This document shows positions 1-64,000 of a stretch of 64,000 nucleotides of DNA, one piece after another; position 1 is the first letter of the stretch; every line of letters begins with the position of its first letter. Below the pieces are notes generated by a model that saw only the letters and a program-made list of their open reading frames with translations, searched no databases and was not told where the DNA came from. Origin of the DNA: Obrimoposthia wandeli (Eukaryota); assembly GCA_977020255.1 (NCBI GenBank), contig CDROCS010001089.1, positions 124,001 to 188,000 of the forward strand, read 5' to 3'. The translations under genes were made by a program, and so were the position numbers.

Positions 1-534
1 AATTTCTTCTAAACGCTGCTCATATTGCTCAAACTTATCAAATGCTTTATTCAATGTTTCACGGTTAGTACGCTTGCGAACTTCTAATCTTGAGCGTCCA
101 GTTTGCTCTCTTACTAATAACTCTTTTTGCTTGGCGCGTGCAGCATCTAACTTAGATTGCAACTGGCCTATCTCATCGCTTAATAAGGCAATTTGTTCAT
201 CAATGAAAGATAATTCAGCTTCGCCCGCTTCAACCGCTTCTTGCGCACGGCGTTTTTCAATAAGTGCACCTTTAGCTAAATCTTCGCGCCCTTTACTGAT
301 CGCCAGCTCCGTTTTTTCCAACCAATTATGCGCATCTGCTTGTAGTGCTTTTACGCGGCGCTGAAGCTCCTTTTTATCGGCAATTATTTTTGCTGACGTG
401 GTGCGTACTTCAACTAACGTATCTTCCATCTCCTGAATCATCAAGCGAATCATTTTTTTAGGATCTTCAGCGCGATCCAAAATTGAAGTTATATTGGCAT
501 TTACGATATCTTGAAAACGTGAAAATATACCCAT
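1..534 (-). CDS. pspA: Phage shock protein A (3' end runs off the window)
   Basis: Manual translation from ATG at 534: MGIFSRFQDIVNANITSILDRAEDPKKMIRLMIQEMEDTLVEVRTTSAK..., the PspA N-terminus. RBS AAGGAAGG lies upstream, and the gene is divergent from pspF. Confidence 0.92.
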   Translation of the reverse strand, partial: MGIFSRFQDIVNANITSILDRAEDPKKMIRLMIQEMEDTLVEVRTTSAKIIADKKELQRRVKALQADAHNWLEKTELAISKGREDLAKGALIEKRRAQEAVEAGEAELSFIDEQIALLSDEIGQLQSKLDAARAKQKELLVREQTGRSRLEVRKRTNRETLNKAFDKFEQYEQRLEEI

Positions 535-624
535 GATGTAACCCTTCCTTTAATTATCTGTATTTTATCGAGTGTGTTGGATACTATTTTTAGCGACCTT
601 AACACTGTAATTGATAATACTTAT

Positions 625-641
625 TGCGATTACCGTGCCAA
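625..641 (-). promoter_or_regulatory. sigma54 -24/-12 promoter of pspA
   Basis: Minus strand TTGGCACGGTAATCGCA has GG and GC 12 bp apart, about 90 bp upstream of pspA, as expected for PspF activation. Confidence 0.75.
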
Positions 642-841
642 TTCTTAAATATCTTGTAAGCCACTGTTATATAACACTTAAATATATTTAGTTTTTTCCT
701 ATTAGCTTTCATTGTAATAATAATAACTAATATATAGTTATATAAGCTAATTTATGGTTTTATTGACGATTTATAAATAATTGCCGTAAACGTAAATAGC
801 ATAGCCATCTTATTAATAAACTGTCTTGGATGTGATCATCA

Positions 842-1909
842 ATGGAAAAGCAAACGATAATAGGTGAATCTGCTTTACTCGCTCAATCATTAGAGCATTT
901 AAGCTTAGTTGCTCCGCTTAATAAGCCAGTATTGATTATTGGCGAGCGTGGCACAGGTAAGGAGCTCATTGCAGAGCGCTTGCACTTTCTTTCTAAGCGC
1001 TGGGAAAAGCCATTTCTCAAACTTAATTGCGCAGCTTTGAGTGAAAGCCTATTAGAATCCACTTTATTCGGCCATGAAGCCGGCGCATTTACAGGCGCAA
1101 TGAAAACCCATAAAGGCTATTTTGAACGCGCTAGTGAAGGCACTTTGTTTTTAGATGAACTTGGCACTATCTCTACACGCGTACAAGAAAAGCTATTAAG
1201 AGTGATTGAATATGGTGAGTTTGAGCGCGTAGGTGGCCAGCATACTATTCAAGCAGATGTGCGTATTGTAACCGCCACTAACGCAGATCTAATCGATTTA
1301 GCACAGCAAGGTAAATTCAGAGCAGACCTGCTTGATAGGCTTGCTTTCGATGTTATCAATTTACCACCGTTGCGCTTGCGCGCAGAGGACATCCTTATCT
1401 TAGCCGAGCATTTTGCGATTTCTATAAGCAGAGAATTAGGCCGAGAAGTGTTCATGGGTTTTAGTGCTGGTGCAACCAAAGCATTGCAGCAGTACCACTG
1501 GCCTGGCAACATTCGCGAGCTAAAAAACGTTGTACAACGCAGCGTATATCGCCAACAAACCCCCGATGCCTTGATAGAAAATATTATAATAAACCCTTTT
1601 GCCACTTTGTGGCCCAGCCAGCACCCTTTGAACAAAGCTGACTCGGCGAGCAGTGAGTTAGCAAACGAGAACTCTGTAAAAAAACAATTTCAACCTGCTT
1701 ACGAACATACAACATCTGGATTAGATTTAAAGCAACAAGTGCAAAATTTTGAGTGCCAGTTGATAAAAAATAGTTTGCAGAAGCACCATTATCAACAGAA
1801 AAATACCGCTGCAGCTTTAGGCATTACCTACCACCAGCTGCGCGCTTATTTAAGAAAGTATCCAGATTTACACAACAAGAACAGCTCGCTAGAATGCTTA
1901 TCTGAGTGA
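842..1909 (+). CDS. pspF: PspF sigma54-dependent enhancer-binding activator
   Basis: Walker A GERGTGKE, GAFTGA motif, Walker B LFLDE and a C-terminal Fis-type HTH. It has no N-terminal sensor domain and is divergent from pspA. Confidence 0.92.
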   Translation: MEKQTIIGESALLAQSLEHLSLVAPLNKPVLIIGERGTGKELIAERLHFLSKRWEKPFLKLNCAALSESLLESTLFGHEAGAFTGAMKTHKGYFERASEGTLFLDELGTISTRVQEKLLRVIEYGEFERVGGQHTIQADVRIVTATNADLIDLAQQGKFRADLLDRLAFDVINLPPLRLRAEDILILAEHFAISISRELGREVFMGFSAGATKALQQYHWPGNIRELKNVVQRSVYRQQTPDALIENIIINPFATLWPSQHPLNKADSASSELANENSVKKQFQPAYEHTTSGLDLKQQVQNFECQLIKNSLQKHHYQQKNTAAALGITYHQLRAYLRKYPDLHNKNSSLECLSE

Positions 1910-2131
1910 CTTATTTGTGCGTATATTTTAAGCACTTAACTTTACGTATTTTCTTTTAAACACTCCTCCCAAAATTATAATTTACGGGCTGAAATGATAA
2001 TAAAATAATTGCCGCTTTATCGGCGCGAGCTTGCCACCAATTTAGTTCAGCATTAATATCATTACATGCTTATTTACTAATTATACAAAACTGCATTCAA
2101 ACAAATAGTTACATGCCTTCTGTGAAACCCA

Positions 2132-2144
2132 TAACTAGTTGATT
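2132..2144 (-). promoter_or_regulatory. IHF-binding site candidate
   Basis: Minus strand AATCAACTAGTTA matches WATCAANNNNTTR exactly, about 60-75 bp upstream of a sigma54 box. Confidence 0.5.
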
Positions 2145-2204
2145 TTATTTATTTAATATCCCCAGCCTATTACTCAGTGTCTTATACGCCTATCAGCTCT
2201 CTAT

Positions 2205-2221
2205 TTGGCCTGCATATTGCT
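2205..2221 (+). promoter_or_regulatory. sigma54 -24/-12 promoter candidate for the ATP-grasp gene
   Basis: TTGGCCTGCATATTGCT fits TGGC-N7-TTGCW (GG 2207-2208, GC 2219-2220) and lies 36 nt upstream of the ATG at 2257. Confidence 0.65.
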
Positions 2222-2256
2222 TACATGTTTGTATCTAATATTTTTGTAGGTACAAA

Positions 2257-3477
2257 ATGAGTCTTTCACTTCCTCTTGATTTGACAATAAAACCTCAGCA
2301 AAGTGATTATATAATCGGCTTAGCAGAACTAATGACGCGCACTTTTAAAGGCGAAGATTTATCAAAAACTGCGAGCGCTTTAATGACAAGAGCTCAACTT
2401 GATGACGCAAATGCATTATTTGATCTTTCAATACTGCTGCAACTACAAGGCAATAAAGAAACGGCTTTAGCCCTGCAAAAAGAAGCGCTTAGCCAGCAGC
2501 AATTATTCACCTTGAATCCGACTAGCAATAGCTCAACATTAAAATTGTTATCTATTTGCACTACCGGGGATTTAATGACTAACACCCCGCTAGAGTTTAT
2601 AGCCGACGGAGCGGGTTTTCACATGCAAACCCTCTACATTGCTGATCATTTACCGCTTCCTCAAGTAGTGCCAGAACACGATATTGCAATTGTGGCGATT
2701 AGCGAACTGGATAGAAATTTGCCCAGCTTTCCACGCGTTGAGCATTTTATATCTCAATTGAATTCTTTTGTTTTAAATACTCCATCGAATATCGCCCAAT
2801 TGTCACGTGATTTAGTCAGTCAGAATTTGCAGAACCTAGACGGTATTGAAGTTCCGATAACCGCCAGAGCTAGCTATGAGCAACTGCGCAGCGAAGTACT
2901 TTCTGAAATTGCAGCAAGATTAGGGGCGACAATCGATTTCCCGATTATTATCCGCCCTATCGATTCTCATGCTGGTAATCAATTAGAAAAAGTTGACTGC
3001 CAATTAGCACTAAGAAATTACTTAAGCGCCAACCAAAACCCAGAGTTTTTCATCGCACCTTTCGTTGATTATCGCAGTATTGATGGTTTGTACAAAAAAT
3101 ACCGCATCATGGTAATTGACGGTAAGCCTTTCATTGCGCACATGGCTATTTCTGAACACTGGATGATCCACTATCTAAATGCGGGTATGATTGAAAACGC
3201 TGAAAAGCGGTTTGCAGAAGCTCAAGCAATGGGTCACTTTGAGCAGGGCTTTGCGCTTAAACATCAAGCAGCGTTCGCCACTTTGGCTGAGAAAATAGGG
3301 CTTGAATATTTTGGTATTGACTGCGCTGAATCTCAAGATGGAAAACTACTTATTTTTGAAGCCTGCGCATCTTTGAACGTTCACGCCATGGATTGCGAAA
3401 AGACTTTCCCTTACAAGAAAGTTCAAATGCAGAAGCTTTTTGATGCTTTCTTACAAATGCTAGAAGATAAGAAATAG
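2257..3477 (+). CDS. Uncharacterised ATP-grasp (RimK/glutathione synthetase-like) protein with a helical N-terminal extension
   Basis: ATP-grasp-like segments FPIIIRPIDSHAGNQL, FIAPFVDY..KYRIMVIDGK and YFGIDCAESQDGKLLIFEA. Confidence 0.6.
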   Translation: MSLSLPLDLTIKPQQSDYIIGLAELMTRTFKGEDLSKTASALMTRAQLDDANALFDLSILLQLQGNKETALALQKEALSQQQLFTLNPTSNSSTLKLLSICTTGDLMTNTPLEFIADGAGFHMQTLYIADHLPLPQVVPEHDIAIVAISELDRNLPSFPRVEHFISQLNSFVLNTPSNIAQLSRDLVSQNLQNLDGIEVPITARASYEQLRSEVLSEIAARLGATIDFPIIIRPIDSHAGNQLEKVDCQLALRNYLSANQNPEFFIAPFVDYRSIDGLYKKYRIMVIDGKPFIAHMAISEHWMIHYLNAGMIENAEKRFAEAQAMGHFEQGFALKHQAAFATLAEKIGLEYFGIDCAESQDGKLLIFEACASLNVHAMDCEKTFPYKKVQMQKLFDAFLQMLEDKK

Positions 3478-3479
3478 AA

Positions 3480-3535
3480 GTTGCGAGTTGCGAGTTGCGA
3501 GTTGCGAGTTGCGAGTTGCGAGTTGCGAGTTGCGA
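3480..3535. repeat. Perfect heptamer tandem repeat (GTTGCGA)x8
   Basis: Eight exact copies read directly, starting 2 nt after the ATP-grasp stop codon in a convergent intergenic region. Confidence 0.97.
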
Positions 3536-3624
3536 AATTATGAATAAATAACGATGCATACCGCAACGTTATTTATGGAATCTTTAGCGAAAAGACGCCC
3601 TTTTTAAACCATTCCGTACACGCA

Positions 3625-4278
3625 CTATGGCTTTAAGGCTATCTTCTTGTTCTTTCTATCCGGGTAGCAAGTGCGGCAGATTTCACACTCTAAACCAAAA
3701 CAGCTACGTGCTTGGCAATGTTCGCGCGCGTAGTAAATGATTTGTAAATGAATATCGATCCAACGCTCTTTTGGAAACAATTTTTTCAAATCTATTTCAG
3801 TTTGTTGTACGTTCTTTCCCTTGGTTAATCCCCAACGCTGCGCTAAGCGGTGAATATGCGTATCTACCGCAAACGCAGGATGTCCAAATGCTTGGCTCAT
3901 GACGACCGATGCCGTTTTATGTCCAACCCCTGGTAGCTTTTCCAAATCAATAAAATTGTCTGGTACTTGCCCATCGTGCTGCTCAATTAGCATAGTTGAC
4001 AACACACTAATCGCTTTCGATTTCTGTGGAGATAATCCACAGGGCCTAATAATTGCCTTTATATCTTCTACAGTAACTTTTGCCATTGCTGCCGGTGTTT
4101 TTGCTAATGCAAATAATGCTGGTGTCACGGTGTTTACGCGCGCATCGGTACATTGCGCAGAAAGTAAAACGGCAATTAAAAGAGAAAATGCATCGCTATG
4201 ATCTAGTGGGATAGGAGGTGATGGGTATAATTCTTGTAAGCGTTGATCTATATACGCGGCGCGTTCTTTTTTAAGCAT
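3625..4278 (-). CDS. nth: Endonuclease III (HhH-GPD DNA glycosylase)
   Basis: LLIAVLLSAQCTDARVN, HhH LPGVGHKTA, catalytic VDTH and a C-terminal Cys cluster. Confidence 0.9.
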   Translation of the reverse strand: MLKKERAAYIDQRLQELYPSPPIPLDHSDAFSLLIAVLLSAQCTDARVNTVTPALFALAKTPAAMAKVTVEDIKAIIRPCGLSPQKSKAISVLSTMLIEQHDGQVPDNFIDLEKLPGVGHKTASVVMSQAFGHPAFAVDTHIHRLAQRWGLTKGKNVQQTEIDLKKLFPKERWIDIHLQIIYYAREHCQARSCFGLECEICRTCYPDRKNKKIALKP

Positions 4279-4402
4279 ATTGTGCCCGATAACTGAAAAT
4301 AAGTTAGCGCAGTATACCTAAAAATCAGCTGAGCAGAGGAGGTAAATATTCAGGCACTAAATACTTGCGCTATAGACTCATCGTTAAACACTACAATGTA
4401 TA

Positions 4403-6730
4403 TCACTGCACAAAAAAATAAATCATATCATTATTACCATGCTCGTCAACAACACTAAGCTGAAAGCGCCCGGTACGTTGAATCACAATATTTAATGCAT
4501 TATGAGCCGCTTTGGAGCCTAAATATTTACCGTTCAAATACCAGTATCTTAAACCTTTTCCTCCCTGAGCTTGTAACTGCAAATCCAACCCTTTAGAACT
4601 CCCTTGCGACTGATATTGGGATTTAAATTGATAGAAGCTTTGATCCGCAATTGAAGTGATGCGAATCTTCCAAGGCTGCGTTAATAGTTGTGGACAGTTT
4701 TCACTTGGGTCGCCCAGTAAAGCTGCTCGGCGAAATTTAGTGGCTATCCAAGGCTCAAGATTAACCGGCCAAAGCGCTACTTGCGCCTTCACTAATGTGT
4801 CATTATCGCAGCTAGGATCTACTCGTTTACCAAGCCCGTTGCGCCACATTGCTTTGAGTTGAGCCTGCTCAGAAATTGTTGGTGCTATAGTATTATCTAG
4901 CACCCAAGCGGACTTTTTTTGCTGGCAATTCTCTCCTGCATTTTCAATTTCTGTTGTGCTAGTGCCCAATGGCCAACATATTTGCCTGTTAGTTACCGAT
5001 GCTGGCATTTCTAGCACTTTACTGCGCGATAACGCTCTTGATACTTTAAACAGTAGCGGCGCAGCAGTGCTACGCCCAGATAAACCCGGAGATGAACTTG
5101 CATCTGGACGGCCAACCCACACCCCAATCGTCCATTTTTTAGTGACTCCCATAGACCATGCTTCGCGATAACCATAGCTAGTACCGGTTTTCCACGCTAA
5201 TTGCCACTGATTATCAAGCCTGTCACTGCTGCTGTTGCTTTGTGGATTAATCGCCAGCATTTTCCAGGTAATCCAAGCAGCTCCTGGGCTAAGCAAATAG
5301 CGTTCTACTGTTGGCTGATCGGCTGTAAACTTGGGCTTTATAGTAATGCCATCTCGCCCTAGCGCTGAATATGCCGTTACTAATTGCTCTAACTTTGTGC
5401 CAACACCGCCTAATATCATCGAAACATTTGGCTTCTTAGCTCCTGGCCCATATAGCTTTAACCCTGCTGACTGTAACTTCCCTGCAAAGTACGCTGGCTT
5501 TAACTGTTCTAGCACTTGTACCGCTGGGATGTTTAAAGAGCGTTGTAGTGCTCGAGTCACACTAACAGGGCCGTTGAAGCCACCACTAAAGTTTCGTGGC
5601 CGATAAGCTTTTTGGTAACGCGGCGCATCTTGTAATAACGATTGTGAATGAATAAGTCCCCTATCTAATGCTAAGCCATACAAAAAAGGCTTTAAGGTAG
5701 AGCCAGGTGAGCGCACCGCTTGAATCATATCAACATGGCCAAAACGTTGATTATTCAAAAACTGAGCAGAGCCTATATAACTGCGTACCGCTGCTGTTTT
5801 GTTTTCCATCACCATCACAGCCACAGAAACGCCCTCAGCTAAGGTGCGGCTATAATCACTGACTAATGCCTCTAGCTGTCGCTGCATTTCAATGTCGATT
5901 AAGGTCGCTATTTTTTCACAGTTCGCACATTGCTTTTTTAAGCGCCTAGCCAACAAAGGGGCTAACAGTGGAGCGTTTTGTTCCAGGGAAAAGATAGGCT
6001 CAACCAAGGCATCTTGTACACGTTTTTGTGGCCAAATACCTAGTTGTTGCATACGCATCAATACTTTATTGCGAGCTGCTTGCGCGGCTTGTGGATGTCT
6101 ATCTGGGCGCCATCTGCTGGGCGCTTGAGGCAGTACTGCTAATAACGCTGCTTCTGCATCACTCAGCTGAGCCAAAGGTTTATCAAAATAGCTAACACTT
6201 GCAGCTTGCACACCGATGAGCGTACCACCAAAAGGCGCTAAATTGAGATACAAATTGAGTATTTGAGCTTTGCTTAAATGCCATTCAAGCTGCAAAGCAC
6301 GCAGTGTCTGTTGTAGCTTACCTTTAATACTACGCGAATGCGGTGTTAATAATCGGGCAACTTGCATGGTAAGCGTAGATCCGCCTGACACAATTGTGTT
6401 GGCCCAAAAATTTTGCCACATAGCGCGCATTATCGAAAAGGGATTGACCCCAAAATGATAATAAAACCAGCGGTCTTCATAACTTAGCAACAGCTCTAAA
6501 TAACGCTTGGGCACTTGGCTATTTTCGATAGGGTAGCGCCACTGCTGCTGCTCATTACTAAAAGCGCGTAGCACTTCACCATTACTGGCAAGCACCACGG
6601 TACTAAAAGATTTTTGCGTTTTCATAGGGTAGCTATAATCTAATAGCGCTAAGCAAGCCACCACACAAAGGCAGCCTATAATAGCTAATTTACCCGTTTT
6701 TTTACTCAGTATCATTGCCTTTATTGTCAA
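4403..6730 (-). CDS. pbpC: Penicillin-binding protein 1C
   Basis: Transglycosylase motifs EDRWF and GGSTLTMQVAR, transpeptidase SxxK (STLKP) and KTGT, and a BiPBP_C-like tail. It lies directly downstream of the alpha-2-macroglobulin gene. Confidence 0.92.
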   Translation of the reverse strand: MTIKAMILSKKTGKLAIIGCLCVVACLALLDYSYPMKTQKSFSTVVLASNGEVLRAFSNEQQQWRYPIENSQVPKRYLELLLSYEDRWFYYHFGVNPFSIMRAMWQNFWANTIVSGGSTLTMQVARLLTPHSRSIKGKLQQTLRALQLEWHLSKAQILNLYLNLAPFGGTLIGVQAASVSYFDKPLAQLSDAEAALLAVLPQAPSRWRPDRHPQAAQAARNKVLMRMQQLGIWPQKRVQDALVEPIFSLEQNAPLLAPLLARRLKKQCANCEKIATLIDIEMQRQLEALVSDYSRTLAEGVSVAVMVMENKTAAVRSYIGSAQFLNNQRFGHVDMIQAVRSPGSTLKPFLYGLALDRGLIHSQSLLQDAPRYQKAYRPRNFSGGFNGPVSVTRALQRSLNIPAVQVLEQLKPAYFAGKLQSAGLKLYGPGAKKPNVSMILGGVGTKLEQLVTAYSALGRDGITIKPKFTADQPTVERYLLSPGAAWITWKMLAINPQSNSSSDRLDNQWQLAWKTGTSYGYREAWSMGVTKKWTIGVWVGRPDASSSPGLSGRSTAAPLLFKVSRALSRSKVLEMPASVTNRQICWPLGTSTTEIENAGENCQQKKSAWVLDNTIAPTISEQAQLKAMWRNGLGKRVDPSCDNDTLVKAQVALWPVNLEPWIATKFRRAALLGDPSENCPQLLTQPWKIRITSIADQSFYQFKSQYQSQGSSKGLDLQLQAQGGKGLRYWYLNGKYLGSKAAHNALNIVIQRTGRFQLSVVDEHGNNDMIYFFVQ

Positions 6731-6734
6731 TCTT

Positions 6735-9700
6735 TTATCTTGCTAATACCGTTAATTTACCCGCACTTGAACCTTGATGGCGCAGCTTGGGCCGATACAT
6801 ATCTTCGCCAAAGGTTGCAGGTACTGTGTAGGTCCCTGGTGATACTGCACGCACTAAATAGTAAACGCGCACAAGGCGGTTTTTGGGTAAATCAATGGCC
6901 ATCACAAATCGGTCATCACGATATTCTTGGTACGCAATGGCTAGTTCGTACATTATCTCAGAGATCTTTTCGCCGTTAACTCGCAAGCTATCTTGATCAT
7001 AGCTATCCGCTAGGTTTTGGTTTTCAATCTCCAGCCCTGCCGGTAACAAATCAACTAGTAAAGCATGTCGCATACGCTCTTCTGCCCTTACGGATAGCTC
7101 GACTATTAATTTATCGCCACTGGTTAATTGCTTAGCGCTAAACTCTTTCCCGTCAAGGTCATAATAACGACGCTCTATCTGCAAAGCATTATCGATAGCA
7201 GCAGGCGCGGTTTTTTCATAACCTGATGAGCGCAAGTTAAGGTATACGTTTTCTTTTGCTAAATTAGTGACCTTAATTGCTTGTTGTAATGCATCACTGC
7301 TAAGTTGTTGCTGCAAATAACTGATGGTTTTGGTTACTTTTTTTGCATCAATTTCGAGCGCTAACTGCAATTGATTAGCGGTGGCTGTTTTTAGCGTTTT
7401 ACCTAATAAAAACAGCGCGTTTCGCTCTTGTGTGCTCAACCAGTTTTTGTTTTGTAAGCGCGCAGTCAATTCCAGTAATAGCGGATGCCACTGCTCACTA
7501 CTTGCATTAGCTTCTAATAACCAAAAGCTTGATAGCGCTAAATCCCTGACGGCACTGGCGTAATAAATAGCGTGTTCATTGGTTTTATCAATATTCACCA
7601 GCCTTACAACAGCTTCTTCAATGGCCTTGTTTGCACGCGTTTTATCTCCAGCAGATTGTAATGCTAACCCCAACTGCAACAATGACATAGGGGTTTGTTG
7701 GCCGTTTTTGTTGTCAAACATGCGACGCAAAATAGAGAGCGGCGCTTGCTTGTAACGTGCCAAGACTTGCCCTGCATAAGCGCGAATAGCAAATTTTGTC
7801 GTTTGATTTATATCCTCGTAATAGCTGCTTATTTTACTAGGGCTACGTAAATAAATTTTTATTCTCTGTAGTGCTTTTTGTAAATTTGCCTGCGGTACTT
7901 GATAACCTAAATCTTGTGCACGTAGTAAAAAATCGACCACATACACGCTCAGCCAATGCTCTTCAGGACTTTGCTGTGACCAAAGGCCAAAACCACCACT
8001 ACCTCGCTGCATAGATTGTAAACGTTGAATAGCTAACTCAATCGCTTTCGCACGCGCTTTTAAATCGCTGCCTTTAATTCCCAAATCTGCTAACAGCAGG
8101 TCGTTCACATAGAGCTGTGGAAAAACACCACTTGTGGTTTGCTCTAAGCAGCCATAAGGGTAAGCTTTTAGCGCATTAAAATGGCTGGCGATATCTAGCG
8201 GTGGTTGATTCGATACATTTAACTGCCCACTCAAACTATTCGTTAAATAGTTATCCAGTTCTTTACCTGTTAGCGCAAAGCTCTCATTGGTTGATAACAC
8301 CGCTTGCATCAGCTTGTCGGTTTTAGGCCAACTCGGGGCGATGGATAACTGCCAGTGTCGATCTTGAGTTTGTATCTGAGCCGTGCCTTTAAGGGCAATA
8401 TTTTCAACGCTTAAATCAATCTCAACTGAGCGATAATTAGCGCTGGCTACAATCGGGAAATACAGTATTTTCTTGCTAGATTTAGTTAATTTCACGCTAA
8501 GTTGTTGGCGCTGCTTATCACCACCATCAGCACTACTAAAGCTAAGCCCATCACCCAGTGACAATTGCACTGTTAAAGTTTGATCAAGCGCAGTTAAATT
8601 ATTTAAATCTAATGCGAGTTGCGATTTATCCCCCGCGCGTAATAATCTTGGCTTGGTTAATTGAGCCACAATAGGCGCGGCTACTGTTAACTCTTTTTCA
8701 GCACTACCAAAACTTTGCTCAGAAAAGGCCACGGCCATTAATCGCAGTCGTCCATTAAAATTGGGAATATCCATCACCACAACAGCTTTGCGCTTGCCAC
8801 TTTCATCAATCTCGACATCCACTACGCCTGAGAATAACGAGACTATTTGCACATCAGGGTCTGCTTCACCGTTTTGTACAGCATCACTATCGCCACCAAA
8901 CTTTAACTGCGCTAGCACGCCATCTTCTGCATTGATCAAATCACTGTAGCTATCACGAGCGCTTACACCGTAAGCGCGCTGCTGGAAAAAACCTGTGAAT
9001 GGATCAGGTGATTCGAAACGTGAAATATTTAAAATACCCACATCGACTGCTGCTACCGTGACTTGCACAGGCCCAGCTATTTCATTGCCATTACCTACAA
9101 TGGTTAATGGGACGCGCAACTGGGTATTGGGTAACACTTTTTCGGGCGTGTTTATCTGCACTTGTAGCTTGCGAGACTCTCTATCTAAACGCAGTGGAAT
9201 AACTCCCATCATGCGCCTTGGCAACTTTTCTTCGCGCTCTGCCCCCGGTTGAATCAGCAATACCGATATATATAAATTGTGCGTGTCCCACAGTTTATCT
9301 ATTTTAAAGCTTGCAGTGCCGCCGGTAGCCGGTATATCTATTATTTGGCGATGTAACTGTTTATCGGATTCTACTAATAAGTAACCTCGCCCAGCGGCTG
9401 GTGCTTTAATCTCAACTTCTACAGTATCGCCGCTTTGGTAGCTTTGTTGGTTCAATGCTAAACCAATACGATCAGGGCGCCCTGCCATTACGGTTTCATC
9501 AGCGCTCCAACCTGCTCTAAACTTATAACCAGTCACTATATTCGTGGCAGGGTTTAGCACTTCAATGCGATAGTGGCCCCATTCTACTGGCAGTGAAATC
9601 TTAGCAGTACCGCCTGCTTTTATATCTACGTTGCGCGTACTAACGGTAAAGTGGCGCTCGGTATAATCTGCAGTCCAACCTTCACTTTCGGTATATAGCC

Positions 9701-10574
9701 AATGGTAATTACGCTTCTCGCGGACCAGCTTTACCTGTAATCCTTGAGCAGCTAATTTTTTATCGCCATCACTCAATACAATTGCAAAATTAGCACTGCC
9801 GTCATAGGGCGCCGTATCTTCTGCAAATAAAGGTCTTATCCCAACGAGTTCAGTAGCAGGTAAAGCCACACTGCTGACTGATTGATTAACGGGCCTACCG
9901 CCACTATCTAAAAGACTGGTGTATAATTTTAAATGTACTGGCGTATTCGCTCCTTGCCAGTTATTTTGCGCACTAACACTTAAGTTACCATTCGCATCTA
10001 GTTTTTTATCATCCAGCGAGACTCTATTGCTCACATTACTTAACTGCGGATTAGCAAAATAATATTTTTCAAACGCCTTAAAAGGATGCTGTGCTAAACG
10101 AGTTACTAACTCACTTTGCAAAACATTACCAACAGCAGGAGCGCCGTATAAATAGCTACCATTAACCAATACTTTAAAACGCTGTTGATTATCAATAAAT
10201 GGCTCGGTTTTTAACGAAAGTGCCATGCGTTGTGGTAAAAAATCTTCAACTTGTATCTCATATTGGCTTTCCTGTTGCCCTGCCATTTGTGCAGTAACAG
10301 ACCACTGCCCAGTCGCAGCATCTTTTGGCAATAACCAATCACTAGCGTAGTAACCTAAAGCGTTAGCTCGAATACGTTGCTCACTTGCAACGCGCCCATT
10401 CGGTTGTTTTAATTGGAAAGTAATCACTTGTGGTGGTAGCAGTTTCCCATCACTATCACGCAATAAAGCACTGATATTCAAAGACTCCCCCGGTCGATAT
10501 AAATCACGTTCACTATAAATAAATAGCTGTTGTGCAGTGTTGGCGATCCCTGTAACGTGGGAAATCAGAGTATT
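6735..10574 (-). pseudogene. yfhM: Bacterial alpha-2-macroglobulin, C-terminal part (interrupted gene)
   Basis: Thioester motif YPYGCLEQ and terminal EDMYRP. The frame is open from 10574 and includes LFIYSERDLYRPGE upstream of the TTG at 10481, so that TTG is not a natural start. Confidence 0.8.
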
Positions 10575-10645
10575 TTAACTTTGTGACTGAATAACTGAAT
10601 AATGATAGGTTGTTGCTGGCAAAAGATTAACAATTTGATGTTGAT

Positions 10646-11584
10646 TCAGTTTGTAAAGCTCGCATTACCCTTTGCTGTTGTGAGCTTTTGTGCTATCACT
10701 TTGCCTTGAGTATTCAATAACTGCAAAGTGACATTCGCCTGTGCTTGAGCTGTCGCTAAACTATTTACTTGCACCTCTGCGCTATCGGTATATAGACGCA
10801 AATGAATGCCTAAATCACTAATCGCAAACCATGTAGAAGGATAAGAATATTTATATTCACCTGCTTTGCGCATTATGGCCAAATACACACCTTGCTGTTG
10901 TAAAGGCGCAATGTCTTTTACTGGTAAATAACTAGTAGCGGTTTGATTACGCTTGAGCTTTAAATCAAACCGAGCGGTATAAACCAGCTCAAGCTGATCA
11001 ATGAAAGACTCTATCTGCCAAAACTCTTGCTGCCCACGGCGGGTATTATTGGTCAAAAATGAAACTAATAGCGCCTGAGGAATACGATAAAAATCAACAT
11101 CAACTTCCCCTGCATTAACGGATAGAACGGGTAAACCATCGGTAAGTGAATCAGCCAGTAAATTACCGCTTCCTGCAAAGCCTAACATAGGCGTTATGGC
11201 AGCAACCTTGATCTTAGTCGATTGCCCTTTTGCCAATAATTGCCAATTAGCTAGTGGCAAACCCTTTTTAACATCAACAATATAGCTTTGCTCGGGCTCG
11301 ATATTGGTAAAATAAAGAGTTTTTCCTTTTTCATCTAATATCCAACTGCCAGTAACACGTTCACCCGCTGTTGTTTCAATGCTTAGCCATTGATCTAAAT
11401 TAACGTCATTTTTTAACGCTGTAGAAAAAGTGATCGCCGCTGCAATTTGCCCTTCAATACTTTGCACACTAATATCAAGCACACGGCTCCCTTCGTTACT
11501 AGCCACGCCAGCATCTGCTGAGTTATAGGTAAAGTTTACTATCAAAAATAATGAGCAAATAAAGATTGCCGATATGAGTTTCAT
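10646..11584 (-). pseudogene. yfhM: Bacterial alpha-2-macroglobulin, N-terminal part (stops prematurely)
   Basis: Signal peptide, then MG-domain-like LPVLSVN..VDVDFYRI, GVYLAIM..AG.Y and SDLGIHLR. It ends ...GNASFTN-TGA out of frame with the C-terminal part. Confidence 0.78.
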
Positions 11585-11898
11585 AAGATGTCCATCCCTG
11601 TTCTATAATATTAACTGTGCATGAAAACTTTAGCGCTATTTATGATACTCCATCTGCAAACCACTTACTGCAACAGCTCCTTTCGTTGCGCAATATATAT
11701 TCATACTGAGCACCTTTACAACTCTATAAACAAATCCTAGTTTGATTTTAATAATACAGTTGCATGCTCGAAGGAGTGCTGGATACATAGCAACATGATC
11801 TTTTTTGAAACTGTAATTTAACCGATCTACTGCCCTTCATTTTTTTATAGCTTTTTGAGCATACCACTTGTTAGTAGGCATTTTTTTGCTCGGCTTTG

Positions 11899-12318
11899 TT
11901 AACAGCTTTCATGCTCAAGATAGCCTTCTAATCTACTTATAAGAACAGGTATTGATTCTTTATCCGATAAATACTCTTGAATTGTCATGAATTTCCAGTA
12001 CTGTCCCTCATTGCCAAAAGCGATACCACTAACTTCTTTTTTCTCACCTTTAGCCACGAAAAAGAAAGAGTATCCATTGGTGCTGTGATTGACTACTTTC
12101 TTCTTATAGATAAATCTTGATGCTGGAAAAGTAATGGAGAATTCTTCTTTTAGCTCCCGCAGCACACATTGTTCAGGAGATTCATTATTTTCTCGGCCAC
12201 CTCCAGGGAAATCCCAGAGCCCTGGAAATGGTATCTCTGTAAAGTCATCACGCTTATAAACCAATAGTGAATCATTGAATATGTAAGCAAGTTTGCATCC
12301 AGTAAAGTCGTCATTCAT
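11899..12318 (-). CDS. NUDIX hydrolase
   Basis: Nudix box GGGRENNESPEQCVLRELKEEFSI. Confidence 0.85.
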   Translation of the reverse strand: MNDDFTGCKLAYIFNDSLLVYKRDDFTEIPFPGLWDFPGGGRENNESPEQCVLRELKEEFSITFPASRFIYKKKVVNHSTNGYSFFFVAKGEKKEVSGIAFGNEGQYWKFMTIQEYLSDKESIPVLISRLEGYLEHESC

Positions 12319-12410
12319 TTGAAATGCCCTCGCTACACTTTAAGGCCAACACCCAATAATAGGTAAAAGGTGTTTACTGAATATTGAAGGGCTAAAACAA
12401 TAAGCTGTTG

Positions 12411-12896
12411 TTAATCTTGCCTTATTACCTTATTCGCTTCGTTTAACTGGTGTTGACTAAAAACTTTAATCCCGTTACTGGTTAATAATGCAGCAGTGAC
12501 TCCAGCGCCATCGATTTTGCTTCCCGAAAAATCGCCATTATAGATTGATGAGCTTCCACACGAAGGACTAAACTCGGCCAGTACAGCCACATCAATTTCA
12601 TTTATTTTACACAGTGCCAATGCGTTATTCGCACCCCGTATAAAGCTGTCAGTGACTATATTGCCATTATTCTCAATTACCGATATTTTTTCTGAAAGTA
12701 CATCGTACCCATCACCGCCCTTTATTTCAGCGGGGAGCCTTGGAATGCTCATTCCAGAGCTTACCTCTGGGCAGATGGAAATAACTCTACCCTCATCTAT
12801 CCACTCTTGAAGAATACTGCTAGAGGTGAGTAAAGATTGGCCATCATAGCGAACTTTATCACCTAACAAACAGGCGCTAATTAGTACTTTTTTCAC
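12411..12896 (-). CDS. DUF523 / 2-thiouracil desulfurase-like Fe-S protein
   Basis: ISACLLG..VRYDG, CPEV and SPSCG motifs. Confidence 0.8.
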   Translation of the reverse strand: MKKVLISACLLGDKVRYDGQSLLTSSSILQEWIDEGRVISICPEVSSGMSIPRLPAEIKGGDGYDVLSEKISVIENNGNIVTDSFIRGANNALALCKINEIDVAVLAEFSPSCGSSSIYNGDFSGSKIDGAGVTAALLTSNGIKVFSQHQLNEANKVIRQD

Positions 12897-13043
12897 TTGC
12901 TACTCTCGATTTATTGCGCGACCTGACGCCATTATTAATTGATCAGATTACTCTTTTTGGTGTGCGCCCAGCATATCTATGGACTATTGAGGTAAAAGTT
13001 CTCTTTAGGAAAATCACCGTTTATTAACATACTGTTATTAAAC

Positions 13044-13140
13044 GTTAACGCCTTGGGAATGGCAAGAGTCTGATCGTCAAACCTTGCCTGAAGGAAGAAA
13101 TAAAAAAAAGCGTTTCTGTTCTCAACCAAGGCGAATTATT
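13044..13140 (-). other. Degenerate attC-like hairpin
   Basis: Inverted arms CGCCTTGG / CCAAGGCG about 80 bp apart. The minus-strand right end is GGCGTTAAC and there is an inner GGCAAG/CTTGCC stem. The core sites are imperfect. Confidence 0.3.
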
Positions 13141-13202
13141 AAACAAAAGCAGCTGATGGGCCGAAAGCTTGGTGCCTATGTCATAGACAACGAAACCATG
13201 TT

Positions 13203-13277
13203 ATTTAACGCCCGCCGCAAATAATGGTGCGCACAGTAAAGTTTATGCCCTTTTTCTGCGCGATGGTTGGATTAAAT
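13203..13277 (-). other. Degenerate attC-like site
   Basis: The minus strand ends GCGGCGGGCGTTAAAT (GTTRRRY core) with an inner GCGCAG/CTGTGCGC stem, and an ATTTAAT pseudo-R'' lies upstream. Confidence 0.35.
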
Positions 13278-13359
13278 TTTACCTTTCTAAGTGGCTCTCT
13301 CTATGCGGACCTCATACAAGGTATCGTGGAAGCCAGGGTTAGAAGGCTTAGCTAACCGG

Positions 13360-14253
13360 CTAATTTGTTATTGCACCGTTCTCTTTTAAGTACTCTATGA
13401 CTGCTTGGTTCTTTCCATAGTGCGCCCATTTAAGAGGGGTTTCTCCCCGGCGACATTGCGCATTCACCTTGGCTCCGGAGTGAAGCATGAACTTAATCAT
13501 TTGAACCGTGCCATCTTGTGCTAGGAAATGTAATGCTGTGCATTTATCCTCAGCAGCATAGTTTATATCCACCCCTTGAGTGACTAAGTATTTTACTACT
13601 TCTATTTCTTCGGTTATAGCACCGCCGAGTATCGAATTGTCAATAGCGTTTCTAGGAGCTCTATTGCTATCAACAATTGCTTTTATCGCCTCTAAATGCG
13701 CGATACGAGCAGCAACATATAAAGCTTCTTTATATTCGAGAGCCTGATACACAGGCCCTTTATCTACTATTAATTTAACAAGAGCATAGTTATCGTTATA
13801 GATGGCTTTAAAAAGCGAGCCAGGCTTTAGTTTTGCTCCATTGTTAAGCAGTAACCGAACCGTTCTAGAAAAGCCTTTTTCAATAGCTTTTTCGATATAA
13901 CTATCTAACTGGCCGCTTTCAAACTTAACATTTACATTTAATTTCAAGAGCGTAGTGACTAAACCAAAGTTGTTCTTGCTGCTAGCATGTCTGATTAATT
14001 CTTTAAAATCAGCGTCGGATATTTCGTCAAAAAAACCTGCATTACTAAAAATAAAAGCACCATCACTATTTAAATCACTAGTCGTTTCTAGCAACCCCGA
14101 TAGGTCATAGGTAAGGCTTCTATTGCTTATCTCTTCAAGAGCTAAGCTTCGTTCATCAAAATCTGAACAACCGCTGATGATAACAATACAAATAAGTGCA
14201 ATGATTTTTTTATACAACACTGAATAATCCAAGAAGACAAACACTACTGGCAA
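13360..14253 (-). CDS. Ankyrin-repeat lipoprotein
   Basis: Lipobox-like IISGC and ankyrin repeats (TALHFLA..G..MIKFMLHSGAKVN, GETPLKWA). The true start may be slightly downstream. Confidence 0.75.
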   Translation of the reverse strand: MPVVFVFLDYSVLYKKIIALICIVIISGCSDFDERSLALEEISNRSLTYDLSGLLETTSDLNSDGAFIFSNAGFFDEISDADFKELIRHASSKNNFGLVTTLLKLNVNVKFESGQLDSYIEKAIEKGFSRTVRLLLNNGAKLKPGSLFKAIYNDNYALVKLIVDKGPVYQALEYKEALYVAARIAHLEAIKAIVDSNRAPRNAIDNSILGGAITEEIEVVKYLVTQGVDINYAAEDKCTALHFLAQDGTVQMIKFMLHSGAKVNAQCRRGETPLKWAHYGKNQAVIEYLKENGAITN

Positions 14254-14303
14254 TACCGGTGCAAACCGGGCGAAGATTCATGATGGTAATTAGTCTTGTA
14301 GTT

Positions 14304-14924
14304 TTAAATTTTGCGCTCAATGAGCAGGCTAATACCTATTGAACCAATAATAAATGCACAGCAGCGATTAAAGGTTTTTCGCATATTAGGTTTCGAAAAC
14401 CAGCTACGCAGATAGACGCCGAAAATAGCATAGATGCAAATTGCCAATAATTCTAAGCATAAAAAAACGGCACCTAAAATGAAGAATTGATAACTTGCAT
14501 TTTGAGTGGAGTCAATAAACTGTGGAAGAAACGCTGTAAAAATTAAAATAGCTTTGGGATTGCCTGCCGCTAACAAAAACTCCTGCTTGGCAAGTTGATA
14601 AATACTGTTGTGGTATTGCTCTTGCTCTTCGATTTCTGCAACTTTAGCGTTCCATAAGTTAAAAGCAACCCAAAACAAATAGCCAGCACCTACAACCTTG
14701 ATGGTTAAGAAAATAGTTTGTGATGCATATAGAATCGTCGCTAAACCCGTTGCAGCTAGCATAAGCATTACCACAAATGCGCTAACCCTTCCTAGGCCCG
14801 CACCAACAGCATGCTTAAAGCCATAACGTTGCCCATTAGCCATAGATAGTAAATTATTTGGTCCCGGTAGCATGTTTAAAGCAAAACATGCGGGTATAAA
14901 TAGAGATAGCATGAAGAAGTTCAT
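14304..14924 (-). CDS. LysE/RhtB family translocator
   Basis: PGPNN motif, GAGYLFW and GNPKA; the protein is hydrophobic. Confidence 0.88.
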   Translation of the reverse strand: MNFFMLSLFIPACFALNMLPGPNNLLSMANGQRYGFKHAVGAGLGRVSAFVVMLMLAATGLATILYASQTIFLTIKVVGAGYLFWVAFNLWNAKVAEIEEQEQYHNSIYQLAKQEFLLAAGNPKAILIFTAFLPQFIDSTQNASYQFFILGAVFLCLELLAICIYAIFGVYLRSWFSKPNMRKTFNRCCAFIIGSIGISLLIERKI

Positions 14925-15110
14925 CTGTAAAATGATCCTGTAAAATTAACGAGGCTGTATAATTTCTTAATCTCTAGCCACTTATTTAAATCTGTGAGCT
15001 ACGATATTCCACATCGACTCAAGATTCAATAACGAATGAATTAAAGTAATTCAAAAAGGCTGTGCCGTAAAGCTTACATCTAACGCAAAAGTACTAATTC
15101 CTAAACGTAA

Positions 15111-15242
15111 TTATGCATCGAGTTCCAAACTATTGGTAAGGAGATCTAGAGTTACTTTTAACTGTTTCTTTCGGTTCATATAGATGAGTTTGATACCACA
15201 AAAAATGGCGGATCCTGAATGGACTGACTTAATGTTCGTCAT
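15111..15242 (-). mobile_element. IS6-family transposase C-terminal remnant (highly decayed)
   Basis: MTNIKSVHSGSAIFCGIKLIYMNRKKQL resembles the IS6 tail seen at 16797 (MNFKAFHSACATLSGIELAHMIRKKQF). Confidence 0.4.
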
Positions 15243-15368
15243 CCTCTTAATGAAATAAGTAAGGAATAGCAGGACTAACCCGTCTAATTACACATTGCTC
15301 ACTCTGTTTTTAATAAGAAAGAAAAACTTCCTTCAACAAACTTGGTTCATGAGTCGATAACAGCGAAG

Positions 15369-15622
15369 CCTGGCGTCGCAACGTTTCGTTGATTCATACA
15401 TAATCTCTGATTTTTGTACGAGCTCATTCAAATGCATGCATTATCTGAAGCACATTATCTTTTTCACCGTATTTTTTTGTACTAGATATGGCGTTTATTA
15501 TCGAATTTTAGAGAATATTATGAAAGAAAGAGGCGTTAATTGTAAATAATGCGACGAATAGGCGCTGGACTAAAGTCTATTACAAATTCAAATAAATCGA
15601 GCGTAAATTTTGCGACGGAATC
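15369..15622 (+). mobile_element. IS6-family 5' remnant with IR-like ends
   Basis: Degenerate IR GGCGTCGCAACGTT, then KHIIFFTVFFCTRYGVYYRILENIMKERGVN (IS6 transposase N-terminus-like), then IR-like AATTTTGCGACGGAATC. Confidence 0.5.
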
Positions 15623-15923
15623 GATAATTGTGCCTAGCTCCTGTATTGCTGCACGCAAGATAGATTCTTGACAGAGCCCATTAGCATCTTAGCCACATAA
15701 CATGTGTGCAATGGATTGCATGACTCCTGCTGTCGCAGCTTCGAGGCTATCACCTTTAAGAACCATTAACACACGGTTTTCTATGACACGCATGTTAGTA
15801 AAAATTAACTGTTTTCCTGCAAAGGCTTAGGTTAATTTTGCTCTTTTTTTAAGCGACCCAACAATCACTATAGTTGTCGGTTTTTTTAACTAACTTCTAA
15901 AGCTCCTTACTTTCAAGGACATT

Positions 15924-16745
15924 TTACTTTGAAGGCCACTTCCCGCCAATAAAATCAGTTATCAGCATTGCTGTCTGCTTAACTTTTTCACCTAGTAATA
16001 GTACCCTATGATCATCAATACGCGCCAAAGGACCCGATACAGATATTGCCGCTAGCGGGTAACTTTTTTCATCGTATAAACAAGCAGCAACGCAACGCAA
16101 ACCAATTGCATGCTCTTGATCATCAAGTGCCCATTGCTGCTCTGCTGTTTGAGATAGAATTTGTGTAAGCTCATCTTTACAGGTTACCGTCCAAGGGGTA
16201 TTGCTTTGCAAAGTTAATTGTGCCACTTGCTGATCACGCTCAATCTGTGGCAGCGCCGCCATAATCGCTTTACCGACTCCTGAAGCATGCAAAGGTGAAC
16301 AGCTACCTAAAGGCACCATCATCCGCATCATCTCACTACACTGCTGTTGTGCAATGATCAATGCCTGCCCATTTTGTAGAATTGATAAATTTGACGTTTC
16401 ACCTACCTCAGCGACTAATTCCTGCATAAAAGACTCTGACTGTCTAACAAAGTCGCGGCTCGCTAAAAAAGCGTTTCCTATTTTAAAACCCGTAGTGCCG
16501 ATAAACCATAGCTCTTGCGCAGGCTCCCTTCTTACAAATCCCTGCCCTTCTAGGGTATTAAGTAGTCTGTGTGTAGTAGAGGCAGGTAAATCTAATTGCT
16601 TTGCTAAATCTGTGAGTAAAATTCCTGATTGCGCATCTGCTATCTTTTCTAACAGCGCTAAACCACGATACAACGACTGAACTTGGCCGCTGTTTTTTTT
16701 GTTTATAACAGGGCGTCCTGGGCGTGCTTTATTTTTTTGAATCAA
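15924..16745 (-). CDS. iclR: IclR-family transcriptional regulator (IclR/BhcR-like, glyoxylate-sensing type)
   Basis: GQVQSLYRGLALLE..LPASTTHRLL HTH, SGVGKA and DDQEHAIGLRCVAA, close to E. coli IclR as I recall it. Confidence 0.7.
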   Translation of the reverse strand: MIQKNKARPGRPVINKKNSGQVQSLYRGLALLEKIADAQSGILLTDLAKQLDLPASTTHRLLNTLEGQGFVRREPAQELWFIGTTGFKIGNAFLASRDFVRQSESFMQELVAEVGETSNLSILQNGQALIIAQQQCSEMMRMMVPLGSCSPLHASGVGKAIMAALPQIERDQQVAQLTLQSNTPWTVTCKDELTQILSQTAEQQWALDDQEHAIGLRCVAACLYDEKSYPLAAISVSGPLARIDDHRVLLLGEKVKQTAMLITDFIGGKWPSK

Positions 16746-16792
16746 AATGTAAACTACTTAATTAAACAATTAAAATACTAATTTAACACTTA

Positions 16793-17107
16793 GAAAATGA
16801 ACATCAATACACTGCTATTTTTCTTTGGTGCCACGTGCTTTATCGATATATTAGGAGTGAAGTATTTAAATTATATAATCGAACAAGGTCACCGTTTCAT
16901 CAAGAAAATAACGAAGCCGATGATGAATTTTAAAGCATTTCATTCTGCCTGTGCGACGTTATCTGGGATAGAATTGGCTCATATGATTCGAAAGAAGCAG
17001 TTCAAAAACACAGATCTCTCGGATTATCATCAATTCCTAGAACTTGTCGCATAATCACGTCTAGAGTTTAGTGCTCTTAGCTTAAATTTAAACTTTGCGA
17101 CACAACC
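16793..17107 (+). mobile_element. IS6-family transposase 3' fragment with right inverted repeat
   Basis: VKYLNYIIEQGHRFIKKITKPMMNFKAFHSA..GIELAHMIRK, followed by terminal AACTTTGCGACACAACC ending at 17107. Confidence 0.85.
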
Positions 17108-17109
17108 TG

Positions 17110-18012
17110 TTAATTAAACACGACGGTTTTATTACCGTGCACCAAAATTCGATCTTCTAAGTGCGCGCGTAATCCTCTTGCTAGCACTGTTTTTTCTACA
17201 TCTTTACCTAAACGTACCAAATCTGTCACTTGCTCATTATGGGTTACACGCACCACATCTTGCTCAATAATAGGGCCTTCATCCAAATCTGCTGTCACAT
17301 AATGGCACGTAGCGCCAATTAACTTCACCCCTCGATTACTAGCTTGATGATAAGGCTTTGCACCAATAAACGCGGGCAAAAAGCTATGATGTATATTAAT
17401 CACTTTGTACTTTAATTTTTCGCAAAGTGATTCAGGTAAAATTTGCATGTAGCGTGCTAGCACCACACAATCAGCATTGTGTTGTTCTACTAAGGTTTCT
17501 ACTTCGATAAAACCTGGTGTTTTATTATCTTTTTCGATAACCACTTTGTGATAGGGAATTTGATAATATTCCACTAACCCACGCAGATCATCATGGTTGG
17601 ATATAACACAGGCGATATCACAATCAAGATCGCCACTTTTCCATCTATCGAGCAAGTCCGAAAGGCAATGGCTGCCTTTACTTGCCATGAGTACCACTTG
17701 CTTCTTTTGGCGGCTATCTTCAATACGTAAATTAAGTTCAAATTCTGCTATAATCGGTAAAAATTGCGCATATAGCACTTCTTTAGTAATACAAAGGGAA
17801 GCTGCTTGAATTTCAAAACGTGCAAAAAACCAGCAATTATCTTCATCTGAATACTGAGCAGCTTCACTAATCCAACCACCATTGCGCGCAATGATTTCAC
17901 CTACTTTTGTGACGATACCAATACGATCCGGGCAATCGAGCACGATGCGGTAACTCGATTTTGCAGAAGTTAGCACACTAGACTCTTTTTGATCATTCAT
18001 TGAGGATTTCAT
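17110..18012 (-). CDS. purU: Formyltetrahydrofolate deformylase
   Basis: N-terminal ACT domain (CPDRIGIV), SNHDDLR, LARYMQIL, INIHHSFLPAFIGAKPYHQA and DEGPIIEQ. Confidence 0.95.
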   Translation of the reverse strand: MKSSMNDQKESSVLTSAKSSYRIVLDCPDRIGIVTKVGEIIARNGGWISEAAQYSDEDNCWFFARFEIQAASLCITKEVLYAQFLPIIAEFELNLRIEDSRQKKQVVLMASKGSHCLSDLLDRWKSGDLDCDIACVISNHDDLRGLVEYYQIPYHKVVIEKDNKTPGFIEVETLVEQHNADCVVLARYMQILPESLCEKLKYKVINIHHSFLPAFIGAKPYHQASNRGVKLIGATCHYVTADLDEGPIIEQDVVRVTHNEQVTDLVRLGKDVEKTVLARGLRAHLEDRILVHGNKTVVFN

Positions 18013-18016
18013 TTCC

Positions 18017-19030
18017 TTAATCTCGTGCAGCTAACTGCTGATGTAATTCGGGTAAAGCTTCAAACAAATCGGCTGTTAAACCATAGTCTGCCACACCAAA
18101 AATGGGCGCCTCTTCATCTGTATTAATAGCCACAATCACCTTTGAATCTTTCATGCCGGCTAAATGTTGAATTGCACCTGAAATACCCACCGCAATATAA
18201 AGATCTGGTGCTACAATTTTACCGGTTTGGCCAACTTGCATATCATTGCTCACAAAGCCTGCATCCACAGCGGCTCTAGAAGCGCCAACAGCTGCACCTA
18301 AATTATCAGCAACGGCTTCTAGTAATGGAAAGTTCTCGCCACTTTGCATGCCACGTCCGCCAGATATAACAATACGTGCAGAGGCCAGCTCTGGGCGTTC
18401 TGAAATACTAAGCTGGTTTTCAATCCAACGGCTATGTCGGTTTTCAGCCAGTGCTAATGTGTTCGTATCTATCGTTTCAACAACGGTGGCTTGTGTGCCA
18501 TCAGTTACTAAATTAAAAGAAGCGCTGCGAATACTCATCACTTTAACAACATCTGCACTTTGCACTTTTGCTAACGCATTGCCTGCATAAATAGGGCGAA
18601 TAAACGTATCATCGCTCACCACTTCAATCACTTCTGATAGCTGCGAAACATTTAGCAAAGCGGCGACTCTCGGTAAAAGGTTTTTACCATTGGCTGTGGC
18701 TGGCGCTAAAATGTGACTATATTTAGCACCTTCATGCAGTTTTAACACTATTTGTGTCATATCTTCAGCGAGTTGTTGTGCTAGTGCAGCTGTTTCGATC
18801 AACAGTACATTGTCGATAACGCCACAGTTTTTTGCTTGAGTTACAACTTCAGAATCATCGCCTTGTAATCCTGCAATCAACAAAGTAATAGCAGCATTAT
18901 TATCTATACCTTCTACTGAATTCTTTTGCTGTAGCGCTGTTTTTATCTCTAATGCCGCTTGTAAAGCACTAGAGGTCACTGTATTTAGCGTATTATTACC
19001 GTGCTCTGCAATTACTAATATAGACATCAA
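18017..19030 (-). CDS. etfA: Electron transfer flavoprotein alpha subunit
   Basis: [26 protein letters not shown] and [25 protein letters not shown]. Confidence 0.95.
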
Positions 19031-19776
19031 ATAACTCCCGCTTCATGTTGTAATTTTTCTACCAACTCACTAACTGATGCCACTTTGATGCCAGCCGCAC
19101 GTTCGGGGGGTGCAAACACTTGCAAAGTGGTTAAACCTGTCGCTATATCCACTCCTAAAGATTCATAACTTATAGTGGTTAATGGCTTTCTTTTAGCTTT
19201 CATGATATTTGGCAATGATGCATATCTAGGTTCATTTAAGCGTAAGTCAGCGGTAATAATTGCGGGCAATGCCAATTCAAGCTGTTGTAATCCACCATCT
19301 ATTTCACGGGTTACTTTAATGCTGTCGCCTTCTATTTCAAGTTTAGAAGCAAAAGTACCTTGCGCCATATTAGTTAATGCAGCCAGCATTTGCCCGGTTT
19401 GATTATTGTCAGCATCAATAGATTGCTTACCTAAAATAACTAGCTTCGGCTGCTCTTGTGTCACTACTTGTGCCAGTAACTTTGCTATTGCTAACGGCTC
19501 AAGGCTATCAGGCGCTTCAACTTGCAACGCACTATCAGCACCTAAAGCCAACGCGGTACGCAATTGTTCTTGGCAGGCATTAGATCCAACACTTACTACT
19601 AAAACGTGTGATGCAATGCCACTTTCTTTTAAGCGCACCGCTTCTTCAACCGCTATTTCATCAAAAGGGTTTATCGCCATTTTAATATTGGTCAGTTCTA
19701 CATCACTTTGATCTGCTTTAATTCGGACTTTTACGTTTGCATCAACAACACGTTTAATCGCTACCAGTATTTTCAT
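19027..19776 (-). CDS. etfB: Electron transfer flavoprotein beta subunit
   Basis: [26 protein letters not shown] and [15 protein letters not shown]; overlaps the etfA start. Confidence 0.95.
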
Positions 19777-19928
19777 CTTATCCTCGGGCTAGTCGCTGCA
19801 ATAATGAGGGGGTAAAATAAAGCAGTTTTGCTACCTTGTAAATGGAATTTATTTAAATTATTTCATTTAAATGAATTTTATACATTTAAATATGCTTAAT
19901 GGCACCAGTTAACCAGTGTACATAAAGT

Positions 19929-20360
19929 GGTTGTGTCGCAAAGTTTTGCTATCGGTCGCAAAGCATGGCTCTTTGCCGATACTCCACATGGCGCAAGAGC
20001 AAGTACCACCTGTTACTCTTTGATCAAGACCGCCAAGGCTAATGACATAGACCCATATGCCTACATTAAATATATGCTCGATCATATCGCCGACGCGGAC
20101 ACACCAGCAGAACTGGATGCGTTGATGCCTTGGAACACACCTTTGGCAAGAATTAAATAAAGTTACTAGGGTCAAGATACCGATATAACATCGCGTACGT
20201 ATCAGCTACAAGGTTCTTCAAGAGTAATGGAATGCCTGAAAAAGTTGTCATTGATAAAAATGATGCTAACTATGCAGGTTTGATGAACATCAATACACTG
20301 CTATTTTTCTTTGGTGCCACGTGCTTTATCGATATATTACGAGTGAAGTATTTATTTAAT
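19929..20360 (+). mobile_element. IS6-family remnant (IR plus mid-transposase fragment) interrupted by an IS66 fragment
   Basis: GGTTGTGTCGCAAAGTT at 19929 is the exact inverse of the IR ending at 17107. After 20200 the frame reads FFKSNGMPEKVVIDKNDANYAGLMNINTLL, with about 70 bp nearly identical to the 16797 copy. Confidence 0.8.
19945..20198 (+). mobile_element. IS66-family TnpC C-terminal fragment and right end
   Basis: FAIGRKAWLFADTPHGARAS..YSLIKTAKANDIDPYAY..LDALMPWN, the IS66 C-terminal element. The end reads GTACGCG on the minus strand. Confidence 0.8.
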
Positions 20361-20599
20361 ATTTTCATAGTATTGAAAAATATGCATCTAAGAATATATA
20401 TTCTTGATTTAATTAGATTTTTTAAAACATTCAATTTCCAAAATTATGCTAAAACCTCATATTTTTGATATAAAAAACTTCAACAATTAGCATTATTTTA
20501 TGTAATGTTCACATTTAAAAATAAATTTACTTGTGTAATAGTTCATTCAAAGGCATTCTAATGAAAAAACATAATATAATTTCATATAGGTGAATATAA

Positions 20600-21724
20600 A
20601 TGTCTACTATTGATCCTAATGGATTGCTTGAATACTCAGTGGTTTACACTGACCGCTCACTTAATCATATGTCTCAGTCATTCCAAGGAGTGATGAATGG
20701 GATTTCTTCTACTTTGAAAAAGGTCTATAACGCTCATTCTACAATTATAGTTCCGGGTAGTGGAACATTCGGCATGGAAGCTGTTGCTCGACAATTCGCG
20801 AGTAGCAATAAATGCTTAGTTATCAGAAATGGATGGTTCAGCTACCGCTGGAGCCAAATCCTAGAGATGGGCAGTATTCCTTCAACTTGTACTGTAATGA
20901 AAGCTCGTAAAATTTCAGATTCTGTTGATGCGCCATTTGCTCCTGCTCCAATCGATGAAGTTGTTGCCAAAATAAAAACTGAGCGACCAGATGTCGTATT
21001 TGCACCTCATGTTGAAACATCATCAGGAATAATCCTACCGAAAGATTACCTAAAGGCGATAGCCGATGCTGTTCACTCCGTAGGCGGCCTTTTTGTTTTG
21101 GATTGTATTGCCTCGGGTACCATCTGGGTAGATATGGAAGCTTGTGGTATTGATATTCTGATAAGCGCGCCTCAGAAAGGCTGGAGCGGATCTCCTTGTT
21201 GTGCTTTGGTCATGTTGAATCAGGTTGCACGTGAGCGTATTGATAACACACAAAGCTCAAGCTTTGCCTGCGATCTTAAGAAATGGCTACAGATTATGGA
21301 AACCTACGAAAACGGTGGCCATGCTTACCACGCTACTATGCCGACAGACTCCCTTGTCCGCTTTAATCAAGTGATGGCCGAGACCGAAGAATATGGTTTC
21401 GAAAAACTACGCGCTTCACAGAAAGAGCTAGGTGATAGGATTCGAGCTCTGCTAACCAGTAAAGGCATCAAAAGCGTAGCTGCTGAAGGATACCAAGCTC
21501 CAGGCGTTGTAGTCAGTTACACCAATGATGAGGCAATCCATAACGGTAGTAAATTTGTCGCCGAGGGTATACAAATTGCTGCAGGCGTACCCCTTAAATG
21601 CGATGAACCTGAAAACTTCAGAACCTTCCGGCTTGGCCTTTTTGGCCTGGACAAGTTGTATGATGTTGACACTACAGTTTCTAAATTCGAGCAGGCACTT
21701 AATCTGATACTAAACGCTAAGTAA
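20600..21724 (+). CDS. Class V PLP aminotransferase (alanine-glyoxylate/serine-pyruvate type)
   Basis: PGSGTFGMEA, PHVETSSG, LDCIASG and PLP lysine SAPQKGW. Confidence 0.85.
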   Translation: MSTIDPNGLLEYSVVYTDRSLNHMSQSFQGVMNGISSTLKKVYNAHSTIIVPGSGTFGMEAVARQFASSNKCLVIRNGWFSYRWSQILEMGSIPSTCTVMKARKISDSVDAPFAPAPIDEVVAKIKTERPDVVFAPHVETSSGIILPKDYLKAIADAVHSVGGLFVLDCIASGTIWVDMEACGIDILISAPQKGWSGSPCCALVMLNQVARERIDNTQSSSFACDLKKWLQIMETYENGGHAYHATMPTDSLVRFNQVMAETEEYGFEKLRASQKELGDRIRALLTSKGIKSVAAEGYQAPGVVVSYTNDEAIHNGSKFVAEGIQIAAGVPLKCDEPENFRTFRLGLFGLDKLYDVDTTVSKFEQALNLILNAK

Positions 21725-21848
21725 CTGGATTTCATTTTAATATCACATTTACCTAACTGCTCGTTGTATAGAGAAAAGAGTATTCAAAACACTTACTCTT
21801 TTGATCAGTTAATAAATTTCTCATAATATCAATAGAAGGTTCTCAACG

Positions 21849-22277
21849 ATGAAGATGGTACCAAAACTCTCTCTTAAAGATGCGCAGGTAATTATGCAGG
21901 CCTGTATAGAAAAGGCTGTAATTATCGGTATTGATATGGATATTGCTATTACCGATGACAGTGGCAACTTGGTTATGTTTCAACGAATGGATGAAGCCCG
22001 AATTACCAGCATTGACATCTCTATTGGAAAATCATTCACAGCCTCGGCAGGGCGAAAATCAACTCGTGCTTATGGAGAAATCAGTACCCCAGGTAAACCC
22101 GCCTTCGGAATTAACACTAGCAATCAAGGAAAATTTTCTATTGTACCCGGGGGAGTGCCTTTATTTGCCGGCGAACAAATAGTTGGTGGTGTAGGCTGCA
22201 GCTCTGGTACACCGGATCAAGATGAACTTGTTGCTCTCGCTGGTGTGGATGCTTTTCAAACACACGTATACAAGTAG
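21849..22277 (+). CDS. GlcG/HbpS-family heme-binding protein
   Basis: IAITDDSGNLVMFQRMD, GGVPL and GGVGCSSGTPDQD. Confidence 0.85.
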   Translation: MKMVPKLSLKDAQVIMQACIEKAVIIGIDMDIAITDDSGNLVMFQRMDEARITSIDISIGKSFTASAGRKSTRAYGEISTPGKPAFGINTSNQGKFSIVPGGVPLFAGEQIVGGVGCSSGTPDQDELVALAGVDAFQTHVYK

Positions 22278-22500
22278 CACCGTTTATGACACTCATGCGC
22301 TGTGGCTGCTATTTTCCACAGCGTTACCCTTGTATTACGTTCCATATTTCAACGAGCCCATACTATGAATTTATTTCAGCATTGTCACTTCTAATATAGC
22401 GTCATCATCTAGGCGGTACGCTGGTATTGTAATTACTGCATCAGTTAACTAACACAATTAACCCGTTGATGTAGTGATACGTGGGTAACAGGAAATATCT

Positions 22501-23517
22501 ATGGATAATCCAACTAACATTTCAGCTATTACTTCTTCGCATACTAAAATGTCCCGCGTGGGCTTTCTACTCTTGGAAGATTACTCGATGATAGCTTTGT
22601 CTTCGGCAGTAGATACGTTGTGCATGGCTAATCAATTATCGGGAAAAGAATTATATAAATGGTTTTTGGTTAGTACGAATGGAATGAGTGTGCAGGCAAG
22701 TAATGGATTGACGATGGAGGTAGATGCAGCGATGGAAAATGCTCCTTTTGTCGATACACTTATAGTCGTGGGTGGCTTAAATATAGCCAAATACTCTTAT
22801 AGAGAAGAAAAAAAATGGTTGAAAGATAAAGTCATTAAAAATGTAACGATAGGGGGAATCTGTACTGGAGCATATTTATTAGCTGATGCAGGCCTGTTAG
22901 ATGGATACACTTGTAGTACACACTGGGAGCATTTAGCCTCACTGCAAGAAATTTATCCTAAAGTAAATTTTAATCAATGTTTGTTTACCCATGACAGAAA
23001 TAGATTAACCTGTTCTGGCGGCAGTGCCTCGATGGATATGTTACTAAATATAATAGCCTTGCAACATGGGCACGCACTTAGCATTACTATATCAGATATG
23101 TTTGTCTGTGATAGAGTTCGTTCACAATACGAACGACAAAAGGTGCCGTTAAAGCCCTTCCTATCTTCAGCCCAATCTGACTTGATTGAAGTAGTGCATT
23201 TAATGGAAGAAAATATTGAGAAGTTAATTGAGCTAGATGAACTTGCAAGATTCATTTGCGTTTCAAGGCGCCAGCTAGAGCGCATGTTTAATCGTTATTT
23301 TAATATTACACCCAACAAATATTATCTTAAATTGCGCTTAGAACGAGGAAGACAGCTTTTAAAACAAACTAGCTTATCTGTAATAGAAATATCTTTAGCA
23401 TGTGGCTTTGTTTCATCATCACATTTTAGTACTTGTTATAGTAAGAGTTTTGGTACCAACCCTAAAGCAGATAGATATAAGAAAGAGCCTAGACAGTATA
23501 TAGAATCGAGAGCATAA
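22501..23517 (+). CDS. GlxA-family AraC regulator (GbdR-like)
   Basis: DJ-1-like N-domain (FLLLEDYSMIALSSAVDTLCMANQLSG, GGICTGA) and C-terminal AraC HTH (SRRQLERMF, ACGFVSSSHFS). Confidence 0.85.
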   Translation: MDNPTNISAITSSHTKMSRVGFLLLEDYSMIALSSAVDTLCMANQLSGKELYKWFLVSTNGMSVQASNGLTMEVDAAMENAPFVDTLIVVGGLNIAKYSYREEKKWLKDKVIKNVTIGGICTGAYLLADAGLLDGYTCSTHWEHLASLQEIYPKVNFNQCLFTHDRNRLTCSGGSASMDMLLNIIALQHGHALSITISDMFVCDRVRSQYERQKVPLKPFLSSAQSDLIEVVHLMEENIEKLIELDELARFICVSRRQLERMFNRYFNITPNKYYLKLRLERGRQLLKQTSLSVIEISLACGFVSSSHFSTCYSKSFGTNPKADRYKKEPRQYIESRA

Positions 23518-23647
23518 AAATCTGGGGGACAATAACTGTTTATGTCGCAAAGTTTACTGAGTAAATGGATAATATCTAATTTTTGTAGCTGTACGATAAG
23601 TTAACTGACTGCCTGCTTTTAACTGCAGCCATACTTAGGGATACGTT

Positions 23648-24058
23648 TTACATAGCGGCACGCAGTTCAATGTCATTACCGTCAATATCTTTTAGATAGA
23701 GTGAACGCCCCAAACCTTGAGCACCATATCTCTCTTGAAACTCCCCCACTTCTACTCCCTTATCTTGGAGGTATAATTTGAGTTCCTCTTCATCAAATGC
23801 TTCTATCTGCAAGCAAAAGTGATCAAGGTTGTGTCCCGTTAATGCTGGCGCGGGTCCTCCCATTCTACCTAATTTTGCATTTACATCGACAATATCAATA
23901 AGAGATGTGCCTGCTCTAAGCTGGGTCAAACCTATGTCACTTGATAATATTCGCTCTACAACACAGCCTATCACTTCACAGTAAAAGCCAATAAGCTCCT
24001 GGTATCGTGCTGTGCGTAATACAATATGATCTATCCCCTTAGGTTTAATCATAAACAT
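23648..24058 (-). CDS. VOC/glyoxalase family protein
   Basis: IDHIVLR, NLDHFCL and YLKDIDGNDIELR. Confidence 0.85.
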   Translation of the reverse strand: MFMIKPKGIDHIVLRTARYQELIGFYCEVIGCVVERILSSDIGLTQLRAGTSLIDIVDVNAKLGRMGGPAPALTGHNLDHFCLQIEAFDEEELKLYLQDKGVEVGEFQERYGAQGLGRSLYLKDIDGNDIELRAAM

Positions 24059-24084
24059 GTTCCTTGTATAAAAATTTAGACACT

Positions 24085-24330
24085 ATCAGGATAGAGCGAT
24101 CCGTGCCAGACCAACCACACAGATCTGTACGTGCAGAATTACCGCATCCGGCTCCTCAGCTATCTTTCACTCGTGCAATCTCACGAAACGAGTCACCTGA
24201 CAACTCGCATACCTATTCTATGAAATTGTAACGACTTTAAGCTCAAGACACTCTAACATTTCCCTAAATCGACTCCAACTTTACCTTCGACGACTTATAT
24301 AAACTATGTAGACGCCTTCTAGCTCTCAAA
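24085..24330 (-). mobile_element. Group II intron 3' remnant (domains V and VI plus a decayed maturase tail)
   Basis: Minus strand GAGCCGGATGCGGTAATTCTGCACGTACAGATCTGTGTGG...CTCTATCCTGAT: domain V with an AGC triad, a domain VI-like stem and an AY 3' end. The upstream frame SRRR*SWSRFREMLECL resembles a maturase tail. Confidence 0.7.
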
Positions 24331-24491
24331 CTGTTATGAGCGCTTTGGCTGTAAAAGATCATCATTTTCTGTATTTTAAGCTAGCCGCTTATAACACTGT
24401 TTTGTGGAACACTCATGGATTTCTAAAGTGCCTCTAGACTTGGCCGTATTTGCCGAAATTTGATGACACCACTCACTTTTTAAGTGGTATT

Positions 24492-24887
24492 TCACCAACG
24501 AATGCCATATTTCTTTTTGACTTTAGCATACAAGTTTAAATCATCATTGCATGCATTTTGATTCCAGCCTTGTCCTACCACGCCAACATAAACAAAAAAT
24601 ACTGACAGGCAAGCAATCACTGCACTTCCAAAGATCTTCTGTGTGATTGAACCTGCGCTTTTACATAGGATAAAAATAATAAAAACACCAACAATAGCAG
24701 CTATAAAACAGATTATTCGGCGCGCTAAAATCCAAGTGATAGCGACTATTCTTTGCCCTCTAGTTGGGTGACGGTTTCGACTTGGTGATATGTACCAACA
24801 AAATAGACAAGCCATGGATATAACGAGTGCTAACCAAAACCACAATGGCATATTTATCCCCAGCATAGAATAATTACAACTTAACAA
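24492..24887 (-). CDS. Hypothetical small membrane protein (likely start ATG 24851)
   Basis: Three hydrophobic segments; no family recognised. Confidence 0.55.
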   Translation of the reverse strand: MLSCNYSMLGINMPLWFWLALVISMACLFCWYISPSRNRHPTRGQRIVAITWILARRIICFIAAIVGVFIIFILCKSAGSITQKIFGSAVIACLSVFFVYVGVVGQGWNQNACNDDLNLYAKVKKKYGIRW

Positions 24888-25165
24888 GGCTGGAGAATTT
24901 CTAAATCCTCAACCCGCTTGTTTGAATAAGGCAGTCACAATATTTCACATCGACTCAATATTCAACAGCTCAATCCATTTTCAATAACGAATGGAATAAA
25001 TTGAGTTCTCAAATAGAAATTAAGCTAATAATGAAGATATGATTTGCACTATTAATGTGAGGACTTTGCTTTATTAACTTCTCATACACAATCGTTTTAG
25101 TATTCATTCCTTATGGTCATCAATGTTACTATAGTGATAACTCATATTCATAAAATGGACATCAA

Positions 25166-25504
25166 ATGACGACTCAAAATACTGTTAACAAAGATGTATT
25201 TTTGGCTTTTCAAATTATTCCCCGCTTAAAGGAAGGTAATAATTTTGAAGTAGTTGATAAAGCCATTGAAGTTGTAAAAGCTGCCAACGTACCACATCAA
25301 GTAGGCGCAATGGAAACGACCATGAAAGGTGAGCTTAATCACTTACTTGAAATTGTCAAAGATGCACAACAAGCTTGCTATGATGCTGGAGCATTAGAAG
25401 TCATAACTAACATAAAAATACATAGCAAAACACAAGCTGCCACCGATACTTTCTGCACATATGATCGCGGTGTTACAAAAGCTAACCATATGTTCGTAGA
25501 TTAA
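25166..25504 (+). CDS. Thiamine-binding protein family (YkoF/MTH1187/DUF77)
   Basis: AFQIIP, VDKAIEVV and VGAMETTMKGEL. Confidence 0.8.
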   Translation: MTTQNTVNKDVFLAFQIIPRLKEGNNFEVVDKAIEVVKAANVPHQVGAMETTMKGELNHLLEIVKDAQQACYDAGALEVITNIKIHSKTQAATDTFCTYDRGVTKANHMFVD

Positions 25505-25741
25505 CTTTGTTAGTCATCATTGATTAATATGTCAATGGTGGCTAACACCCGCCCATGGATAGACGATCAAAAAGTTAGCAAGGATTGGTCTGAAATGCGC
25601 GCCAGCAACCGAAGATCACAAATATCTTGTTGCTATGAAGCTAAGTTCAGTCAAATGACAAGATTACTTTGCCTATTATCGCTCCAATCAAACCCAAACC
25701 GTTAGCCATCTGCAGCAACAGCTGACGAAAATAGTATTCTT

Positions 25742-26986
25742 CTAAGATTCTTTTTCACTATTGTGTTGCACCATCACTTGAAAAAATAGTACTGAAAGCA
25801 ATGCACATATCACCATCGCAACAACCATGGGTATTGCCGTTCCATTGTGGACAAAGCCCACCACAAAAGTTGCCGCCGCTCCTAAGAGGATTTGTATAAA
25901 TCCAGCCAAGCCTGATGCTGTGCCTGCCAGCTTAGGTTCAACACTGAGTGCCCCTGCCATTCCATTGGGAATTGCAATTCCGTTGGAGCAAGCAATGAGC
26001 GCCATTGGCATAAATAAATATGCAGCATGTGAAAAACCTACATAGCTAAAGTAAACTAATACGCTGGCCCCTAACACTAAAACGGCACTGCCCATTCTTA
26101 ACATTAATTGAGCTGATAACCTGGTAGCAAAGCGTCCTGAAATAAAGTTTCCGCTCATATAACCGCAAGAAACCATTATAAAATAAAAGCCGTATTCACT
26201 CGGTAACAATCCTAGTACTTGTGTGGCGTAAAAAGGTGCGCCTGCGATAAAAGCAAAGAACACAGCTGATCCAAAAGAGGTTCCCAATACGTACCCTAAA
26301 TACTGGCGTCTTACTAACAACACTTTGTATTTCGAAAAAATATTATTGAGTTTCATGTCGCTAACCAACTGCTGATTAGTTTCATGTAATTTGGTGGCAC
26401 TGATTAGCAATAGCACGAACCCAAACAGAGAAACCAAATAGAAACTGGCTCGCCAACTATACCACTGGTCCAAATACCCACCAATTATCGGAGATAGCAT
26501 GGGAGCAATGGCCATCATCATGGTCATATAGCCTAATATGCTGGTTGCTTTTTGCTGGTCATATAAATCTCTTACGACGGCTCGGGTAATAACAATTCCG
26601 GCACAGCCCCCTGCTGCTTGAAATATTCTACCGATAATTAATTGCTCAATGTTAAAGGCGAAAGCACAGGCAAGGCTGGCAACGACGTAAATAAAAACGC
26701 CTCCTAGAATGACAGGTCTTCGCCCATACTTATCTGATAATGGGCCTAATATCAATTGAGACACCGCCGTTGCTACTAAGTATAACGTTAATGTTAACTG
26801 GGCAATGTCATAACTAGTATTTAAAGACTTAGTGAGGCTTGGCATAGACGGCAAGAAAATATTTAATGCTACAGGGCCTATCGCAGATAAGACGACTAAA
26901 ATAGCAATGTGCGGCTTAATTACAGCCTGAGTGTGAGTGTTCATTAATCCTCGATCTTTTTTTAATGCAGTCAAACACGACAACAT
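25742..26986 (-). CDS. Bcr/CflA-family MFS efflux transporter (likely start 26944)
   Basis: NIFLPSMP, GPLSDKYGRRPV, RAVVRDLY, WRASF and AGTASGL. Confidence 0.88.
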   Translation of the reverse strand: MLSCLTALKKDRGLMNTHTQAVIKPHIAILVVLSAIGPVALNIFLPSMPSLTKSLNTSYDIAQLTLTLYLVATAVSQLILGPLSDKYGRRPVILGGVFIYVVASLACAFAFNIEQLIIGRIFQAAGGCAGIVITRAVVRDLYDQQKATSILGYMTMMMAIAPMLSPIIGGYLDQWYSWRASFYLVSLFGFVLLLISATKLHETNQQLVSDMKLNNIFSKYKVLLVRRQYLGYVLGTSFGSAVFFAFIAGAPFYATQVLGLLPSEYGFYFIMVSCGYMSGNFISGRFATRLSAQLMLRMGSAVLVLGASVLVYFSYVGFSHAAYLFMPMALIACSNGIAIPNGMAGALSVEPKLAGTASGLAGFIQILLGAAATFVVGFVHNGTAIPMVVAMVICALLSVLFFQVMVQHNSEKES

Positions 26987-27561
26987 GAAAAATGTATGAT
27001 GGTTTAAATAGAAGTACTAGGAGGTGTTCGATTACTAAGATACTGATTAAAAAGACTATACACTGATATTTCTGAACAGCCTATTAAACGCAATAAATAT
27101 AAAATAACTAGCGGTGTAGGGTCCTCCACATGCTAGGTAATAAACCGTTTTTTAACATCGCATTATGAAATGCTGCTTCCCTACTGAGAGCCCATATTAG
27201 CTATTAATTTAAACTTAAAATAGCTAGAAAGGCATAGGCTTATTAACCTACTCAAAAATATATCTAAATTCAACTTAAGCTAAATTTAGTTTGATAAAAA
27301 TCAGTGGTTAGCCTCTATTCACTCACTGCCAAAATAGAGGCGATCGTTATATCTTTGCTTTGTATTAGTCGTTCCAAATTTAATCTCTGCTTATTTTTTT
27401 AATTCTTATTTATCTATTCATTATTTCTTAAATTAAAACTTAGCCATAATTTAAACTAAAATTAAGTAATTATGCCGCCTTTCAACACCGAGAATAACCA
27501 GCATTTTCTATTGCCGACTTAGTCATTTTTAGTACATAATAATAACTCAGCTTAATTAGAG

Positions 27562-28305
27562 GTGAATATGTGTTCAATACGTACAACATTCAATTCGCTG
27601 TTAATTATTATTTTATTAGTTATTTATTTGTTCATGCACTTAGCTAAAGCAGCTGCTCTTGAAGACTTTAAGATTCTGACAGAAGAATACCCACCTTATA
27701 ATTACCTCAACAGTGAGGGTGATTTAGCAGGCACTGCGGTTGATTTGTTGATCAAAGCATATGCTAATGCAGGTATTTCGCTCAATACGAAAAGCATCGA
27801 AATACAACCTTGGCCAAGAGCCTACCGTCACCTATTAAAAAGCAGTAATACCATATTATTTTCTATGACAAGGAACCCACAACGCGAAAATCTGTTTAAA
27901 TGGGTAGGCCCTATCAGTAAAACCAAAGTAGTATTAATTGCTAAAAAAAATCGTAACATTACTATTAAGACAGCAGATGATTTAAAAAAATATACTATTG
28001 GTGGCATACGAGATGACATTGGCTTACAGCTGGTATCAGAGCTTTTAGCTGACGTAAAAAATAAAAATTTAGTCTCGGCTCCCACTACCTCTTCTTTGAC
28101 GGGTATGCTTAAACTAAATCGAATCGATCTATGGGCTTATGAAGAAAATGCCGCTAAGATTTTTCTCGAGCGCTATGGAGAAGATGTTACTCACTATGAA
28201 GCTGTTTATACATTAAGTGAAGCACTGATATATTTCGCATTTGGCCTAAACACTGAGCAAAAAATTGTGGATAGGCTACAAAAAGCGATTGATTCGATTA
28301 ACTAA
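27562..28305 (+). CDS. Orphan family-3 periplasmic substrate-binding protein
   Basis: TEEYPPYNY, PWPRAY, RNPQRENLFKWVGP and RIDLWAY; no adjacent permease. Confidence 0.8.
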   Translation: MNMCSIRTTFNSLLIIILLVIYLFMHLAKAAALEDFKILTEEYPPYNYLNSEGDLAGTAVDLLIKAYANAGISLNTKSIEIQPWPRAYRHLLKSSNTILFSMTRNPQRENLFKWVGPISKTKVVLIAKKNRNITIKTADDLKKYTIGGIRDDIGLQLVSELLADVKNKNLVSAPTTSSLTGMLKLNRIDLWAYEENAAKIFLERYGEDVTHYEAVYTLSEALIYFAFGLNTEQKIVDRLQKAIDSIN

Positions 28306-28348
28306 TGTAAGCTAGCGAGCCTAACATTACTCAGCCTTAAATGTGTAT

Positions 28349-29152
28349 TCAACTCGCTCCGGCTCCTTTTCGGGACTCTTCATTACTTTCAACCAGCACA
28401 CCTTCACCTATTTGATTAATAGAAGCCCATAGCGGTTCAGATATCTCAATACCGTACTCAACGCTATTTAGCTTGTTAGCCGCAATTTGTGCACTGCTGA
28501 TATACTTGGCCTTACCTTGCCCTACGCCATCTTCTAGTGATGATTGGTCTTTCAGTGAAGAAGATAAATCCACTCGGGTACTACAAATGATGGTTAGACT
28601 TTGTTGCTGATCTGCTGCAGGTGGCACATCGCGATTATTGCCTACGCTCCCTTCAGCGCTATCCTCAACGCTCGCTTCATGATAACTAGGGTATTTATGG
28701 CCTGATTTAATAGCCGCAGTATGCTCAGTAATGACTTTGGATCCATTTCGCCAATAGGCAACAATACTGACGCCTCTGCGGCCACAATCGGTTAATGCTT
28801 TTAAAACAAACATGCGATTATGACAATTACGGATGGTCACGGTGGCTATACCGTTTTGCACTGATTTCAAGTAAGCCACATCTAGTGCAGCCGCAATACT
28901 ATTTAGTGAGCTGCGATTATGGCTATCTACCACAATGGCTGAGCTATCTTCATAAACAATGGTACTCGGTTGTTTATCTTGATCTAAGCCAATATAGGGC
29001 AGACAGCTATTAAACTCAGCCAATCCATTTAAACCATGCTTTTCTAACCACAAAATCATTTCAGCGGCATCTTCGTAATGGCCAACAAAATATCCTGTGG
29101 CTTCAAAACAACGGCGCAATGCAGCTTTTAGCTCTATCATTGATACATGCAC
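28349..29152 (-). CDS. DUF3726-like protein (resembles the Ldh_2 malate/L-sulfolactate dehydrogenase fold)
   Basis: N-terminus IELKAALRRCFEATGYFVGHYEDAAEMILWLEKHG and an Ldh_2-like tail NSVEYGIEISEPLWASI ending ESRKGAGA. Confidence 0.6.
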   Translation of the reverse strand: MHVSMIELKAALRRCFEATGYFVGHYEDAAEMILWLEKHGLNGLAEFNSCLPYIGLDQDKQPSTIVYEDSSAIVVDSHNRSSLNSIAAALDVAYLKSVQNGIATVTIRNCHNRMFVLKALTDCGRRGVSIVAYWRNGSKVITEHTAAIKSGHKYPSYHEASVEDSAEGSVGNNRDVPPAADQQQSLTIICSTRVDLSSSLKDQSSLEDGVGQGKAKYISSAQIAANKLNSVEYGIEISEPLWASINQIGEGVLVESNEESRKGAGAS

Positions 29153-29154
29153 AA

Positions 29155-30978
29155 TTACAGCTCCTTCTTTACGGACGTTGGTATTTCTAGATTAGGCGCT
29201 AGCGGTAGGAACCAATCATCGCTAAAAGGTTGGCCGATTTCTTCTAGTAAAGGCGCACCTTGAAACATCGTATTCCTCACCCAAAGTTTAGATTTCGGGT
29301 CAAATTTACCAACTCCGAAAAAGGCTAATTTACAGCGTAGCAAGTGCATCGGCAGTACATCTTTATCCAACAAATTGACTTGAATATCGCCGTATAAACC
29401 GTTATTCATACTTTGGATACGCCTAACTATGCCACGTAAATGTGGATGTGCTTGTACAAAGTGAGCACAGCGCGGGTTTTCATTGGAGTCTTCGCGATAT
29501 GCTTTTAGTAAGTCATAACATTTACGCACTTCATAGGCGATACCCAGTGGCATTTGTCGCTCAGCACCCGGCTCTTGGTTCGTTTTACCTAAACGCGGTT
29601 CCATTTTTTCTTCTGATCTATACCAAAAATTAGCCAAACTATCAGGTTGGCTGAAGTCGTATTTCAACGCCCAATCATAGCGCTCTTCTATCACTTGCTG
29701 TAATTGCATTAGCGACATTAGCGGCTCAATATCTAAGATGTCGTCAACGACTAAAAAATCCTCAAGATCCTCAACATGCTCTGGATATAGCTCTAATAAG
29801 ATAGACACCAACATTTCTTGACCTTGCAAAGAGCAATGCTCTTCAGTCCAACTGATCACCTCATCCCAATGGGTAAATCCTTTATCAACAAAAGCACTCA
29901 ACAGCTGAAAATCTAACAGCATTTTTTGGTTATTGTCAGTTTGCTGCTTATCTTCGGTAACAGTTTGTTCGGTATACTCGATGGCGCGTTTAATCAGCAA
30001 CTGCATTTTTTGCTTAATTGTAGTGCTTTGCCCGCCTAACACTCGAATTCTCGCTAGGGCTAATTCGCGCATTTCTACCCAGCGATTAATCAGTAACGGG
30101 TGATTTATCAAATACGGAGCCATGCCTAAACCAGTTGAATTACCAATGCCGATAAAGCGTTTAATTTCTACGTGCATTGGCTGGTAGCTGCCAGGCGCTT
30201 TATTTTTCGCTATATGCTCAACTTGTAATAAACTAAAATTGCGCAGCATTAAACACACAAACATTTCGGCAGAAAATGGGCGGTTAAAATCAGCGAAATG
30301 CGTGCTCACTTTTTCCCAATCAGCCATACCTAATTTACCACTGCCATAAACGGCTGTGGTTCGGTACAAATAACCCACTTGCGCTATCTTATCAATAGAT
30401 GGCTGCTCTCCACTGGCTAATACATCCACCATATAGTCAAAATTACGCGCACTGCGATTCGCCCTCGATAGAACAAAGACTCTAGAGTCAACTCTGCCCG
30501 CTTCTTGTTTGGGTACATTATTGCGCAGCTGTGTTAAATATTGTTCATCAATTTCACCATCCACCAGCGCCATAGTTAAATCCCATTGGCTGGCAATCAC
30601 TCGATCGTTTCGATCCTCAGGGGCTAGATAATTGGAAAATACTACAAAGTTGTATACGCGATTGGCCGTATTAATCTTATAAATAACCGTGCCATAACCA
30701 TCAACGTCCAAATCTAACTGATCAATACTTATTTGCCAGCGTTCACGCATAATGCGGCGCACTAATGTGCGCATAAAGCTCAACCTGCTTTGATGCATAG
30801 CGCCTAATCGCTCAATATCCATCACTTGGTGTGTTGAGCGTAAAGGCAGCGCTGTATCGCCACGAAGTTCGCTTGATATTGCAGCTGGGAGTGTCATTTC
30901 ATTATTTTTTGGCATTGCACAGCTCATTATTATTTTAGCCTGAGGCCTTTGCACAACGATCACATGCACAAGACACAA
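29155..30978 (-). CDS. Conserved hypothetical protein of about 600 aa, co-transcribed with DUF3726
   Basis: Long intact ORF ending 2 bp before the DUF3726 start. Segments LGAMHQSRLSFMR, VLSRANRS, YLYRTTAVYGSGKLG and KFDPKSKLWVRNTMFQGAP are ones I recognise from marine-bacterial hypotheticals. The start codon is uncertain. Confidence 0.75.
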   Translation of the reverse strand: MCLVHVIVVQRPQAKIIMSCAMPKNNEMTLPAAISSELRGDTALPLRSTHQVMDIERLGAMHQSRLSFMRTLVRRIMRERWQISIDQLDLDVDGYGTVIYKINTANRVYNFVVFSNYLAPEDRNDRVIASQWDLTMALVDGEIDEQYLTQLRNNVPKQEAGRVDSRVFVLSRANRSARNFDYMVDVLASGEQPSIDKIAQVGYLYRTTAVYGSGKLGMADWEKVSTHFADFNRPFSAEMFVCLMLRNFSLLQVEHIAKNKAPGSYQPMHVEIKRFIGIGNSTGLGMAPYLINHPLLINRWVEMRELALARIRVLGGQSTTIKQKMQLLIKRAIEYTEQTVTEDKQQTDNNQKMLLDFQLLSAFVDKGFTHWDEVISWTEEHCSLQGQEMLVSILLELYPEHVEDLEDFLVVDDILDIEPLMSLMQLQQVIEERYDWALKYDFSQPDSLANFWYRSEEKMEPRLGKTNQEPGAERQMPLGIAYEVRKCYDLLKAYREDSNENPRCAHFVQAHPHLRGIVRRIQSMNNGLYGDIQVNLLDKDVLPMHLLRCKLAFFGVGKFDPKSKLWVRNTMFQGAPLLEEIGQPFSDDWFLPLAPNLEIPTSVKKEL

Positions 30979-31094
30979 CCTATTTTGATCAGATTAATTT
31001 TAGTTAAGCGCATTAGCTCAGCTAAACCCATATTATTTATATGGAGATTATCAATAAAATAATTGTACTGCACAAACCAAAAAGCTCTATCAAT

Positions 31095-31113
31095 TGATAA
31101 GAAAAACTAATCA
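31095..31113. promoter_or_regulatory. LysR-type operator candidate TGATAAG-N5-CTAATCA
   Basis: One mismatch to the perfect palindrome at 39334-39352; upstream of the 607-aa/DUF3726 operon. Confidence 0.65.
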
Positions 31114-31241
31114 AGACTGTATTTTTATTAATAATTCCTATTAAACTTTTAAGCTATTTTTTGCCTTATGCGTCTTATAGTACATATAATTACCCTTAAA
31201 CCCTCAATTGAACTGCCAGCTATTTCAGCCATATTAAATTC

Positions 31242-33389
31242 TTGTTCGTCATACTTTTCACATACACCCGCAATTGCAGTATATTAGGCACATTTTCATT
31301 GGTTATGCCTGTAATGATTATAAAGCGGCGCTATATTATCAGCATTTTTTTGTTTACCAGCTTAAGCTTAAGCTGGCTTAGCTATTTTTACGTGCGCGAC
31401 TGGGAGCTTACCAATACTCAGCAATACAATAGCTCACAACTTCTAAACACTATCTCTGCGGTACGCTCAGCCCTAAATAAATTCCACGCACTGCCTTATA
31501 TTGTCTCTCAGCAATTAGATGTTCAAGCATTGCTGGATGACTCTAACTTAAAAAACCTGTTTCGAGTGCGCCGTTACTTAGAGCAAACAAATTTAATTGT
31601 CGGCTCTGCCGCTTTGTTAGTCTTAGATCGTAAAGGAGATGTTGCCGCTTATAGTAATTGGCGCGCACAGCCTAACTCGGTAAATACCAACTATCACCAG
31701 AGTGTTTTTTTTCAACAAGCCATCAAAGGCGAACAAGGCAGTGGCGTATGGTTTGATGAGCACCGCGCGGCTTGGTTTTATTTTTCTGCGCCTGTTTACC
31801 ACTTACAGCGTTTAATTGGTGTCGCGGTAATTCGTATCGATATCGCGAAGACGCTAGAAGAGCTAACCACACGAGAAGCCTTTTATCTAAGTGATCGCCA
31901 AAACGCCTTGATCTATGCAACCAAAGCGTTGGGTATACCTCCTAGTGATCAACTCATTAATGGTACTTTCGATACTTTCAATACCTTCAATACTTCCATT
32001 ACAGAAACCTTACTCGATGGTACTACTATTAATGTGCTGAGAAAAAACACCACTGACTATTTAGTTCAACAAGTATTGTTAGATGATACCCAGTGGAATA
32101 TTGGTGTGCTGACACCGCTGAATGTCAAATCCAAACCCTTTTGGGGCAGCGCAGCTGTGTTTTCTAGTACCCTTATCTTAGCTTTAATGCTGATGTATTT
32201 GCGAGAATGGCGCGCTAAAAAATTGTCACAACAACAAGTGATAGCGGCTCAGTTAGAGAGTGAAGCGCGTGCTCGCCATATCATCAATACTGCTCAATCA
32301 GGTTTGATTACCTTAGATAAGCACGCAAATATAACCTTTATCAACCCATTAGTGATGCAGCAGTTTGGCATTTCATTGAGTAATGTTGCCAATCAGCCGC
32401 TGGGAATACTATTCGATAATTTGTTGAATTTTGTCTCCCTAGACAGAGCACTAGAGAACTTAAAAAAAGGCACTTTCAGCCCACTAACCGGTTATGAAGT
32501 GGTTGCTAAGCGTTCTGATGGTTCTCTTTTCCCTGTCATGTTTAGCATCAAACTAATGCGCAGTACCCCCGTTATTGAATATCTGGTGACCTTGGTTGAC
32601 ATCACTAAACGTAAACAGCTGGAGCGCAGCCTTAAAGAAGCGAATGAATCCTTGGAAGACAAGGTCAGCAGGCGTACCAGAGCCCTAGAAAGCGCGCAGT
32701 CTGAGCTACTTAAAGTTGAAAAAATGGCGGTATTAGGGCGTATGTCTACGGCCATTGTTCACGAAATTAACCAACCGCTTACGGCACTGCGCAACTATTT
32801 GGCGATTTTAGCGCGCGTTAAAGACAACCCAGATTTAATCGACCAGCAACTTGATTCGCTTAATCATTTAGTCGACAACATGGTGGTGATTACTCGCCAG
32901 TTAAAAACATTCTCCTACGCTAAACCTAATAGAGGCCAAGCTGTTGATCTTGTTAGCGTCACTCGCGATGTATTCGCGCTATTAGCCCCTGAATTCGCAC
33001 AGCAGCAAATTCACTGTGAATTCAACACCCAAAGTGACAGTGTGATAGTACTGGCTGACCGAACAGGGCTAGAGCAAGTGCTGTTTAACTTACTGCGTAA
33101 CGCAATGGATGCTATGGCACAAACCCATACTAAAGAAATAAAATTGCAGTATTGTATTGTCGAACATAGAATCGTTTGTCAGCTCAGTGATACTGGTGGA
33201 GGAGTTGACGAGCAGCAGTTAAGCCAAATATTCGAGCCGTTTTTTACCACTAAAGAGATTGGTATGGGCCTCGGTTTAGGACTATCGATTATCAAAAATA
33301 TTCTCGATGATTTCCAGGGTGATATCAGTGCTAAAAATACCTCGACAGGCTTAGCCTTTACCTTTAGCTTACCTTTGCTATTAGATTAA
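31242..33389 (+). CDS. DctB-like PAS sensor histidine kinase (likely start 31305 or 31314)
   Basis: Periplasmic Cache-like region, PAS domain (AKRSDGSLFPV), H-box IVHEINQPL, N-box NLLRNAMDA and G-boxes DTGGG and GMGLGLGL. Confidence 0.88.
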   Translation: MFVILFTYTRNCSILGTFSLVMPVMIIKRRYIISIFLFTSLSLSWLSYFYVRDWELTNTQQYNSSQLLNTISAVRSALNKFHALPYIVSQQLDVQALLDDSNLKNLFRVRRYLEQTNLIVGSAALLVLDRKGDVAAYSNWRAQPNSVNTNYHQSVFFQQAIKGEQGSGVWFDEHRAAWFYFSAPVYHLQRLIGVAVIRIDIAKTLEELTTREAFYLSDRQNALIYATKALGIPPSDQLINGTFDTFNTFNTSITETLLDGTTINVLRKNTTDYLVQQVLLDDTQWNIGVLTPLNVKSKPFWGSAAVFSSTLILALMLMYLREWRAKKLSQQQVIAAQLESEARARHIINTAQSGLITLDKHANITFINPLVMQQFGISLSNVANQPLGILFDNLLNFVSLDRALENLKKGTFSPLTGYEVVAKRSDGSLFPVMFSIKLMRSTPVIEYLVTLVDITKRKQLERSLKEANESLEDKVSRRTRALESAQSELLKVEKMAVLGRMSTAIVHEINQPLTALRNYLAILARVKDNPDLIDQQLDSLNHLVDNMVVITRQLKTFSYAKPNRGQAVDLVSVTRDVFALLAPEFAQQQIHCEFNTQSDSVIVLADRTGLEQVLFNLLRNAMDAMAQTHTKEIKLQYCIVEHRIVCQLSDTGGGVDEQQLSQIFEPFFTTKEIGMGLGLGLSIIKNILDDFQGDISAKNTSTGLAFTFSLPLLLD

Positions 33390-33443
33390 GTGGCCAAATA
33401 GAATTACTAAACGAAGAGTCTGCATACATAGAGAAGAGTACTA

Positions 33444-34835
33444 GTGAATAAATTACAAGTTATCTTGGTTGACGATGAGCGCTCAGTGCGCGAATCAACT
33501 GCGCAGTGGCTTACTATCTGCGGTTTTGAAGTGCGCAGTTTTAGCGATCCACGACAGGTGCTAGCAGTCTTAGACGCTGCCTTTTTTGGCGCGGTGGTCA
33601 GCGATGTATTGATGCCTCAGCTCAGTGGTCTTGAACTTATGCAGCAGATACATCAGCGTTTCCCCAATGTACCTGTCATCCTCCTCACGGGGCACGGTGA
33701 TGTCGATATGGCGACCCAAGCCATGAAGCTAGGTGCTTACGACTTTATGGAAAAGCCTTATTTACCGGAACGCTTAAGTGAAAGAGTGCACCGCGCTTGC
33801 GATAAACATTTACTGTTACAAGAAAACAATAAACTACAAAACCACTTGGCATCGTTACAGGGAATAGAAGCCACTTTAATTGGCATTTCTGCGCCGATGC
33901 AGCACTTACGTAAGCAAGTAATGCGCTTAGCAGCACTGGATACCAGCGTGGTTATTTACGGAGAAACTGGCACTGGCAAAGAACTAGTCGCACAGTGTTT
34001 ACACGATTTTAGCTCACGCCAGAAAAAAAACTTTGTGCCCATAAATTGTAGCGCCATTCCTGAGTCACTGATTGAAAGTGAATTATTCGGCCATGAAGCA
34101 GGTGCTTTCACTGGCGCTAAATCTCGGCGCATCGGTAAATTTGAACATGCAGATGGTGGCACTTTACTATTAGATGAAATTGAAACAATGCCCGCTTTCG
34201 TGCAAGTTAAGATTTTGCGCGCATTACAAGATGGTTTGATTGAGCGCTTAGGCTCTAATAAGCAACAAAAGGTAAGACTACGAGTGGTGGCAGCCTCAAA
34301 AGAAGCACTGCGTGATCACAGCAGTTTTCGCCAAGATTTATATTATCGTCTCAATGTTTCTGAATTACATCTTCCACCTTTGCGTCAAAGAGTTGAAGAT
34401 GCTCCTCTTTTGTTTGATCACTATTTACGTATCGCCGCCAGCGATAATAACTTAACGCCCAGGGCATTGCGCGCAGGCGATATCAGTGCGCTGTTGCAAT
34501 ATGATTGGCCCGGGAATGTGCGTGAATTGAAAAACGTGGCGGTACGCTTCGCCTTAGACCATGAGCAAAATATTGCCGATATGTTACAACACCAGACCGC
34601 CCCAATGACAGGGCAAGAAAATGATAGTTGTCCAACCGATAGCAACGCTTTTGAGCATAACCAGCCACTGGCCGAGCAAGTAGCGAGCTTTGAATCCCAA
34701 CTACTTAAGAACGCACTAGCAAGGCACAGCGGCAGCATTAAACAAGTGATGTTAGAGCTAGATTTACCGCGGCGTACCATTAATCAAAAAATGATTCGCT
34801 ACGGTATTAATCGTGCAGATTTTCTCGACAGTTAA
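33444..34835 (+). CDS. DctD-like sigma54-dependent response regulator
   Basis: Receiver domain (VSDVLMP, LTGHG, EKP), GETGTGKE, GAFTGA, WPGNVRELKN and a Fis HTH. Confidence 0.9.
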   Translation: MNKLQVILVDDERSVRESTAQWLTICGFEVRSFSDPRQVLAVLDAAFFGAVVSDVLMPQLSGLELMQQIHQRFPNVPVILLTGHGDVDMATQAMKLGAYDFMEKPYLPERLSERVHRACDKHLLLQENNKLQNHLASLQGIEATLIGISAPMQHLRKQVMRLAALDTSVVIYGETGTGKELVAQCLHDFSSRQKKNFVPINCSAIPESLIESELFGHEAGAFTGAKSRRIGKFEHADGGTLLLDEIETMPAFVQVKILRALQDGLIERLGSNKQQKVRLRVVAASKEALRDHSSFRQDLYYRLNVSELHLPPLRQRVEDAPLLFDHYLRIAASDNNLTPRALRAGDISALLQYDWPGNVRELKNVAVRFALDHEQNIADMLQHQTAPMTGQENDSCPTDSNAFEHNQPLAEQVASFESQLLKNALARHSGSIKQVMLELDLPRRTINQKMIRYGINRADFLDS

Positions 34836-34871
34836 CGCTTGTTATTAATAGTAAGATGACCATTTATCGAA

Positions 34872-34920
34872 TAAGCAATAAATGGCTCATTGTTTTCTCT
34901 AATAGGCATAATATGGCTTA
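34872..34920. promoter_or_regulatory. Candidate enhancer pair (UAS) for the sigma54 activator
   Basis: Two similar imperfect palindromes, TAAGCAATAAATGGCTCA and TAGGCATAATATGGCTTA, 31 bp apart and about 65-110 bp upstream of the sigma54 box. Confidence 0.45.
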
Positions 34921-34982
34921 CTAATTCGCCTTTAATCCTCATTTTTTATTTTTTCATGTTATTTATTAAAGTGTTACAGTTT

Positions 34983-34999
34983 TTGGCATTCATCCTGCT
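34983..34999 (+). promoter_or_regulatory. sigma54 promoter of the TAXI-TRAP operon
   Basis: TTGGCATTCATCCTGCT, with GG at 34985-34986 and GC at 34997-34998. Confidence 0.65.
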
Positions 35000-35043
35000 A
35001 TCAGTACAAACAGTAAATATAATAATCAAAAAAGGAAAATTAC

Positions 35044-36069
35044 ATGTTTGCCACTTCAAATAAAATCAAAACACTTTCTTTCGCCATTGCCGCAACCGTT
35101 GCTATTGGTGGTGCAGGCTTAGCTCAAGCAGCTGAAAAGCGTTCATACATTCTTACAACCGCTTCTACTGGCGGTACTTACTATCCAGTTGGTGTAGCAC
35201 TGGCAACATTGGCTAAAATCAAACTTGAGCCAAAACACAAAATTTCGATGTCAGCGATTAACTCTGCAGGCTCTGGTGAAAATGTTAAATTGCTACGTGA
35301 AAACGAAGCACAGTTTGCGATACTTCAAGGCCTTTACGGTGCATGGGCTTGGGCAGGTGAAGGCAAGCTAAAAGATGCCGGACCACAACAGCATTTACGT
35401 TCAGTCTCTATGCTGTGGCAAAACGTTGAACAATTTGTAATCAAGAGCAAGTACGCTCAAAGCGGCACGATTTCCGATATTGCGAGCCTTGAAGGTAAAA
35501 AGTTCTCTATCGGTAAGAAAAACTCTGGTACAGAGGGATCAGGTCGTACACTGTTAAGCAATTTAGCAATGCCTGCCGATAACATGAATTTGGCATACAT
35601 GGGTTACGGCCCTTCAGCTGATGCACTACAAAACGGCACAGTAGATGGCATGAACATTCCATCGGGTGTGCCAACATCAGCTGTGACTAGAGCTTTCGCT
35701 TCTATGGGATCTGACATCAGCATTTTAAACTTCTCCGCTGAGCAGATGGAAAAAGCCAATGGTGGCTATAAATTATGGACGCCTTTCACCATTGCTGCAA
35801 ACACTTACCCAGGCCAGAGCAAAGCTGTTACGACGATTGCCCAACCTAACTTTCTTGCCGTACGCGATGATGTGACAGAAGAAGATGTCTATTTGTTAAC
35901 TAAAACTATCTACGAAAACTTAGCGTTCTTAAATGGCATCCATAAAGCGACTAAAGCAATGGCTATCGATAAAGCGATTGCAGGTCTTCCTGTGCCGTTG
36001 CACCCAGGTGCTGCACGTTACTACCAAGAAGTTGGTATTAACATTCCTGCGCACTTAATCGCGAAGTAA
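35044..36069 (+). CDS. TAXI-family TRAP solute-binding protein
   Basis: Signal peptide, TASTGGTYYPVG, SAGSGENV, GKKNSGTEGS and PLHPGAARYY. Confidence 0.92.
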   Translation: MFATSNKIKTLSFAIAATVAIGGAGLAQAAEKRSYILTTASTGGTYYPVGVALATLAKIKLEPKHKISMSAINSAGSGENVKLLRENEAQFAILQGLYGAWAWAGEGKLKDAGPQQHLRSVSMLWQNVEQFVIKSKYAQSGTISDIASLEGKKFSIGKKNSGTEGSGRTLLSNLAMPADNMNLAYMGYGPSADALQNGTVDGMNIPSGVPTSAVTRAFASMGSDISILNFSAEQMEKANGGYKLWTPFTIAANTYPGQSKAVTTIAQPNFLAVRDDVTEEDVYLLTKTIYENLAFLNGIHKATKAMAIDKAIAGLPVPLHPGAARYYQEVGINIPAHLIAK

Positions 36070-36101
36070 TTACCCTTCCTAGTTATCTAACTACCAAGCT
36101 A

Positions 36102-36136
36102 ATAACAGTGGCGAGCAAATGTCGCTGTTATCTTTT
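36102..36136 (+). terminator. Stem-loop between the TAXI SBP and permease genes
   Basis: ATAACAGTGGC/GTCGCTGTTAT stem (with G-U pairs) followed by CTTTT. Confidence 0.45.
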
Positions 36137-36147
36137 CAAGACCTGTA

Positions 36148-38322
36148 TTGGCGGTATCTGCTAGATACAAACAAGGTATTTCTATGTCTACTCAAACGAG
36201 ATCATCCTCCCAAGCACTAGATTCAGAACTTGATACCGCGCTCAAAGAGATGCAGCTAACCCAGCGTGGTGACCAGAGCGTCGCCGGTAAGCTTGTGTAT
36301 TGGCTTGGTGTTATGTTCGCACTCACACATATTTACTTCAACACTTTAGGCACATGGTCAGAGCTTTATGTTTCGGCTATTCACTTTGGCGGTTTTGCCC
36401 TTATCTGTGCATTGATGTACCCAGCGGCTAAGGGAAAACTTGCCCAAAGTAAAATTCTACTGTTACTCGATATCGTATTAGGCATAACAGCGATCGTTTG
36501 CGCTTGGTATTTGATTAGCGCAGAAGATGCACTCTATGCACGCGGTGTAAAATTCAACAACAGTGACTGGGTCTTCTCTTTTTTAGCCATCATTATCGTG
36601 CTTGAATTAGTTAGGCGCACCACAGGCTGGTTTATTCCCTGCATGATAGTAACCGCACTCACTTATGTATTTTGGTGGGGCCCTTATGTCGATGGTATGT
36701 TTGGCTTTGCAGGTCTCAGCTTAGAAACAGTGATGTTCCGCTCTTATTTCTCTGGTGAAGGGATGTTTGGGGCGATTGCGCGTATTTCGTGGACTTTTGT
36801 GTTCATGTTTATCTTGTTTGGTGCCTTTTTGGTTAAATCAGGTGCGGGCGAATTTATTATCGAATTATCACGCTGCGCTGCAGGGCGCTTTGTAGGTGGT
36901 CCGGGCTTTGTCGCTGTCATAGGTTCTGGTCTAATGGGCTCTGTTTCAGGCTCTTCTGTAGCCAATACGGTTTCAACTGGCGTGATCACCATACCTTTAA
37001 TGCGCAAGGCTGGATTCCCCGCAAAATTTGCCGCCGCTGTTGAAGCCGCAGCTTCCACTGGAGGCCAGCTTATGCCACCCGTGATGGGAGCCGGTGCATT
37101 TATCATGGCTTCATATACGCAGATTTCTTACGTGCAAATTATTTCCATTGCCGCACTGCCTGCGCTACTTTATTTCTTGTCTGTTGGTTTTTATGTGCGC
37201 GTTGAAGCACAGCGTAGCCACGCTCACGCAGTGGAAGTTGACGCACGCCCAATAGGCCGAGTATTCAAAGAAGGCTGGCATTTTATATTGCCGCTAGCGG
37301 TACTGGTTAGCTTGCTGATTTACGGCTTTACGCCCACTTATGCCGCCGGTATTGCCATTATTGCAGTGATCATCTCTTCTTGGTTATCTAAAACGCCTAT
37401 GGGGATTACAGAGATTTTAGATGCTCTAGCGCAGGGCAGCAAAAATATGGCTAGTACTGCTATTTTGCTGATCGCTATTGGGTTAGTGGTCAACGTGGTT
37501 GCCATGACAGGCATTGGCAACACCTTCTCTTTGATGGTGACTGATTGGGCCGCCGGTAGTTTATTAATTACCTTAGTGCTAATTGCATTCGCTTCATTAA
37601 TACTGGGAATGGGCTTGCCGGTTACCGCAGCTTATATCGTATTAGCCACACTTTCGGCCCCTGCACTGTACAATTTAATTGCCGAGATGAAGTTACTCGA
37701 TTTAATGGTCGACGGTGGATTACCCGAAGCTGCGCGCACTATTTTTCTCTTGATAGACCCTTCGAAAATACCGCTTTTGAGCGCGCCAATGTCATTAATT
37801 GATGCGCAAGCGTTACTTGATTTAGTGCCTGCGGACTTTAAAGGCCAGCTTTTAGAGCAATCGCTTGATCCACAAGTGCTGACGATGGTACTGCTATCGG
37901 CTCACATGATCATATTTTGGTTGTCACAAGATTCTAATGTCACACCACCTGTGTGTTTAACAGCCTTTGCCGCCGCCGCGATTGCTAAAACACCCCCTAT
38001 GGCAACCGGGCTTAGCGCTTGGAAAGTTGCTAAGGGCTTGTATATCGTGCCGTTGATTTTCGCCTACACCAACTTCATTGGCGGCACCACAATAGAAGTA
38101 CTCTCAGTCTTTTTCTTCTCGATGTTTGGGCTATATGCTTTTGTCGGATTGATGGAAGGCTATTTGGAGGGGCCGCTTAATTTATTACTGCGCCTCGCGT
38201 CAGGTTTGTTGATGTTAGGCTTGTTATGGCCACATCCAATGTTGTGGCTCAAGTTATTGTGCGTAGTACTGTTTATTGGGTTATTCATGCACAGTAAGCG
38301 CAAGCACAGTGAATCCGTTTAA
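36148..38322 (+). CDS. TRAP fused DctQM permease (4TM/12TM; likely start ATG 36184)
   Basis: GSVSGSSVANTVSTG, AASTGGQLMPPVMGAGAF, LGMGLPVTAAY and SNVTPPV. Confidence 0.92.
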   Translation: MAVSARYKQGISMSTQTRSSSQALDSELDTALKEMQLTQRGDQSVAGKLVYWLGVMFALTHIYFNTLGTWSELYVSAIHFGGFALICALMYPAAKGKLAQSKILLLLDIVLGITAIVCAWYLISAEDALYARGVKFNNSDWVFSFLAIIIVLELVRRTTGWFIPCMIVTALTYVFWWGPYVDGMFGFAGLSLETVMFRSYFSGEGMFGAIARISWTFVFMFILFGAFLVKSGAGEFIIELSRCAAGRFVGGPGFVAVIGSGLMGSVSGSSVANTVSTGVITIPLMRKAGFPAKFAAAVEAAASTGGQLMPPVMGAGAFIMASYTQISYVQIISIAALPALLYFLSVGFYVRVEAQRSHAHAVEVDARPIGRVFKEGWHFILPLAVLVSLLIYGFTPTYAAGIAIIAVIISSWLSKTPMGITEILDALAQGSKNMASTAILLIAIGLVVNVVAMTGIGNTFSLMVTDWAAGSLLITLVLIAFASLILGMGLPVTAAYIVLATLSAPALYNLIAEMKLLDLMVDGGLPEAARTIFLLIDPSKIPLLSAPMSLIDAQALLDLVPADFKGQLLEQSLDPQVLTMVLLSAHMIIFWLSQDSNVTPPVCLTAFAAAAIAKTPPMATGLSAWKVAKGLYIVPLIFAYTNFIGGTTIEVLSVFFFSMFGLYAFVGLMEGYLEGPLNLLLRLASGLLMLGLLWPHPMLWLKLLCVVLFIGLFMHSKRKHSESV

Positions 38323-38416
38323 CCCGTGGCCTAGACTTTCAAAGTGAAAAAGGCAGAGCAATTGCAGTCAATCGCTGCTTTTTCTCTGCTAACAGCTAAC
38401 TATCAATTACTAGCAT

Positions 38417-39334
38417 CTAACCACTGACAGGAAGGTTATCCATCTCTTCTTTTTGATTGATAATGAAATCTACCATGGCTTGAGCAGGTGGTGATAATGC
38501 TTTATTTTTCAGCATCACTATGCCAATTTTTCGCTTTACTGTTGGTTCAGCCAAAGAAATAAAAGCAAGTTTAGGATTATCTTTAGGGAAGGCATACCAA
38601 GGTAAAGTGGTTATGCCAAACCCTGCTTCAAGCATTGCTATTAATGAAATCATATTCGATACATAAAACTGTGATTTTTCAATTACCGCTTTCGCTTCAA
38701 TGCTCTTCAGTAACCGTGAAGTGCCATTGGCAATTAAACGATGCTGGCTAAGCTTTTCCCAATCTAAGTTAGTAAATTGCGTCAATGGATGATCAACAGG
38801 ACACACCACTCCAATCTGATCCTCCCAGATGGGAATAAACACTTTATCGCTATGTTCATTCTCATCAAACAGATGGGAAATACCAAAATCCACTTGCTGG
38901 TTCTCGATCATTCTCATCACTGCATCTGAATTATCATCATAAAGGCTAATCTTTAATTCAGGAGAGCCCTTGATAAATTTCTGTAATAACCCCGGCAAAA
39001 TTCTACTGGCAATCGACGGCACTGATGCAAAACGTAAATGTCCTGCTTTGTATTGAGAAAGCAGCATCATATCTTGCGCAATGCGATCGTGATGCGCAAT
39101 AAATTCTTTTGCCTTGGGCATAAAGTATAAGCCGAACGGGGTTAGCTCTGTTTTTGAGCTCTTCGCTTCACGTTTTTCAAATAAAGATTGCCCTAACTTA
39201 TTTTCCAAATCACGAATAGACAGTGATATAGCAGGCTGGGTACGGTGTGCTTTGTGAGCGGCCAAATGAAACCCTTTAAGCTCTGCGACCCATACAAAGT
39301 GGCGAAGTTGTGCAATTTTAAACTCAGGCAACAT
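38417..39334 (-). CDS. LysR-family regulator of the catabolic locus
   Basis: HTH GFHLAAHKAHRTQPAISLSIRDLE; divergent from the aldehyde dehydrogenase gene. Confidence 0.9.
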   Translation of the reverse strand: MLPEFKIAQLRHFVWVAELKGFHLAAHKAHRTQPAISLSIRDLENKLGQSLFEKREAKSSKTELTPFGLYFMPKAKEFIAHHDRIAQDMMLLSQYKAGHLRFASVPSIASRILPGLLQKFIKGSPELKISLYDDNSDAVMRMIENQQVDFGISHLFDENEHSDKVFIPIWEDQIGVVCPVDHPLTQFTNLDWEKLSQHRLIANGTSRLLKSIEAKAVIEKSQFYVSNMISLIAMLEAGFGITTLPWYAFPKDNPKLAFISLAEPTVKRKIGIVMLKNKALSPPAQAMVDFIINQKEEMDNLPVSG

Positions 39335-39352
39335 GATAAGTTTCCCTTATCA
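39334..39352. promoter_or_regulatory. LysR operator TGATAAG-N5-CTTATCA
   Basis: Perfect 7-bp inverted repeat containing the T-N11-A box, overlapping the LysR start codon in the divergent promoter. Confidence 0.7.
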
Positions 39353-39426
39353 AAAGATATTATTAATTAATTTTTATTATTTAACCATATTACTTATCAT
39401 AGGTTCAATTAATTCTGGAGATCATC

Positions 39427-40869
39427 ATGACTAATTCCGTATATAAAAACTACATTGCTGGTGAGTGGGTCACTACAACTAATACTATTGATAACATAAG
39501 CCCTGCTGACAGCACGGATCTAATTGGTGTTTATGCCCAGGCGGATGCTGCACAAACAATTGCAGCGATTGACGCAGCGAAACAAGGCCAACTAGCGTGG
39601 CAAGAAAGCGGCCTAGAGCAGCGCTATTCCGTGCTAATGGCTATTGGTGATGAACTACTTGAGCGCAGTGCTGAGCTTGGTAAGTTGCTGGCCAGAGAAG
39701 AAGGTAAAACACTGGCTGAAGGTAAAGGTGAAGTTTACCGTTCAGGTCAGTTCTTTCATTACTACGCGGCTGAAGTGCTGCGCCAAATGGGTGAAACAGC
39801 CGCCTCTGTACGCCCTGGTGTTTCAATTGAAACTTACCGTGAGCCGGTAGGTGTTGTCGCAATTATCACTCCTTGGAATTTTCCTACTGCTACCGGTGCT
39901 TGGAAAATTGCACCAGCACTCGCGTTTGGTAATGCAGTGGTCTTTAAACCTGCTAACCAAGTGCCGGCGAGTGCTTGGGCATTAACTGAAATTATTTCTC
40001 GTCAAAACCTACCCGCTGGTACTTTTAACTTAGTGATGGGGCCTGGCTCTGAAGTTGGCGAAACGATTATTAATTCTAGAAAAATTAATGCATTAAGCTT
40101 TACAGGATCATTAGAAACAGGTCGTAAAGTTGCAATTGCTACTGCGACTAACTTAGTTAAATGCCAGCTAGAAATGGGCAGCAAGAACGCACTTATCGTA
40201 CTTGATGATGCCGATTTAGATACGGCTGTTGAATGCGCAGTCAGTGGTGCTTTCTTTGGTACTGGTCAAAAATGTACTGCCTCATCACGCTTAATCGTTA
40301 CTGCGGGTATTCATGACACGTTCGTGGCAGCTGTGATTGAAAGAATGAAGAAGCTTGTGGTCGGTCACCCTCTTAAAGAAGGTGTTCACATTGGCGCGGT
40401 TGCCGATGCACGCCAAATGCAGCAGAACCTAGACTATTTAGCGATTGCTAAAAAAGAAGGTGCGACACTGGCTTACGGTGGCGAAATCATCAAAGAAGAA
40501 ACCGATGGTCATTTCTTACAACCTGCACTATTCATTGATACCACTAATGATATGACCATCAACCGCGATGAAGCTTTTGCGCCTATCGCTTGTGTGATTA
40601 AGGTTGCAGATTACGATGAAGCCTTAGCGACACTTAATGATACTAACTACGGCCTAACCGGCGGCATCATTACGCAGTCACTTAAATACGCTAACCACTT
40701 TAAGCGCAATGCTGAGACTGGCTGTGTGATGATTAACTTACCCACTGCTGGCACTGATTATCACGTACCTTTTGGTGGTCGTAAAGAGTCAAGCTTTGGC
40801 CCGAGAGAGCAAGGTTCCTACGCTAAAGAGTTCTACACGATTGTTAAAACTTCTTATATGAAATCATAA
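39427..40869 (+). CDS. NAD(P)-dependent aldehyde dehydrogenase (alpha-ketoglutaric semialdehyde dehydrogenase-like)
   Basis: TPWNFP, FTGSLETG, LEMGSKN, catalytic GQKCTAS and EAFAP. Confidence 0.9.
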   Translation: MTNSVYKNYIAGEWVTTTNTIDNISPADSTDLIGVYAQADAAQTIAAIDAAKQGQLAWQESGLEQRYSVLMAIGDELLERSAELGKLLAREEGKTLAEGKGEVYRSGQFFHYYAAEVLRQMGETAASVRPGVSIETYREPVGVVAIITPWNFPTATGAWKIAPALAFGNAVVFKPANQVPASAWALTEIISRQNLPAGTFNLVMGPGSEVGETIINSRKINALSFTGSLETGRKVAIATATNLVKCQLEMGSKNALIVLDDADLDTAVECAVSGAFFGTGQKCTASSRLIVTAGIHDTFVAAVIERMKKLVVGHPLKEGVHIGAVADARQMQQNLDYLAIAKKEGATLAYGGEIIKEETDGHFLQPALFIDTTNDMTINRDEAFAPIACVIKVADYDEALATLNDTNYGLTGGIITQSLKYANHFKRNAETGCVMINLPTAGTDYHVPFGGRKESSFGPREQGSYAKEFYTIVKTSYMKS

Positions 40870-40873
40870 GGAG

Positions 40874-41866
40874 TTGAATATGCACGATGAACTAATCGTC
40901 ATTGATGGATTGCAGTATTCCAACTGGAACCGCGAAATATTTGAACAGCTAAAAATAGGCGGCGTGACCATGGTACACGCCACTATTGTCTATCATGAAC
41001 AGATACGCGAAACATTACTACGCATCAGTGAATGGAACGTATTGTTCGAGCAAAATCATGACTTAATTATGCCCGTTAAATCCGCGGCTGATATACGCCT
41101 TGCCAAGCAACTGGGTAAAGTCGGTATTATGTTCGGTGCGCAAAATTGCTCACCGATCGAAGATGATATCGGCATGATTGAGGTCATGCGTGAGCTTAAC
41201 CTGATGATTATGCAGCTAACTTATAACAACCAAAGCTTACTTGCTTGTGGTTGTTATGAAGCGCATGACAGCGGCGTAACGCGCTTTGGTAGGCAAGCGA
41301 TACTTGAGATGAACCGTGTGGGTATGATTATCGATATGAGCCACTCAGGTGAACAAAGTACCTTAGATGCGATTGAAATATCACAGCGTCCGATTGTTAT
41401 TTCCCATGCTAATCCAAATGCATTTCATCTCGCCAAACGCAATAAATCCAGTAAAGTACTCAGCGCTTTAGCTGAATCTAAAGGTTTACTAGGTTTTAGT
41501 TTATATCCTTTTCATTTGAAAAACGGCCCTGACTGCACCTTGCCAGAGTTTTGTGAAATGATCGCGCAAACTGCAGATTTAATGGGTGTTGATCGCTTAG
41601 GTATAGGCACTGACCTATGCCAAAACCAGCCACTTTCCATTCTTGAATGGATGCGTAACGGCCGCTGGTCAAAGCAAATGGATTATGGAGAAGGTAATAA
41701 GAGCAACGCAGATTGGCCACGTCCGTTATCTTGGTTTAAAGATAGCAGAGACTTTCCAAATCTAACCCAAGGGTTAAAAGATCAAGGCTTTAATAACACT
41801 GAGATCGCTAAAATAATGGGCCAAAATTGGCTAAACTTTTTCGAACACAGCTTAACGCCTGGCTAA
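40874..41866 (+). CDS. Membrane/renal dipeptidase (M19) fold protein with atypical metal ligands (likely start ATG 40880)
   Basis: LTYNNQ, GVTRFGR..EMNRVG..DMSH, ISHAN and GIGTD are present. The usual DGHND motif reads DGLQY. Confidence 0.8.
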   Translation: MNMHDELIVIDGLQYSNWNREIFEQLKIGGVTMVHATIVYHEQIRETLLRISEWNVLFEQNHDLIMPVKSAADIRLAKQLGKVGIMFGAQNCSPIEDDIGMIEVMRELNLMIMQLTYNNQSLLACGCYEAHDSGVTRFGRQAILEMNRVGMIIDMSHSGEQSTLDAIEISQRPIVISHANPNAFHLAKRNKSSKVLSALAESKGLLGFSLYPFHLKNGPDCTLPEFCEMIAQTADLMGVDRLGIGTDLCQNQPLSILEWMRNGRWSKQMDYGEGNKSNADWPRPLSWFKDSRDFPNLTQGLKDQGFNNTEIAKIMGQNWLNFFEHSLTPG

Positions 41867-41952
41867 GTTTGTAAAATACAATATGCATGTCGTTTCTGAT
41901 CAGGTTATAAACAACGAATTAGGTTATAAATTTAACCTGGGATAACAAAAGA

Positions 41953-42154
41953 GGCGACTTTATTCTAGCTATTCCACCACAGGTAATGTGGCGGCAGTAA
42001 TAGAGCTGATCATGCAAAAAAGTTATTTACTAAACTGGAATCTATGGAGGGAATTCGTTTACCCGGTAGCAGATGTCACAACTTGCGTCAGGATTTAGGC
42101 CCAAGAGCTGTGAACAGTGCTTTGATTGAAAAATTAACTGGTATGTCTGAATGA
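41953..42154 (+). pseudogene. 3' remnant of an Ldh_2-family (DpkA/ComC-like) oxidoreductase
   Basis: Manual translation: GDFILAIPP [frameshift] SNRADHAKKLFTKLESMEGIRLPGSRCHNLRQDLGPRAVNSALIEKLTGMSE*. There is no start and the 5' part is missing. Confidence 0.6.
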
Positions 42155-42334
42155 TTAGCCCTCATCAAGGCACTACCCCTAATATGACACAACAACTTTA
42201 ACTAGAGACTTAACGCAAGTAATCATTGTAATTGACCTTTTAGCAACATAAACACAGTAACGTAACTATAGCTACTGTTTCACTAAGAGTTAATTACGAT
42301 TTAAAGTCATTATAAAAATAAATAGAGGTACACC

Positions 42335-44176
42335 ATGGCACAATCACAAACACCGCCACCGTTTACAGATATCGATGTAAAAACCGAAGAAAGTGGTTTT
42401 TACAAGGGGTATAGTTTACCTATTGCGATGATCAGTAAAAGTGCGATTGCATTGCTCGTCTTATGGGCGCTGGTTTTTCCTGATGATGCAGGAACAGCCC
42501 TTTCAACCTTAAATGGCACCATCCTTAATACCTTCAACGCTTTTTATATTCTTGCAGTTGGCTTTTTTGCATTCTTTTGCTTTGCCGTCGCAATCGTTCC
42601 TAGTTGGGGCAAGCGTATCTTAGGCAAACCAGGTCAAAAACCGGAGTTTTCAAACTTCTCTTGGTTTTCGATGATGTTTGGTGCGGGTTTAGGTGTAGGC
42701 CTGATGGTTTACTCTACCGCTGAACCTATTGGTTTGTGGGGATCTAACCCTGATATATTAGCAGGTCTTGCACAGGGAAATACAGCCGCCGCAGTTGAAT
42801 CTGGTATGCGTTATACCTTCTTACACTACGGTTTTCATGCATGGGCTATCTATGTAGTAACTGGCTTAACATTAGCTTATTACGCTTACACTCGCGATAT
42901 GCCACTGACTATTCGCTCTGCGTTAACGCCTTTACTAGGTAAGCTAATGAATGGCCCTCTTGGGCACTTAGTCGATATCTTAGGGGTATTAGCCACGATA
43001 TTGGGAGTATCCGTAACGATCGGTTTTGGTATCAGCCAAATGGTTGATGGTATTTACGCGATTACCGGTATTGAATGGATAATGAAAGACATCGCCACAA
43101 AACCGACCCCGAGTACAGTTGGCTTAATTGCTGCTCTTGTTACTATCATGAGTATGTCTATTATTTCTGCTGTTTCTGGTGTTGGCCGTGGTGTTAAATA
43201 CCTGTCGAACATAAACTTAGTACTGTCGTTAATTTTACTATTAACCTTTATTATTTTTGGCTCATTCAGTTTTGCTTTGACCACTTATGGCACGGCTCTA
43301 GTTGATTATCTAATGAACTTCGTATCGATGTCTTTTACACCGCATTTTCCAATGGGTTATGAAAGCTTTGTAGCGGCTTTACCAGAAGCTGCACGCACAT
43401 TGCCTGAAGCAGATATTCAAGCGCTGCACAGCACTGGACCTTGGGGTGGCTTTGAAGGCTTTAAATCGGGCTTGCCCGCTGCATTACAAAGCACTGCTGA
43501 TTTTGATGCGACCGCGACTAGCCTCTGGCAGTTAACAGAAGCGGGTAGACAGTTCTCATGGCAGTCAGCATGGACAACTTTCTACTGGGCTTGGTGGATC
43601 GCGTTCTCTCCTTTCGTTGGTTTATTCTTAGCACGTATCTCTAAAGGACGTTCAATTCGTGAATTTGTACTAGGCGCAGTTATTGCTCCTGCTTTAGTGT
43701 GTTTCGCTTGGATGACAATTCTGGGTGGTACCGCAATGGATATGGAACTTTCTGGCGCCGCTGAAGGTGCAATTATCGGAGCATCCGCTTCTGCTAAATT
43801 GTTTACGACTTTAGGTTTAATTATCGACGGTGGGTTTTTACAAGCTATCACTATCATGTCGGTGGTACTCGTTATTACTTTCTTAGTAACCTCTGCTGAC
43901 TCAGGCATCTTAGTGATGAACACTATTATGTCAGGTGGTGCTGAGGAAACCGGCAATTTACACCGTGTAATCTGGGGAATTTTACTGACGTTAGTCATAG
44001 GCACATTATTAATTGCTGGCGGCGGCGGAATGGGCGCCCTGAAAAACGCGATGATTATAGCGGCGCTTCCTTTCGCAGTGATCATGTGCTTAATGTGTGT
44101 GGCACTATTAAAAGCATTAGTCAGAGATTCAATGCGCGAATCGGCAACATCATCTGAAGCAGCTGTACAGCAATAA
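42335..44176 (+). CDS. BCCT-family transporter
   Basis: SWFSMMFGAGLGVG, HYGFHAWAIY, WTTFYWAWWIAFSPFVGLFLARISKGR and FLVTSADSG. Confidence 0.95.
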   Translation: MAQSQTPPPFTDIDVKTEESGFYKGYSLPIAMISKSAIALLVLWALVFPDDAGTALSTLNGTILNTFNAFYILAVGFFAFFCFAVAIVPSWGKRILGKPGQKPEFSNFSWFSMMFGAGLGVGLMVYSTAEPIGLWGSNPDILAGLAQGNTAAAVESGMRYTFLHYGFHAWAIYVVTGLTLAYYAYTRDMPLTIRSALTPLLGKLMNGPLGHLVDILGVLATILGVSVTIGFGISQMVDGIYAITGIEWIMKDIATKPTPSTVGLIAALVTIMSMSIISAVSGVGRGVKYLSNINLVLSLILLLTFIIFGSFSFALTTYGTALVDYLMNFVSMSFTPHFPMGYESFVAALPEAARTLPEADIQALHSTGPWGGFEGFKSGLPAALQSTADFDATATSLWQLTEAGRQFSWQSAWTTFYWAWWIAFSPFVGLFLARISKGRSIREFVLGAVIAPALVCFAWMTILGGTAMDMELSGAAEGAIIGASASAKLFTTLGLIIDGGFLQAITIMSVVLVITFLVTSADSGILVMNTIMSGGAEETGNLHRVIWGILLTLVIGTLLIAGGGGMGALKNAMIIAALPFAVIMCLMCVALLKALVRDSMRESATSSEAAVQQ

Positions 44177-44188
44177 AGTTAGAAGAAT

Positions 44189-44220
44189 AGATTTGCTGCT
44201 AGGTTACTAGCAGCAAATCT
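44189..44220. terminator. Hairpin between the convergent BCCT and sensor kinase genes
   Basis: Perfect 14-bp IR AGATTTGCTGCTAG-GTTA-CTAGCAGCAAATCT. Confidence 0.7.
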
Positions 44221-44240
44221 AACCTGCGGTTAAAAGCAGC

Positions 44241-45596
44241 CTAAAGCGGCAGCTTAATACACACACAAGTTCCCTCGCCTAATTCACTGCTAATTTCTAG
44301 CTGACCACGATGCGCTGTGACTATTAATTTACAAAGATATAAACCTATACCAAACCCTCCTGTATCACGAGTGCGCGAAGGGTCAGCTCGATAAAACGGC
44401 TCTGTAACATGCAACAAGTCTTCACTGGCAATACCAGGCCCATGATCGCGGATTTTAATTTCAATATTTGTTGCGTCAATTGCCAGCTCGACACTCGGTG
44501 CTACTGCCCCATGGGCTCCGTGGCAAATGGCATTGGCGATAGTATTGCGCATTAACAAGCGCATGCGTTTTTCATCTAACTCAAACAGTGTGTCTAAAGT
44601 CTGCGCTTGTGCGCTGTTAAATTGCACGTTGTTCGCCGGTAACTCAGTAATAACACTTTCAATCAGTTCTATTAAATTGATCGGTGTGCGGTGTAACACA
44701 GCATGTGGAGTATTCATGCGCTCAGTTTCTAAAATTTCTGTAATTAAAGTTTCCATCTCCATAATATCTTCTTGCAAGCGCACTTTGTTAGTAGACTCTT
44801 CAAGCATTTGGCTGGCAATTTTCGCTCTGGTTAAAGGCGAGCGTAACTCATGGCTTACCGCTAACAGTAACTGACGTTTGGCATCTAACATTTGTGCAAT
44901 ATCAGTCGCCATTTGATTGATATTGGCTGAAAGCTCACCCAAATCATTATCACTGCGAATAGGTACACGATAATCCAACTCGCCTTTTCCCATATGCTGC
45001 ACACCGATTTTAATATCTTGTACGGGTTTCAACATGCGTCGCAATTGCCAGAAACTGAGAATAAAGATCAGCAATAAACACAGTAAAGACCAGTTGCGGA
45101 TTTTGTTAGTTTGCTCCTGTTTCCCCTTGTGAGATATCTCGAAGAAAACTTCATAGCTATCAAATTGATTACGCATAACCACCCGATCATCATCTTCTGC
45201 AAACGTCAGATTTTGGTCTTCTTTATCAAATTCAGCCAAGGCTTTTTTAGCTAACTTGCGCCAGTTTCGCTCTCTATCATGAAAAGTCATGCCGGTTAAA
45301 TCTATCGCCTTGCCCGATGAAGAGTAGCTAACGCCTTCCCCTTCAATATAAATATTCATTTGTAACGTTTGTGCTAAGTACTGCGCTCTTTCAACATTGG
45401 GAGGATTGCCAATATCCTGATTAATGTAATCCAAATACTGCACGAAATGGGGCATGACATTATCTTTCCACTGGCTGGAAAATCCATGAACAACAATGGT
45501 AATAATCAGACTAACGATCGCAAAACCGGCGATACTAAAGACCAGCATTAAGCGTACAGCTAAGGATTTTTTAAATAACTGAAGGATTTTTTTCAT
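44241..45596 (-). CDS. HAMP sensor histidine kinase (CpxA/BaeS-like)
   Basis: Two TM segments, a HAMP domain, VSHELRSPL, DHGPGI and GGFGIGL. Confidence 0.9.
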   Translation of the reverse strand: MKKILQLFKKSLAVRLMLVFSIAGFAIVSLIITIVVHGFSSQWKDNVMPHFVQYLDYINQDIGNPPNVERAQYLAQTLQMNIYIEGEGVSYSSSGKAIDLTGMTFHDRERNWRKLAKKALAEFDKEDQNLTFAEDDDRVVMRNQFDSYEVFFEISHKGKQEQTNKIRNWSLLCLLLIFILSFWQLRRMLKPVQDIKIGVQHMGKGELDYRVPIRSDNDLGELSANINQMATDIAQMLDAKRQLLLAVSHELRSPLTRAKIASQMLEESTNKVRLQEDIMEMETLITEILETERMNTPHAVLHRTPINLIELIESVITELPANNVQFNSAQAQTLDTLFELDEKRMRLLMRNTIANAICHGAHGAVAPSVELAIDATNIEIKIRDHGPGIASEDLLHVTEPFYRADPSRTRDTGGFGIGLYLCKLIVTAHRGQLEISSELGEGTCVCIKLPL

Positions 45597-45637
45597 TACA
45601 AATTACCAATTTTGCAGAATTTACGTATTTGCGGCAA

Positions 45638-46312
45638 CTATTTATTGGCAGCGACGAAGGCATAGCCTGAACCATACACGGTTTTGATAGGCTTGGCCGG
45701 TTTCAGTTTAGTACGCAGGCGACTCACTAGAATATCAACCGAACGGCTAAACAGCTCTGTATCTATCCCTTTGAGTTGATTGAGGATATCATCTCTGGAA
45801 AAATCTTTACCGGGGTTATTGGCGAGTAATAAGAGCAGCTGGTATTCCATAGTAGTTAAATCAACCACATTTCCAGCCACTGTCACTTCTCGCTGTGCTG
45901 GGTTGATCGATAGCTGCTCAAAATCTAACGTTACTGGTGATGTAAGGCTCGGTGATTTTCGTTTCATAATACTATTTAACCTAGCGACCAGTTCACGCGG
46001 GTCAAAAGGTTTAGGTAAATAATCGTCGGCGCCAATTTCTAAGCCCACCACACGATCAGTGATTTCGCCTCTGGCAGTTAACATGATCACCGGAATTTCA
46101 CTAAATTGGCGAATCTTTCTACAAACTTCAAAACCATCCATTTCAGGTAACATGACATCTAGTATAACAGCTTCGAAAGCTTCACTTTTTAACTTTTGCA
46201 GCCCTAGTGATGGCAATTCAACGGCACTGATATCAATGTTATAACGCTCGCAATACTCTTTGAGTAACGGTGCTAACTTTTTGTCATCATCTATCAGTAG
46301 TACATTATGCAT
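45638..46312 (-). CDS. OmpR-family response regulator (CpxR-like)
   Basis: LDVMLP, MLTARG, GADDYLPKPF and a winged HTH (RSVDILVSRLR, KTVYGSGY). Confidence 0.92.
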   Translation of the reverse strand: MHNVLLIDDDKKLAPLLKEYCERYNIDISAVELPSLGLQKLKSEAFEAVILDVMLPEMDGFEVCRKIRQFSEIPVIMLTARGEITDRVVGLEIGADDYLPKPFDPRELVARLNSIMKRKSPSLTSPVTLDFEQLSINPAQREVTVAGNVVDLTTMEYQLLLLLANNPGKDFSRDDILNQLKGIDTELFSRSVDILVSRLRTKLKPAKPIKTVYGSGYAFVAANK

Positions 46313-46349
46313 AGGTTTATCCTAAGGAGCTGTTTTCAAACAGCATAAC

Positions 46350-46820
46350 CTATCCAATTGACAATCGAAAAGGCCTTTGCTGTAAAGATTTTATCTTGTC
46401 TTGCTGATAACTACTCAAAGCCATAAACCAAACGCCTAGCGCATTTAAGGTTTTTATCAATGCCGGGCGCTGGTGATTACCCGCTTTATCAAAATCGCTG
46501 ATTAGCCCTTCTCCAGCCATTATATCGCCTTGCAAGACACTCAATAGCATCGGCTCATCTAACTCTTTCGCACTATTGTCATCTAACATCTGCGCTAACA
46601 CTTTTGCTTGCTGTTGCAAGCACAAGTGCTGTTTGTGGCTGAGGCCTATTTTATTGCCAAGCCCATTGACTATGCTCACGAATCCATCCGCAGGTAAATC
46701 CTTTTGGAAAAAATTAGAGCACTGTGCGATCAAAACACTGAACAAACCTTGTTGATCAGTACTATGTAGTTGCCCGTTCATGACTTGGCCTCTTGCTGCC
46801 CTTACTGCTTTATTACTCAA
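46350..46820 (-). CDS. Hypothetical helical protein, possibly a divergent Spy/CpxP-like paralog
   Basis: KIGLSHKQ and MALSSYQQDKI align by eye with KLDLTDSQ and DGLDTAQKAEV of the upstream protein. Confidence 0.4.
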   Translation of the reverse strand: MSNKAVRAARGQVMNGQLHSTDQQGLFSVLIAQCSNFFQKDLPADGFVSIVNGLGNKIGLSHKQHLCLQQQAKVLAQMLDDNSAKELDEPMLLSVLQGDIMAGEGLISDFDKAGNHQRPALIKTLNALGVWFMALSSYQQDKIKSLQQRPFRLSIG

Positions 46821-46947
46821 CCCAACTGCGCCTTTTACTTTCTAGTTAATAATAGAGAAGCCAGTAAGAGTCGGCAATTTAACTTAAGTTCATCAGCTTT
46901 TAGCTAAATAATGAGGAGGTTATCCGAGAATAGGCTGATCGGCTGCT

Positions 46948-46978
46948 AACCAAGCTATTTGGCTCAAATAGCTTGGTT
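46948..46978. terminator. Perfect 14-bp hairpin downstream of the Spy-like gene
   Basis: AACCAAGCTATTTG-GCT-CAAATAGCTTGGTT. Confidence 0.55.
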
Positions 46979-47032
46979 CTCGATACAATCGCAATACTCT
47001 ATTAGCCTCCTAGCACTGGTTAAGTGCGGCTA

Positions 47033-47485
47033 TTAATGTTTCCAACTACGACCACCGTGCTGTTGTTTTTTCTCTAAAAATTCCAAAACTTCAGCCTTTT
47101 GCGCAGTGTCGAGCCCATCGAGAAAACTGGCAAAAGCGGCCACTACCTCGGGCGCTGCTTTATTTATAAGTGCTGTTCTATCGGTAATAATCGCTAGCGC
47201 TTGCTGTTGATCTAACTTATCGGCACTAAGCAATGCTGTTATCTCTTGAACCATCGGCTTGTCTTGTGGCTTTAAGTTCTTTTTTAGCGCCATTAGTTTG
47301 CCACTAAGCGCGGTTAGTTCTACTTGTTGGCTATCGGTTAAATCTAACTTACTACTGATGTAGCTCGTCATAAACTCTGCATGCGCTTCGCTGTAACCTT
47401 TGTTATAAGTGGCGTATGCGGTAGCGCCAGTTACCATGCTGATACTGATGACGACTGCACTGATAATTTTAGTTGAACGTTTCAT
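47033..47485 (-). CDS. Spy/CpxP-family (LTXXQ) periplasmic chaperone
   Basis: Signal peptide, LDLTDSQ and LDTAQK LTXXQ-type motifs; upstream of a CpxRA-like pair. Confidence 0.7.
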   Translation of the reverse strand: MKRSTKIISAVVISISMVTGATAYATYNKGYSEAHAEFMTSYISSKLDLTDSQQVELTALSGKLMALKKNLKPQDKPMVQEITALLSADKLDQQQALAIITDRTALINKAAPEVVAAFASFLDGLDTAQKAEVLEFLEKKQQHGGRSWKH

Positions 47486-47598
47486 ATGATCTCTCCTGTT
47501 ACATGACTGAGAAACTCACTCTTTTTTAATGGGCTTCTCTTTAAGTAGGAGTAGTATCTAAGAATATCGCATCAAACTCTTTGCACTAACGCATCAGC

Positions 47599-47615
47599 TT
47601 GTAACAAGTTGTAAC
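47599..47615 (-). promoter_or_regulatory. Tandem direct repeat, candidate OmpR-family binding site
   Basis: GTTACAA-CTT-GTTACAA (10-bp period), about 115 bp upstream of the Spy-like gene. Confidence 0.4.
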
Positions 47616-47775
47616 TTTTACTGTGAAATATAACAATACTGCTACATTAGCGGACAAACCGAGGAGCAATTATTTTATAGTTGCTATGAAAGTAGCGTGG
47701 ATACTGAGATCCACGCCTATTTAACTAGAAAAAAGATATATGAAAAATATTTCAGCTTTTAGCTTGTTTATAACT

Positions 47776-48675
47776 TCAACTCCCCTGCTTCACAAACCGT
47801 GTTAACTTCAAACCCCAGCCTAAATTCAATCCCGTTACACTTAACAAAATAACGATAACACCCAACCATTGATAGCTGGTTAAGCTTTGATCATACATCA
47901 CATAATCAACTAAAATAGCCACAGCAGGATATAAGAAAGCCAGTATCGCAATAATAGTAATAGGTAATTTTTGATACGCCGAATACATCAAAATATACAT
48001 AATACAAGTGTGCACAACGCCCAAGATAATTAGATAGCTCCAATTTAGCGCAGCCGTTGGAAGCGCGCCAAAATCGGCTAGTGGCATTAGCACAATAATA
48101 CCGATAAAAGTATTTACCAGCGCGATTACCTCAGGCCTTATATTAGTTAACTTCCTCGTTAGGAGCGTATTAATGGCATACAACACCGCTGCGCCTAAGG
48201 CCATGGCAAAACCAAGAATTTGCTGATTACCCGTAAAATCACTCAAGCCAATTTCCACAATCAGCAGTAAACCAATAAAGGCACTGACAAACCAGGGAAG
48301 TTTACCCAACGCTATCTTCTCACCAAATACGATACTGCCTGCTAAAATAAGAAAAAAGGGCTGCGTGTTATACACAACGGTTGCCAGCGAAATTGAAGCG
48401 TAACGATAAGCACTAAACAGTAGCACCCAGTTCAACACTAAAGCAATTGCCGCACATAAGGCAATGACTGTGGCTTTTCCTCTTAATGGCCATGGGCTTA
48501 AAAAGCCGCGCCACCAGCAATATAACCCTAAACTAATGGCGCCAAACAAGCAGCGAAAGAAAATCACATTCCACACTGACTGCTCAGATTCAATAACAAA
48601 AAAACCGATAAACCCTGAGAGAATCATCGCGGTACTCATCTCCAAAGTACCTACTTGTTTTGCGGTTAACTGCAT
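47776..48675 (-). CDS. EamA/DMT family transporter
   Basis: Ten hydrophobic segments, YNTQPFF and YLYP/FLYPAVA-type repeats. Confidence 0.88.
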   Translation of the reverse strand: MQLTAKQVGTLEMSTAMILSGFIGFFVIESEQSVWNVIFFRCLFGAISLGLYCWWRGFLSPWPLRGKATVIALCAAIALVLNWVLLFSAYRYASISLATVVYNTQPFFLILAGSIVFGEKIALGKLPWFVSAFIGLLLIVEIGLSDFTGNQQILGFAMALGAAVLYAINTLLTRKLTNIRPEVIALVNTFIGIIVLMPLADFGALPTAALNWSYLIILGVVHTCIMYILMYSAYQKLPITIIAILAFLYPAVAILVDYVMYDQSLTSYQWLGVIVILLSVTGLNLGWGLKLTRFVKQGS

Positions 48676-48833
48676 ACCTACCTCTTAATTATTTGACGCT
48701 TGAAAGCCTGAGCGCATAGCGAGTAATTCTTGCTGCTAATAGCATCAATTATCCCAGAAAAAACGTTAGAAGATATAACGTAAATTAGGCTACTATCAGT
48801 AACTGCCTTTTATAATATTGAGAAAATACCATT

Positions 48834-49292
48834 ATGCCTACGAATAGCCAGAACATTAAAATTGACGCTATCGACCGTAAAATAATTAAGGTTCTAAGTG
48901 ATAATGCCCGATTGCCAACCAGCACTATTGCCGCACAAATTGGCATGTCTGCACCTAGTGTTGCTGAGCGAATCAAACGCTTGGAGGAAAGCGGCGTGAT
49001 AAGTAAATTTACAGTGCAGCTCAATCACGAATTAATCGGTTATCCTTTTAGCGCGATTGTAAGAATAAAACCCTTGCCTGGAAAAATCCATATTTTACAA
49101 CAGCGTTTGATCGAAATGGATAACTGCTTAGAGTGCGACAAAGTCACCGGCGATGATTGCTTTATAGCACGCTTAGTTCTTAAATCAATCCCTCAGCTAG
49201 ATGAAGTGCTAGACAAGATTGTTGATATGGCAGAAACCAGCACAGCAATTATTAAGCTGTCACCAGTGAAGCGGCGTAATCCTCCTTTTTGA
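48834..49292 (+). CDS. Lrp/AsnC family regulator
   Basis: IDAIDRKII, SAPSVAERIKRLEESGVI and ECDKVTGDDCF. Confidence 0.92.
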   Translation: MPTNSQNIKIDAIDRKIIKVLSDNARLPTSTIAAQIGMSAPSVAERIKRLEESGVISKFTVQLNHELIGYPFSAIVRIKPLPGKIHILQQRLIEMDNCLECDKVTGDDCFIARLVLKSIPQLDEVLDKIVDMAETSTAIIKLSPVKRRNPPF

Positions 49293-49302
49293 GTTGTAAG
49301 GT

Positions 49303-49441
49303 CATTAGTGTCCGGTTTAATTTTTGTTGCTCTCTAACTCATTGATTTTACGTTCACGGCAAAAACACTTTAGCTAAAAAACACCTATTTATCCATGATA
49401 GAAAACCACAAATCAATGTTGTGGCTTTTTTTTATACAATG
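49303..49441. mobile_element. Degenerate copy of the MITE at 62684
   Basis: The first ~50 bp are identical to 62684 onward and similarity continues to AATCAATG at 49418. The right IR is mostly deleted and no TSD is visible. Confidence 0.75.
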
Positions 49442-49451
49442 CTGCTCACAT

Positions 49452-50450
49452 TTAAAGACTGCTGCGTAGCGATACTAATTCAAACAAACAGTCTCCGCGC
49501 TGAGTCAATGCCATTGCCCGCTGACAAATAACAATCCCTTCTACCTCAGTATACACTTTGGTCACCTCAGATAAAGGCGTTTGCGGATGGTAAATACAAG
49601 CGAGTAATTGCCCTTTATCAACCCAGTCACCTAGCTTCACCTGCGGCTCGAATAAACCATCAGTGTAAGAAAATATTAACTGCTCATCCATACTTTCTAC
49701 GTACCTAGTTGCATTGGGAAGCTTAAGTTCAACAGAGTTCTTACACAGCTGTACAGCTGAAAAAAAGCGTAATAGGGAGCATTGGAATTTCTGTCTATAT
49801 TGACTATTCACCCGTCCGCCACCACCGAGTTCGACAGTCACTGCACAGGCTCCTTGACGATAAGCTGCTGAGGTAGCAAACCAGCCTTGGGTATCTTCAC
49901 TAAATAACAATGTATGAGGTAATGCCAAGCTTTCTAGCATCACTTTTAGCCGCTCTTGGTGCGCTGCACTGCCTTCTATATTAGCCATCGCTAGTGGCAA
50001 ATATTCAAGGGACTGACCTCCAGAGTGGATATCGATAAAGTAATCAGCACCCGCTAACAGCACCGTTTCAATATAATTTGCCATCACCGCAGTCGTTGTC
50101 CCCTGTGAATCGCCTGGGAAGATCCGATTTAAATTAAGCTGGTCCAAAGGTGAGGTGCGCTGCCCAGCTTGCGCGGCTGGGAAGTTTGCCATCGGTAACA
50201 AGATAAGCTGTCCTGCAATGTCTGCAGCCTCGATAGTGGCTATCAATTGTTGAACGATAATCTGCCCTTCGTACTCGTCCCCATGATTACCGGCCATCAC
50301 TACAATCTTAGGCCCATGGCCGCGCTTAATACTGACAATGGGAACAGGTATCCATCCATAAGCTGAACGAGATACTGAATGGGCTAAACGTAGATAGCCA
50401 CAATGCTTACCTTGTGCATCAAAATCTACTTCACTGGTTATTAACGACAA
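49452..50450 (-). CDS. Succinylglutamate desuccinylase/aspartoacylase family deacylase (DoeB-like)
   Basis: GNHGDEYEG, NLNRIFPG, DIHSGG and VELGGG. Confidence 0.88.
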   Translation of the reverse strand: MSLITSEVDFDAQGKHCGYLRLAHSVSRSAYGWIPVPIVSIKRGHGPKIVVMAGNHGDEYEGQIIVQQLIATIEAADIAGQLILLPMANFPAAQAGQRTSPLDQLNLNRIFPGDSQGTTTAVMANYIETVLLAGADYFIDIHSGGQSLEYLPLAMANIEGSAAHQERLKVMLESLALPHTLLFSEDTQGWFATSAAYRQGACAVTVELGGGGRVNSQYRQKFQCSLLRFFSAVQLCKNSVELKLPNATRYVESMDEQLIFSYTDGLFEPQVKLGDWVDKGQLLACIYHPQTPLSEVTKVYTEVEGIVICQRAMALTQRGDCLFELVSLRSSL

Positions 50451-50541
50451 AGGGACTTACCTCACGGTGCTAACAAGTTCACGCCCTAAAGGGCGGGGAA
50501 TTAGACCCTTGATGATTTAGGCTCCGCCTAATTCATCTCTA

Positions 50542-51570
50542 TTAAATTTGAATCGCAGCGATAAAGCCTGCCACATCACTCTCTTTAGTCGCCCAACTAG
50601 TGACTAATCGATAGCAATCTTGACCTTCCACTGGCCAGTGATACAAAGCATAACCTTGCTCTTTTGCACTTTGCCATTGCGCGGTGCTCAAAGATACAAA
50701 TAGCTGATTGGTTTGAGCGGGAAAATAACAAGTGCCGAGGCCTTTCTCAACTATCTTATCAGCCACTAGCTTCGCCATTTGGTTGGCATGGCTGGCGTTT
50801 TTCAGCCACAGGTCATTCTCAAAATATCCAAGTAATTGAGCGGATAAAAATCTCATCTTAGACGCTAAATGGCCAGTTTGTTTAGCATGCGCTCGTATAT
50901 TAGCGGCCAGAGAGGGATCAAAAACGACCAGAGCTTCAGCTCCAAAAGTGCCGTTTTTGCTGGCACCAAACGTCATGGCATCCACTCCACTGCGACAACT
51001 TAAATCCCCGGGGTGACAGCCAATAGATGCCACTGCGTTGGCAAATCTAGCGCCATCGACAAAGTATTTCAATTGGTGACGCTGGCAAATTTCACCCAGC
51101 TCATTGGTCTGCTCACAGCTGTAACTACGGCCATACTCTGTTGCTTGAGTGATCGCTAAAACCGCAGGCGGCGGGCTGTGTATGTCGGTGATATCAAGCG
51201 CTTGTAGGTATTCATTGAGCAATTGACTATCAATTCTGTCTAGATCGGTTCCCAGTGTAGTAAGCCTAGCACCGCCGGTAAATAGCTGCGGTGCTGTGCT
51301 TTCAGAAACCGCTAAATGGCTATTAGGATGACAGATAATACTTTGCCGACCATGACACATTTGTCCTAGCGCTAGACAGTTAGCAGCCGTGCCTGTCAAT
51401 ACTGGAAATACGAAGACTTGTTGATCAAAAATAGCCGAGACGCAATCATTGAGCTGCGCAGTTAAAACGTCATCACCATAAGGTAAGTCATAGCCGCTTT
51501 GGGCATGTTTCTCGACATAGCGCCAGACCTCTGGGCTTGCTGGTGCAGTATTGTCTGATAAAAACATCAC
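50542..51570 (-). CDS. Low-specificity L-threonine aldolase family (PLP)
   Basis: FLSDN, GTAANCLAL, TQATEYG, DGARFANA, PLP lysine GASKNG and SKMRFLSAQ. Confidence 0.88.
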   Translation of the reverse strand: MMFLSDNTAPASPEVWRYVEKHAQSGYDLPYGDDVLTAQLNDCVSAIFDQQVFVFPVLTGTAANCLALGQMCHGRQSIICHPNSHLAVSESTAPQLFTGGARLTTLGTDLDRIDSQLLNEYLQALDITDIHSPPPAVLAITQATEYGRSYSCEQTNELGEICQRHQLKYFVDGARFANAVASIGCHPGDLSCRSGVDAMTFGASKNGTFGAEALVVFDPSLAANIRAHAKQTGHLASKMRFLSAQLLGYFENDLWLKNASHANQMAKLVADKIVEKGLGTCYFPAQTNQLFVSLSTAQWQSAKEQGYALYHWPVEGQDCYRLVTSWATKESDVAGFIAAIQI

Positions 51571-51685
51571 TCTATCCTTGGTGAAAATAATAATTATTGT
51601 GGCTATGCAAATTTTTGGAGGTTTTTTTAAATATAAAAAAATCGTTCAAGACAGTTGATCATTGAGCATTTTCTTCATAATATAC

Positions 51686-51705
51686 TTATTATACATTTGA
51701 ATAAC
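51686..51705. promoter_or_regulatory. Operator candidate upstream of the dioxygenase
   Basis: TTATTATACATTTGAATAAC, an imperfect palindrome 15/20 identical to 53660-53679. Confidence 0.55.
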
Positions 51706-51722
51706 AAGAGGAGTTTTGGCTA

Positions 51723-52853
51723 ATGATGATACAAACTGCAACCGCCTCATTCGAAGGCTTGGTGGTCATTTGGGCTGATAAAAGTTCGAAGACATTCCCA
51801 TGGCTTTGGGTGATGGATCACGGTGAAGACGAGAAAAGCATGAATAGCCAAACCTTACAGAGAAACATTGATACCTTCTCACTCAATCAAGATCTAAGAG
51901 GGGTGCAGGTCACATTACTCGATCAAGAGCAGCAAATTGATATTAGCTGGAACAACGGTGAGCAAACGACTATTTCTTGTTTACGACTCGCTCAGGTAGT
52001 TGGTAAAGCGCTCGATGATAATCAACTCTCACACGCAACCAACAAGGTGCTCTGGCAACAAGATGCCATGCTCAATGAAGTTCCCAGTATTGACTATCAA
52101 GAAATCGTCGACGGCGATCAGGGCGTTTTGAATTGGCTGAGCCAGATTGATCGATATGGTTTTTGTTTGGTTAACGGGACGACAGCCAGTGAACAAGGTA
52201 CCGTTAATTTAGCCGAGCAACTTGCGCCTGCTCAACGCACAATTTTCGGTACTTATTGGCCGTTATCCACTGAAGTTAAACACCACGACGATACGGCGTA
52301 TACGACCAGCTTTCTGTCCCCTCATACCGATGCATCATATCACTGCAATGCTCCGGGCTTACAAATGTTCAATTGCCTGGAGTTTGATGGGCAAGGGGGA
52401 GAGAGCTTAATTGTAGATGGCTTCGCCATTGCTGAAAAAATCCGCCAACAGCGACCCGACCTTTATCAAGTACTCTGCCAAGTCAATGTGCCAGGTCACT
52501 ATAAAGAAGACCATGTTCACTTAGCGGCACAGCGCCCGGCTATTCGACACGATCGTCACGGCGATCTTGAACAAATCACTTTCAACAATTACGACCGCTC
52601 ACCATTTTTATTACCGGATGCGCAACAGGCTCTGTTTTACGAAGCTTACGCAGAATTTAACCGCCACAGTATGAATCAGGCTAATTGGATCAAAATTCCT
52701 TTACGACCAGGTATGGCCTTAATTTTTGATAACTGGCGCTGCCTACACGGAAGAATGAGCTATTCAGGTAAACGTTATTTCTACGGCTGCTACCATGACC
52801 ATGCTGAATATCAAAGCAGGATACGGACGCTACAAAAGGAGCTTTCCTCTTAG
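51723..52853 (+). CDS. Fe(II)/2-oxoglutarate dioxygenase, trimethyllysine dioxygenase-like (TMLD/BBOX family)
   Basis: GBBH-like N-domain (WLWVMDH..TLQR), DTAYT..PHTDASY (HxD), DGFAIAE, FNNYDR, DNWRCLHGR and RYFYGCY. Confidence 0.85.
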   Translation: MMIQTATASFEGLVVIWADKSSKTFPWLWVMDHGEDEKSMNSQTLQRNIDTFSLNQDLRGVQVTLLDQEQQIDISWNNGEQTTISCLRLAQVVGKALDDNQLSHATNKVLWQQDAMLNEVPSIDYQEIVDGDQGVLNWLSQIDRYGFCLVNGTTASEQGTVNLAEQLAPAQRTIFGTYWPLSTEVKHHDDTAYTTSFLSPHTDASYHCNAPGLQMFNCLEFDGQGGESLIVDGFAIAEKIRQQRPDLYQVLCQVNVPGHYKEDHVHLAAQRPAIRHDRHGDLEQITFNNYDRSPFLLPDAQQALFYEAYAEFNRHSMNQANWIKIPLRPGMALIFDNWRCLHGRMSYSGKRYFYGCYHDHAEYQSRIRTLQKELSS

Positions 52854-52940
52854 GAAACATCCCTTATCTGCCCGCTGCTACCTCTCACAGTCAGCGCTGT
52901 GAGGGGCTATCTCACAGCCTCTAAAACCTAGAGAGAAGCA

Positions 52941-53570
52941 CTATAGATTCTCTAACTTTAAAAGAGACTGCACCGACGAAACACCCAGTTCTATAAACTC
53001 TTCTTGATCAAAGAGCTCTATTGCCATGCAACCTTCGACCCAAAGTCCATCAATTAGCGCGTTCACTGCAATGGATAGTCTCTTAATTTTTTGTTTATCT
53101 AACTCTCTTCCAAGTTCGATAAAGACCTCAAGTATTAGTGCTTCACAGACGTTGCGAAATTCGAGATAGGCCTCTCGATGAATGATTGAAATTTCTGGTA
53201 CTGCATTCATCAAACTGGTGAATGACGCCCATAACTTATGATTACGTGGCTGCATAACTGGTGGTTTCAAAGAGGTTTCAATGAACAATCGTAACCTAGA
53301 ACAAGCTGTTGATTCACAATGCTCCAAGACCTGCACTGCCTGTTGAGTCATCGTTGACATTGTCACTTGGTAGGTCGCGCGTAATAATGATGCTTTATCG
53401 GGAAAATAGTGGCGTAACAGTCCGGGCGTCACTCCTGCTATATCTGCTATCTTACGCGTGGTCGCAGCACCTATACCACCTTGTATAATACATTCTTGAG
53501 TGGCGAAAATTAGATCTGCGCGTCTCTCTTCCTCGCTAGCGCGGCGAAACGATCGTCGTGGGGTGGTCAT
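52941..53570 (-). CDS. TetR-family regulator, BetI-like
   Basis: RRADLIFAT..ATTRKIADIAGVTPGLLRHYFPDK HTH and a BetI-type C-domain (ALIDGLWVE). Confidence 0.85.
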   Translation of the reverse strand: MTTPRRSFRRASEEERRADLIFATQECIIQGGIGAATTRKIADIAGVTPGLLRHYFPDKASLLRATYQVTMSTMTQQAVQVLEHCESTACSRLRLFIETSLKPPVMQPRNHKLWASFTSLMNAVPEISIIHREAYLEFRNVCEALILEVFIELGRELDKQKIKRLSIAVNALIDGLWVEGCMAIELFDQEEFIELGVSSVQSLLKLENL

Positions 53571-53659
53571 AGTTTCTAGGTTCCAACAATAGTCGAGACA
53601 ATCGAAATATATTACTCGATTTTAGTCATTCGACCAAATATTATCAATACAGCTGTTGC

Positions 53660-53679
53660 TTGTTATACGATTGAGTAAT
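53660..53679. promoter_or_regulatory. Operator candidate upstream of the ABC operon
   Basis: TTGTTATACGATTGAGTAAT, matching 51686-51705. Confidence 0.55.
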
Positions 53680-53683
53680 AGTA

Positions 53684-54520
53684 TTGATGGATAACTTTAG
53701 AGGTAAAGCAATGCTGGCAAGCAACAATAAAAAACAAAAAATTGCCGATTCCACCACCCACGATGTAGCAATAAGCATTCGCGGTCTAAGAAAATCATAC
53801 GATGGAATTGAAGTATTAAAAGGCGTTGATTTAACGGCAAAACAAGGCGATATCATCGCTATTATAGGGGGGAGTGGTTCTGGTAAATCGACTTTACTAC
53901 GCTGTATCAATCTATTGGAAATACCCTCGGCTGGAGAAGTCGCAATCAATGGCGAAGTTATTCGCATGAAGCAGACTTCTGAAGGCCCCAAGCCCGCAGA
54001 TAAAAAACAAGTCAAGCGCCTTAGATCTAAGCTGGCAATGGTTTTTCAAAACTTTAACTTGTGGCAGCACCTTACATTAATAGAAAACCTTACTGCAGCT
54101 CCCACTATTGTGCATGGCATCGATAAAAAAAGCGCCATACAACTGGCCAAACAATTATTAAAACGGGTCGGCCTAAGCGATAAAGAACAAAGTTACCCTG
54201 CTTTTTTGTCGGGCGGTCAGCAACAACGTGTTGCTATTGCCAGGGCTGTGGCTGTTCAGCCCAGCGTGATGTTATTTGATGAACCCACTTCAGCACTAGA
54301 CCCTGAGTTAGTTGGTGAAGTTCTCAAAGTGATAGAGGACCTCGCGAATGAAGGTCGCACCATGATACTCGTCACCCATGAAATGAAATTTGCCCGTGAA
54401 GTAGCCAGCCATGTCGTCTTTCTCCATCAAGGTGTTATTGAAGAAGAAGGCCCCCCTGAGCAAATATTTAATCAGCCCAAATCAGAACGTTTGAAGCAAT
54501 TTATCAGTTCCGTTCGATAA
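53684..54520 (+). CDS. Polar amino-acid ABC transporter ATPase (HisP/AotP-like; likely start ATG 53711)
   Basis: [22 protein letters not shown] and [25 protein letters not shown] precedes 53711. Confidence 0.93.
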
Positions 54521-54563
54521 TTCAGCTGAAAACAATTTTTTTACCATTAGGAGATAATAATAA

Positions 54564-55346
54564 ATGAAGATTCTAAATAAACATGCCGTCGTTGGTGCCT
54601 TGATGGCCATGGTCGTCGCACCATCAGCTTTCGCTGATGTTGTTAAAGTCGGCATTGCTGCTGAACCTTACCCTCCCTTTGCTTCAACCGATGTCTCTGG
54701 TAAATGGCAAGGTTGGGAAGTCGATATGATAGGCGCCATTTGCACGACCGCTAAGCTCGATTGCAAAATTACTCCGATCGCTTGGGATGGAATCATTCCA
54801 GCACTCAATAGTAAAAAAATTGATATGGTAATGGCATCATTATCGATTACCCCTGACCGCCTTAAAGTCATCGACTTCTCAGATAAATACTACAATACAC
54901 CTGCGGTAATTATCGGTGATAAGAACGTTGAAATTGGCGTGACAGCAGAGAGTATGAAAGGTAAAATCATTGGTGTCCAAAGCGGTACAATTCACCGTAA
55001 ATACGTACTAAAACACTTTGCTGATGCAGTGGATTCCATTAAAGAATACCAAACGCAAGATGAGGCAAACCAAGATTTAGCCGCTGGACGCATTGACGCA
55101 TTACAAGCGGATTCTCTCGCCATGGCAGATTTTGTAAGTTCAGACCAAGGAAAAATGTGTTGTGAAGTTAAAGGCGAAGTCGCCGCTGACTTAGACATCT
55201 TAGGCCCAGGTGTGGGTGCCGGTATACGCAAAGGTGATGACGCGTTGAGAACGGCGGTAAATTCTGCCATTAAAACGCTGCGTGAGAATGGCGAGTACAT
55301 GAAAATTTCTAAAAAATACTTTAGCTTTGACCCATACGGCAGCTAA
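54564..55346 (+). CDS. Polar amino-acid ABC substrate-binding protein (family 3, LAO/HisJ-like)
   Basis: Signal peptide, EPYPPF, WDGIIPAL, SLSITPDR, GVQSGT and DLAAGRID. Confidence 0.92.
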   Translation: MKILNKHAVVGALMAMVVAPSAFADVVKVGIAAEPYPPFASTDVSGKWQGWEVDMIGAICTTAKLDCKITPIAWDGIIPALNSKKIDMVMASLSITPDRLKVIDFSDKYYNTPAVIIGDKNVEIGVTAESMKGKIIGVQSGTIHRKYVLKHFADAVDSIKEYQTQDEANQDLAAGRIDALQADSLAMADFVSSDQGKMCCEVKGEVAADLDILGPGVGAGIRKGDDALRTAVNSAIKTLRENGEYMKISKKYFSFDPYGS

Positions 55347-55360
55347 TCGACATATTAATC

Positions 55361-55382
55361 GCGGCCTATTTATATAGGCCGC
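55361..55382 (+). terminator. Stem-loop after the SBP gene
   Basis: GCGGCCTAT-TTAT-ATAGGCCGC. Confidence 0.5.
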
Positions 55383-55435
55383 TTGTCATATCTTTGCTTA
55401 TATCTAGCATCTTTTTTATCGCGCGTTGATCCCTC

Positions 55436-56188
55436 TTGGGAGAGTCAGTTTTGGATACCATATCTTCGTTTTTCGAAAGTTTACAATTACTATCACTCAC
55501 ACCTCCTGGCTGGGGCGGTAATTTATTAAGGGGCTTATTGCACTCCTTAGAAATAGCCTTAGGAGGGTATTCATTCGGCTTAGTGATTGGTGTATTGGGT
55601 GCTTGCGGAAAGCTCTATGCTGGCGCGTTCGTACGGGATACTCTCGCCTGCTACACCACGTTAGTGCGCGCAGTACCTGAACTCATTCTCATTTTACTAT
55701 TTTACTATGCGGGTACTGACTTACTTAACCAGTTTATGCATTTAATCGGCCGGGATCCTATCGATGTCGATGGTTTAGTCGCTGGCATATTTGTTATTGG
55801 TTTAGTACAAGGTGCCTATGCTACTGAAGTTATCCGCGGCGCTATATTAGCGGTGCCAAAAGGTCAGCTAGAAGCTGCTAGAGCCTATGGGTTTTCATTT
55901 TGGCAAACGATGCGTAGTATCACATTACCCGCCATGCTGCCTTACGCGATCCCTGGGCTAGCGAACCTCTGGTTGATTGCAACTAAAGACACTGCTTTAT
56001 TAGCTGTAGTCGGTTTTAGCGAACTCACGTTAGAGACAAAACAAGCCGCCGGTTCAACTAAACACTATATGCTGTTTTACTGCGCGGCAGGCGTGCTCTA
56101 CTTGATGGTGACGTTAATTTCTAACCAACTAATTCAACGTATTGAAGCTTGGTCCAGACGTGGTTTTGCTGAGAGAGGCGCATCATGA
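55436..56188 (+). CDS. Amino-acid ABC permease (HisQ-like)
   Basis: RAVPEL and EAA loop GAYATEVIRGAILAVPKGQLEAARAYG. Confidence 0.92.
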   Translation: MGESVLDTISSFFESLQLLSLTPPGWGGNLLRGLLHSLEIALGGYSFGLVIGVLGACGKLYAGAFVRDTLACYTTLVRAVPELILILLFYYAGTDLLNQFMHLIGRDPIDVDGLVAGIFVIGLVQGAYATEVIRGAILAVPKGQLEAARAYGFSFWQTMRSITLPAMLPYAIPGLANLWLIATKDTALLAVVGFSELTLETKQAAGSTKHYMLFYCAAGVLYLMVTLISNQLIQRIEAWSRRGFAERGAS

Positions 56189-56958
56189 TTACTCCCAAGC
56201 CTTTTTGGAGTCCACATCGATTCCTGCTTGCCGCTATCGGTATTGGCATTATTATCAGCTGCGCAATTTTCATGCGCTGGGACTGGCTACCCGATTATTA
56301 CGAGATAATATTAGCGGGTATTTGGCGAACAATTTGGTTACTAGTGATCAGTGTTGCTCTTGGCTTTGCCCTTGCGCTACCGATTGGCCTTGTCCAAGTG
56401 CGAGGCCCCAAGCCTCTGGCTATTTTAGCCCGTCAATTTTGTACCATAATTCGCGGTACCCCGTTGCTATTACAGCTGTGGTTACTCTATTACGGTTTAG
56501 GCTCGGTGTTCTCAACCATTCCCGAAATACGGGGTTCAGCAATGTGGCCGTATTTGCGCCAAGCTTGGCCTTATGCACTGTTGTGTTTAACCTTATCGTT
56601 TGCCGCTTATGAAGGGGAAATAATGCGTGGTGCCTTCCTCGGTGTACCTAAGGGAGAGCTTGAAGCTGGTCGTGCATATGGCTTTAGCGAAATGCAGTTG
56701 TTTCGTAAAATATGGCTACCTAGGGCGATTCAGCGAGCGCTACCAACACTGGGGGGCGAAGTAGTACTGCAGTTAAAGGCGACTCCGCTGGTAGCGACCA
56801 TTACCATGATTGATGTTTACGGTGCTTTTTCAAAGGTTCGCCAAGATATTTTCATTACTTACGAGCCTTTACTGCTGTTAGCGTTGATATATATGATTAT
56901 TGCTGGTTTTTTAGTGATGCTTTTTCGCTACATGGAAAACCGCCTTCCGACACAATAG
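56185..56958 (+). CDS. Amino-acid ABC permease (HisM-like)
   Basis: RGTPLLLQL and AAYEGEIMRGAFLGVPKGELEAGRAYG; overlaps the upstream permease by 4 bp. Confidence 0.92.
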   Translation: MITPKPFWSPHRFLLAAIGIGIIISCAIFMRWDWLPDYYEIILAGIWRTIWLLVISVALGFALALPIGLVQVRGPKPLAILARQFCTIIRGTPLLLQLWLLYYGLGSVFSTIPEIRGSAMWPYLRQAWPYALLCLTLSFAAYEGEIMRGAFLGVPKGELEAGRAYGFSEMQLFRKIWLPRAIQRALPTLGGEVVLQLKATPLVATITMIDVYGAFSKVRQDIFITYEPLLLLALIYMIIAGFLVMLFRYMENRLPTQ

Positions 56959-57088
56959 CTCCTTATAATTACCTCAACCGCTGCGTTAGGAATTTACAGG
57001 GATAGCTTTGTATAAATTATAGCTAGAAAAGTTGAAGCGTAACTAGACGCGTTAAACAACATCCTCTTTAACACTAAATCAATAGCCA

Positions 57089-57116
57089 CGCACTGTGAAA
57101 TAACAGTGCGCCTTTT
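57089..57116 (+). terminator. Intrinsic terminator candidate
   Basis: CGCACTGT-GAAATA-ACAGTGCG followed by CCTTTT. Confidence 0.5.
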
Positions 57117-57172
57117 TAGAATTGAATCCGAGGACTATTATGGGCGGCTTGCACACACCTATAATTTCAAGG

Positions 57173-57559
57173 TTATTTCATTGAACACAGGCCAAACATA
57201 TTTCCCTCTGTATCCATGCATACGCTGACCCAACCAAACTCTCCAATAGACATCTTAGATCTCATCACTTTACCGCCAGCATCACTGACACGTGATTCCT
57301 CTGATGAACAATCTTCAACGCCAAAATAAACTAAAGTCCCCCCTGTGACGGGGACTGATCCTGCTCTTTTTACCAGCGCCCCACCAGCCCCATAGTTTGC
57401 CATGTCAGTTGGGAAGCTCTTCATTAGTACACTACTATCTGTCGGATCTCCCATATCTTCTAGCTCTTTTTTAAAAACGGATTGATAGAAAGTAGCTGCT
57501 CTATTCATATCGTTTACATAGATATCAAACCATCCGATTGCATTTTGTCTCATGATCAT
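57173..57559 (-). CDS. VOC family protein
   Basis: IGWFDIYV..RAATFYQSVF, GTLVYF and DTEGNMFGL. Confidence 0.88.
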   Translation of the reverse strand: MIMRQNAIGWFDIYVNDMNRAATFYQSVFKKELEDMGDPTDSSVLMKSFPTDMANYGAGGALVKRAGSVPVTGGTLVYFGVEDCSSEESRVSDAGGKVMRSKMSIGEFGWVSVCMDTEGNMFGLCSMK

Positions 57560-57623
57560 CTTCCTTTTTGTTTATTAGTGATGATTCAGAGTAATCAGCT
57601 TTACCCCTTAAGTATTGTATAAA

Positions 57624-58364
57624 TCAGACATCAAACTTACGGTAATATTCAGCTGGAGTGTATCCTGTTATCTTTCGAAACGAATGAATAAAGTGTGATT
57701 GATCAGTATAAGAATCCAAATAGTGCTGTTTGAACGATTGCTGCAATCGCAATACTTTAAGCAAGTCATGGGGCGAAAATCCAGTGGATTTTTTAAGGAT
57801 ACGCTGTAGTTGTCGTGCTGACATCTGCGTGGCAATAGCCATATCGGCCACACTATGAATTGAATTTATATTTGATAGAATTTTGGCGGTTACAGCGTTA
57901 AATACTACTTTCTTGAGCTCGACTAGTTGCTGTACTAATCCGGATAAAACCAGCTGTTTAGCAGAAAAGTCTAATCTTGCAAGTTTATTACTTGTGCAAA
58001 TCAGCGGTAATTCACCAAGGTATGGAGTGCCTACAAAGCGATCAGTCGTTTCATTTTGATTGCCCTGCCATACTCCTGGAAAAAACTGGATGCCTACATA
58101 ATGGAATTCTGTGCCCAGATTAAGCTCTTCGTAAGTGGTACGAAGTGCTGTAACCCCGGCTATTTCAGTCTCTCTTTGATTAAACAAAATGTTCACGCAG
58201 GCATCCGGTAAAGCATGTAGACAAAAATCATCAGCTAATTTTATGTCGGTTTTTAGCTCCCAAAAACTATCCACTAGCTCAGAAAAAACGTTCGGTGGCT
58301 TCGCTTCTTGATAACTTACTGAGCTTACTGACTTTGCTATTCCGTCTTGTATTGGTTCATACAT
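57624..58364 (-). CDS. AraC-family regulator with a DUF6597-like N-domain
   Basis: LPDACVNILF, SARQLQRILKKSTGFSP and YTDQSHFIHSFRKITGYTP. Confidence 0.85.
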   Translation of the reverse strand: MYEPIQDGIAKSVSSVSYQEAKPPNVFSELVDSFWELKTDIKLADDFCLHALPDACVNILFNQRETEIAGVTALRTTYEELNLGTEFHYVGIQFFPGVWQGNQNETTDRFVGTPYLGELPLICTSNKLARLDFSAKQLVLSGLVQQLVELKKVVFNAVTAKILSNINSIHSVADMAIATQMSARQLQRILKKSTGFSPHDLLKVLRLQQSFKQHYLDSYTDQSHFIHSFRKITGYTPAEYYRKFDV

Positions 58365-58523
58365 ATTAAACCTTATTATCTGGTTGTATCACAAAATTTG
58401 TTGAGTAATTAGATAGTATCTGATTTTTGACGAGAAGGATAAATCGCGAGTTTGTTTTACAGGTAATTTAATTCTGTAATTGAAATGCCTAAAACGGGTA
58501 CTTGTAGATAGGTCCTCTGGGGA

Positions 58524-58557
58524 GCTCACAACTCGGCTTCAGTTGCGAGTTGCGAAA
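58524..58557. repeat. Short copy of the GTTGCGA motif in a hairpin
   Basis: GCTCACAACT-CGGCTTC-AGTTGCGAGTTGCGAAA: two heptamers ending GAAA, like the 3480 array. Confidence 0.55.
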
Positions 58558-58605
58558 AATGCTAAATAGCTAAACGTCAATAACTGGTGCTGCCTACTTA
58601 CCTAC

Positions 58606-59880
58606 TTAACGTTCTTGCATTTTATCGCGCATACGCAAGTACTTATACGTCAGATTTGCCACTATCGGCCCAAGCACTCCACCATTCCAATCGCAACCAA
58701 AAGGCGCAAACTGCTGATAGTCATCATTTTCCTCGCAAATAGCTTGTGCTACTAATGTACCGCATATAGTCCCTGTGTTTAATCCGTGCCCGCCAAAAGA
58801 TGAACACAACCATCGGCCTTTGGTTTGTTGCTGCACGATAGGCATTTTATGCCCAGCATAAGCCATTAGCCCAGACCAAGAACGGGCAATTTTTACGTCA
58901 GCCAATTCTGGGTAAACAGAGGTTAGGTCTTGTGTGAGCATTTGTGATAAATGCTGCTCATTTGTTTGGTTATTGGTGGTAATACGCGATCCCCATAGCA
59001 GCTTATCGCCTTCAACTAAGCGATAGTAATCAGCGGCGCGTCTGTCATCTTTAATACTGTATTCTCTACTAATTAATTGCTTAGCTAAATCTCCTAACGG
59101 TTCAGTGACGACCATATAAGTGGCAATAGGTAAGAAAGAGCGCTTTAATGCTGGGGCCTCTTCGCCTGTATAACCGCCTCCGCAGAACACCACTTGATCA
59201 CACAATAGCTGCGCATCACTGGTTTGCACTTTATGCCTATCGCCATCGCTCGTTACTTTTTTGACTGCCGATTTCTCAAAGATCAAACCGCCTAGCTGCT
59301 CAATTTGCGCAGCGAGACCTAAACAGTAATTCAGAGGATGAAAATGAAATTCTTCAGAGCTAAACAAGCCTTCAAAATAGCGGGTTGTTCGACAGATATC
59401 TCTAACTTCATCTACTTCTAATAGTTGCAAATCATACTGGTATTTATCCGCCATGGTGTGCTGTTTTTTTAATAACTGTTCACGTTGTGGATAGCGCCCT
59501 GCTTGTAATCCACCATATTTTACATCGCAATTTTGCAGCTGATACTGGCTAATATTTTGTTTTATAATAGTGGCGCCCTTGCGTGATAATTCATACAGCG
59601 CCTTGGTCTTGCTCAAACCTAACTTAGCTTCAAGTGCATCATTACCTTGCGCCCAACCCGGTGAAACTAACCCGCCATTGCGCCCAGAAGCACCCCAAGC
59701 AACCGCTTCACTTTCAAGGATCGCAACACTTTTACCTTGTTTAAGCAATTCAAGAGCGCAGCTTAAACCGGCGATTCCCGCTCCCACAATACATACCTCA
59801 ACGGACATATCTTGGGTTAGCTTCGCCCTTGCTGGAGCGGTAATGGCAGTACTGGCATAGTATGTATTGGGATACTTCAT
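58606..59880 (-). CDS. FAD-dependent amine/amino-acid oxidoreductase (PuuB/DadA family)
   Basis: VCIVGAGIAG, GASGRNGG, FHFHPLNY and SFGGHGL. Confidence 0.88.
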   Translation of the reverse strand: MKYPNTYYASTAITAPARAKLTQDMSVEVCIVGAGIAGLSCALELLKQGKSVAILESEAVAWGASGRNGGLVSPGWAQGNDALEAKLGLSKTKALYELSRKGATIIKQNISQYQLQNCDVKYGGLQAGRYPQREQLLKKQHTMADKYQYDLQLLEVDEVRDICRTTRYFEGLFSSEEFHFHPLNYCLGLAAQIEQLGGLIFEKSAVKKVTSDGDRHKVQTSDAQLLCDQVVFCGGGYTGEEAPALKRSFLPIATYMVVTEPLGDLAKQLISREYSIKDDRRAADYYRLVEGDKLLWGSRITTNNQTNEQHLSQMLTQDLTSVYPELADVKIARSWSGLMAYAGHKMPIVQQQTKGRWLCSSFGGHGLNTGTICGTLVAQAICEENDDYQQFAPFGCDWNGGVLGPIVANLTYKYLRMRDKMQER

Positions 59881-60248
59881 GGATTACCTATCTTGATTAT
59901 CTGTGTTGATGAGCGAAAAAGTTAATTAGCGATGTAAAATTTGCTGCCGTATTATGATGAATACTCTTATACTAACCATGAGTTAACCCTTGGCGATAAT
60001 ATGAAGCTCCACTGGCTCGTTAAAGCTGTCGTACTCAAAAACAGGGGTATGTTAAATCCGCTTTGCTCTGGCAGCTTTGCCTTATTATCACTCATTACGC
60101 TATGTAAAGGTCTCTATATAATTCCTTGTGGGGATATCGATTTTAACTATAGGCTGTCAACTTCGATTTAACGCAAAAAAAGATACAATATATGAGCGGC
60201 TATTTATAGCATTTTTTTATTACCGGTCAATACTGGAGTTACCTAAAG

Positions 60249-61085
60249 TTGGATTTTAGATCATTACGTTATTTTGTCGCTGTGTTTGAAGAACAAAGCT
60301 TTAGTGCCGCTGCAAAACGTTGTTTTGTCGCACAACCTTCAATATCTGGTGCAGTACAACAGCTGGAAGCAGAGTTGGAATGCGCACTCTTTGTACGACA
60401 CTCTAAAGGGATAACGCCTACCACAGAGGGAACTCAGCTTTACCCTAAGGCTTGCCAAGTACTAGCTGACATTTCACAAATAAAGCAGCAGTTTCAAGAG
60501 ACACCTGAGCAGCTATCTTTTAAATTAGCACTGCTGCCGTTTTTATCGGGTAAACGCGTCTCGAAGCTTATTAAACAACTGATGCGTTCGCTGCCAAATT
60601 TAGATCTTACGCTCGTTGATATTAACGCCGAAGCAGATGCGCGTATTATCTCGCAAACAGTGCTACAAAAAGATGAAGTTTTCCACAAACTATGGGTGGA
60701 TAGATATGTGTTAGCAACACCGATTGATCATCCTATCGCCGACAATACCCATGTTAACTTAGCGCAGTTGAATAACTGCGCTTTTATCAGCCGCTCGCCT
60801 TGCGACATCATCGATTCTTGGCAATTTGCCATTGCTAAGCGCGGCTTAAATTTAAAGGTTAAAGCGACCGTTAAAACCGAAGAATACGCGTTGGATTTAG
60901 TGGCTGCAGGCTTAGGCGTTTCTATCGTTCCTTTACATTCACTGGATGGACGCACTGACTTAAGCTTTTGTGAAATTAATGATTTAAAATTAGAGCGTGT
61001 GGTCGGCTTGGCTTATACCAAAAATACCGCCGTGGCACCCAGCTTATTAGCGGCAATTACTAATATTGAAAAACAAAAGAAGTAA
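60249..61085 (+). CDS. LysR-family regulator (TTG start)
   Basis: LRYFVAVFEEQSFSAAAKRCFVAQPSIS HTH. Confidence 0.9.
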   Translation: MDFRSLRYFVAVFEEQSFSAAAKRCFVAQPSISGAVQQLEAELECALFVRHSKGITPTTEGTQLYPKACQVLADISQIKQQFQETPEQLSFKLALLPFLSGKRVSKLIKQLMRSLPNLDLTLVDINAEADARIISQTVLQKDEVFHKLWVDRYVLATPIDHPIADNTHVNLAQLNNCAFISRSPCDIIDSWQFAIAKRGLNLKVKATVKTEEYALDLVAAGLGVSIVPLHSLDGRTDLSFCEINDLKLERVVGLAYTKNTAVAPSLLAAITNIEKQKK

Positions 61086-61141
61086 GTAACCCTTAAGCAA
61101 CACAAAGCTTAATATTAGAGCCATCATTCAGGGAATTTCAT

Positions 61142-62014
61142 TTGTTTTTTCTACTTGCCATTATCTCTACTTTCGCCTATTCACTGCAAAGTAGTTTATT
61201 AGTAAAGCAAGCTCGCTCTATGGACCGCCTGTCTTTAGCATTTTATCGCATGCTATCGCTAAGCTTCATTCTATCGCCAATGCTACTTGGCGTAGAGCAG
61301 GTGGATTATCAACAATTGCCTAGCTTAATGCCGTTACTGTTACTCTCGGGTGTTTGTGGCGGTACTTATGTGTGGGCACAGTTTTACGCTGTGCAGTTTA
61401 TTCCGTTAGGCGTAGCCAACAGCTTAAACCAAAGCGTGCGCACATTAGCCGCCTTTGTATTAGGTTATTTATTACTTGCTGAATCTTTAGTTTCGATACA
61501 AATCGTGTTGATTACGATTATTTTATTGGGTGGCGCGATTGTTGCCAGTAGTAGAAATAAAATGCAGCATTTACATCATGATTCGCGCCGTGGCATTATC
61601 ACTTCGTTAATTGCCGGTTTACTAGGTGCCACCAGCTTTTTCATCCTCAGTTTTGCCGCTAAACAAGCTAACCCTTTTATGATTGGCTACTTTTGGGAGT
61701 TTAGTATTTTACTCGGCACCGGCGTTATTTTGATACTCAGGCGTTTATCGGGAAAGCGTGGCTTACATGCAGTTACCCTAAAAGAATTTACAGGCATTGC
61801 TCTGGCCAGCAGCCCGACTTTGCTAGGCACCGCTGGTGCTGCATTGGCGTTACAAAGTGGCTCTCTTGCGGTATTTATGTCAATCGCATCATTATCAGTA
61901 ATATTCACTGCTATCTTTGGCAGAATTTTATACAAAGAAAAGTTACGGACCCTGCAATGGATAGGTATTTTTATCAGTTTGTTAGGTGTGGTGGGATTAA
62001 AACTATACTCTTAA
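61142..62014 (+). CDS. EamA/DMT family transporter
   Basis: Ten hydrophobic segments and repeated LG..LLAE / FGRILYKEK motifs. Confidence 0.8.
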   Translation: MFFLLAIISTFAYSLQSSLLVKQARSMDRLSLAFYRMLSLSFILSPMLLGVEQVDYQQLPSLMPLLLLSGVCGGTYVWAQFYAVQFIPLGVANSLNQSVRTLAAFVLGYLLLAESLVSIQIVLITIILLGGAIVASSRNKMQHLHHDSRRGIITSLIAGLLGATSFFILSFAAKQANPFMIGYFWEFSILLGTGVILILRRLSGKRGLHAVTLKEFTGIALASSPTLLGTAGAALALQSGSLAVFMSIASLSVIFTAIFGRILYKEKLRTLQWIGIFISLLGVVGLKLYS

Positions 62015-62090
62015 GCTACTACTAATAATCAATTACAGGTGCTGTTTTTGCTATTTTAAGCACCTGTTTACACCTATTTTAACATCTAGT

Positions 62091-62636
62091 TCAACGCCAT
62101 TTAATAGAACAACCCATGCTCGGCTTTTGAATTTTCGGCCCTTGCCCTGTCTCGGCTATTAGCTGCATCGCATTAACTAATTCAGCTACGCGGTTGCTAG
62201 CATCTCCCATAGCGGCATCATCTAATCGGCCTCTATACTGTAGCTCTCCTCGGTGATTGAAACCAAAAAAATCAGGTGTACACACGGCGCCGTAAGCCTT
62301 ACCTACTGTTTGCTCTTCATCAACTAAATACGGGAAACCAAACCCGTGCTCAGTGGAGAATTTTTGCATATTTGCTGGGGAGTCCGCATCAACGTGCTGG
62401 TAATCGTTAGACATAATAGCAATAACATTAATCCCCTGCGCCATTAACAATGCGGTATCTTGGGCAAGGCGAGTTGCTATGGCTTTTACATAAGGGCAGT
62501 GATTACATATAAAAGCGATCAACAATCCTTTATTACCCAGTTGTTCGGTTAATGAAAAAGACTCTGCCTGTGGCGTTTTTAGCGTGAACTCAGGCGCTTG
62601 CCAACCGAAATCACAGATGGGTGTATCTAATAGCAT
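62091..62636 (-). CDS. Thioredoxin-like AhpC/TSA family protein
   Basis: FICNHCPYVK, AVCTPDFF, YRGRLDD and PSMGCSIKW. Confidence 0.9.
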   Translation of the reverse strand: MLLDTPICDFGWQAPEFTLKTPQAESFSLTEQLGNKGLLIAFICNHCPYVKAIATRLAQDTALLMAQGINVIAIMSNDYQHVDADSPANMQKFSTEHGFGFPYLVDEEQTVGKAYGAVCTPDFFGFNHRGELQYRGRLDDAAMGDASNRVAELVNAMQLIAETGQGPKIQKPSMGCSIKWR

Positions 62637-62683
62637 AATGAGCTCCTTATAGACCAGTAAATGAAGATCTTTGCATATAATAG

Positions 62684-62837
62684 CATTAGTGTCCGGTTTA
62701 ATTTTTGTTGCTCTCTAACTCATTGATTTTACGTTAACGGAAAAAAATTCTTCAGCTAAAAAATATCCATTTTTCCATGATAGAAAACCACAAATCAATG
62801 AGTTAGAGGGCTTACATTTTTTAACCGGACAGCAATG
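62684..62837. mobile_element. 154-bp MITE with ~47-bp imperfect terminal IRs and a 9-bp target-site duplication
   Basis: Left end CATTAGTGTCCGGTTTAA...CTCTAACTCATTGATTT, right end inverse CATTGCTGTCCGGTTAAA...CTCTAACTCATTGATTT. ATATAATAG flanks both sides (62675-62683 and 62838-62846). Confidence 0.88.
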
Positions 62838-62922
62838 ATATAATAGCTTAATATAGCAACACACAAGCAAAACATAGTTGCGCGCTAATTATGGCTAACA
62901 CATACAAAGATCACACTATGCA

Positions 62923-63420
62923 CTACTGATTAGCAGAATACCCAAAGATATCGTTATTATTGCTAGACTCACCTGTTATTTTTTCTTCAATATCCCAATG
63001 CTCTACAATTTTACCAGTATCATTAAAGCGAAAGATATCCATATAGCCAGTGCCTAAATCACCTTTTACATCTAAGTTTATTTGGCGAGAGTGTACTAAT
63101 ACCATATCTCCCATGGCGATGGTTATAAAAACGTACTTTGTTCTTAGCTACCAAGATTAATATGGATTAAATGTATTGATCAGCTACAGTAGTGTCTGAC
63201 GGAAACTGTAGCTAAAATAGAGTGTCTAATAGACATCAGTCTCCGGTAATTTTTCAGGTGCTTGCTGGTAGTGATCCCAATGTTCAACTAACTTACCACC
63301 TGCTACGCGCCAAACATCAACATAGACATACGTTTCACCACTAGAAGTGGTCCAAGCAGAGTGAATAGCAACATAATCGTCTTCGGCAATTGTGCGTAAT
63401 ATCTCAAGAGCACGCAGATA
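62923..63420 (-). pseudogene. Decayed tandem SnoaL/NTF2-like protein
   Basis: Two homologous halves, ILRTIAEDDYVAIHS..YVDVWRVAGGKLVEHWDH (stop at 63226) and IAMGDMVLVHS..YMDIFRFNDTGKIVEHWDI, joined by a stop-ridden linker. No start was found. Confidence 0.65.
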
Positions 63421-64000
63421 ATAGCCCGAGAGCGTGACGATACAACATCTTCATAAACCCAGCGATTTTAATCGATATCGAATCCTCTGCCGTTGCATTA
63501 GACGTAAAGCCGCTTATTATTAATTAACAAGTTCAACAAGTCACTTTTTATTAGTGGCCGCCTTTTGCGCATGTACGTTTACCAGCGCTTTAATTTTAAA
63601 CGTATTGCCTGGGCGCAGCATTGTGGCCACGCCAAAAGCTGATGAATTAAGCGGTTCTAATAGCACAAATGGTGACGCCCGATCAGCGCGAACAATGCAA
63701 AGCGGCAAAAAAGGCAACAAGCGCCACTGCATTTGCCAGGCCACACTATAATGCATTAGTGGATTTAATGAAGCAGATTTATTCCAAACCAGGCACTACA
63801 GTGCCCAGAAACAGTGATTTTTAGTTTTAAAATCACAAGGCCATGCGTGGTAGCCTATCTTTTCAATATGGTATTGGCGGGCGCCCGGGGGTTGCTGCCC
63901 ATAAATGGTTAAAAGAGCTATGATCCTAGTCAACCATAAATCACCTTAATAGAGTGAATGAATAAAGAGCTGCTTTGCGCTAGCGCCAGCGCTTTAAAAA

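What the first reader, a model, noticed from the sequence alone, without database searches (positions are those of the whole stretch)
28349..44176. Split, re-wired N-methylated-heterocycle (homarine-like) catabolic locus tied together by a duplicated LysR operator
Seen: LysR is divergent from ALDH-dipeptidase-(Ldh_2 remnant)-BCCT. The 607-aa hypothetical and DUF3726 lie 8 kb away on the other strand. Both units carry TGATAAG-N5-CT(T/A)ATCA (39334 and 31095), and in the direction of transcription each copy is followed 3 nt later by GATA, like a LysR RBS/ABS pair. From memory and unverified: this same family set occurs as one operon in Roseobacter-group bacteria and was linked to homarine (N-methylpicolinate) degradation to N-methylglutamate (hom genes). 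Inference: here the operon was broken, the two orphaned genes kept or gained their own operator, and the pathway may still be co-regulated.
Basis: partly seen in the sequence, partly recalled or inferred. Interest (0 to 1): 0.75.

Follow-up and report, generated by a model that had tools for sequence, protein, structure and literature searches.

The report
Split homarine locus with HomR boxes
This is a marine bacterium's copy of the homarine-degrading hom genes published in 2026, cut into two distant units by an unrelated transporter module but probably still switched on together, because both units carry the same conserved regulator-binding site.

Summary

**What the locus is.** It is the homarine (hom) catabolic gene set of an Oceanospirillaceae bacterium. 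The pathway was published in March 2026 (PMC13236597).
- homR (LysR) is divergent from homD (ALDH), homC (M19), an Ldh_2 remnant and a BCCT transporter.
- homB (about 580 aa) and homA (DUF3726) lie 7.4 kb behind homR.

**The palindrome.** It is real and is the best candidate for the HomR box.
- ATAAG-N5-CTTAT sits in the homR|homD gap in 66 of 69 related species, and upstream of homB in 69 of 69.
- In the window and the three relatives I counted, a -10 hexamer follows 41-42 nt after the box. This puts the box centre near -64, the classic LysR position.
- So two units with two boxes are ancestral to a large gammaproteobacterial clade. They were not created here.

**What is specific to this lineage** (shared with one MAG at 93% HomB identity):
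- A four-gene module that sits elsewhere in relatives (sensor kinase, sigma-54 regulator, TAXI-TRAP transporter) was dropped about 35 bp upstream of the homB box.
- A DpkA-like Ldh_2 gene, intact in the next relative, has decayed.

The six hom genes I could compare remain under purifying selection (dN/dS 0.03-0.07; homC was not measurable).

This scan had already met hom operons on other contigs of the same composite assembly (s1-204563, s1-241127).

The parts
28349..29152 (-). homA candidate (DUF3726 protein, 267 aa)
   Evidence: Pfam PF12525 E 1.7e-20, with a weak Ldh_2-like N-terminus. It directly follows homB in the loci mapped. dN/dS against the nearest MAG is 0.066.
29155..30978 (-). homB candidate. 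The ORF is 607 aa; the probable true start is the ATG at 30897, giving 580 aa.
   Evidence: No Pfam, NCBIfam or PDB sequence hit. It is 63-93% identical to 80 public loci and 37.5% over 95% of its length to the Phaeobacter hom-type gene. The start was inferred from alignment A1. dN/dS is 0.057.
31047..31052 (-). Predicted -10 hexamer (GATAAT) of the homB promoter
   Evidence: It lies 42 nt after the box, the same spacing as at the homD promoter and in two of three relatives read (my reading of the sequences). This is an inference; the sigma-70 scan does not list it, which is expected for an activator-dependent promoter.
31088..31113 (-). HomR box 2 (TGATTAG-N5-CTTATCA, then N3-GATA), upstream of homB
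   Evidence: The equivalent box is found upstream of homB in 69/69 related loci.
31145..31145 (.). Approximate insertion breakpoint on the homB side
   Evidence: Homology to the uninterrupted homR-homB spacer of L025 starts here, about 35 bp upstream of the box (79.5% over 122 nt).
31242..33389 (+). PAS sensor histidine kinase (inserted module)
   Evidence: Pfam HisKA, HATPase_c and PAS. An orthologue lies at a different locus in relatives (52-60% identity).
33444..34835 (+). Sigma-54-dependent response regulator (inserted module)
   Evidence: Pfam Response_reg, Sigma54_activat and HTH_8. NtrC/AtoC-like, below the equivalog cut-offs.
34982..34997 (+). Sigma-54 promoter-like element (TGGCAT-N5-CTGCT; GG-N10-GC) upstream of the TAXI gene
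   Evidence: Read directly from the sequence. This is an inference.
35044..36069 (+). TAXI-family TRAP solute-binding protein (inserted module)
   Evidence: TIGR02122 at 316.6 bits against a cut-off of 84. The closest PDB chain is 9ibp (E 1.2e-148), which I infer to be V. cholerae VCA0144, a protein whose ligand is unknown.
36148..38322 (+). Fused TRAP permease (inserted module)
   Evidence: TIGR02123 at 647 bits against a cut-off of 321.
38357..38378 (.). Bidirectional terminator-like hairpin between the convergent TRAP permease and homR
   Evidence: One search lists it on both strands.
38417..39334 (-). homR (LysR-type regulator)
   Evidence: Pfam HTH_1 and LysR_substrate. It is divergent from homD in all 80 related loci. 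dN/dS is 0.046.
39334..39359 (+). HomR box 1 (TGATAAG-N5-CTTATCA, then N3-GATA) in the homR|homD gap. It abuts the homR start codon.
   Evidence: Conserved in 66/69 related loci. A strongly conserved AT-rich block follows it.
39395..39400 (+). Predicted -10 hexamer (TATCAT) of the homD promoter
   Evidence: It lies 42 nt after the box. TATGAT or TATAAT stands at the same place in relatives. This is an inference.
39427..40869 (+). homD (aldehyde dehydrogenase)
   Evidence: Pfam Aldedh E 5e-152. It is 81-98% identical across the clade. The paper's homD is an aldehyde dehydrogenase that is essential for growth on homarine.
40874..41866 (+). homC (M19 membrane-dipeptidase family)
   Evidence: Pfam Peptidase_M19 E 6.6e-75. 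The paper predicts a peptidase for HomC.
41953..42151 (+). Remnant (last 66 codons, with one frameshift) of a DpkA-like Ldh_2 gene
   Evidence: tblastn against the intact L025 gene. The same remnant is present in the nearest MAG. The intact gene's closest PDB relative is delta1-piperideine-2-carboxylate reductase 1wtj (E 3.3e-73).
42335..44176 (+). BCCT transporter (homT-like position)
   Evidence: Pfam BCCT E 3.7e-147, in two stretches. It is 88% identical to the L025 gene at the same position, but only about 30% identical to the BCCT found in most other loci of the clade.

Best explanation
The stretch is a functional hom (homarine, N-methylpicolinate) catabolic regulon of an Oceanospirillaceae bacterium, organised as two transcription units that share one LysR-type activator, HomR.

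**Unit 1.** homD, homC and a BCCT transporter are read divergently from homR.

**Unit 2.** homB and homA are read in the same direction as homR, but from their own promoter.

**Control.** Each promoter has the same HomR recognition box (ATAAG-N5-CTTAT, a T-N11-A dyad) centred about 64 bp upstream of the predicted transcription start. Each box is followed by a promoter-specific conserved block that would serve as the activation site. The inducer (homarine or a ring-opened product) is expected to let HomR activate both promoters. Box 1 abuts the homR start codon, so HomR should also repress its own gene.

**History.**
- This two-promoter layout is ancestral to a large gammaproteobacterial clade.
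- In the lineage of the window, a self-contained module (sensor kinase, sigma-54 regulator, TAXI-TRAP transporter with its own sigma-54 promoter) moved from elsewhere in the genome into the homR-homB spacer.
- It landed about 35 bp upstream of box 2 and pushed the two units 7.4 kb apart without touching either promoter.
- On the same branch, a hom-linked DpkA-like Ldh_2 gene between homC and the transporter was deleted down to its last 66 codons.

**Shown and inferred.** Shown: gene identities, synteny, conservation of the boxes, the insertion history and purifying selection. Inferred: HomR binding, the promoter positions, the inducer and the substrate.
For: **Hom identity**
- The family set and order match the paper's description and the annotated Phaeobacter plasmid operon.
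- HomB is 37.5% identical over 95% of its length to the Phaeobacter protein.
- The paper reports Oceanospirillaceae homB transcripts enriched after homarine addition.

**Boxes**
- Window count against shuffles.
- 66/69 loci have the box in the homR|homD gap and 69/69 upstream of homB.
- Of 117 exact boxes in 1.39 Mb of related loci, 103 lie in these two promoter regions.
- There are only 1-4 sites per 5-6 Mb genome in the three nearest relatives, and two of them sit at hom in the two nearest.
- The same box is found at hom loci of other contigs with only 43% HomB identity and on a Pseudomonas plasmid.
- Downstream blocks and -10 hexamers are conserved.

**Insertion**
- The nearest MAG, L027, has the same layout. 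The next relative, L025, has the same flanks but no insert.
- The module sits elsewhere in three relatives, at 80-91% identity for the TAXI gene.
- The breakpoint was mapped.

**Selection**
- dN/dS is 0.02-0.07 for every gene compared, including homA and homB, against L027 (dS 0.33-1.1), so the split state has been maintained.

**Tree**
- The two-unit clade is monophyletic in the HomB tree (SH-aLRT 98, quick search).
Against: - No direct comparison with the experimentally validated proteins (SPO3188-3192, ACFLL8_11490-11520) could be made.
- There are no expression or binding data.
- The sigma-70 consensus scan does not list the proposed promoters.
- This subclade differs from most of the clade. 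It has a different BCCT (about 30% identity) and no linked RidA-family gene. A shifted substrate is therefore possible.
- The locus fails the paper's own 10-kb co-location filter: homA to homD is 10.3 kb and homA to homC is 11.7 kb.
- No SoxD/mgd-type gene appeared on this contig among the best hits. The nearest MAG, however, has three such hits.
Confidence: 0.72

Rival explanations
1. One reading: a single hom operon was broken in this genome, and the orphaned homB-homA pair then kept or acquired a copy of the operator.
For: Single-operon forms exist: the Phaeobacter plasmid, the Caballeronia plasmid and contigs C410, C4150 and C2834 of the same assembly. The two units are indeed far apart here.
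Against: All 69 complete loci of the window's HomB clade already have homR, homB and homA as a separate unit with its own box. The box, its flanks and the -10 region upstream of homB are homologous to those of the uninterrupted relative L025. The two-unit clade is monophyletic.
Confidence: 0.04
2. The locus is a hom paralogue that now acts on a different N-methylated heterocycle or betaine (for example trigonelline, N-methylproline-type compounds or picolinate), not on homarine.
For: This subclade swapped the usual BCCT for one only about 30% identical, lacks the linked RidA gene that 61 of 80 loci have, and once carried a DpkA-like reductase gene. HomB is only about 37-43% identical to the single-operon forms. 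A more distant paralogous cluster exists in S. meliloti pSymB. The window lies among other quaternary-amine clusters (earlier notes s1-247190 and s1-244709, not checked here).
Against: The core HomA, B, C, D and R set is complete and collinear with the clade. HomD and HomC are 80-90% identical across genera. The HomR box is unchanged. The paper found Oceanospirillaceae homB induced by homarine in seawater.
Confidence: 0.15
3. The palindrome is the site of another regulator, such as a Nac-like global LysR protein (the box also fits ATA-N9-TAT), or it is a non-regulatory conserved element.
For: The box fits the generic T-N11-A / ATA-N9-TAT pattern of many LysR proteins (established knowledge). 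No binding data exist.
Against: There are only 1-4 copies per genome, concentrated at hom. The box tracks homR across genera. Phaeobacter, with a divergent HomR, has a different sequence in the same gap. In Colwellia-like genomes, extra copies sit upstream of a porin gene next to the hom locus, as expected of a dedicated regulon.
Confidence: 0.06
4. After separation from homR, the homB-homA unit became silent and is decaying. The locus is then a relic, like the Ldh_2 remnant.
For: One accessory gene in the locus has already decayed. HomA and HomB are the least conserved hom proteins.
Against: Both ORFs are intact. dN/dS is 0.057 for homB and 0.066 for homA since the split from L027, which already carried the insertion. 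The promoter and box are 87% conserved with L027. Lower conservation of HomA and HomB is general across the clade.
Confidence: 0.03

Closest known systems
homABCDER homarine catabolic operon (Ferrer-Gonzalez et al., Nat Microbiol 2026, PMC13236597; Cobetia sp. OBi1 and Ruegeria pomeroyi DSS-3)
   Same: It has the same families. There is an adjacent pair of a long uncharacterised protein and a DUF3726 protein, an M19-type peptidase (homC), an aldehyde dehydrogenase (homD), a LysR regulator (homR) and a BCCT transporter in the homT position.
   Different: - It is not one operon. There are two units 7.4 kb apart, more than 10 kb from homA to homD and homC, so it fails the paper's co-location filter.
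- The transporter is of a different BCCT subfamility from most relatives.
- There is no linked RidA-family gene, and the Ldh_2 gene has decayed.
- The paper's main text describes no HomR operator and no promoter architecture.
Classical LysR-type activator architecture (recognition site with T-N11-A near -65, activation site near -35, divergent autoregulated regulator gene). This is established knowledge of the family.
   Same: The dyad contains T-N11-A and is centred about -64 from the predicted start at both promoters. It is followed by a conserved second block. The regulator gene is divergent, and its start abuts the box.
   Different: One regulator serves two promoters that are not divergent from each other, and in this genome they are separated by an unrelated four-gene module. 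Binding has not been tested.
Trigonelline (tgn) cluster of Acinetobacter, cited by the hom paper as an analogue (TgnA/TgnB)
   Same: It catabolises an isomeric N-methylpyridinium carboxylate. A two-protein ring-opening step is proposed, followed by hydrolase and aldehyde dehydrogenase steps.
   Different: No homology was shown here. HomB has no Pfam family, no PDB sequence hit and no convincing fold match, so a flavin oxygenase mechanism is unsupported by my data.
Vibrio cholerae TAXI-TRAP system VCA0144/VCA0146 (PMC12718363)
   Same: The inserted solute-binding protein matches PDB 9ibp at E 1.2e-148. I infer that this chain is VCA0144. Both systems have a fused permease.
   Different: The ligand of VCA0144 is unknown; neither glutamate nor glutamine binds. 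Here the transporter is preceded by a sensor kinase and sigma-54 regulator pair, and it sits inside a hom locus.

Membership tests
hom (homarine catabolism) gene cluster | Adjacent homA/homB pair (a DUF3726 protein plus a long uncharacterised partner) | tested here: met
   28349-29152 and 29155-30978 are adjacent on the minus strand. The same pair stands in the Phaeobacter operon and in the 80 related loci. Which gene the paper calls A and which B is inferred from its HMM E-values.
hom (homarine catabolism) gene cluster | homC (peptidase-type hydrolase) and homD (aldehyde dehydrogenase) present together with a regulator, homR | tested here: met
   M19 at 40874-41866, ALDH at 39427-40869 and LysR at 38417-39334.
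hom (homarine catabolism) gene cluster | homA, B, C and D co-located within 10,000 bp (the paper's survey criterion) | tested here: not met
   homA to homD is 10.3 kb and homA to the end of homC is 13.5 kb, because of the 7.1-kb inserted module. This is a search filter, not a biological requirement.
hom (homarine catabolism) gene cluster | Reciprocal best hits to SPO3188-SPO3192 or ACFLL8_11490-11520 | not testable with these tools
   Those sequences could not be reached. The paper's supplements are not held, and the best 80 genome loci were all closer relatives. The proxy was a Phaeobacter plasmid of the same family as Ruegeria.
hom (homarine catabolism) gene cluster | Growth on, or induction by, homarine, with N-methylglutamate as product | not testable with these tools
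hom (homarine catabolism) gene cluster | Auxiliary homE present | tested here: inconclusive
   The paper's main text does not name HomE's family. There are two candidates. A RidA-family gene is linked in 61 of 80 loci but absent from the window. An Ldh_2 gene follows homA in Phaeobacter and is present here only as a remnant.
LysR-type regulated promoter | T-N11-A dyad upstream of the target promoter, near -65, in the gap next to a divergent LysR gene | tested here: met
   The box at 39334-39352 contains T-N11-A, and a -10-like hexamer follows 42 nt after it. The geometry is the same at 31095-31113.
LysR-type regulated promoter | Binding of the cognate regulator and inducer-dependent activation | not testable with these tools
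   This needs EMSA, DAP-seq or reporter assays.
TAXI-TRAP transporter | TAXI solute-binding protein plus fused DctQM permease, both above the curated family cut-offs | tested here: met
   TIGR02122 scores 316.6 bits (cut-off 84.35) and TIGR02123 scores 647.4 bits (cut-off 320.65).

The most novel reading that the evidence does not exclude
The translocated sensor kinase, sigma-54 regulator and TAXI-TRAP module was not a neutral passenger. Its kinase gene now starts 128 bp from HomR box 2, back-to-back with the homB promoter, and it did not bring its former upstream region with it. HomR bound at box 2 could therefore also drive the module. That would couple uptake of a still unknown TAXI cargo (for example homarine itself, picolinate or N-methylglutamate) to homarine catabolism, in a lineage that had exchanged its BCCT and lost its RidA and Ldh_2 accessories. 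Separately, the conserved boxes define a HomR regulon that reaches beyond the published operon. In several Colwellia-like genomes it includes a porin gene.
Probability: 0.12. Interest if true: 0.6.

Novelty: new variant of a known kind. Interest (0 to 1): 0.35.

Why it matters
The pathway itself is already published, so the locus is not a discovery of new chemistry. Three things are added.

1. **A concrete, testable HomR operator.** It comes with a two-promoter architecture conserved in about 70 species. The hom paper's main text does not describe either. The operator gives a sequence tag for finding hom-regulated genes, such as the porin noted in passing.

2. **A warning for surveys.** hom loci can be split beyond 10 kb by insertions into the homR-homB spacer. 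At least five unrelated cargos were seen there. Window-based operon surveys will therefore miss such genomes.

3. **The accessory layer turns over quickly.** The core homABCD-R set stays under strong constraint, while the RidA-like gene, the DpkA-like Ldh_2 gene and the type of BCCT change. This bears on which steps of homarine breakdown are enzyme-dependent.

Tried and rejected
- **Pfam on the Ldh_2 remnant.** Scanning the translated pieces gave nothing. The remnant was only shown by comparison with the intact gene of L025.
- **Reaching the validated proteins.** The paper holds no supplements as text. Other papers only call SPO3188 'hypothetical'. The genome scan returned only closer relatives at 63-93%.
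- **'Own genome' searches.** G000 is a 1.35-Gb, 6912-contig composite, so genome-wide counts of the motif (13 sites against 54 for the reversed control) say nothing about one organism. I used the three nearest public genomes instead.
- **A glutamate reading for the TAXI protein.** I rejected it. The close PDB match, 9ibp, appears to be VCA0144, which binds neither glutamate nor glutamine. The glutamate binder GluP matches only at E about 1e-28.
- **Calling the Ldh_2 gene the paper's homE.** I assumed this at first from the Phaeobacter order. I withdrew it after finding the RidA gene in 61 of 80 loci, against Ldh_2 in 2 of 80.
- **HomB structure.** The model is confident (pLDDT 83, pTM 0.86), but Foldseek against the PDB gives nothing below E 0.05. 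The exhaustive aligner gives at best Z 5.5, with weak GNAT-like rows that are within noise. The protein-atlas search returned only 'hypothetical protein' clusters.
- **Sigma-70 scan.** It did not find the proposed activator-dependent promoters.
- **HomB tree.** The careful search did not finish in the time allowed. The quick tree is reported.
Full report
**What is in the sequence**

- On the minus strand lie a DUF3726 protein (28349-29152) and, directly upstream of it, a 607-codon ORF with no family hit (29155-30978).
- On the plus strand follow a PAS histidine kinase, a sigma-54 response regulator, a TAXI solute-binding protein and a fused TRAP permease (31242-38322).
- Then comes a LysR gene on the minus strand (38417-39334).
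- Divergent from it are an aldehyde dehydrogenase, an M19 dipeptidase-family protein and a BCCT transporter (39427-44176).

The 19-nt palindrome occurs exactly twice, at 31095 and 39334, and nowhere else in the window. None of 100 shuffles reached that count. Each copy is followed, in the direction of the downstream gene, by three bases and GATA.

**The pathway is already published**

A full-text search found Ferrer-Gonzalez et al., Nat Microbiol 2026 (PMC13236597).
- The paper defines homABCDER in Cobetia sp. OBi1 and Ruegeria pomeroyi.
- homD is an aldehyde dehydrogenase, HomC is a predicted peptidase, and HomA and HomB are a proposed heterodimer. homR is the regulator, homT is a betaine-type transporter, and homE is variably present.
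- N-methylglutamate and glutamate are the products.

I could not obtain the reference proteins themselves. As a named proxy I used the annotated plasmid pPGA2_239 of Phaeobacter inhibens, which belongs to the same family as Ruegeria.
- It carries LysR | ALDH, membrane dipeptidase, BCCT, hypothetical protein, DUF3726 and an Ldh-family gene, next to sarcosine-oxidase-type genes.
- Its hypothetical protein is 37.5% identical to the window's long ORF over 95% of its length.
- This order equals the Cobetia locus-tag order R, D, C, T, B, A, E read backwards.

The paper's homB HMM reaches E-values of 1e-240, while its homA HMM reaches only 1e-57. I therefore read the long protein as HomB and DUF3726 as HomA.

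**Who carries it**

The 'own genome' of the window is a 1.35-Gb, 6912-contig composite that holds at least ten hom loci from different bacteria.

The best public match is an Oceanospirillaceae MAG (L027, 93% HomB identity). Next come another Oceanospirillaceae MAG (L025, 75%), a Nitrincolaceae-labelled MAG, and Osedax symbiont Rs2 (72-73%).

**The two-unit layout is ancestral**

I mapped the hom genes in all 80 related loci.
- Every complete locus reads the same way. homT, homC and homD lie on one strand. On the other lie homR, homB and homA.
- A spacer of a few hundred bases separates homR from homB.
- This holds across Amphritea, Neptunomonas, Marinobacterium, Marinomonas, Colwellia, Pseudoalteromonas, Zobellella, Marinobacter and others, and also on a Pseudomonas plasmid.
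- In a HomB tree this clade is monophyletic (SH-aLRT 98, quick search). The single-operon forms fall outside it: Phaeobacter, a Caballeronia plasmid, and contigs C410, C4150 and C2834.

**The operator**

- The core ATAAG-N5-CTTAT, allowing at most 2 mismatches (most copies have none), is present in the homR|homD gap of 66 of 69 loci. The three misses have gaps hidden by over-called ORFs (gap lengths -30, -25 and 23 nt); an exact box turned up at two of them.
- It is present upstream of homB in 69 of 69 loci.
- Of 117 exact copies in 1.39 Mb of these loci, 103 lie in those two promoter regions.
- In the three nearest genomes (5-6 Mb each) the extended box occurs at only 1-4 sites. In the two nearest, two of those sites are at hom.
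- The same box also stands in the homR|homD gap of hom loci whose HomB is only 43% identical.
- Phaeobacter has a different sequence in that gap.

Anchored alignments show what follows each box.
- At the homD promoter there is a nearly invariant AT-rich block of about 28 nt.
- At the homB promoter there is a different conserved block (GATA.A, then a T-rich stretch ending TTTG).
- In the window and the three relatives I counted, a -10-like hexamer follows 41-42 nt after the box at both promoters. One of the three (C253) has only a weaker hexamer at the homB promoter.

This places the box centre about 64 bp upstream of the start. That is the textbook geometry of a LysR recognition site, with the activation site next to it (established knowledge of the family).

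In the window, box 1 abuts the homR start codon, which suits autorepression.

All of this is inference from sequence. No binding or expression data could be obtained.

**What is special here**

L027 has the same four-gene block between homR and homB. L025 shares both flanks with the window (response regulator, kinase, BCCT, homC and homD on one side; solute-binding protein and MFS on the other) but has homR and homB 353 bp apart.

The block is a conserved unit at other positions in three relatives. The TAXI gene is 80-91% identical, and the flanks there do not match the window. It was therefore translocated within the lineage, not acquired from outside.

Homology to the uninterrupted L025 spacer resumes about 35 bp upstream of box 2, near 31145. 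The homB promoter was left whole.

The block carries its own sigma-54-type promoter (GG-N10-GC, 34982-34997) in front of the TAXI gene. A hairpin separates its end from homR.

Its solute-binding protein is closest to PDB 9ibp, which I infer to be V. cholerae VCA0144. That protein's cargo is unknown, so I make no claim about what the module transports.

The spacer between homR and homB has been invaded independently elsewhere:
- a chemoreceptor in Colwellia psychrerythraea;
- a malic enzyme in another Colwellia;
- an aminotransferase;
- a LysR plus alcohol-dehydrogenase pair in Motiliproteus;
- 8.5 kb in one MAG.

In each case the box stays with homB.

**The Ldh_2 remnant**

Between homC and the BCCT, L025 has an intact 332-aa Ldh_2 gene. 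Its closest solved relative is delta1-piperideine-2-carboxylate reductase DpkA.

The window keeps only the last 66 codons, in two frames. The same remnant is present in L027's genome. The loss and the insertion therefore fall on the same branch.

Whether this gene is the paper's homE is open.
- Ldh_2 is linked to hom in only 2 of the 80 loci, plus Phaeobacter and contig C4528.
- A 123-aa RidA-family gene is linked in 61 of the 80, and in varying positions elsewhere. This fits the paper's statistics for homE better.
- The window's subclade lacks the linked RidA gene and uses a different BCCT.

**Is it still working?**

All ORFs are intact. Pairwise dN/dS against L027 is 0.057 for homB, 0.066 for homA, 0.025 for homD and 0.046 for homR. 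It is 0.02-0.07 for the inserted genes, at dS 0.33-1.1. homT against L025 gives 0.044; homC was not measurable because dS was saturated. Selection has therefore kept both units and the passenger module since the insertion.

**Verdict**

The evolutionary story needs correcting: two promoters with two boxes are the inherited state, and the window merely shows them pulled apart by a translocated module.

- The pathway is known.
- The operator and the dual-promoter architecture are, as far as the paper's main text goes, new and well supported by comparison.
- The split is a variant that operon-window surveys would miss.
- The substrate and the regulation remain untested.

The scan had already recognised hom operons on other contigs of this assembly.

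Noticed in passing
L011:1474-3882 (G000:C3501); also G000:C2751:462803-464662 and G000:C3535:41109-42971: In three low-GC (about 30%) contigs, HomB and the DUF3726 protein HomA are fused into one open frame of 810-825 aa. This natural fusion supports the HomA/HomB complex that the hom paper proposed from modelling.
   Followed up: partly
61 of loci L025-L104 (e.g. L032:3797-4162, L094:1452-1817); L013:8579-8932; L131:9472-9834: A highly conserved 123-aa RidA-family gene (72-81% identical across genera) is linked to most hom loci. It lies after homT in the two-unit clade, between homR and homD in C410 and C4150, and after homA in a Caballeronia plasmid. It may be the paper's homE. It is absent from the window's subclade.
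   Followed up: partly
L100:2518, L078:1879 and 1998, L072:1338, L091:1715 (box positions): In Psychrobium, Thalassotalea, Pseudoalteromonas and one uncultured gammaproteobacterial MAG, a further exact HomR-type box lies 140-270 bp upstream of a Porin_4 outer-membrane porin gene, a few kb from the hom genes. This suggests a homarine-inducible porin in the regulon.
   Followed up: partly
L094:7449-9155 and L095:6991-8697: Colwellia psychrerythraea has a methyl-accepting chemotaxis protein gene inserted between homR and homB. The hom paper reports that homarine induces chemotaxis genes, so this could be a homarine chemoreceptor.
   Followed up: no
window 29155-30897 (model mac000cea561e): A confident AlphaFold model of HomB (pLDDT 83, pTM 0.86) has no convincing structural neighbour in the PDB. 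Foldseek gives E above 0.05, and the exhaustive search gives at best Z 5.5 with weak GNAT-like rows. The fold and the chemistry of the key enzyme remain open.
   Followed up: partly
L130:6716-10390 (Sinorhizobium meliloti 1021 pSymB): A distant paralogous cluster holds a HomB-like protein (29% identity), a 251-aa ORF in the homA position and an M19 protein (40%). It has no aldehyde dehydrogenase. It may serve another N-heterocyclic substrate.
   Followed up: no
window 42335-44176: The BCCT protein matches its Pfam model in two stretches (residues 31-335 and 403-602), which implies an insertion of about 65 residues in mid-protein. It is 88% identical to the L025 gene but only about 30% identical to the BCCT of most hom loci.
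   Followed up: no
G000 as a whole: The assembly that the window belongs to has 1.35 Gb in 6912 contigs and contains many different bacterial genomes, with at least ten hom loci. 'Own genome' counts are therefore not counts for one organism.
   Followed up: yes

Follow-up and report, generated by a model that had tools for sequence, protein, structure and literature searches.

The window, a 64,000-nucleotide stretch filed under Obrimoposthia wandeli (GCA_977020255.1, CDROCS010001089.1:124001-188000), contains an eight-gene cluster, probably under the control of a repressor, whose carrier is a marine bacterium. The stretch is a bacterial contig, and the assembly in which it lies is eukaryote-sized (1.35 Gb). 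Gene calls placed all eight genes at the positions given in a preliminary description of the locus, and the following features were assigned (coordinates counted from the first nucleotide of the window):

49452-50450, minus strand: AstE/AspA-family zinc deacylase, DoeB-like (PF24827, 136 bits)
50542-51570, minus strand: PLP-dependent enzyme of the Beta_elim_lyase/threonine-aldolase family (PF01212, 147 bits)
51655-51683, plus strand: predicted dioxygenase promoter (read from the sequence and its conservation)
51688-51705, no strand: operator 1, imperfect palindrome ATTATACATTTGAATAAC (from conservation and a pattern search)
51723-52853, plus strand: TauD-family Fe(II)/2-oxoglutarate dioxygenase, TMLH clade (PF02668, 150 bits)
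52941-53570, minus strand: TetR regulator with a BetI-type C-terminal domain (PF00440 and PF13977)
53656-53684, plus strand: predicted ABC-operon promoter (from sequence and conservation)
53662-53679: operator 2, GTTATACGATTGAGTAAT, within the spacer of the ABC promoter
53711-54520, plus strand: ABC ATPase, HisP-like (NF007908, 342 bits; the reading frame opens at 53684)
54564-55346, plus strand: periplasmic binding protein, LAO/HisJ type (TIGR01096, 217.2 bits)
55436-56188, plus strand: ABC permease, HisQ-like (profile match)
56185-56958, plus strand: ABC permease, HisM-like (profile match)
57089-57110, plus strand: terminator-like hairpin closing the ABC operon (from the sequence)

The HisP-, HisJ/LAO-, HisQ- and HisM-like genes make up a complete LAO/HisJ-type ABC importer, as had been recognized before. 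We set the start of the ATPase gene at 53711 and not at the TTG at 53684 because of a conserved GAGG and ATG, a start context found in seven loci. Synteny with locus L001 stops at the terminator-like hairpin, and a separate TmpA-like gene lies on the same contig. Carriers of the cluster are marine; those in culture are Aliamphritea ceti, A. hakodatensis and strain AS21, and traces are present in ice and seawater metagenomes.

The dioxygenase matches the trimethyllysine dioxygenase (TMLD) model TIGR02410 best (255.6 bits, followed by BBOX with 232.5 and TmpA with 226.7), although it stays just below the TIGR02410 cut-off of 268.3 bits. Some of its relatives do pass this cut-off and carry the name TMLD at NCBI and JGI; database pipelines already label family members "trimethyllysine dioxygenase". 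Pairwise scores of the window protein are 207-216 bits with named eukaryotic TMLH/TMLD proteins, whose names are automatic annotation, and lower with TmpA (148 bits) and human BBOX (122 bits). An IQ-TREE tree of 46 sequences contains a split, supported at 100/99, with eukaryotic TMLH and a bacterial clade including the window dioxygenase on one side, and BBOX-like (eukaryotic and bacterial) and TmpA-like sequences on the other. This split and a TMLH-specific Asp bear out the earlier placement of the enzyme closer to TMLH than to butyrobetaine hydroxylase, and the motifs cited for that placement (DTAYT..HTD, NNYDR and DNWRCLHGR) are all found in the protein. The protein shares only 33-35% identity with eukaryotic TMLH. 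In Foldseek comparisons, TMLH, bacterial BBOX and TmpA are nearly equidistant from the dioxygenase (27-28% identity), and the TM-score with a model of human TMLH is 0.80. A search of the Protein Data Bank returned no TMLH structure, the solved relatives being TmpA and BBOX only. Gamma-butyrobetaine hydroxylase itself (TIGR02409) was rejected as an identity, given a score of 232.5 bits against a cut-off of 414.75, the Asp in place of Asn and the opposite position in the tree.

The active site can be read by alignment with human BBOX. The Fe triad H201, D203 and H342 aligns with H202, D204 and H347, the 2-oxoglutarate-binding R351 with R360, the aromatic cage F175, W179, Y193 and Y357 with Y177, W181, Y194 and Y366, and the carboxylate-associated N288 with N292, while D190 takes the place of BBOX N191. 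All of these positions are invariant across 26 family members, and the named eukaryotic TMLH proteins show the same cage pattern. Of 151 sequences in an alignment, 138 have Asp at the D190 column, among them the named eukaryotic TMLH proteins checked there. A review (PMC7764450) describes the corresponding TMLH residue, Asp231, as the presumed binding site for the alpha-ammonium group of the substrate and as a presumed determinant of specificity.

The aldolase belongs to the ordinary L-threonine/phenylserine-aldolase type. It matches the L-threonine aldolase of PDB entry 7yvr with 260 bits, with the PLP lysine of GASKNG aligned to that of GATKNG; the E. coli LtaE equivalog was rejected (44 bits against a cut-off of 312). 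We propose that it acts as a 3-hydroxy-trimethyllysine aldolase. Its co-occurrence with the dioxygenase, anticipated in the preliminary description, recurs in other genomes: 11 of the 80 species loci have an aldolase next to the dioxygenase, further such loci are C462, C6832, L133 and G105, and the linkage spans two separate dioxygenase clades. The arrangement is divergent in some loci, the aldolase being an upstream operon partner in others, and the linked enzymes belong to two or more deep lineages of threonine aldolases. In L005 and L006, both close relatives, the dioxygenase, TetR and ABC genes are present but no aldolase is linked to them; an aldolase query at E 1e-20 retrieved no homologue from the L005 genome and only a distant one (27% identity) from that of L006. 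The cluster has no linked aldehyde dehydrogenase gene.

The deacylase gene follows downstream of the aldolase gene in the same orientation. Among NCBIfam models, DoeB matches it best (TIGR02994, 228.6 bits), an identity that was rejected, as the score is below the cut-off of 402.7 bits and no doeA, doeC or doeD gene is nearby. Only the window, L001, C462, C6832 and L002 have it next to the cluster, and its relatives are found in modules composed of AsnC, aminotransferase, TPP enzyme, deacylase and EamA genes. The protein fits poorly into the scheme proposed below and has no place in the eukaryotic carnitine route; it may release an N-acylated relative of the substrate.

The position of the TetR gene next to the dioxygenase is conserved in the clade of the window. 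The protein passes the cut-off for the BetI-type C-terminal domain (PF13977, 50 bits) and scores below both BetI equivalog cut-offs (86.6 bits against 118 and 85.3 against 201.3). The palindrome reported upstream of the dioxygenase gene and of the ABC operon is real, the two 20-mers originally given being identical at 15 of 20 bases, and it follows an 18-bp consensus, GTTATACA-NN-TGWATAAC. Within the window alone, its matches are not significant (3 against 1.5 expected). Each of the 16 orthologous upstream regions inspected has it conserved at the equivalent position, and in every close relative it lies in the dioxygenase promoter as well as in the ABC-operon promoter. The pattern TTATACANNYGWRTAA has exactly two matches in each of four related genomes (4.1-5.6 Mb), in these two promoters and nowhere else, compared with 0-1 matches of a control pattern. 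By this distribution the shared motif appears to act as a genome-specific operator, and TetR is the presumed binder of both copies. The predicted dioxygenase promoter consists of a -35 box TTGATC (51655-51660), a 17-bp spacer and a -10 box TAATAT (51678-51683), and its elements TTGATCATTGA and CATAATAT are kept in nine orthologous regions. Operator 1 follows directly downstream of this -10 box and, on the minus strand, lies between a promoter-like pair, TTGTTA/TATATT, that faces the aldolase. In the predicted ABC promoter (-35 TTGCTT, 53656-53661; -10 TAGTAT, 53679-53684), the spacer is filled by operator 2.

The binding protein of the importer scores below the TIGR01096 subfamily cut-off (217.2 bits against 256.35). 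Its residues R99, D183, S92, S94 and Y36 correspond to R77, D161, S70, S72 and Y14 of HisJ (1hsl), and these retained HisJ/LAO residues are those that hold the free alpha-amino acid. The side-chain pocket is altered: W74 replaces HisJ L52, E34 replaces D11, and Gln139, Ile143 and His144 differ as well.

Related loci extend this picture. The aldolase operon of L003 includes a BBOX-like gene (395 bits against a cut-off of 415), located next to a GbdR-type regulator and coding for an enzyme with Ser at the D190 column. Such a gene fits a C4 betaine product and therefore a C6 substrate. In C462, L003, L004, L133 and G105, a dimethylargininase gene lies within or next to the cluster. Together, the BBOX-like gene and the dimethylargininase context strengthen the earlier reading of the locus as one that imports, hydroxylates and cleaves an N-methylated basic amino acid such as trimethyllysine. 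Elsewhere in the family, the dioxygenase neighbours an FMN/Fe-S oxidoreductase or a GbcA-like Rieske oxygenase, or it stands beside an aminotransferase and a TPP enzyme; because of these varied neighbours, the family need not share one substrate or downstream route.

N-epsilon-trimethyl-L-lysine (TML) is a methylated lysine freed by eukaryotic protein breakdown. On balance, we consider it probable that the cluster mediates TetR-repressed uptake of TML, its hydroxylation at C3 and retro-aldol cleavage to glycine and 4-trimethylaminobutanal. The ABC system would import TML as a free alpha-amino acid, the TMLH-clade dioxygenase would hydroxylate it at C3, and the PLP aldolase would split 3-hydroxy-TML into the two products, of which the aldehyde may be converted to gamma-butyrobetaine by an unlinked aldehyde dehydrogenase. 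The BetI-like TetR would sit on both operators until a quaternary amine or product binds it. This sequence-based reading agrees with the import, beta-hydroxylation and retro-aldol route put forward in the preliminary description, which the tree, the gene linkage and the motif analysis all favour.

The same chemistry could act on another methylated or quaternary basic L-amino acid, such as N-epsilon-dimethyllysine, trimethylornithine, the delta-hydroxy-trimethyllysine of diatom silaffins or a methylarginine. The low identity to eukaryotic TMLH, the score below the TMLD cut-off and the varied gene contexts would all suit such a substrate, and the dimethylargininase link shows that the island handles methylarginines too. 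We regard this as unlikely: the four trimethylammonium cage residues and the alpha-ammonium Asp match TMLH, the BBOX-like gene of L003 points to a C6 substrate, and methylarginines already have a route via dimethylargininase. More distant still is the idea that the dioxygenase acts on a betaine without an alpha-amino group (gamma-butyrobetaine, 5-trimethylaminovalerate or a phosphonate), with the aldolase and importer being mere neighbours outside any shared pathway. TmpA and BBOX are its sole solved structural relatives, bacterial members of the superfamily have been misannotated before (TmpA being an example), and the aminotransferase and TPP enzyme of some loci could make a betaine from TML ahead of the dioxygenase. 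Against this stand the tree split from BBOX and TmpA, the invariance of Asp190, the repeated and independent aldolase linkage and the single operator common to dioxygenase and importer, which leave such a substrate highly improbable.

A different question is what TML conversion would serve. With the same enzymes and substrate, the cluster could supply an osmoprotectant rather than food, in the manner of the bet regulon: TML would yield gamma-butyrobetaine, or carnitine in loci with a BBOX-like gene, with glycine as a by-product. The BetI-like regulator, the marine and ice or seawater occurrence, the BBOX-like hydroxylase and GbdR-type regulator of L003, and the lack of a linked gene for further betaine breakdown are all in keeping with this. 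No sequence feature ties expression to salt, however, the neighbouring dimethylargininase and deacylase genes speak for nutrient scavenging, and whether the betaine is kept or degraded cannot be read from DNA; we think this role rather improbable. Wider in scope, and a tentative possibility, is a modular bacterial island that scavenges the post-translationally modified basic amino acids of eukaryotic proteins. Here, interchangeable enzyme modules would stand behind a single TetR/operator pair and a single LAO-type importer: the TMLH-like hydroxylase and aldolase for trimethyllysine, dimethylargininase for methylarginines and a deacylase for acylated amino acids. With the addition of a BBOX-like gene, the eukaryotic carnitine pathway may operate in bacteria on trimethyllysine derived from hosts or algae.

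In people, trimethyllysine is a precursor of trimethylamine N-oxide. To our knowledge, its consumption by bacteria is poorly known; conversion to trimethylaminovalerate has been reported, and our literature search found no paper on a bacterial route of import, hydroxylation and cleavage. If the TML reading is true, a bacterial hydroxylase/aldolase route would be a testable trimethyllysine sink in the sea and in animal hosts, and would provide soluble bacterial enzymes for the first steps of carnitine synthesis. TetR and its operator could possibly serve as a trimethyllysine sensor.

Among known systems, eukaryotic TMLH/TMLHE (EC 1.14.11.8), the first enzyme of carnitine biosynthesis, is matched by the window dioxygenase in tree side, Fe triad, 2-oxoglutarate arginine, cage, Asp and two-domain architecture. 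Unlike it, the window enzyme is bacterial, has no mitochondrial presequence and belongs to a repressor-controlled uptake cluster instead of a biosynthetic setting; it also lacks the Cys-rich N-terminal motif of oyster TMLH and BBOX. TmpA/TmpB, which act on 2-trimethylaminoethylphosphonate, and bacterial BBOX share its superfamily and quaternary-ammonium cage, but TmpA and bacterial BBOX fall outside its clade and have Asn or Ser at the position of Asp190. 3-Hydroxy-trimethyllysine aldolase activity is exerted by SHMT in human and by the threonine aldolase Tha1 in mouse (PMC11016064). The window aldolase resembles Tha1 as a PLP enzyme with the threonine-aldolase fold, expected to split a beta-hydroxy-alpha-amino acid into glycine and an aldehyde. 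It differs from SHMT and Tha1 in being a dedicated, hydroxylase-linked gene from the bacterial L-threonine/phenylserine aldolase group. The importer has the four components and the alpha-carboxylate- and alpha-ammonium-binding residues of LAO/HisJ-HisQMP, whereas its side-chain pocket is altered and its scores lie below the equivalog and subfamily cut-offs. Finally, the bet regulon combines the BetI repressor with choline uptake and conversion of choline to glycine betaine; the cluster shares with it a BetI-type TetR, divergent promoters and, as proposed here, a quaternary amine that is taken up and converted, but differs in operator, transporter class and enzymes, and its TetR scores below the BetI model cut-offs.

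The cluster lies on C1089, a 752-kb bacterial contig in an assembly of 1.35 Gb and 6912 contigs (G000); the assembly has the size of a eukaryotic genome and is interspersed with bacterial contigs. Among public relatives, a marine Oceanospirillaceae MAG (locus L001) comes closest, its dioxygenase being 95% identical. The gene set given in the preliminary description was borne out:

Within 49452-56958, minus strand: AstE/AspA deacylase
Within 49452-56958, minus strand: threonine-aldolase-family gene
Within 49452-56958, plus strand: TauD-family dioxygenase
Within 49452-56958, minus strand: BetI-like TetR
Within 49452-56958, plus strand: ABC importer of the HisP/HisJ-LAO/HisQ/HisM type, four genes
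57089-57110, 3' of the importer: terminator-like hairpin

The mechanical ORF of the ABC ATPase opens at TTG 53684, but comparison of upstream regions revealed a conserved GAGG followed by ATG at 53711, which suggests the latter as the likelier start and gives a predicted product of 269 aa, matching the relatives. Two further bacterial contigs of the assembly (C462:7913-15446 and C6832:31320-38776) contain the eight-gene set complete and in unchanged order, with 77-92% protein identity; three related bacteria in G000 thus each carry a complete cluster. None of the RNA runs searched contained the cluster locus. Further along the window (58606-61085), an FAD oxidase distantly resembling L-pipecolate oxidase (189 bits vs a cut-off of 600) is divergent from a LysR regulator. 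Both are placed outside the cluster, since neither was found in L001, where synteny stops just after the ABC operon.

The dioxygenase had been proposed to resemble trimethyllysine (TML) hydroxylase/dioxygenase (TMLH/TMLD) more than butyrobetaine hydroxylase (BBOX). Among solved structures, it matches TmpA, the dioxygenase of the 2-trimethylaminoethylphosphonate pathway, best (148 bits), followed by human BBOX at 122 bits. When 1.84 billion representative proteins were searched, eukaryotic proteins named TMLH or TMLD (from Balamuthia, oyster, and Aplysia) scored 207-216 bits, and TMLD of Synchytrium, Melampsora, and Penicillium were also among the matches listed. Foldseek against Swiss-Prot did not separate TMLH, BBOX, and TmpA (all 27-28% identity), whereas phmmer scores and the tree did. 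The maximum-likelihood tree of 46 sequences is split at 100/99: one side unites eukaryotic TMLH with the window protein and the rest of its bacterial clade (100/98), and the other contains Capsaspora BBOX, one bacterial BBOX-like enzyme, and one TmpA-like enzyme. By this split the protein does not cluster with BBOX, and the original preference for TMLH stands. Alignment to BBOX located the Fe triad (H201/D203/H342), the 2OG-binding R351, the cage (F175/W179/Y193/Y357), the carboxylate-binding N288, and D190, which stands where BBOX has N191; all are invariant among 26 family members. According to a review (PMC7764450), the aspartate equivalent to D190 (D231 in the human enzyme) is considered to bind the TML alpha-ammonium group and to set TMLH apart from BBOX. 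Because the TIGR02410 score (255.6 bits) is slightly under the cut-off of 268.3 and identity to an animal TMLH is only 33%, we place the protein, on sequence grounds, in a bacterial sister group of TMLH and do not treat it as a demonstrated orthologue. The dioxygenase is found sporadically, in 9 of 151 genomes sampled from the family.

The predicted partnership with the aldolase recurs in other genomes. In a context survey of 80 species-level loci, the aldolase adjoins the dioxygenase in 11, and the same adjacency occurs in C462, C6832, locus L133, and the complete genome G105. The linked dioxygenases fall in two separate clades, in both divergent and co-directional layouts, and their aldolase partners represent at least two deep branches of the threonine-aldolase family. 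Aldolases sharing about 50% identity with that of the window occur in unrelated housekeeping contexts. This points to repeated recruitment, and thereby favours a beta-hydroxy-alpha-amino acid as the product of the dioxygenase. The window enzyme itself is of the ordinary L-threonine/phenylserine-aldolase type (260 bits to 7yvr, PLP lysine present). Loci L005 and L006 retain the dioxygenase along with the TetR and ABC genes and lack the dedicated aldolase, so cleavage in these bacteria would depend on some other aldolase activity; a search of the L005 genome (G003) yielded no aldolase homologue at E 1e-20. In human cells, SHMT performs this step (PMC11016064).

The two palindromes noticed upstream of the dioxygenase (operator 1, 51688-51705) and the ABC operon (operator 2, 53662-53679), which as the 20-bp sites first noted share 15 of 20 bases, proved to be a conserved feature. 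Their count within the window alone is not significant (3 matches vs 1.5 expected), and scanning the full 1.35-Gb assembly for the exact pattern gave no enrichment (75 matches vs 112 with the control pattern), as its DNA is mostly eukaryotic. Comparative footprinting, together with scans of genomes from related bacteria, took the place of these tests. The palindrome, with the consensus GTTATACA-NN-TGWATAAC, was present at a fixed position in all 16 orthologous upstream regions (nine 5' of the dioxygenase and seven 5' of the ABC operon, from loci with dioxygenases 64-95% identical to that of the window), and it is perfect in L006. On the dioxygenase side it follows a conserved TTGATC-17-TAATAT promoter; on the ABC side it takes up the spacer that separates TTGCTT from TAGTAT. 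A degenerate pattern found exactly two sites in each of four related genomes (4.1-5.6 Mb), both at these promoters, and a reversed control pattern found 0-1. The one extra operator-like site in a fifth genome (G004) lies amid small ORFs and was put down to chance. By its distribution, the palindrome behaves as a dedicated operator of a one-locus regulon, with the adjacent TetR as its presumed binder. On the minus strand, operator 1 lies in the spacer of a promoter-like pair (51679-51707; TTGTTA, 17 bp, TATATT) directed towards the aldolase; operator 1 alone might therefore control both divergent promoters.

The deacylase, which has the aldolase on one side and an AsnC/EamA pair on the other, is a member of a large uncharacterised family that elsewhere occurs in modules of the type AsnC-aminotransferase-TPP enzyme-deacylase-EamA. 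Co-transcription with the aldolase is probable, as about 21 bp separate the two genes in C462. The neighbouring EamA and AsnC genes of the window (47776-49292) resemble that recurring module (L129:3366-9950; L002:5737-9811), of which the window keeps deacylase, AsnC, and EamA without the aminotransferase or TPP enzyme.

Neighbouring genes bear on the substrate. The aldolase operon of isolate AS21 (L003) adds a BBOX-like enzyme (395 bits vs a cut-off of 415) beside a GbdR-type regulator, which fits a four-carbon betaine product and hence a six-carbon substrate. Because a dimethylargininase lies between dioxygenase and TetR, or beside the cluster, in C462, L003, L004, L133, and G105, the island overall is one that handles methylated basic amino acids. 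Elsewhere in the family, an FMN/Fe-S oxidoreductase of about 690 aa and a GbcA-like Rieske oxygenase come after the dioxygenase, and in further branches the dioxygenase stands beside an aminotransferase and a TPP enzyme; given these varying neighbours, downstream routes differ across the family, and perhaps substrates do too. The oxidoreductase pairing occurs in 19 loci (e.g. L014, L023, L031, L037, L039, and Kiloniellaceae such as L053:6976-13000), five of which also contain the Rieske oxygenase, and suggests a demethylating route in these lineages. No aldehyde dehydrogenase is linked to the cluster; a homologue is located near 39439 of the window, and a GbdR-like gene starting near 22558 shares 36% identity with the regulator of L003.

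In the binding protein, the HisJ/LAO residues that serve a free alpha-carboxylate and alpha-ammonium are conserved (R99, D183, S92, S94, Y36), and the side-chain pocket differs (W74, E34, Q139, I143, H144). Hercynine or ectoine was considered as substrate, since histidine-utilisation and ectoine genes lie 5' in L006 and L081; in the latter (relative DT_73, L081:701-8397), ectoine-degradation-like genes (a peptidase M24 protein and an AstE-like deacylase) and histidine-utilisation genes are found just 5' of the dioxygenase. This linkage is not kept in other relatives, and with the free alpha-ammonium site of the binding protein it led us to reject both compounds. A BBOX-type paralogue was also sought on C1089, where the sole find was a TmpA-like dioxygenase (C1089:739003-740868, L093:7003-8868; 357 bits vs a cut-off of 400), followed by a protein of 219 aa that matched no NCBIfam model at E 1e-10 and adjoined by a choline-sulfate-type LysR regulator, possibly a trimethylaminoethylphosphonate route.

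The proposed import, hydroxylation, and cleavage of a TML-type compound is supported as the best reading available. It is likely that the cluster imports a quaternary or methylated basic L-amino acid, beta-hydroxylates it, and cleaves it by retro-aldol reaction under one TetR operator; for TML specifically as the substrate, we lean slightly in favour. BBOX has a zinc site. The N-terminal domain of the window dioxygenase (51723-52020, residues 1-100) lacks the cysteine-rich motif of BBOX and oyster TMLH (WVMDHGEDEKS vs WLRDHCRCDVC in oyster TMLH), so that a BBOX-type zinc site may be absent. Family members are already named "trimethyllysine dioxygenase" by database pipelines, and we found no report of a bacterial TML hydroxylase/aldolase pathway in the literature outside subscription journals. 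The new aspect is that the first steps of the carnitine pathway appear to be reused within a bacterial uptake regulon.
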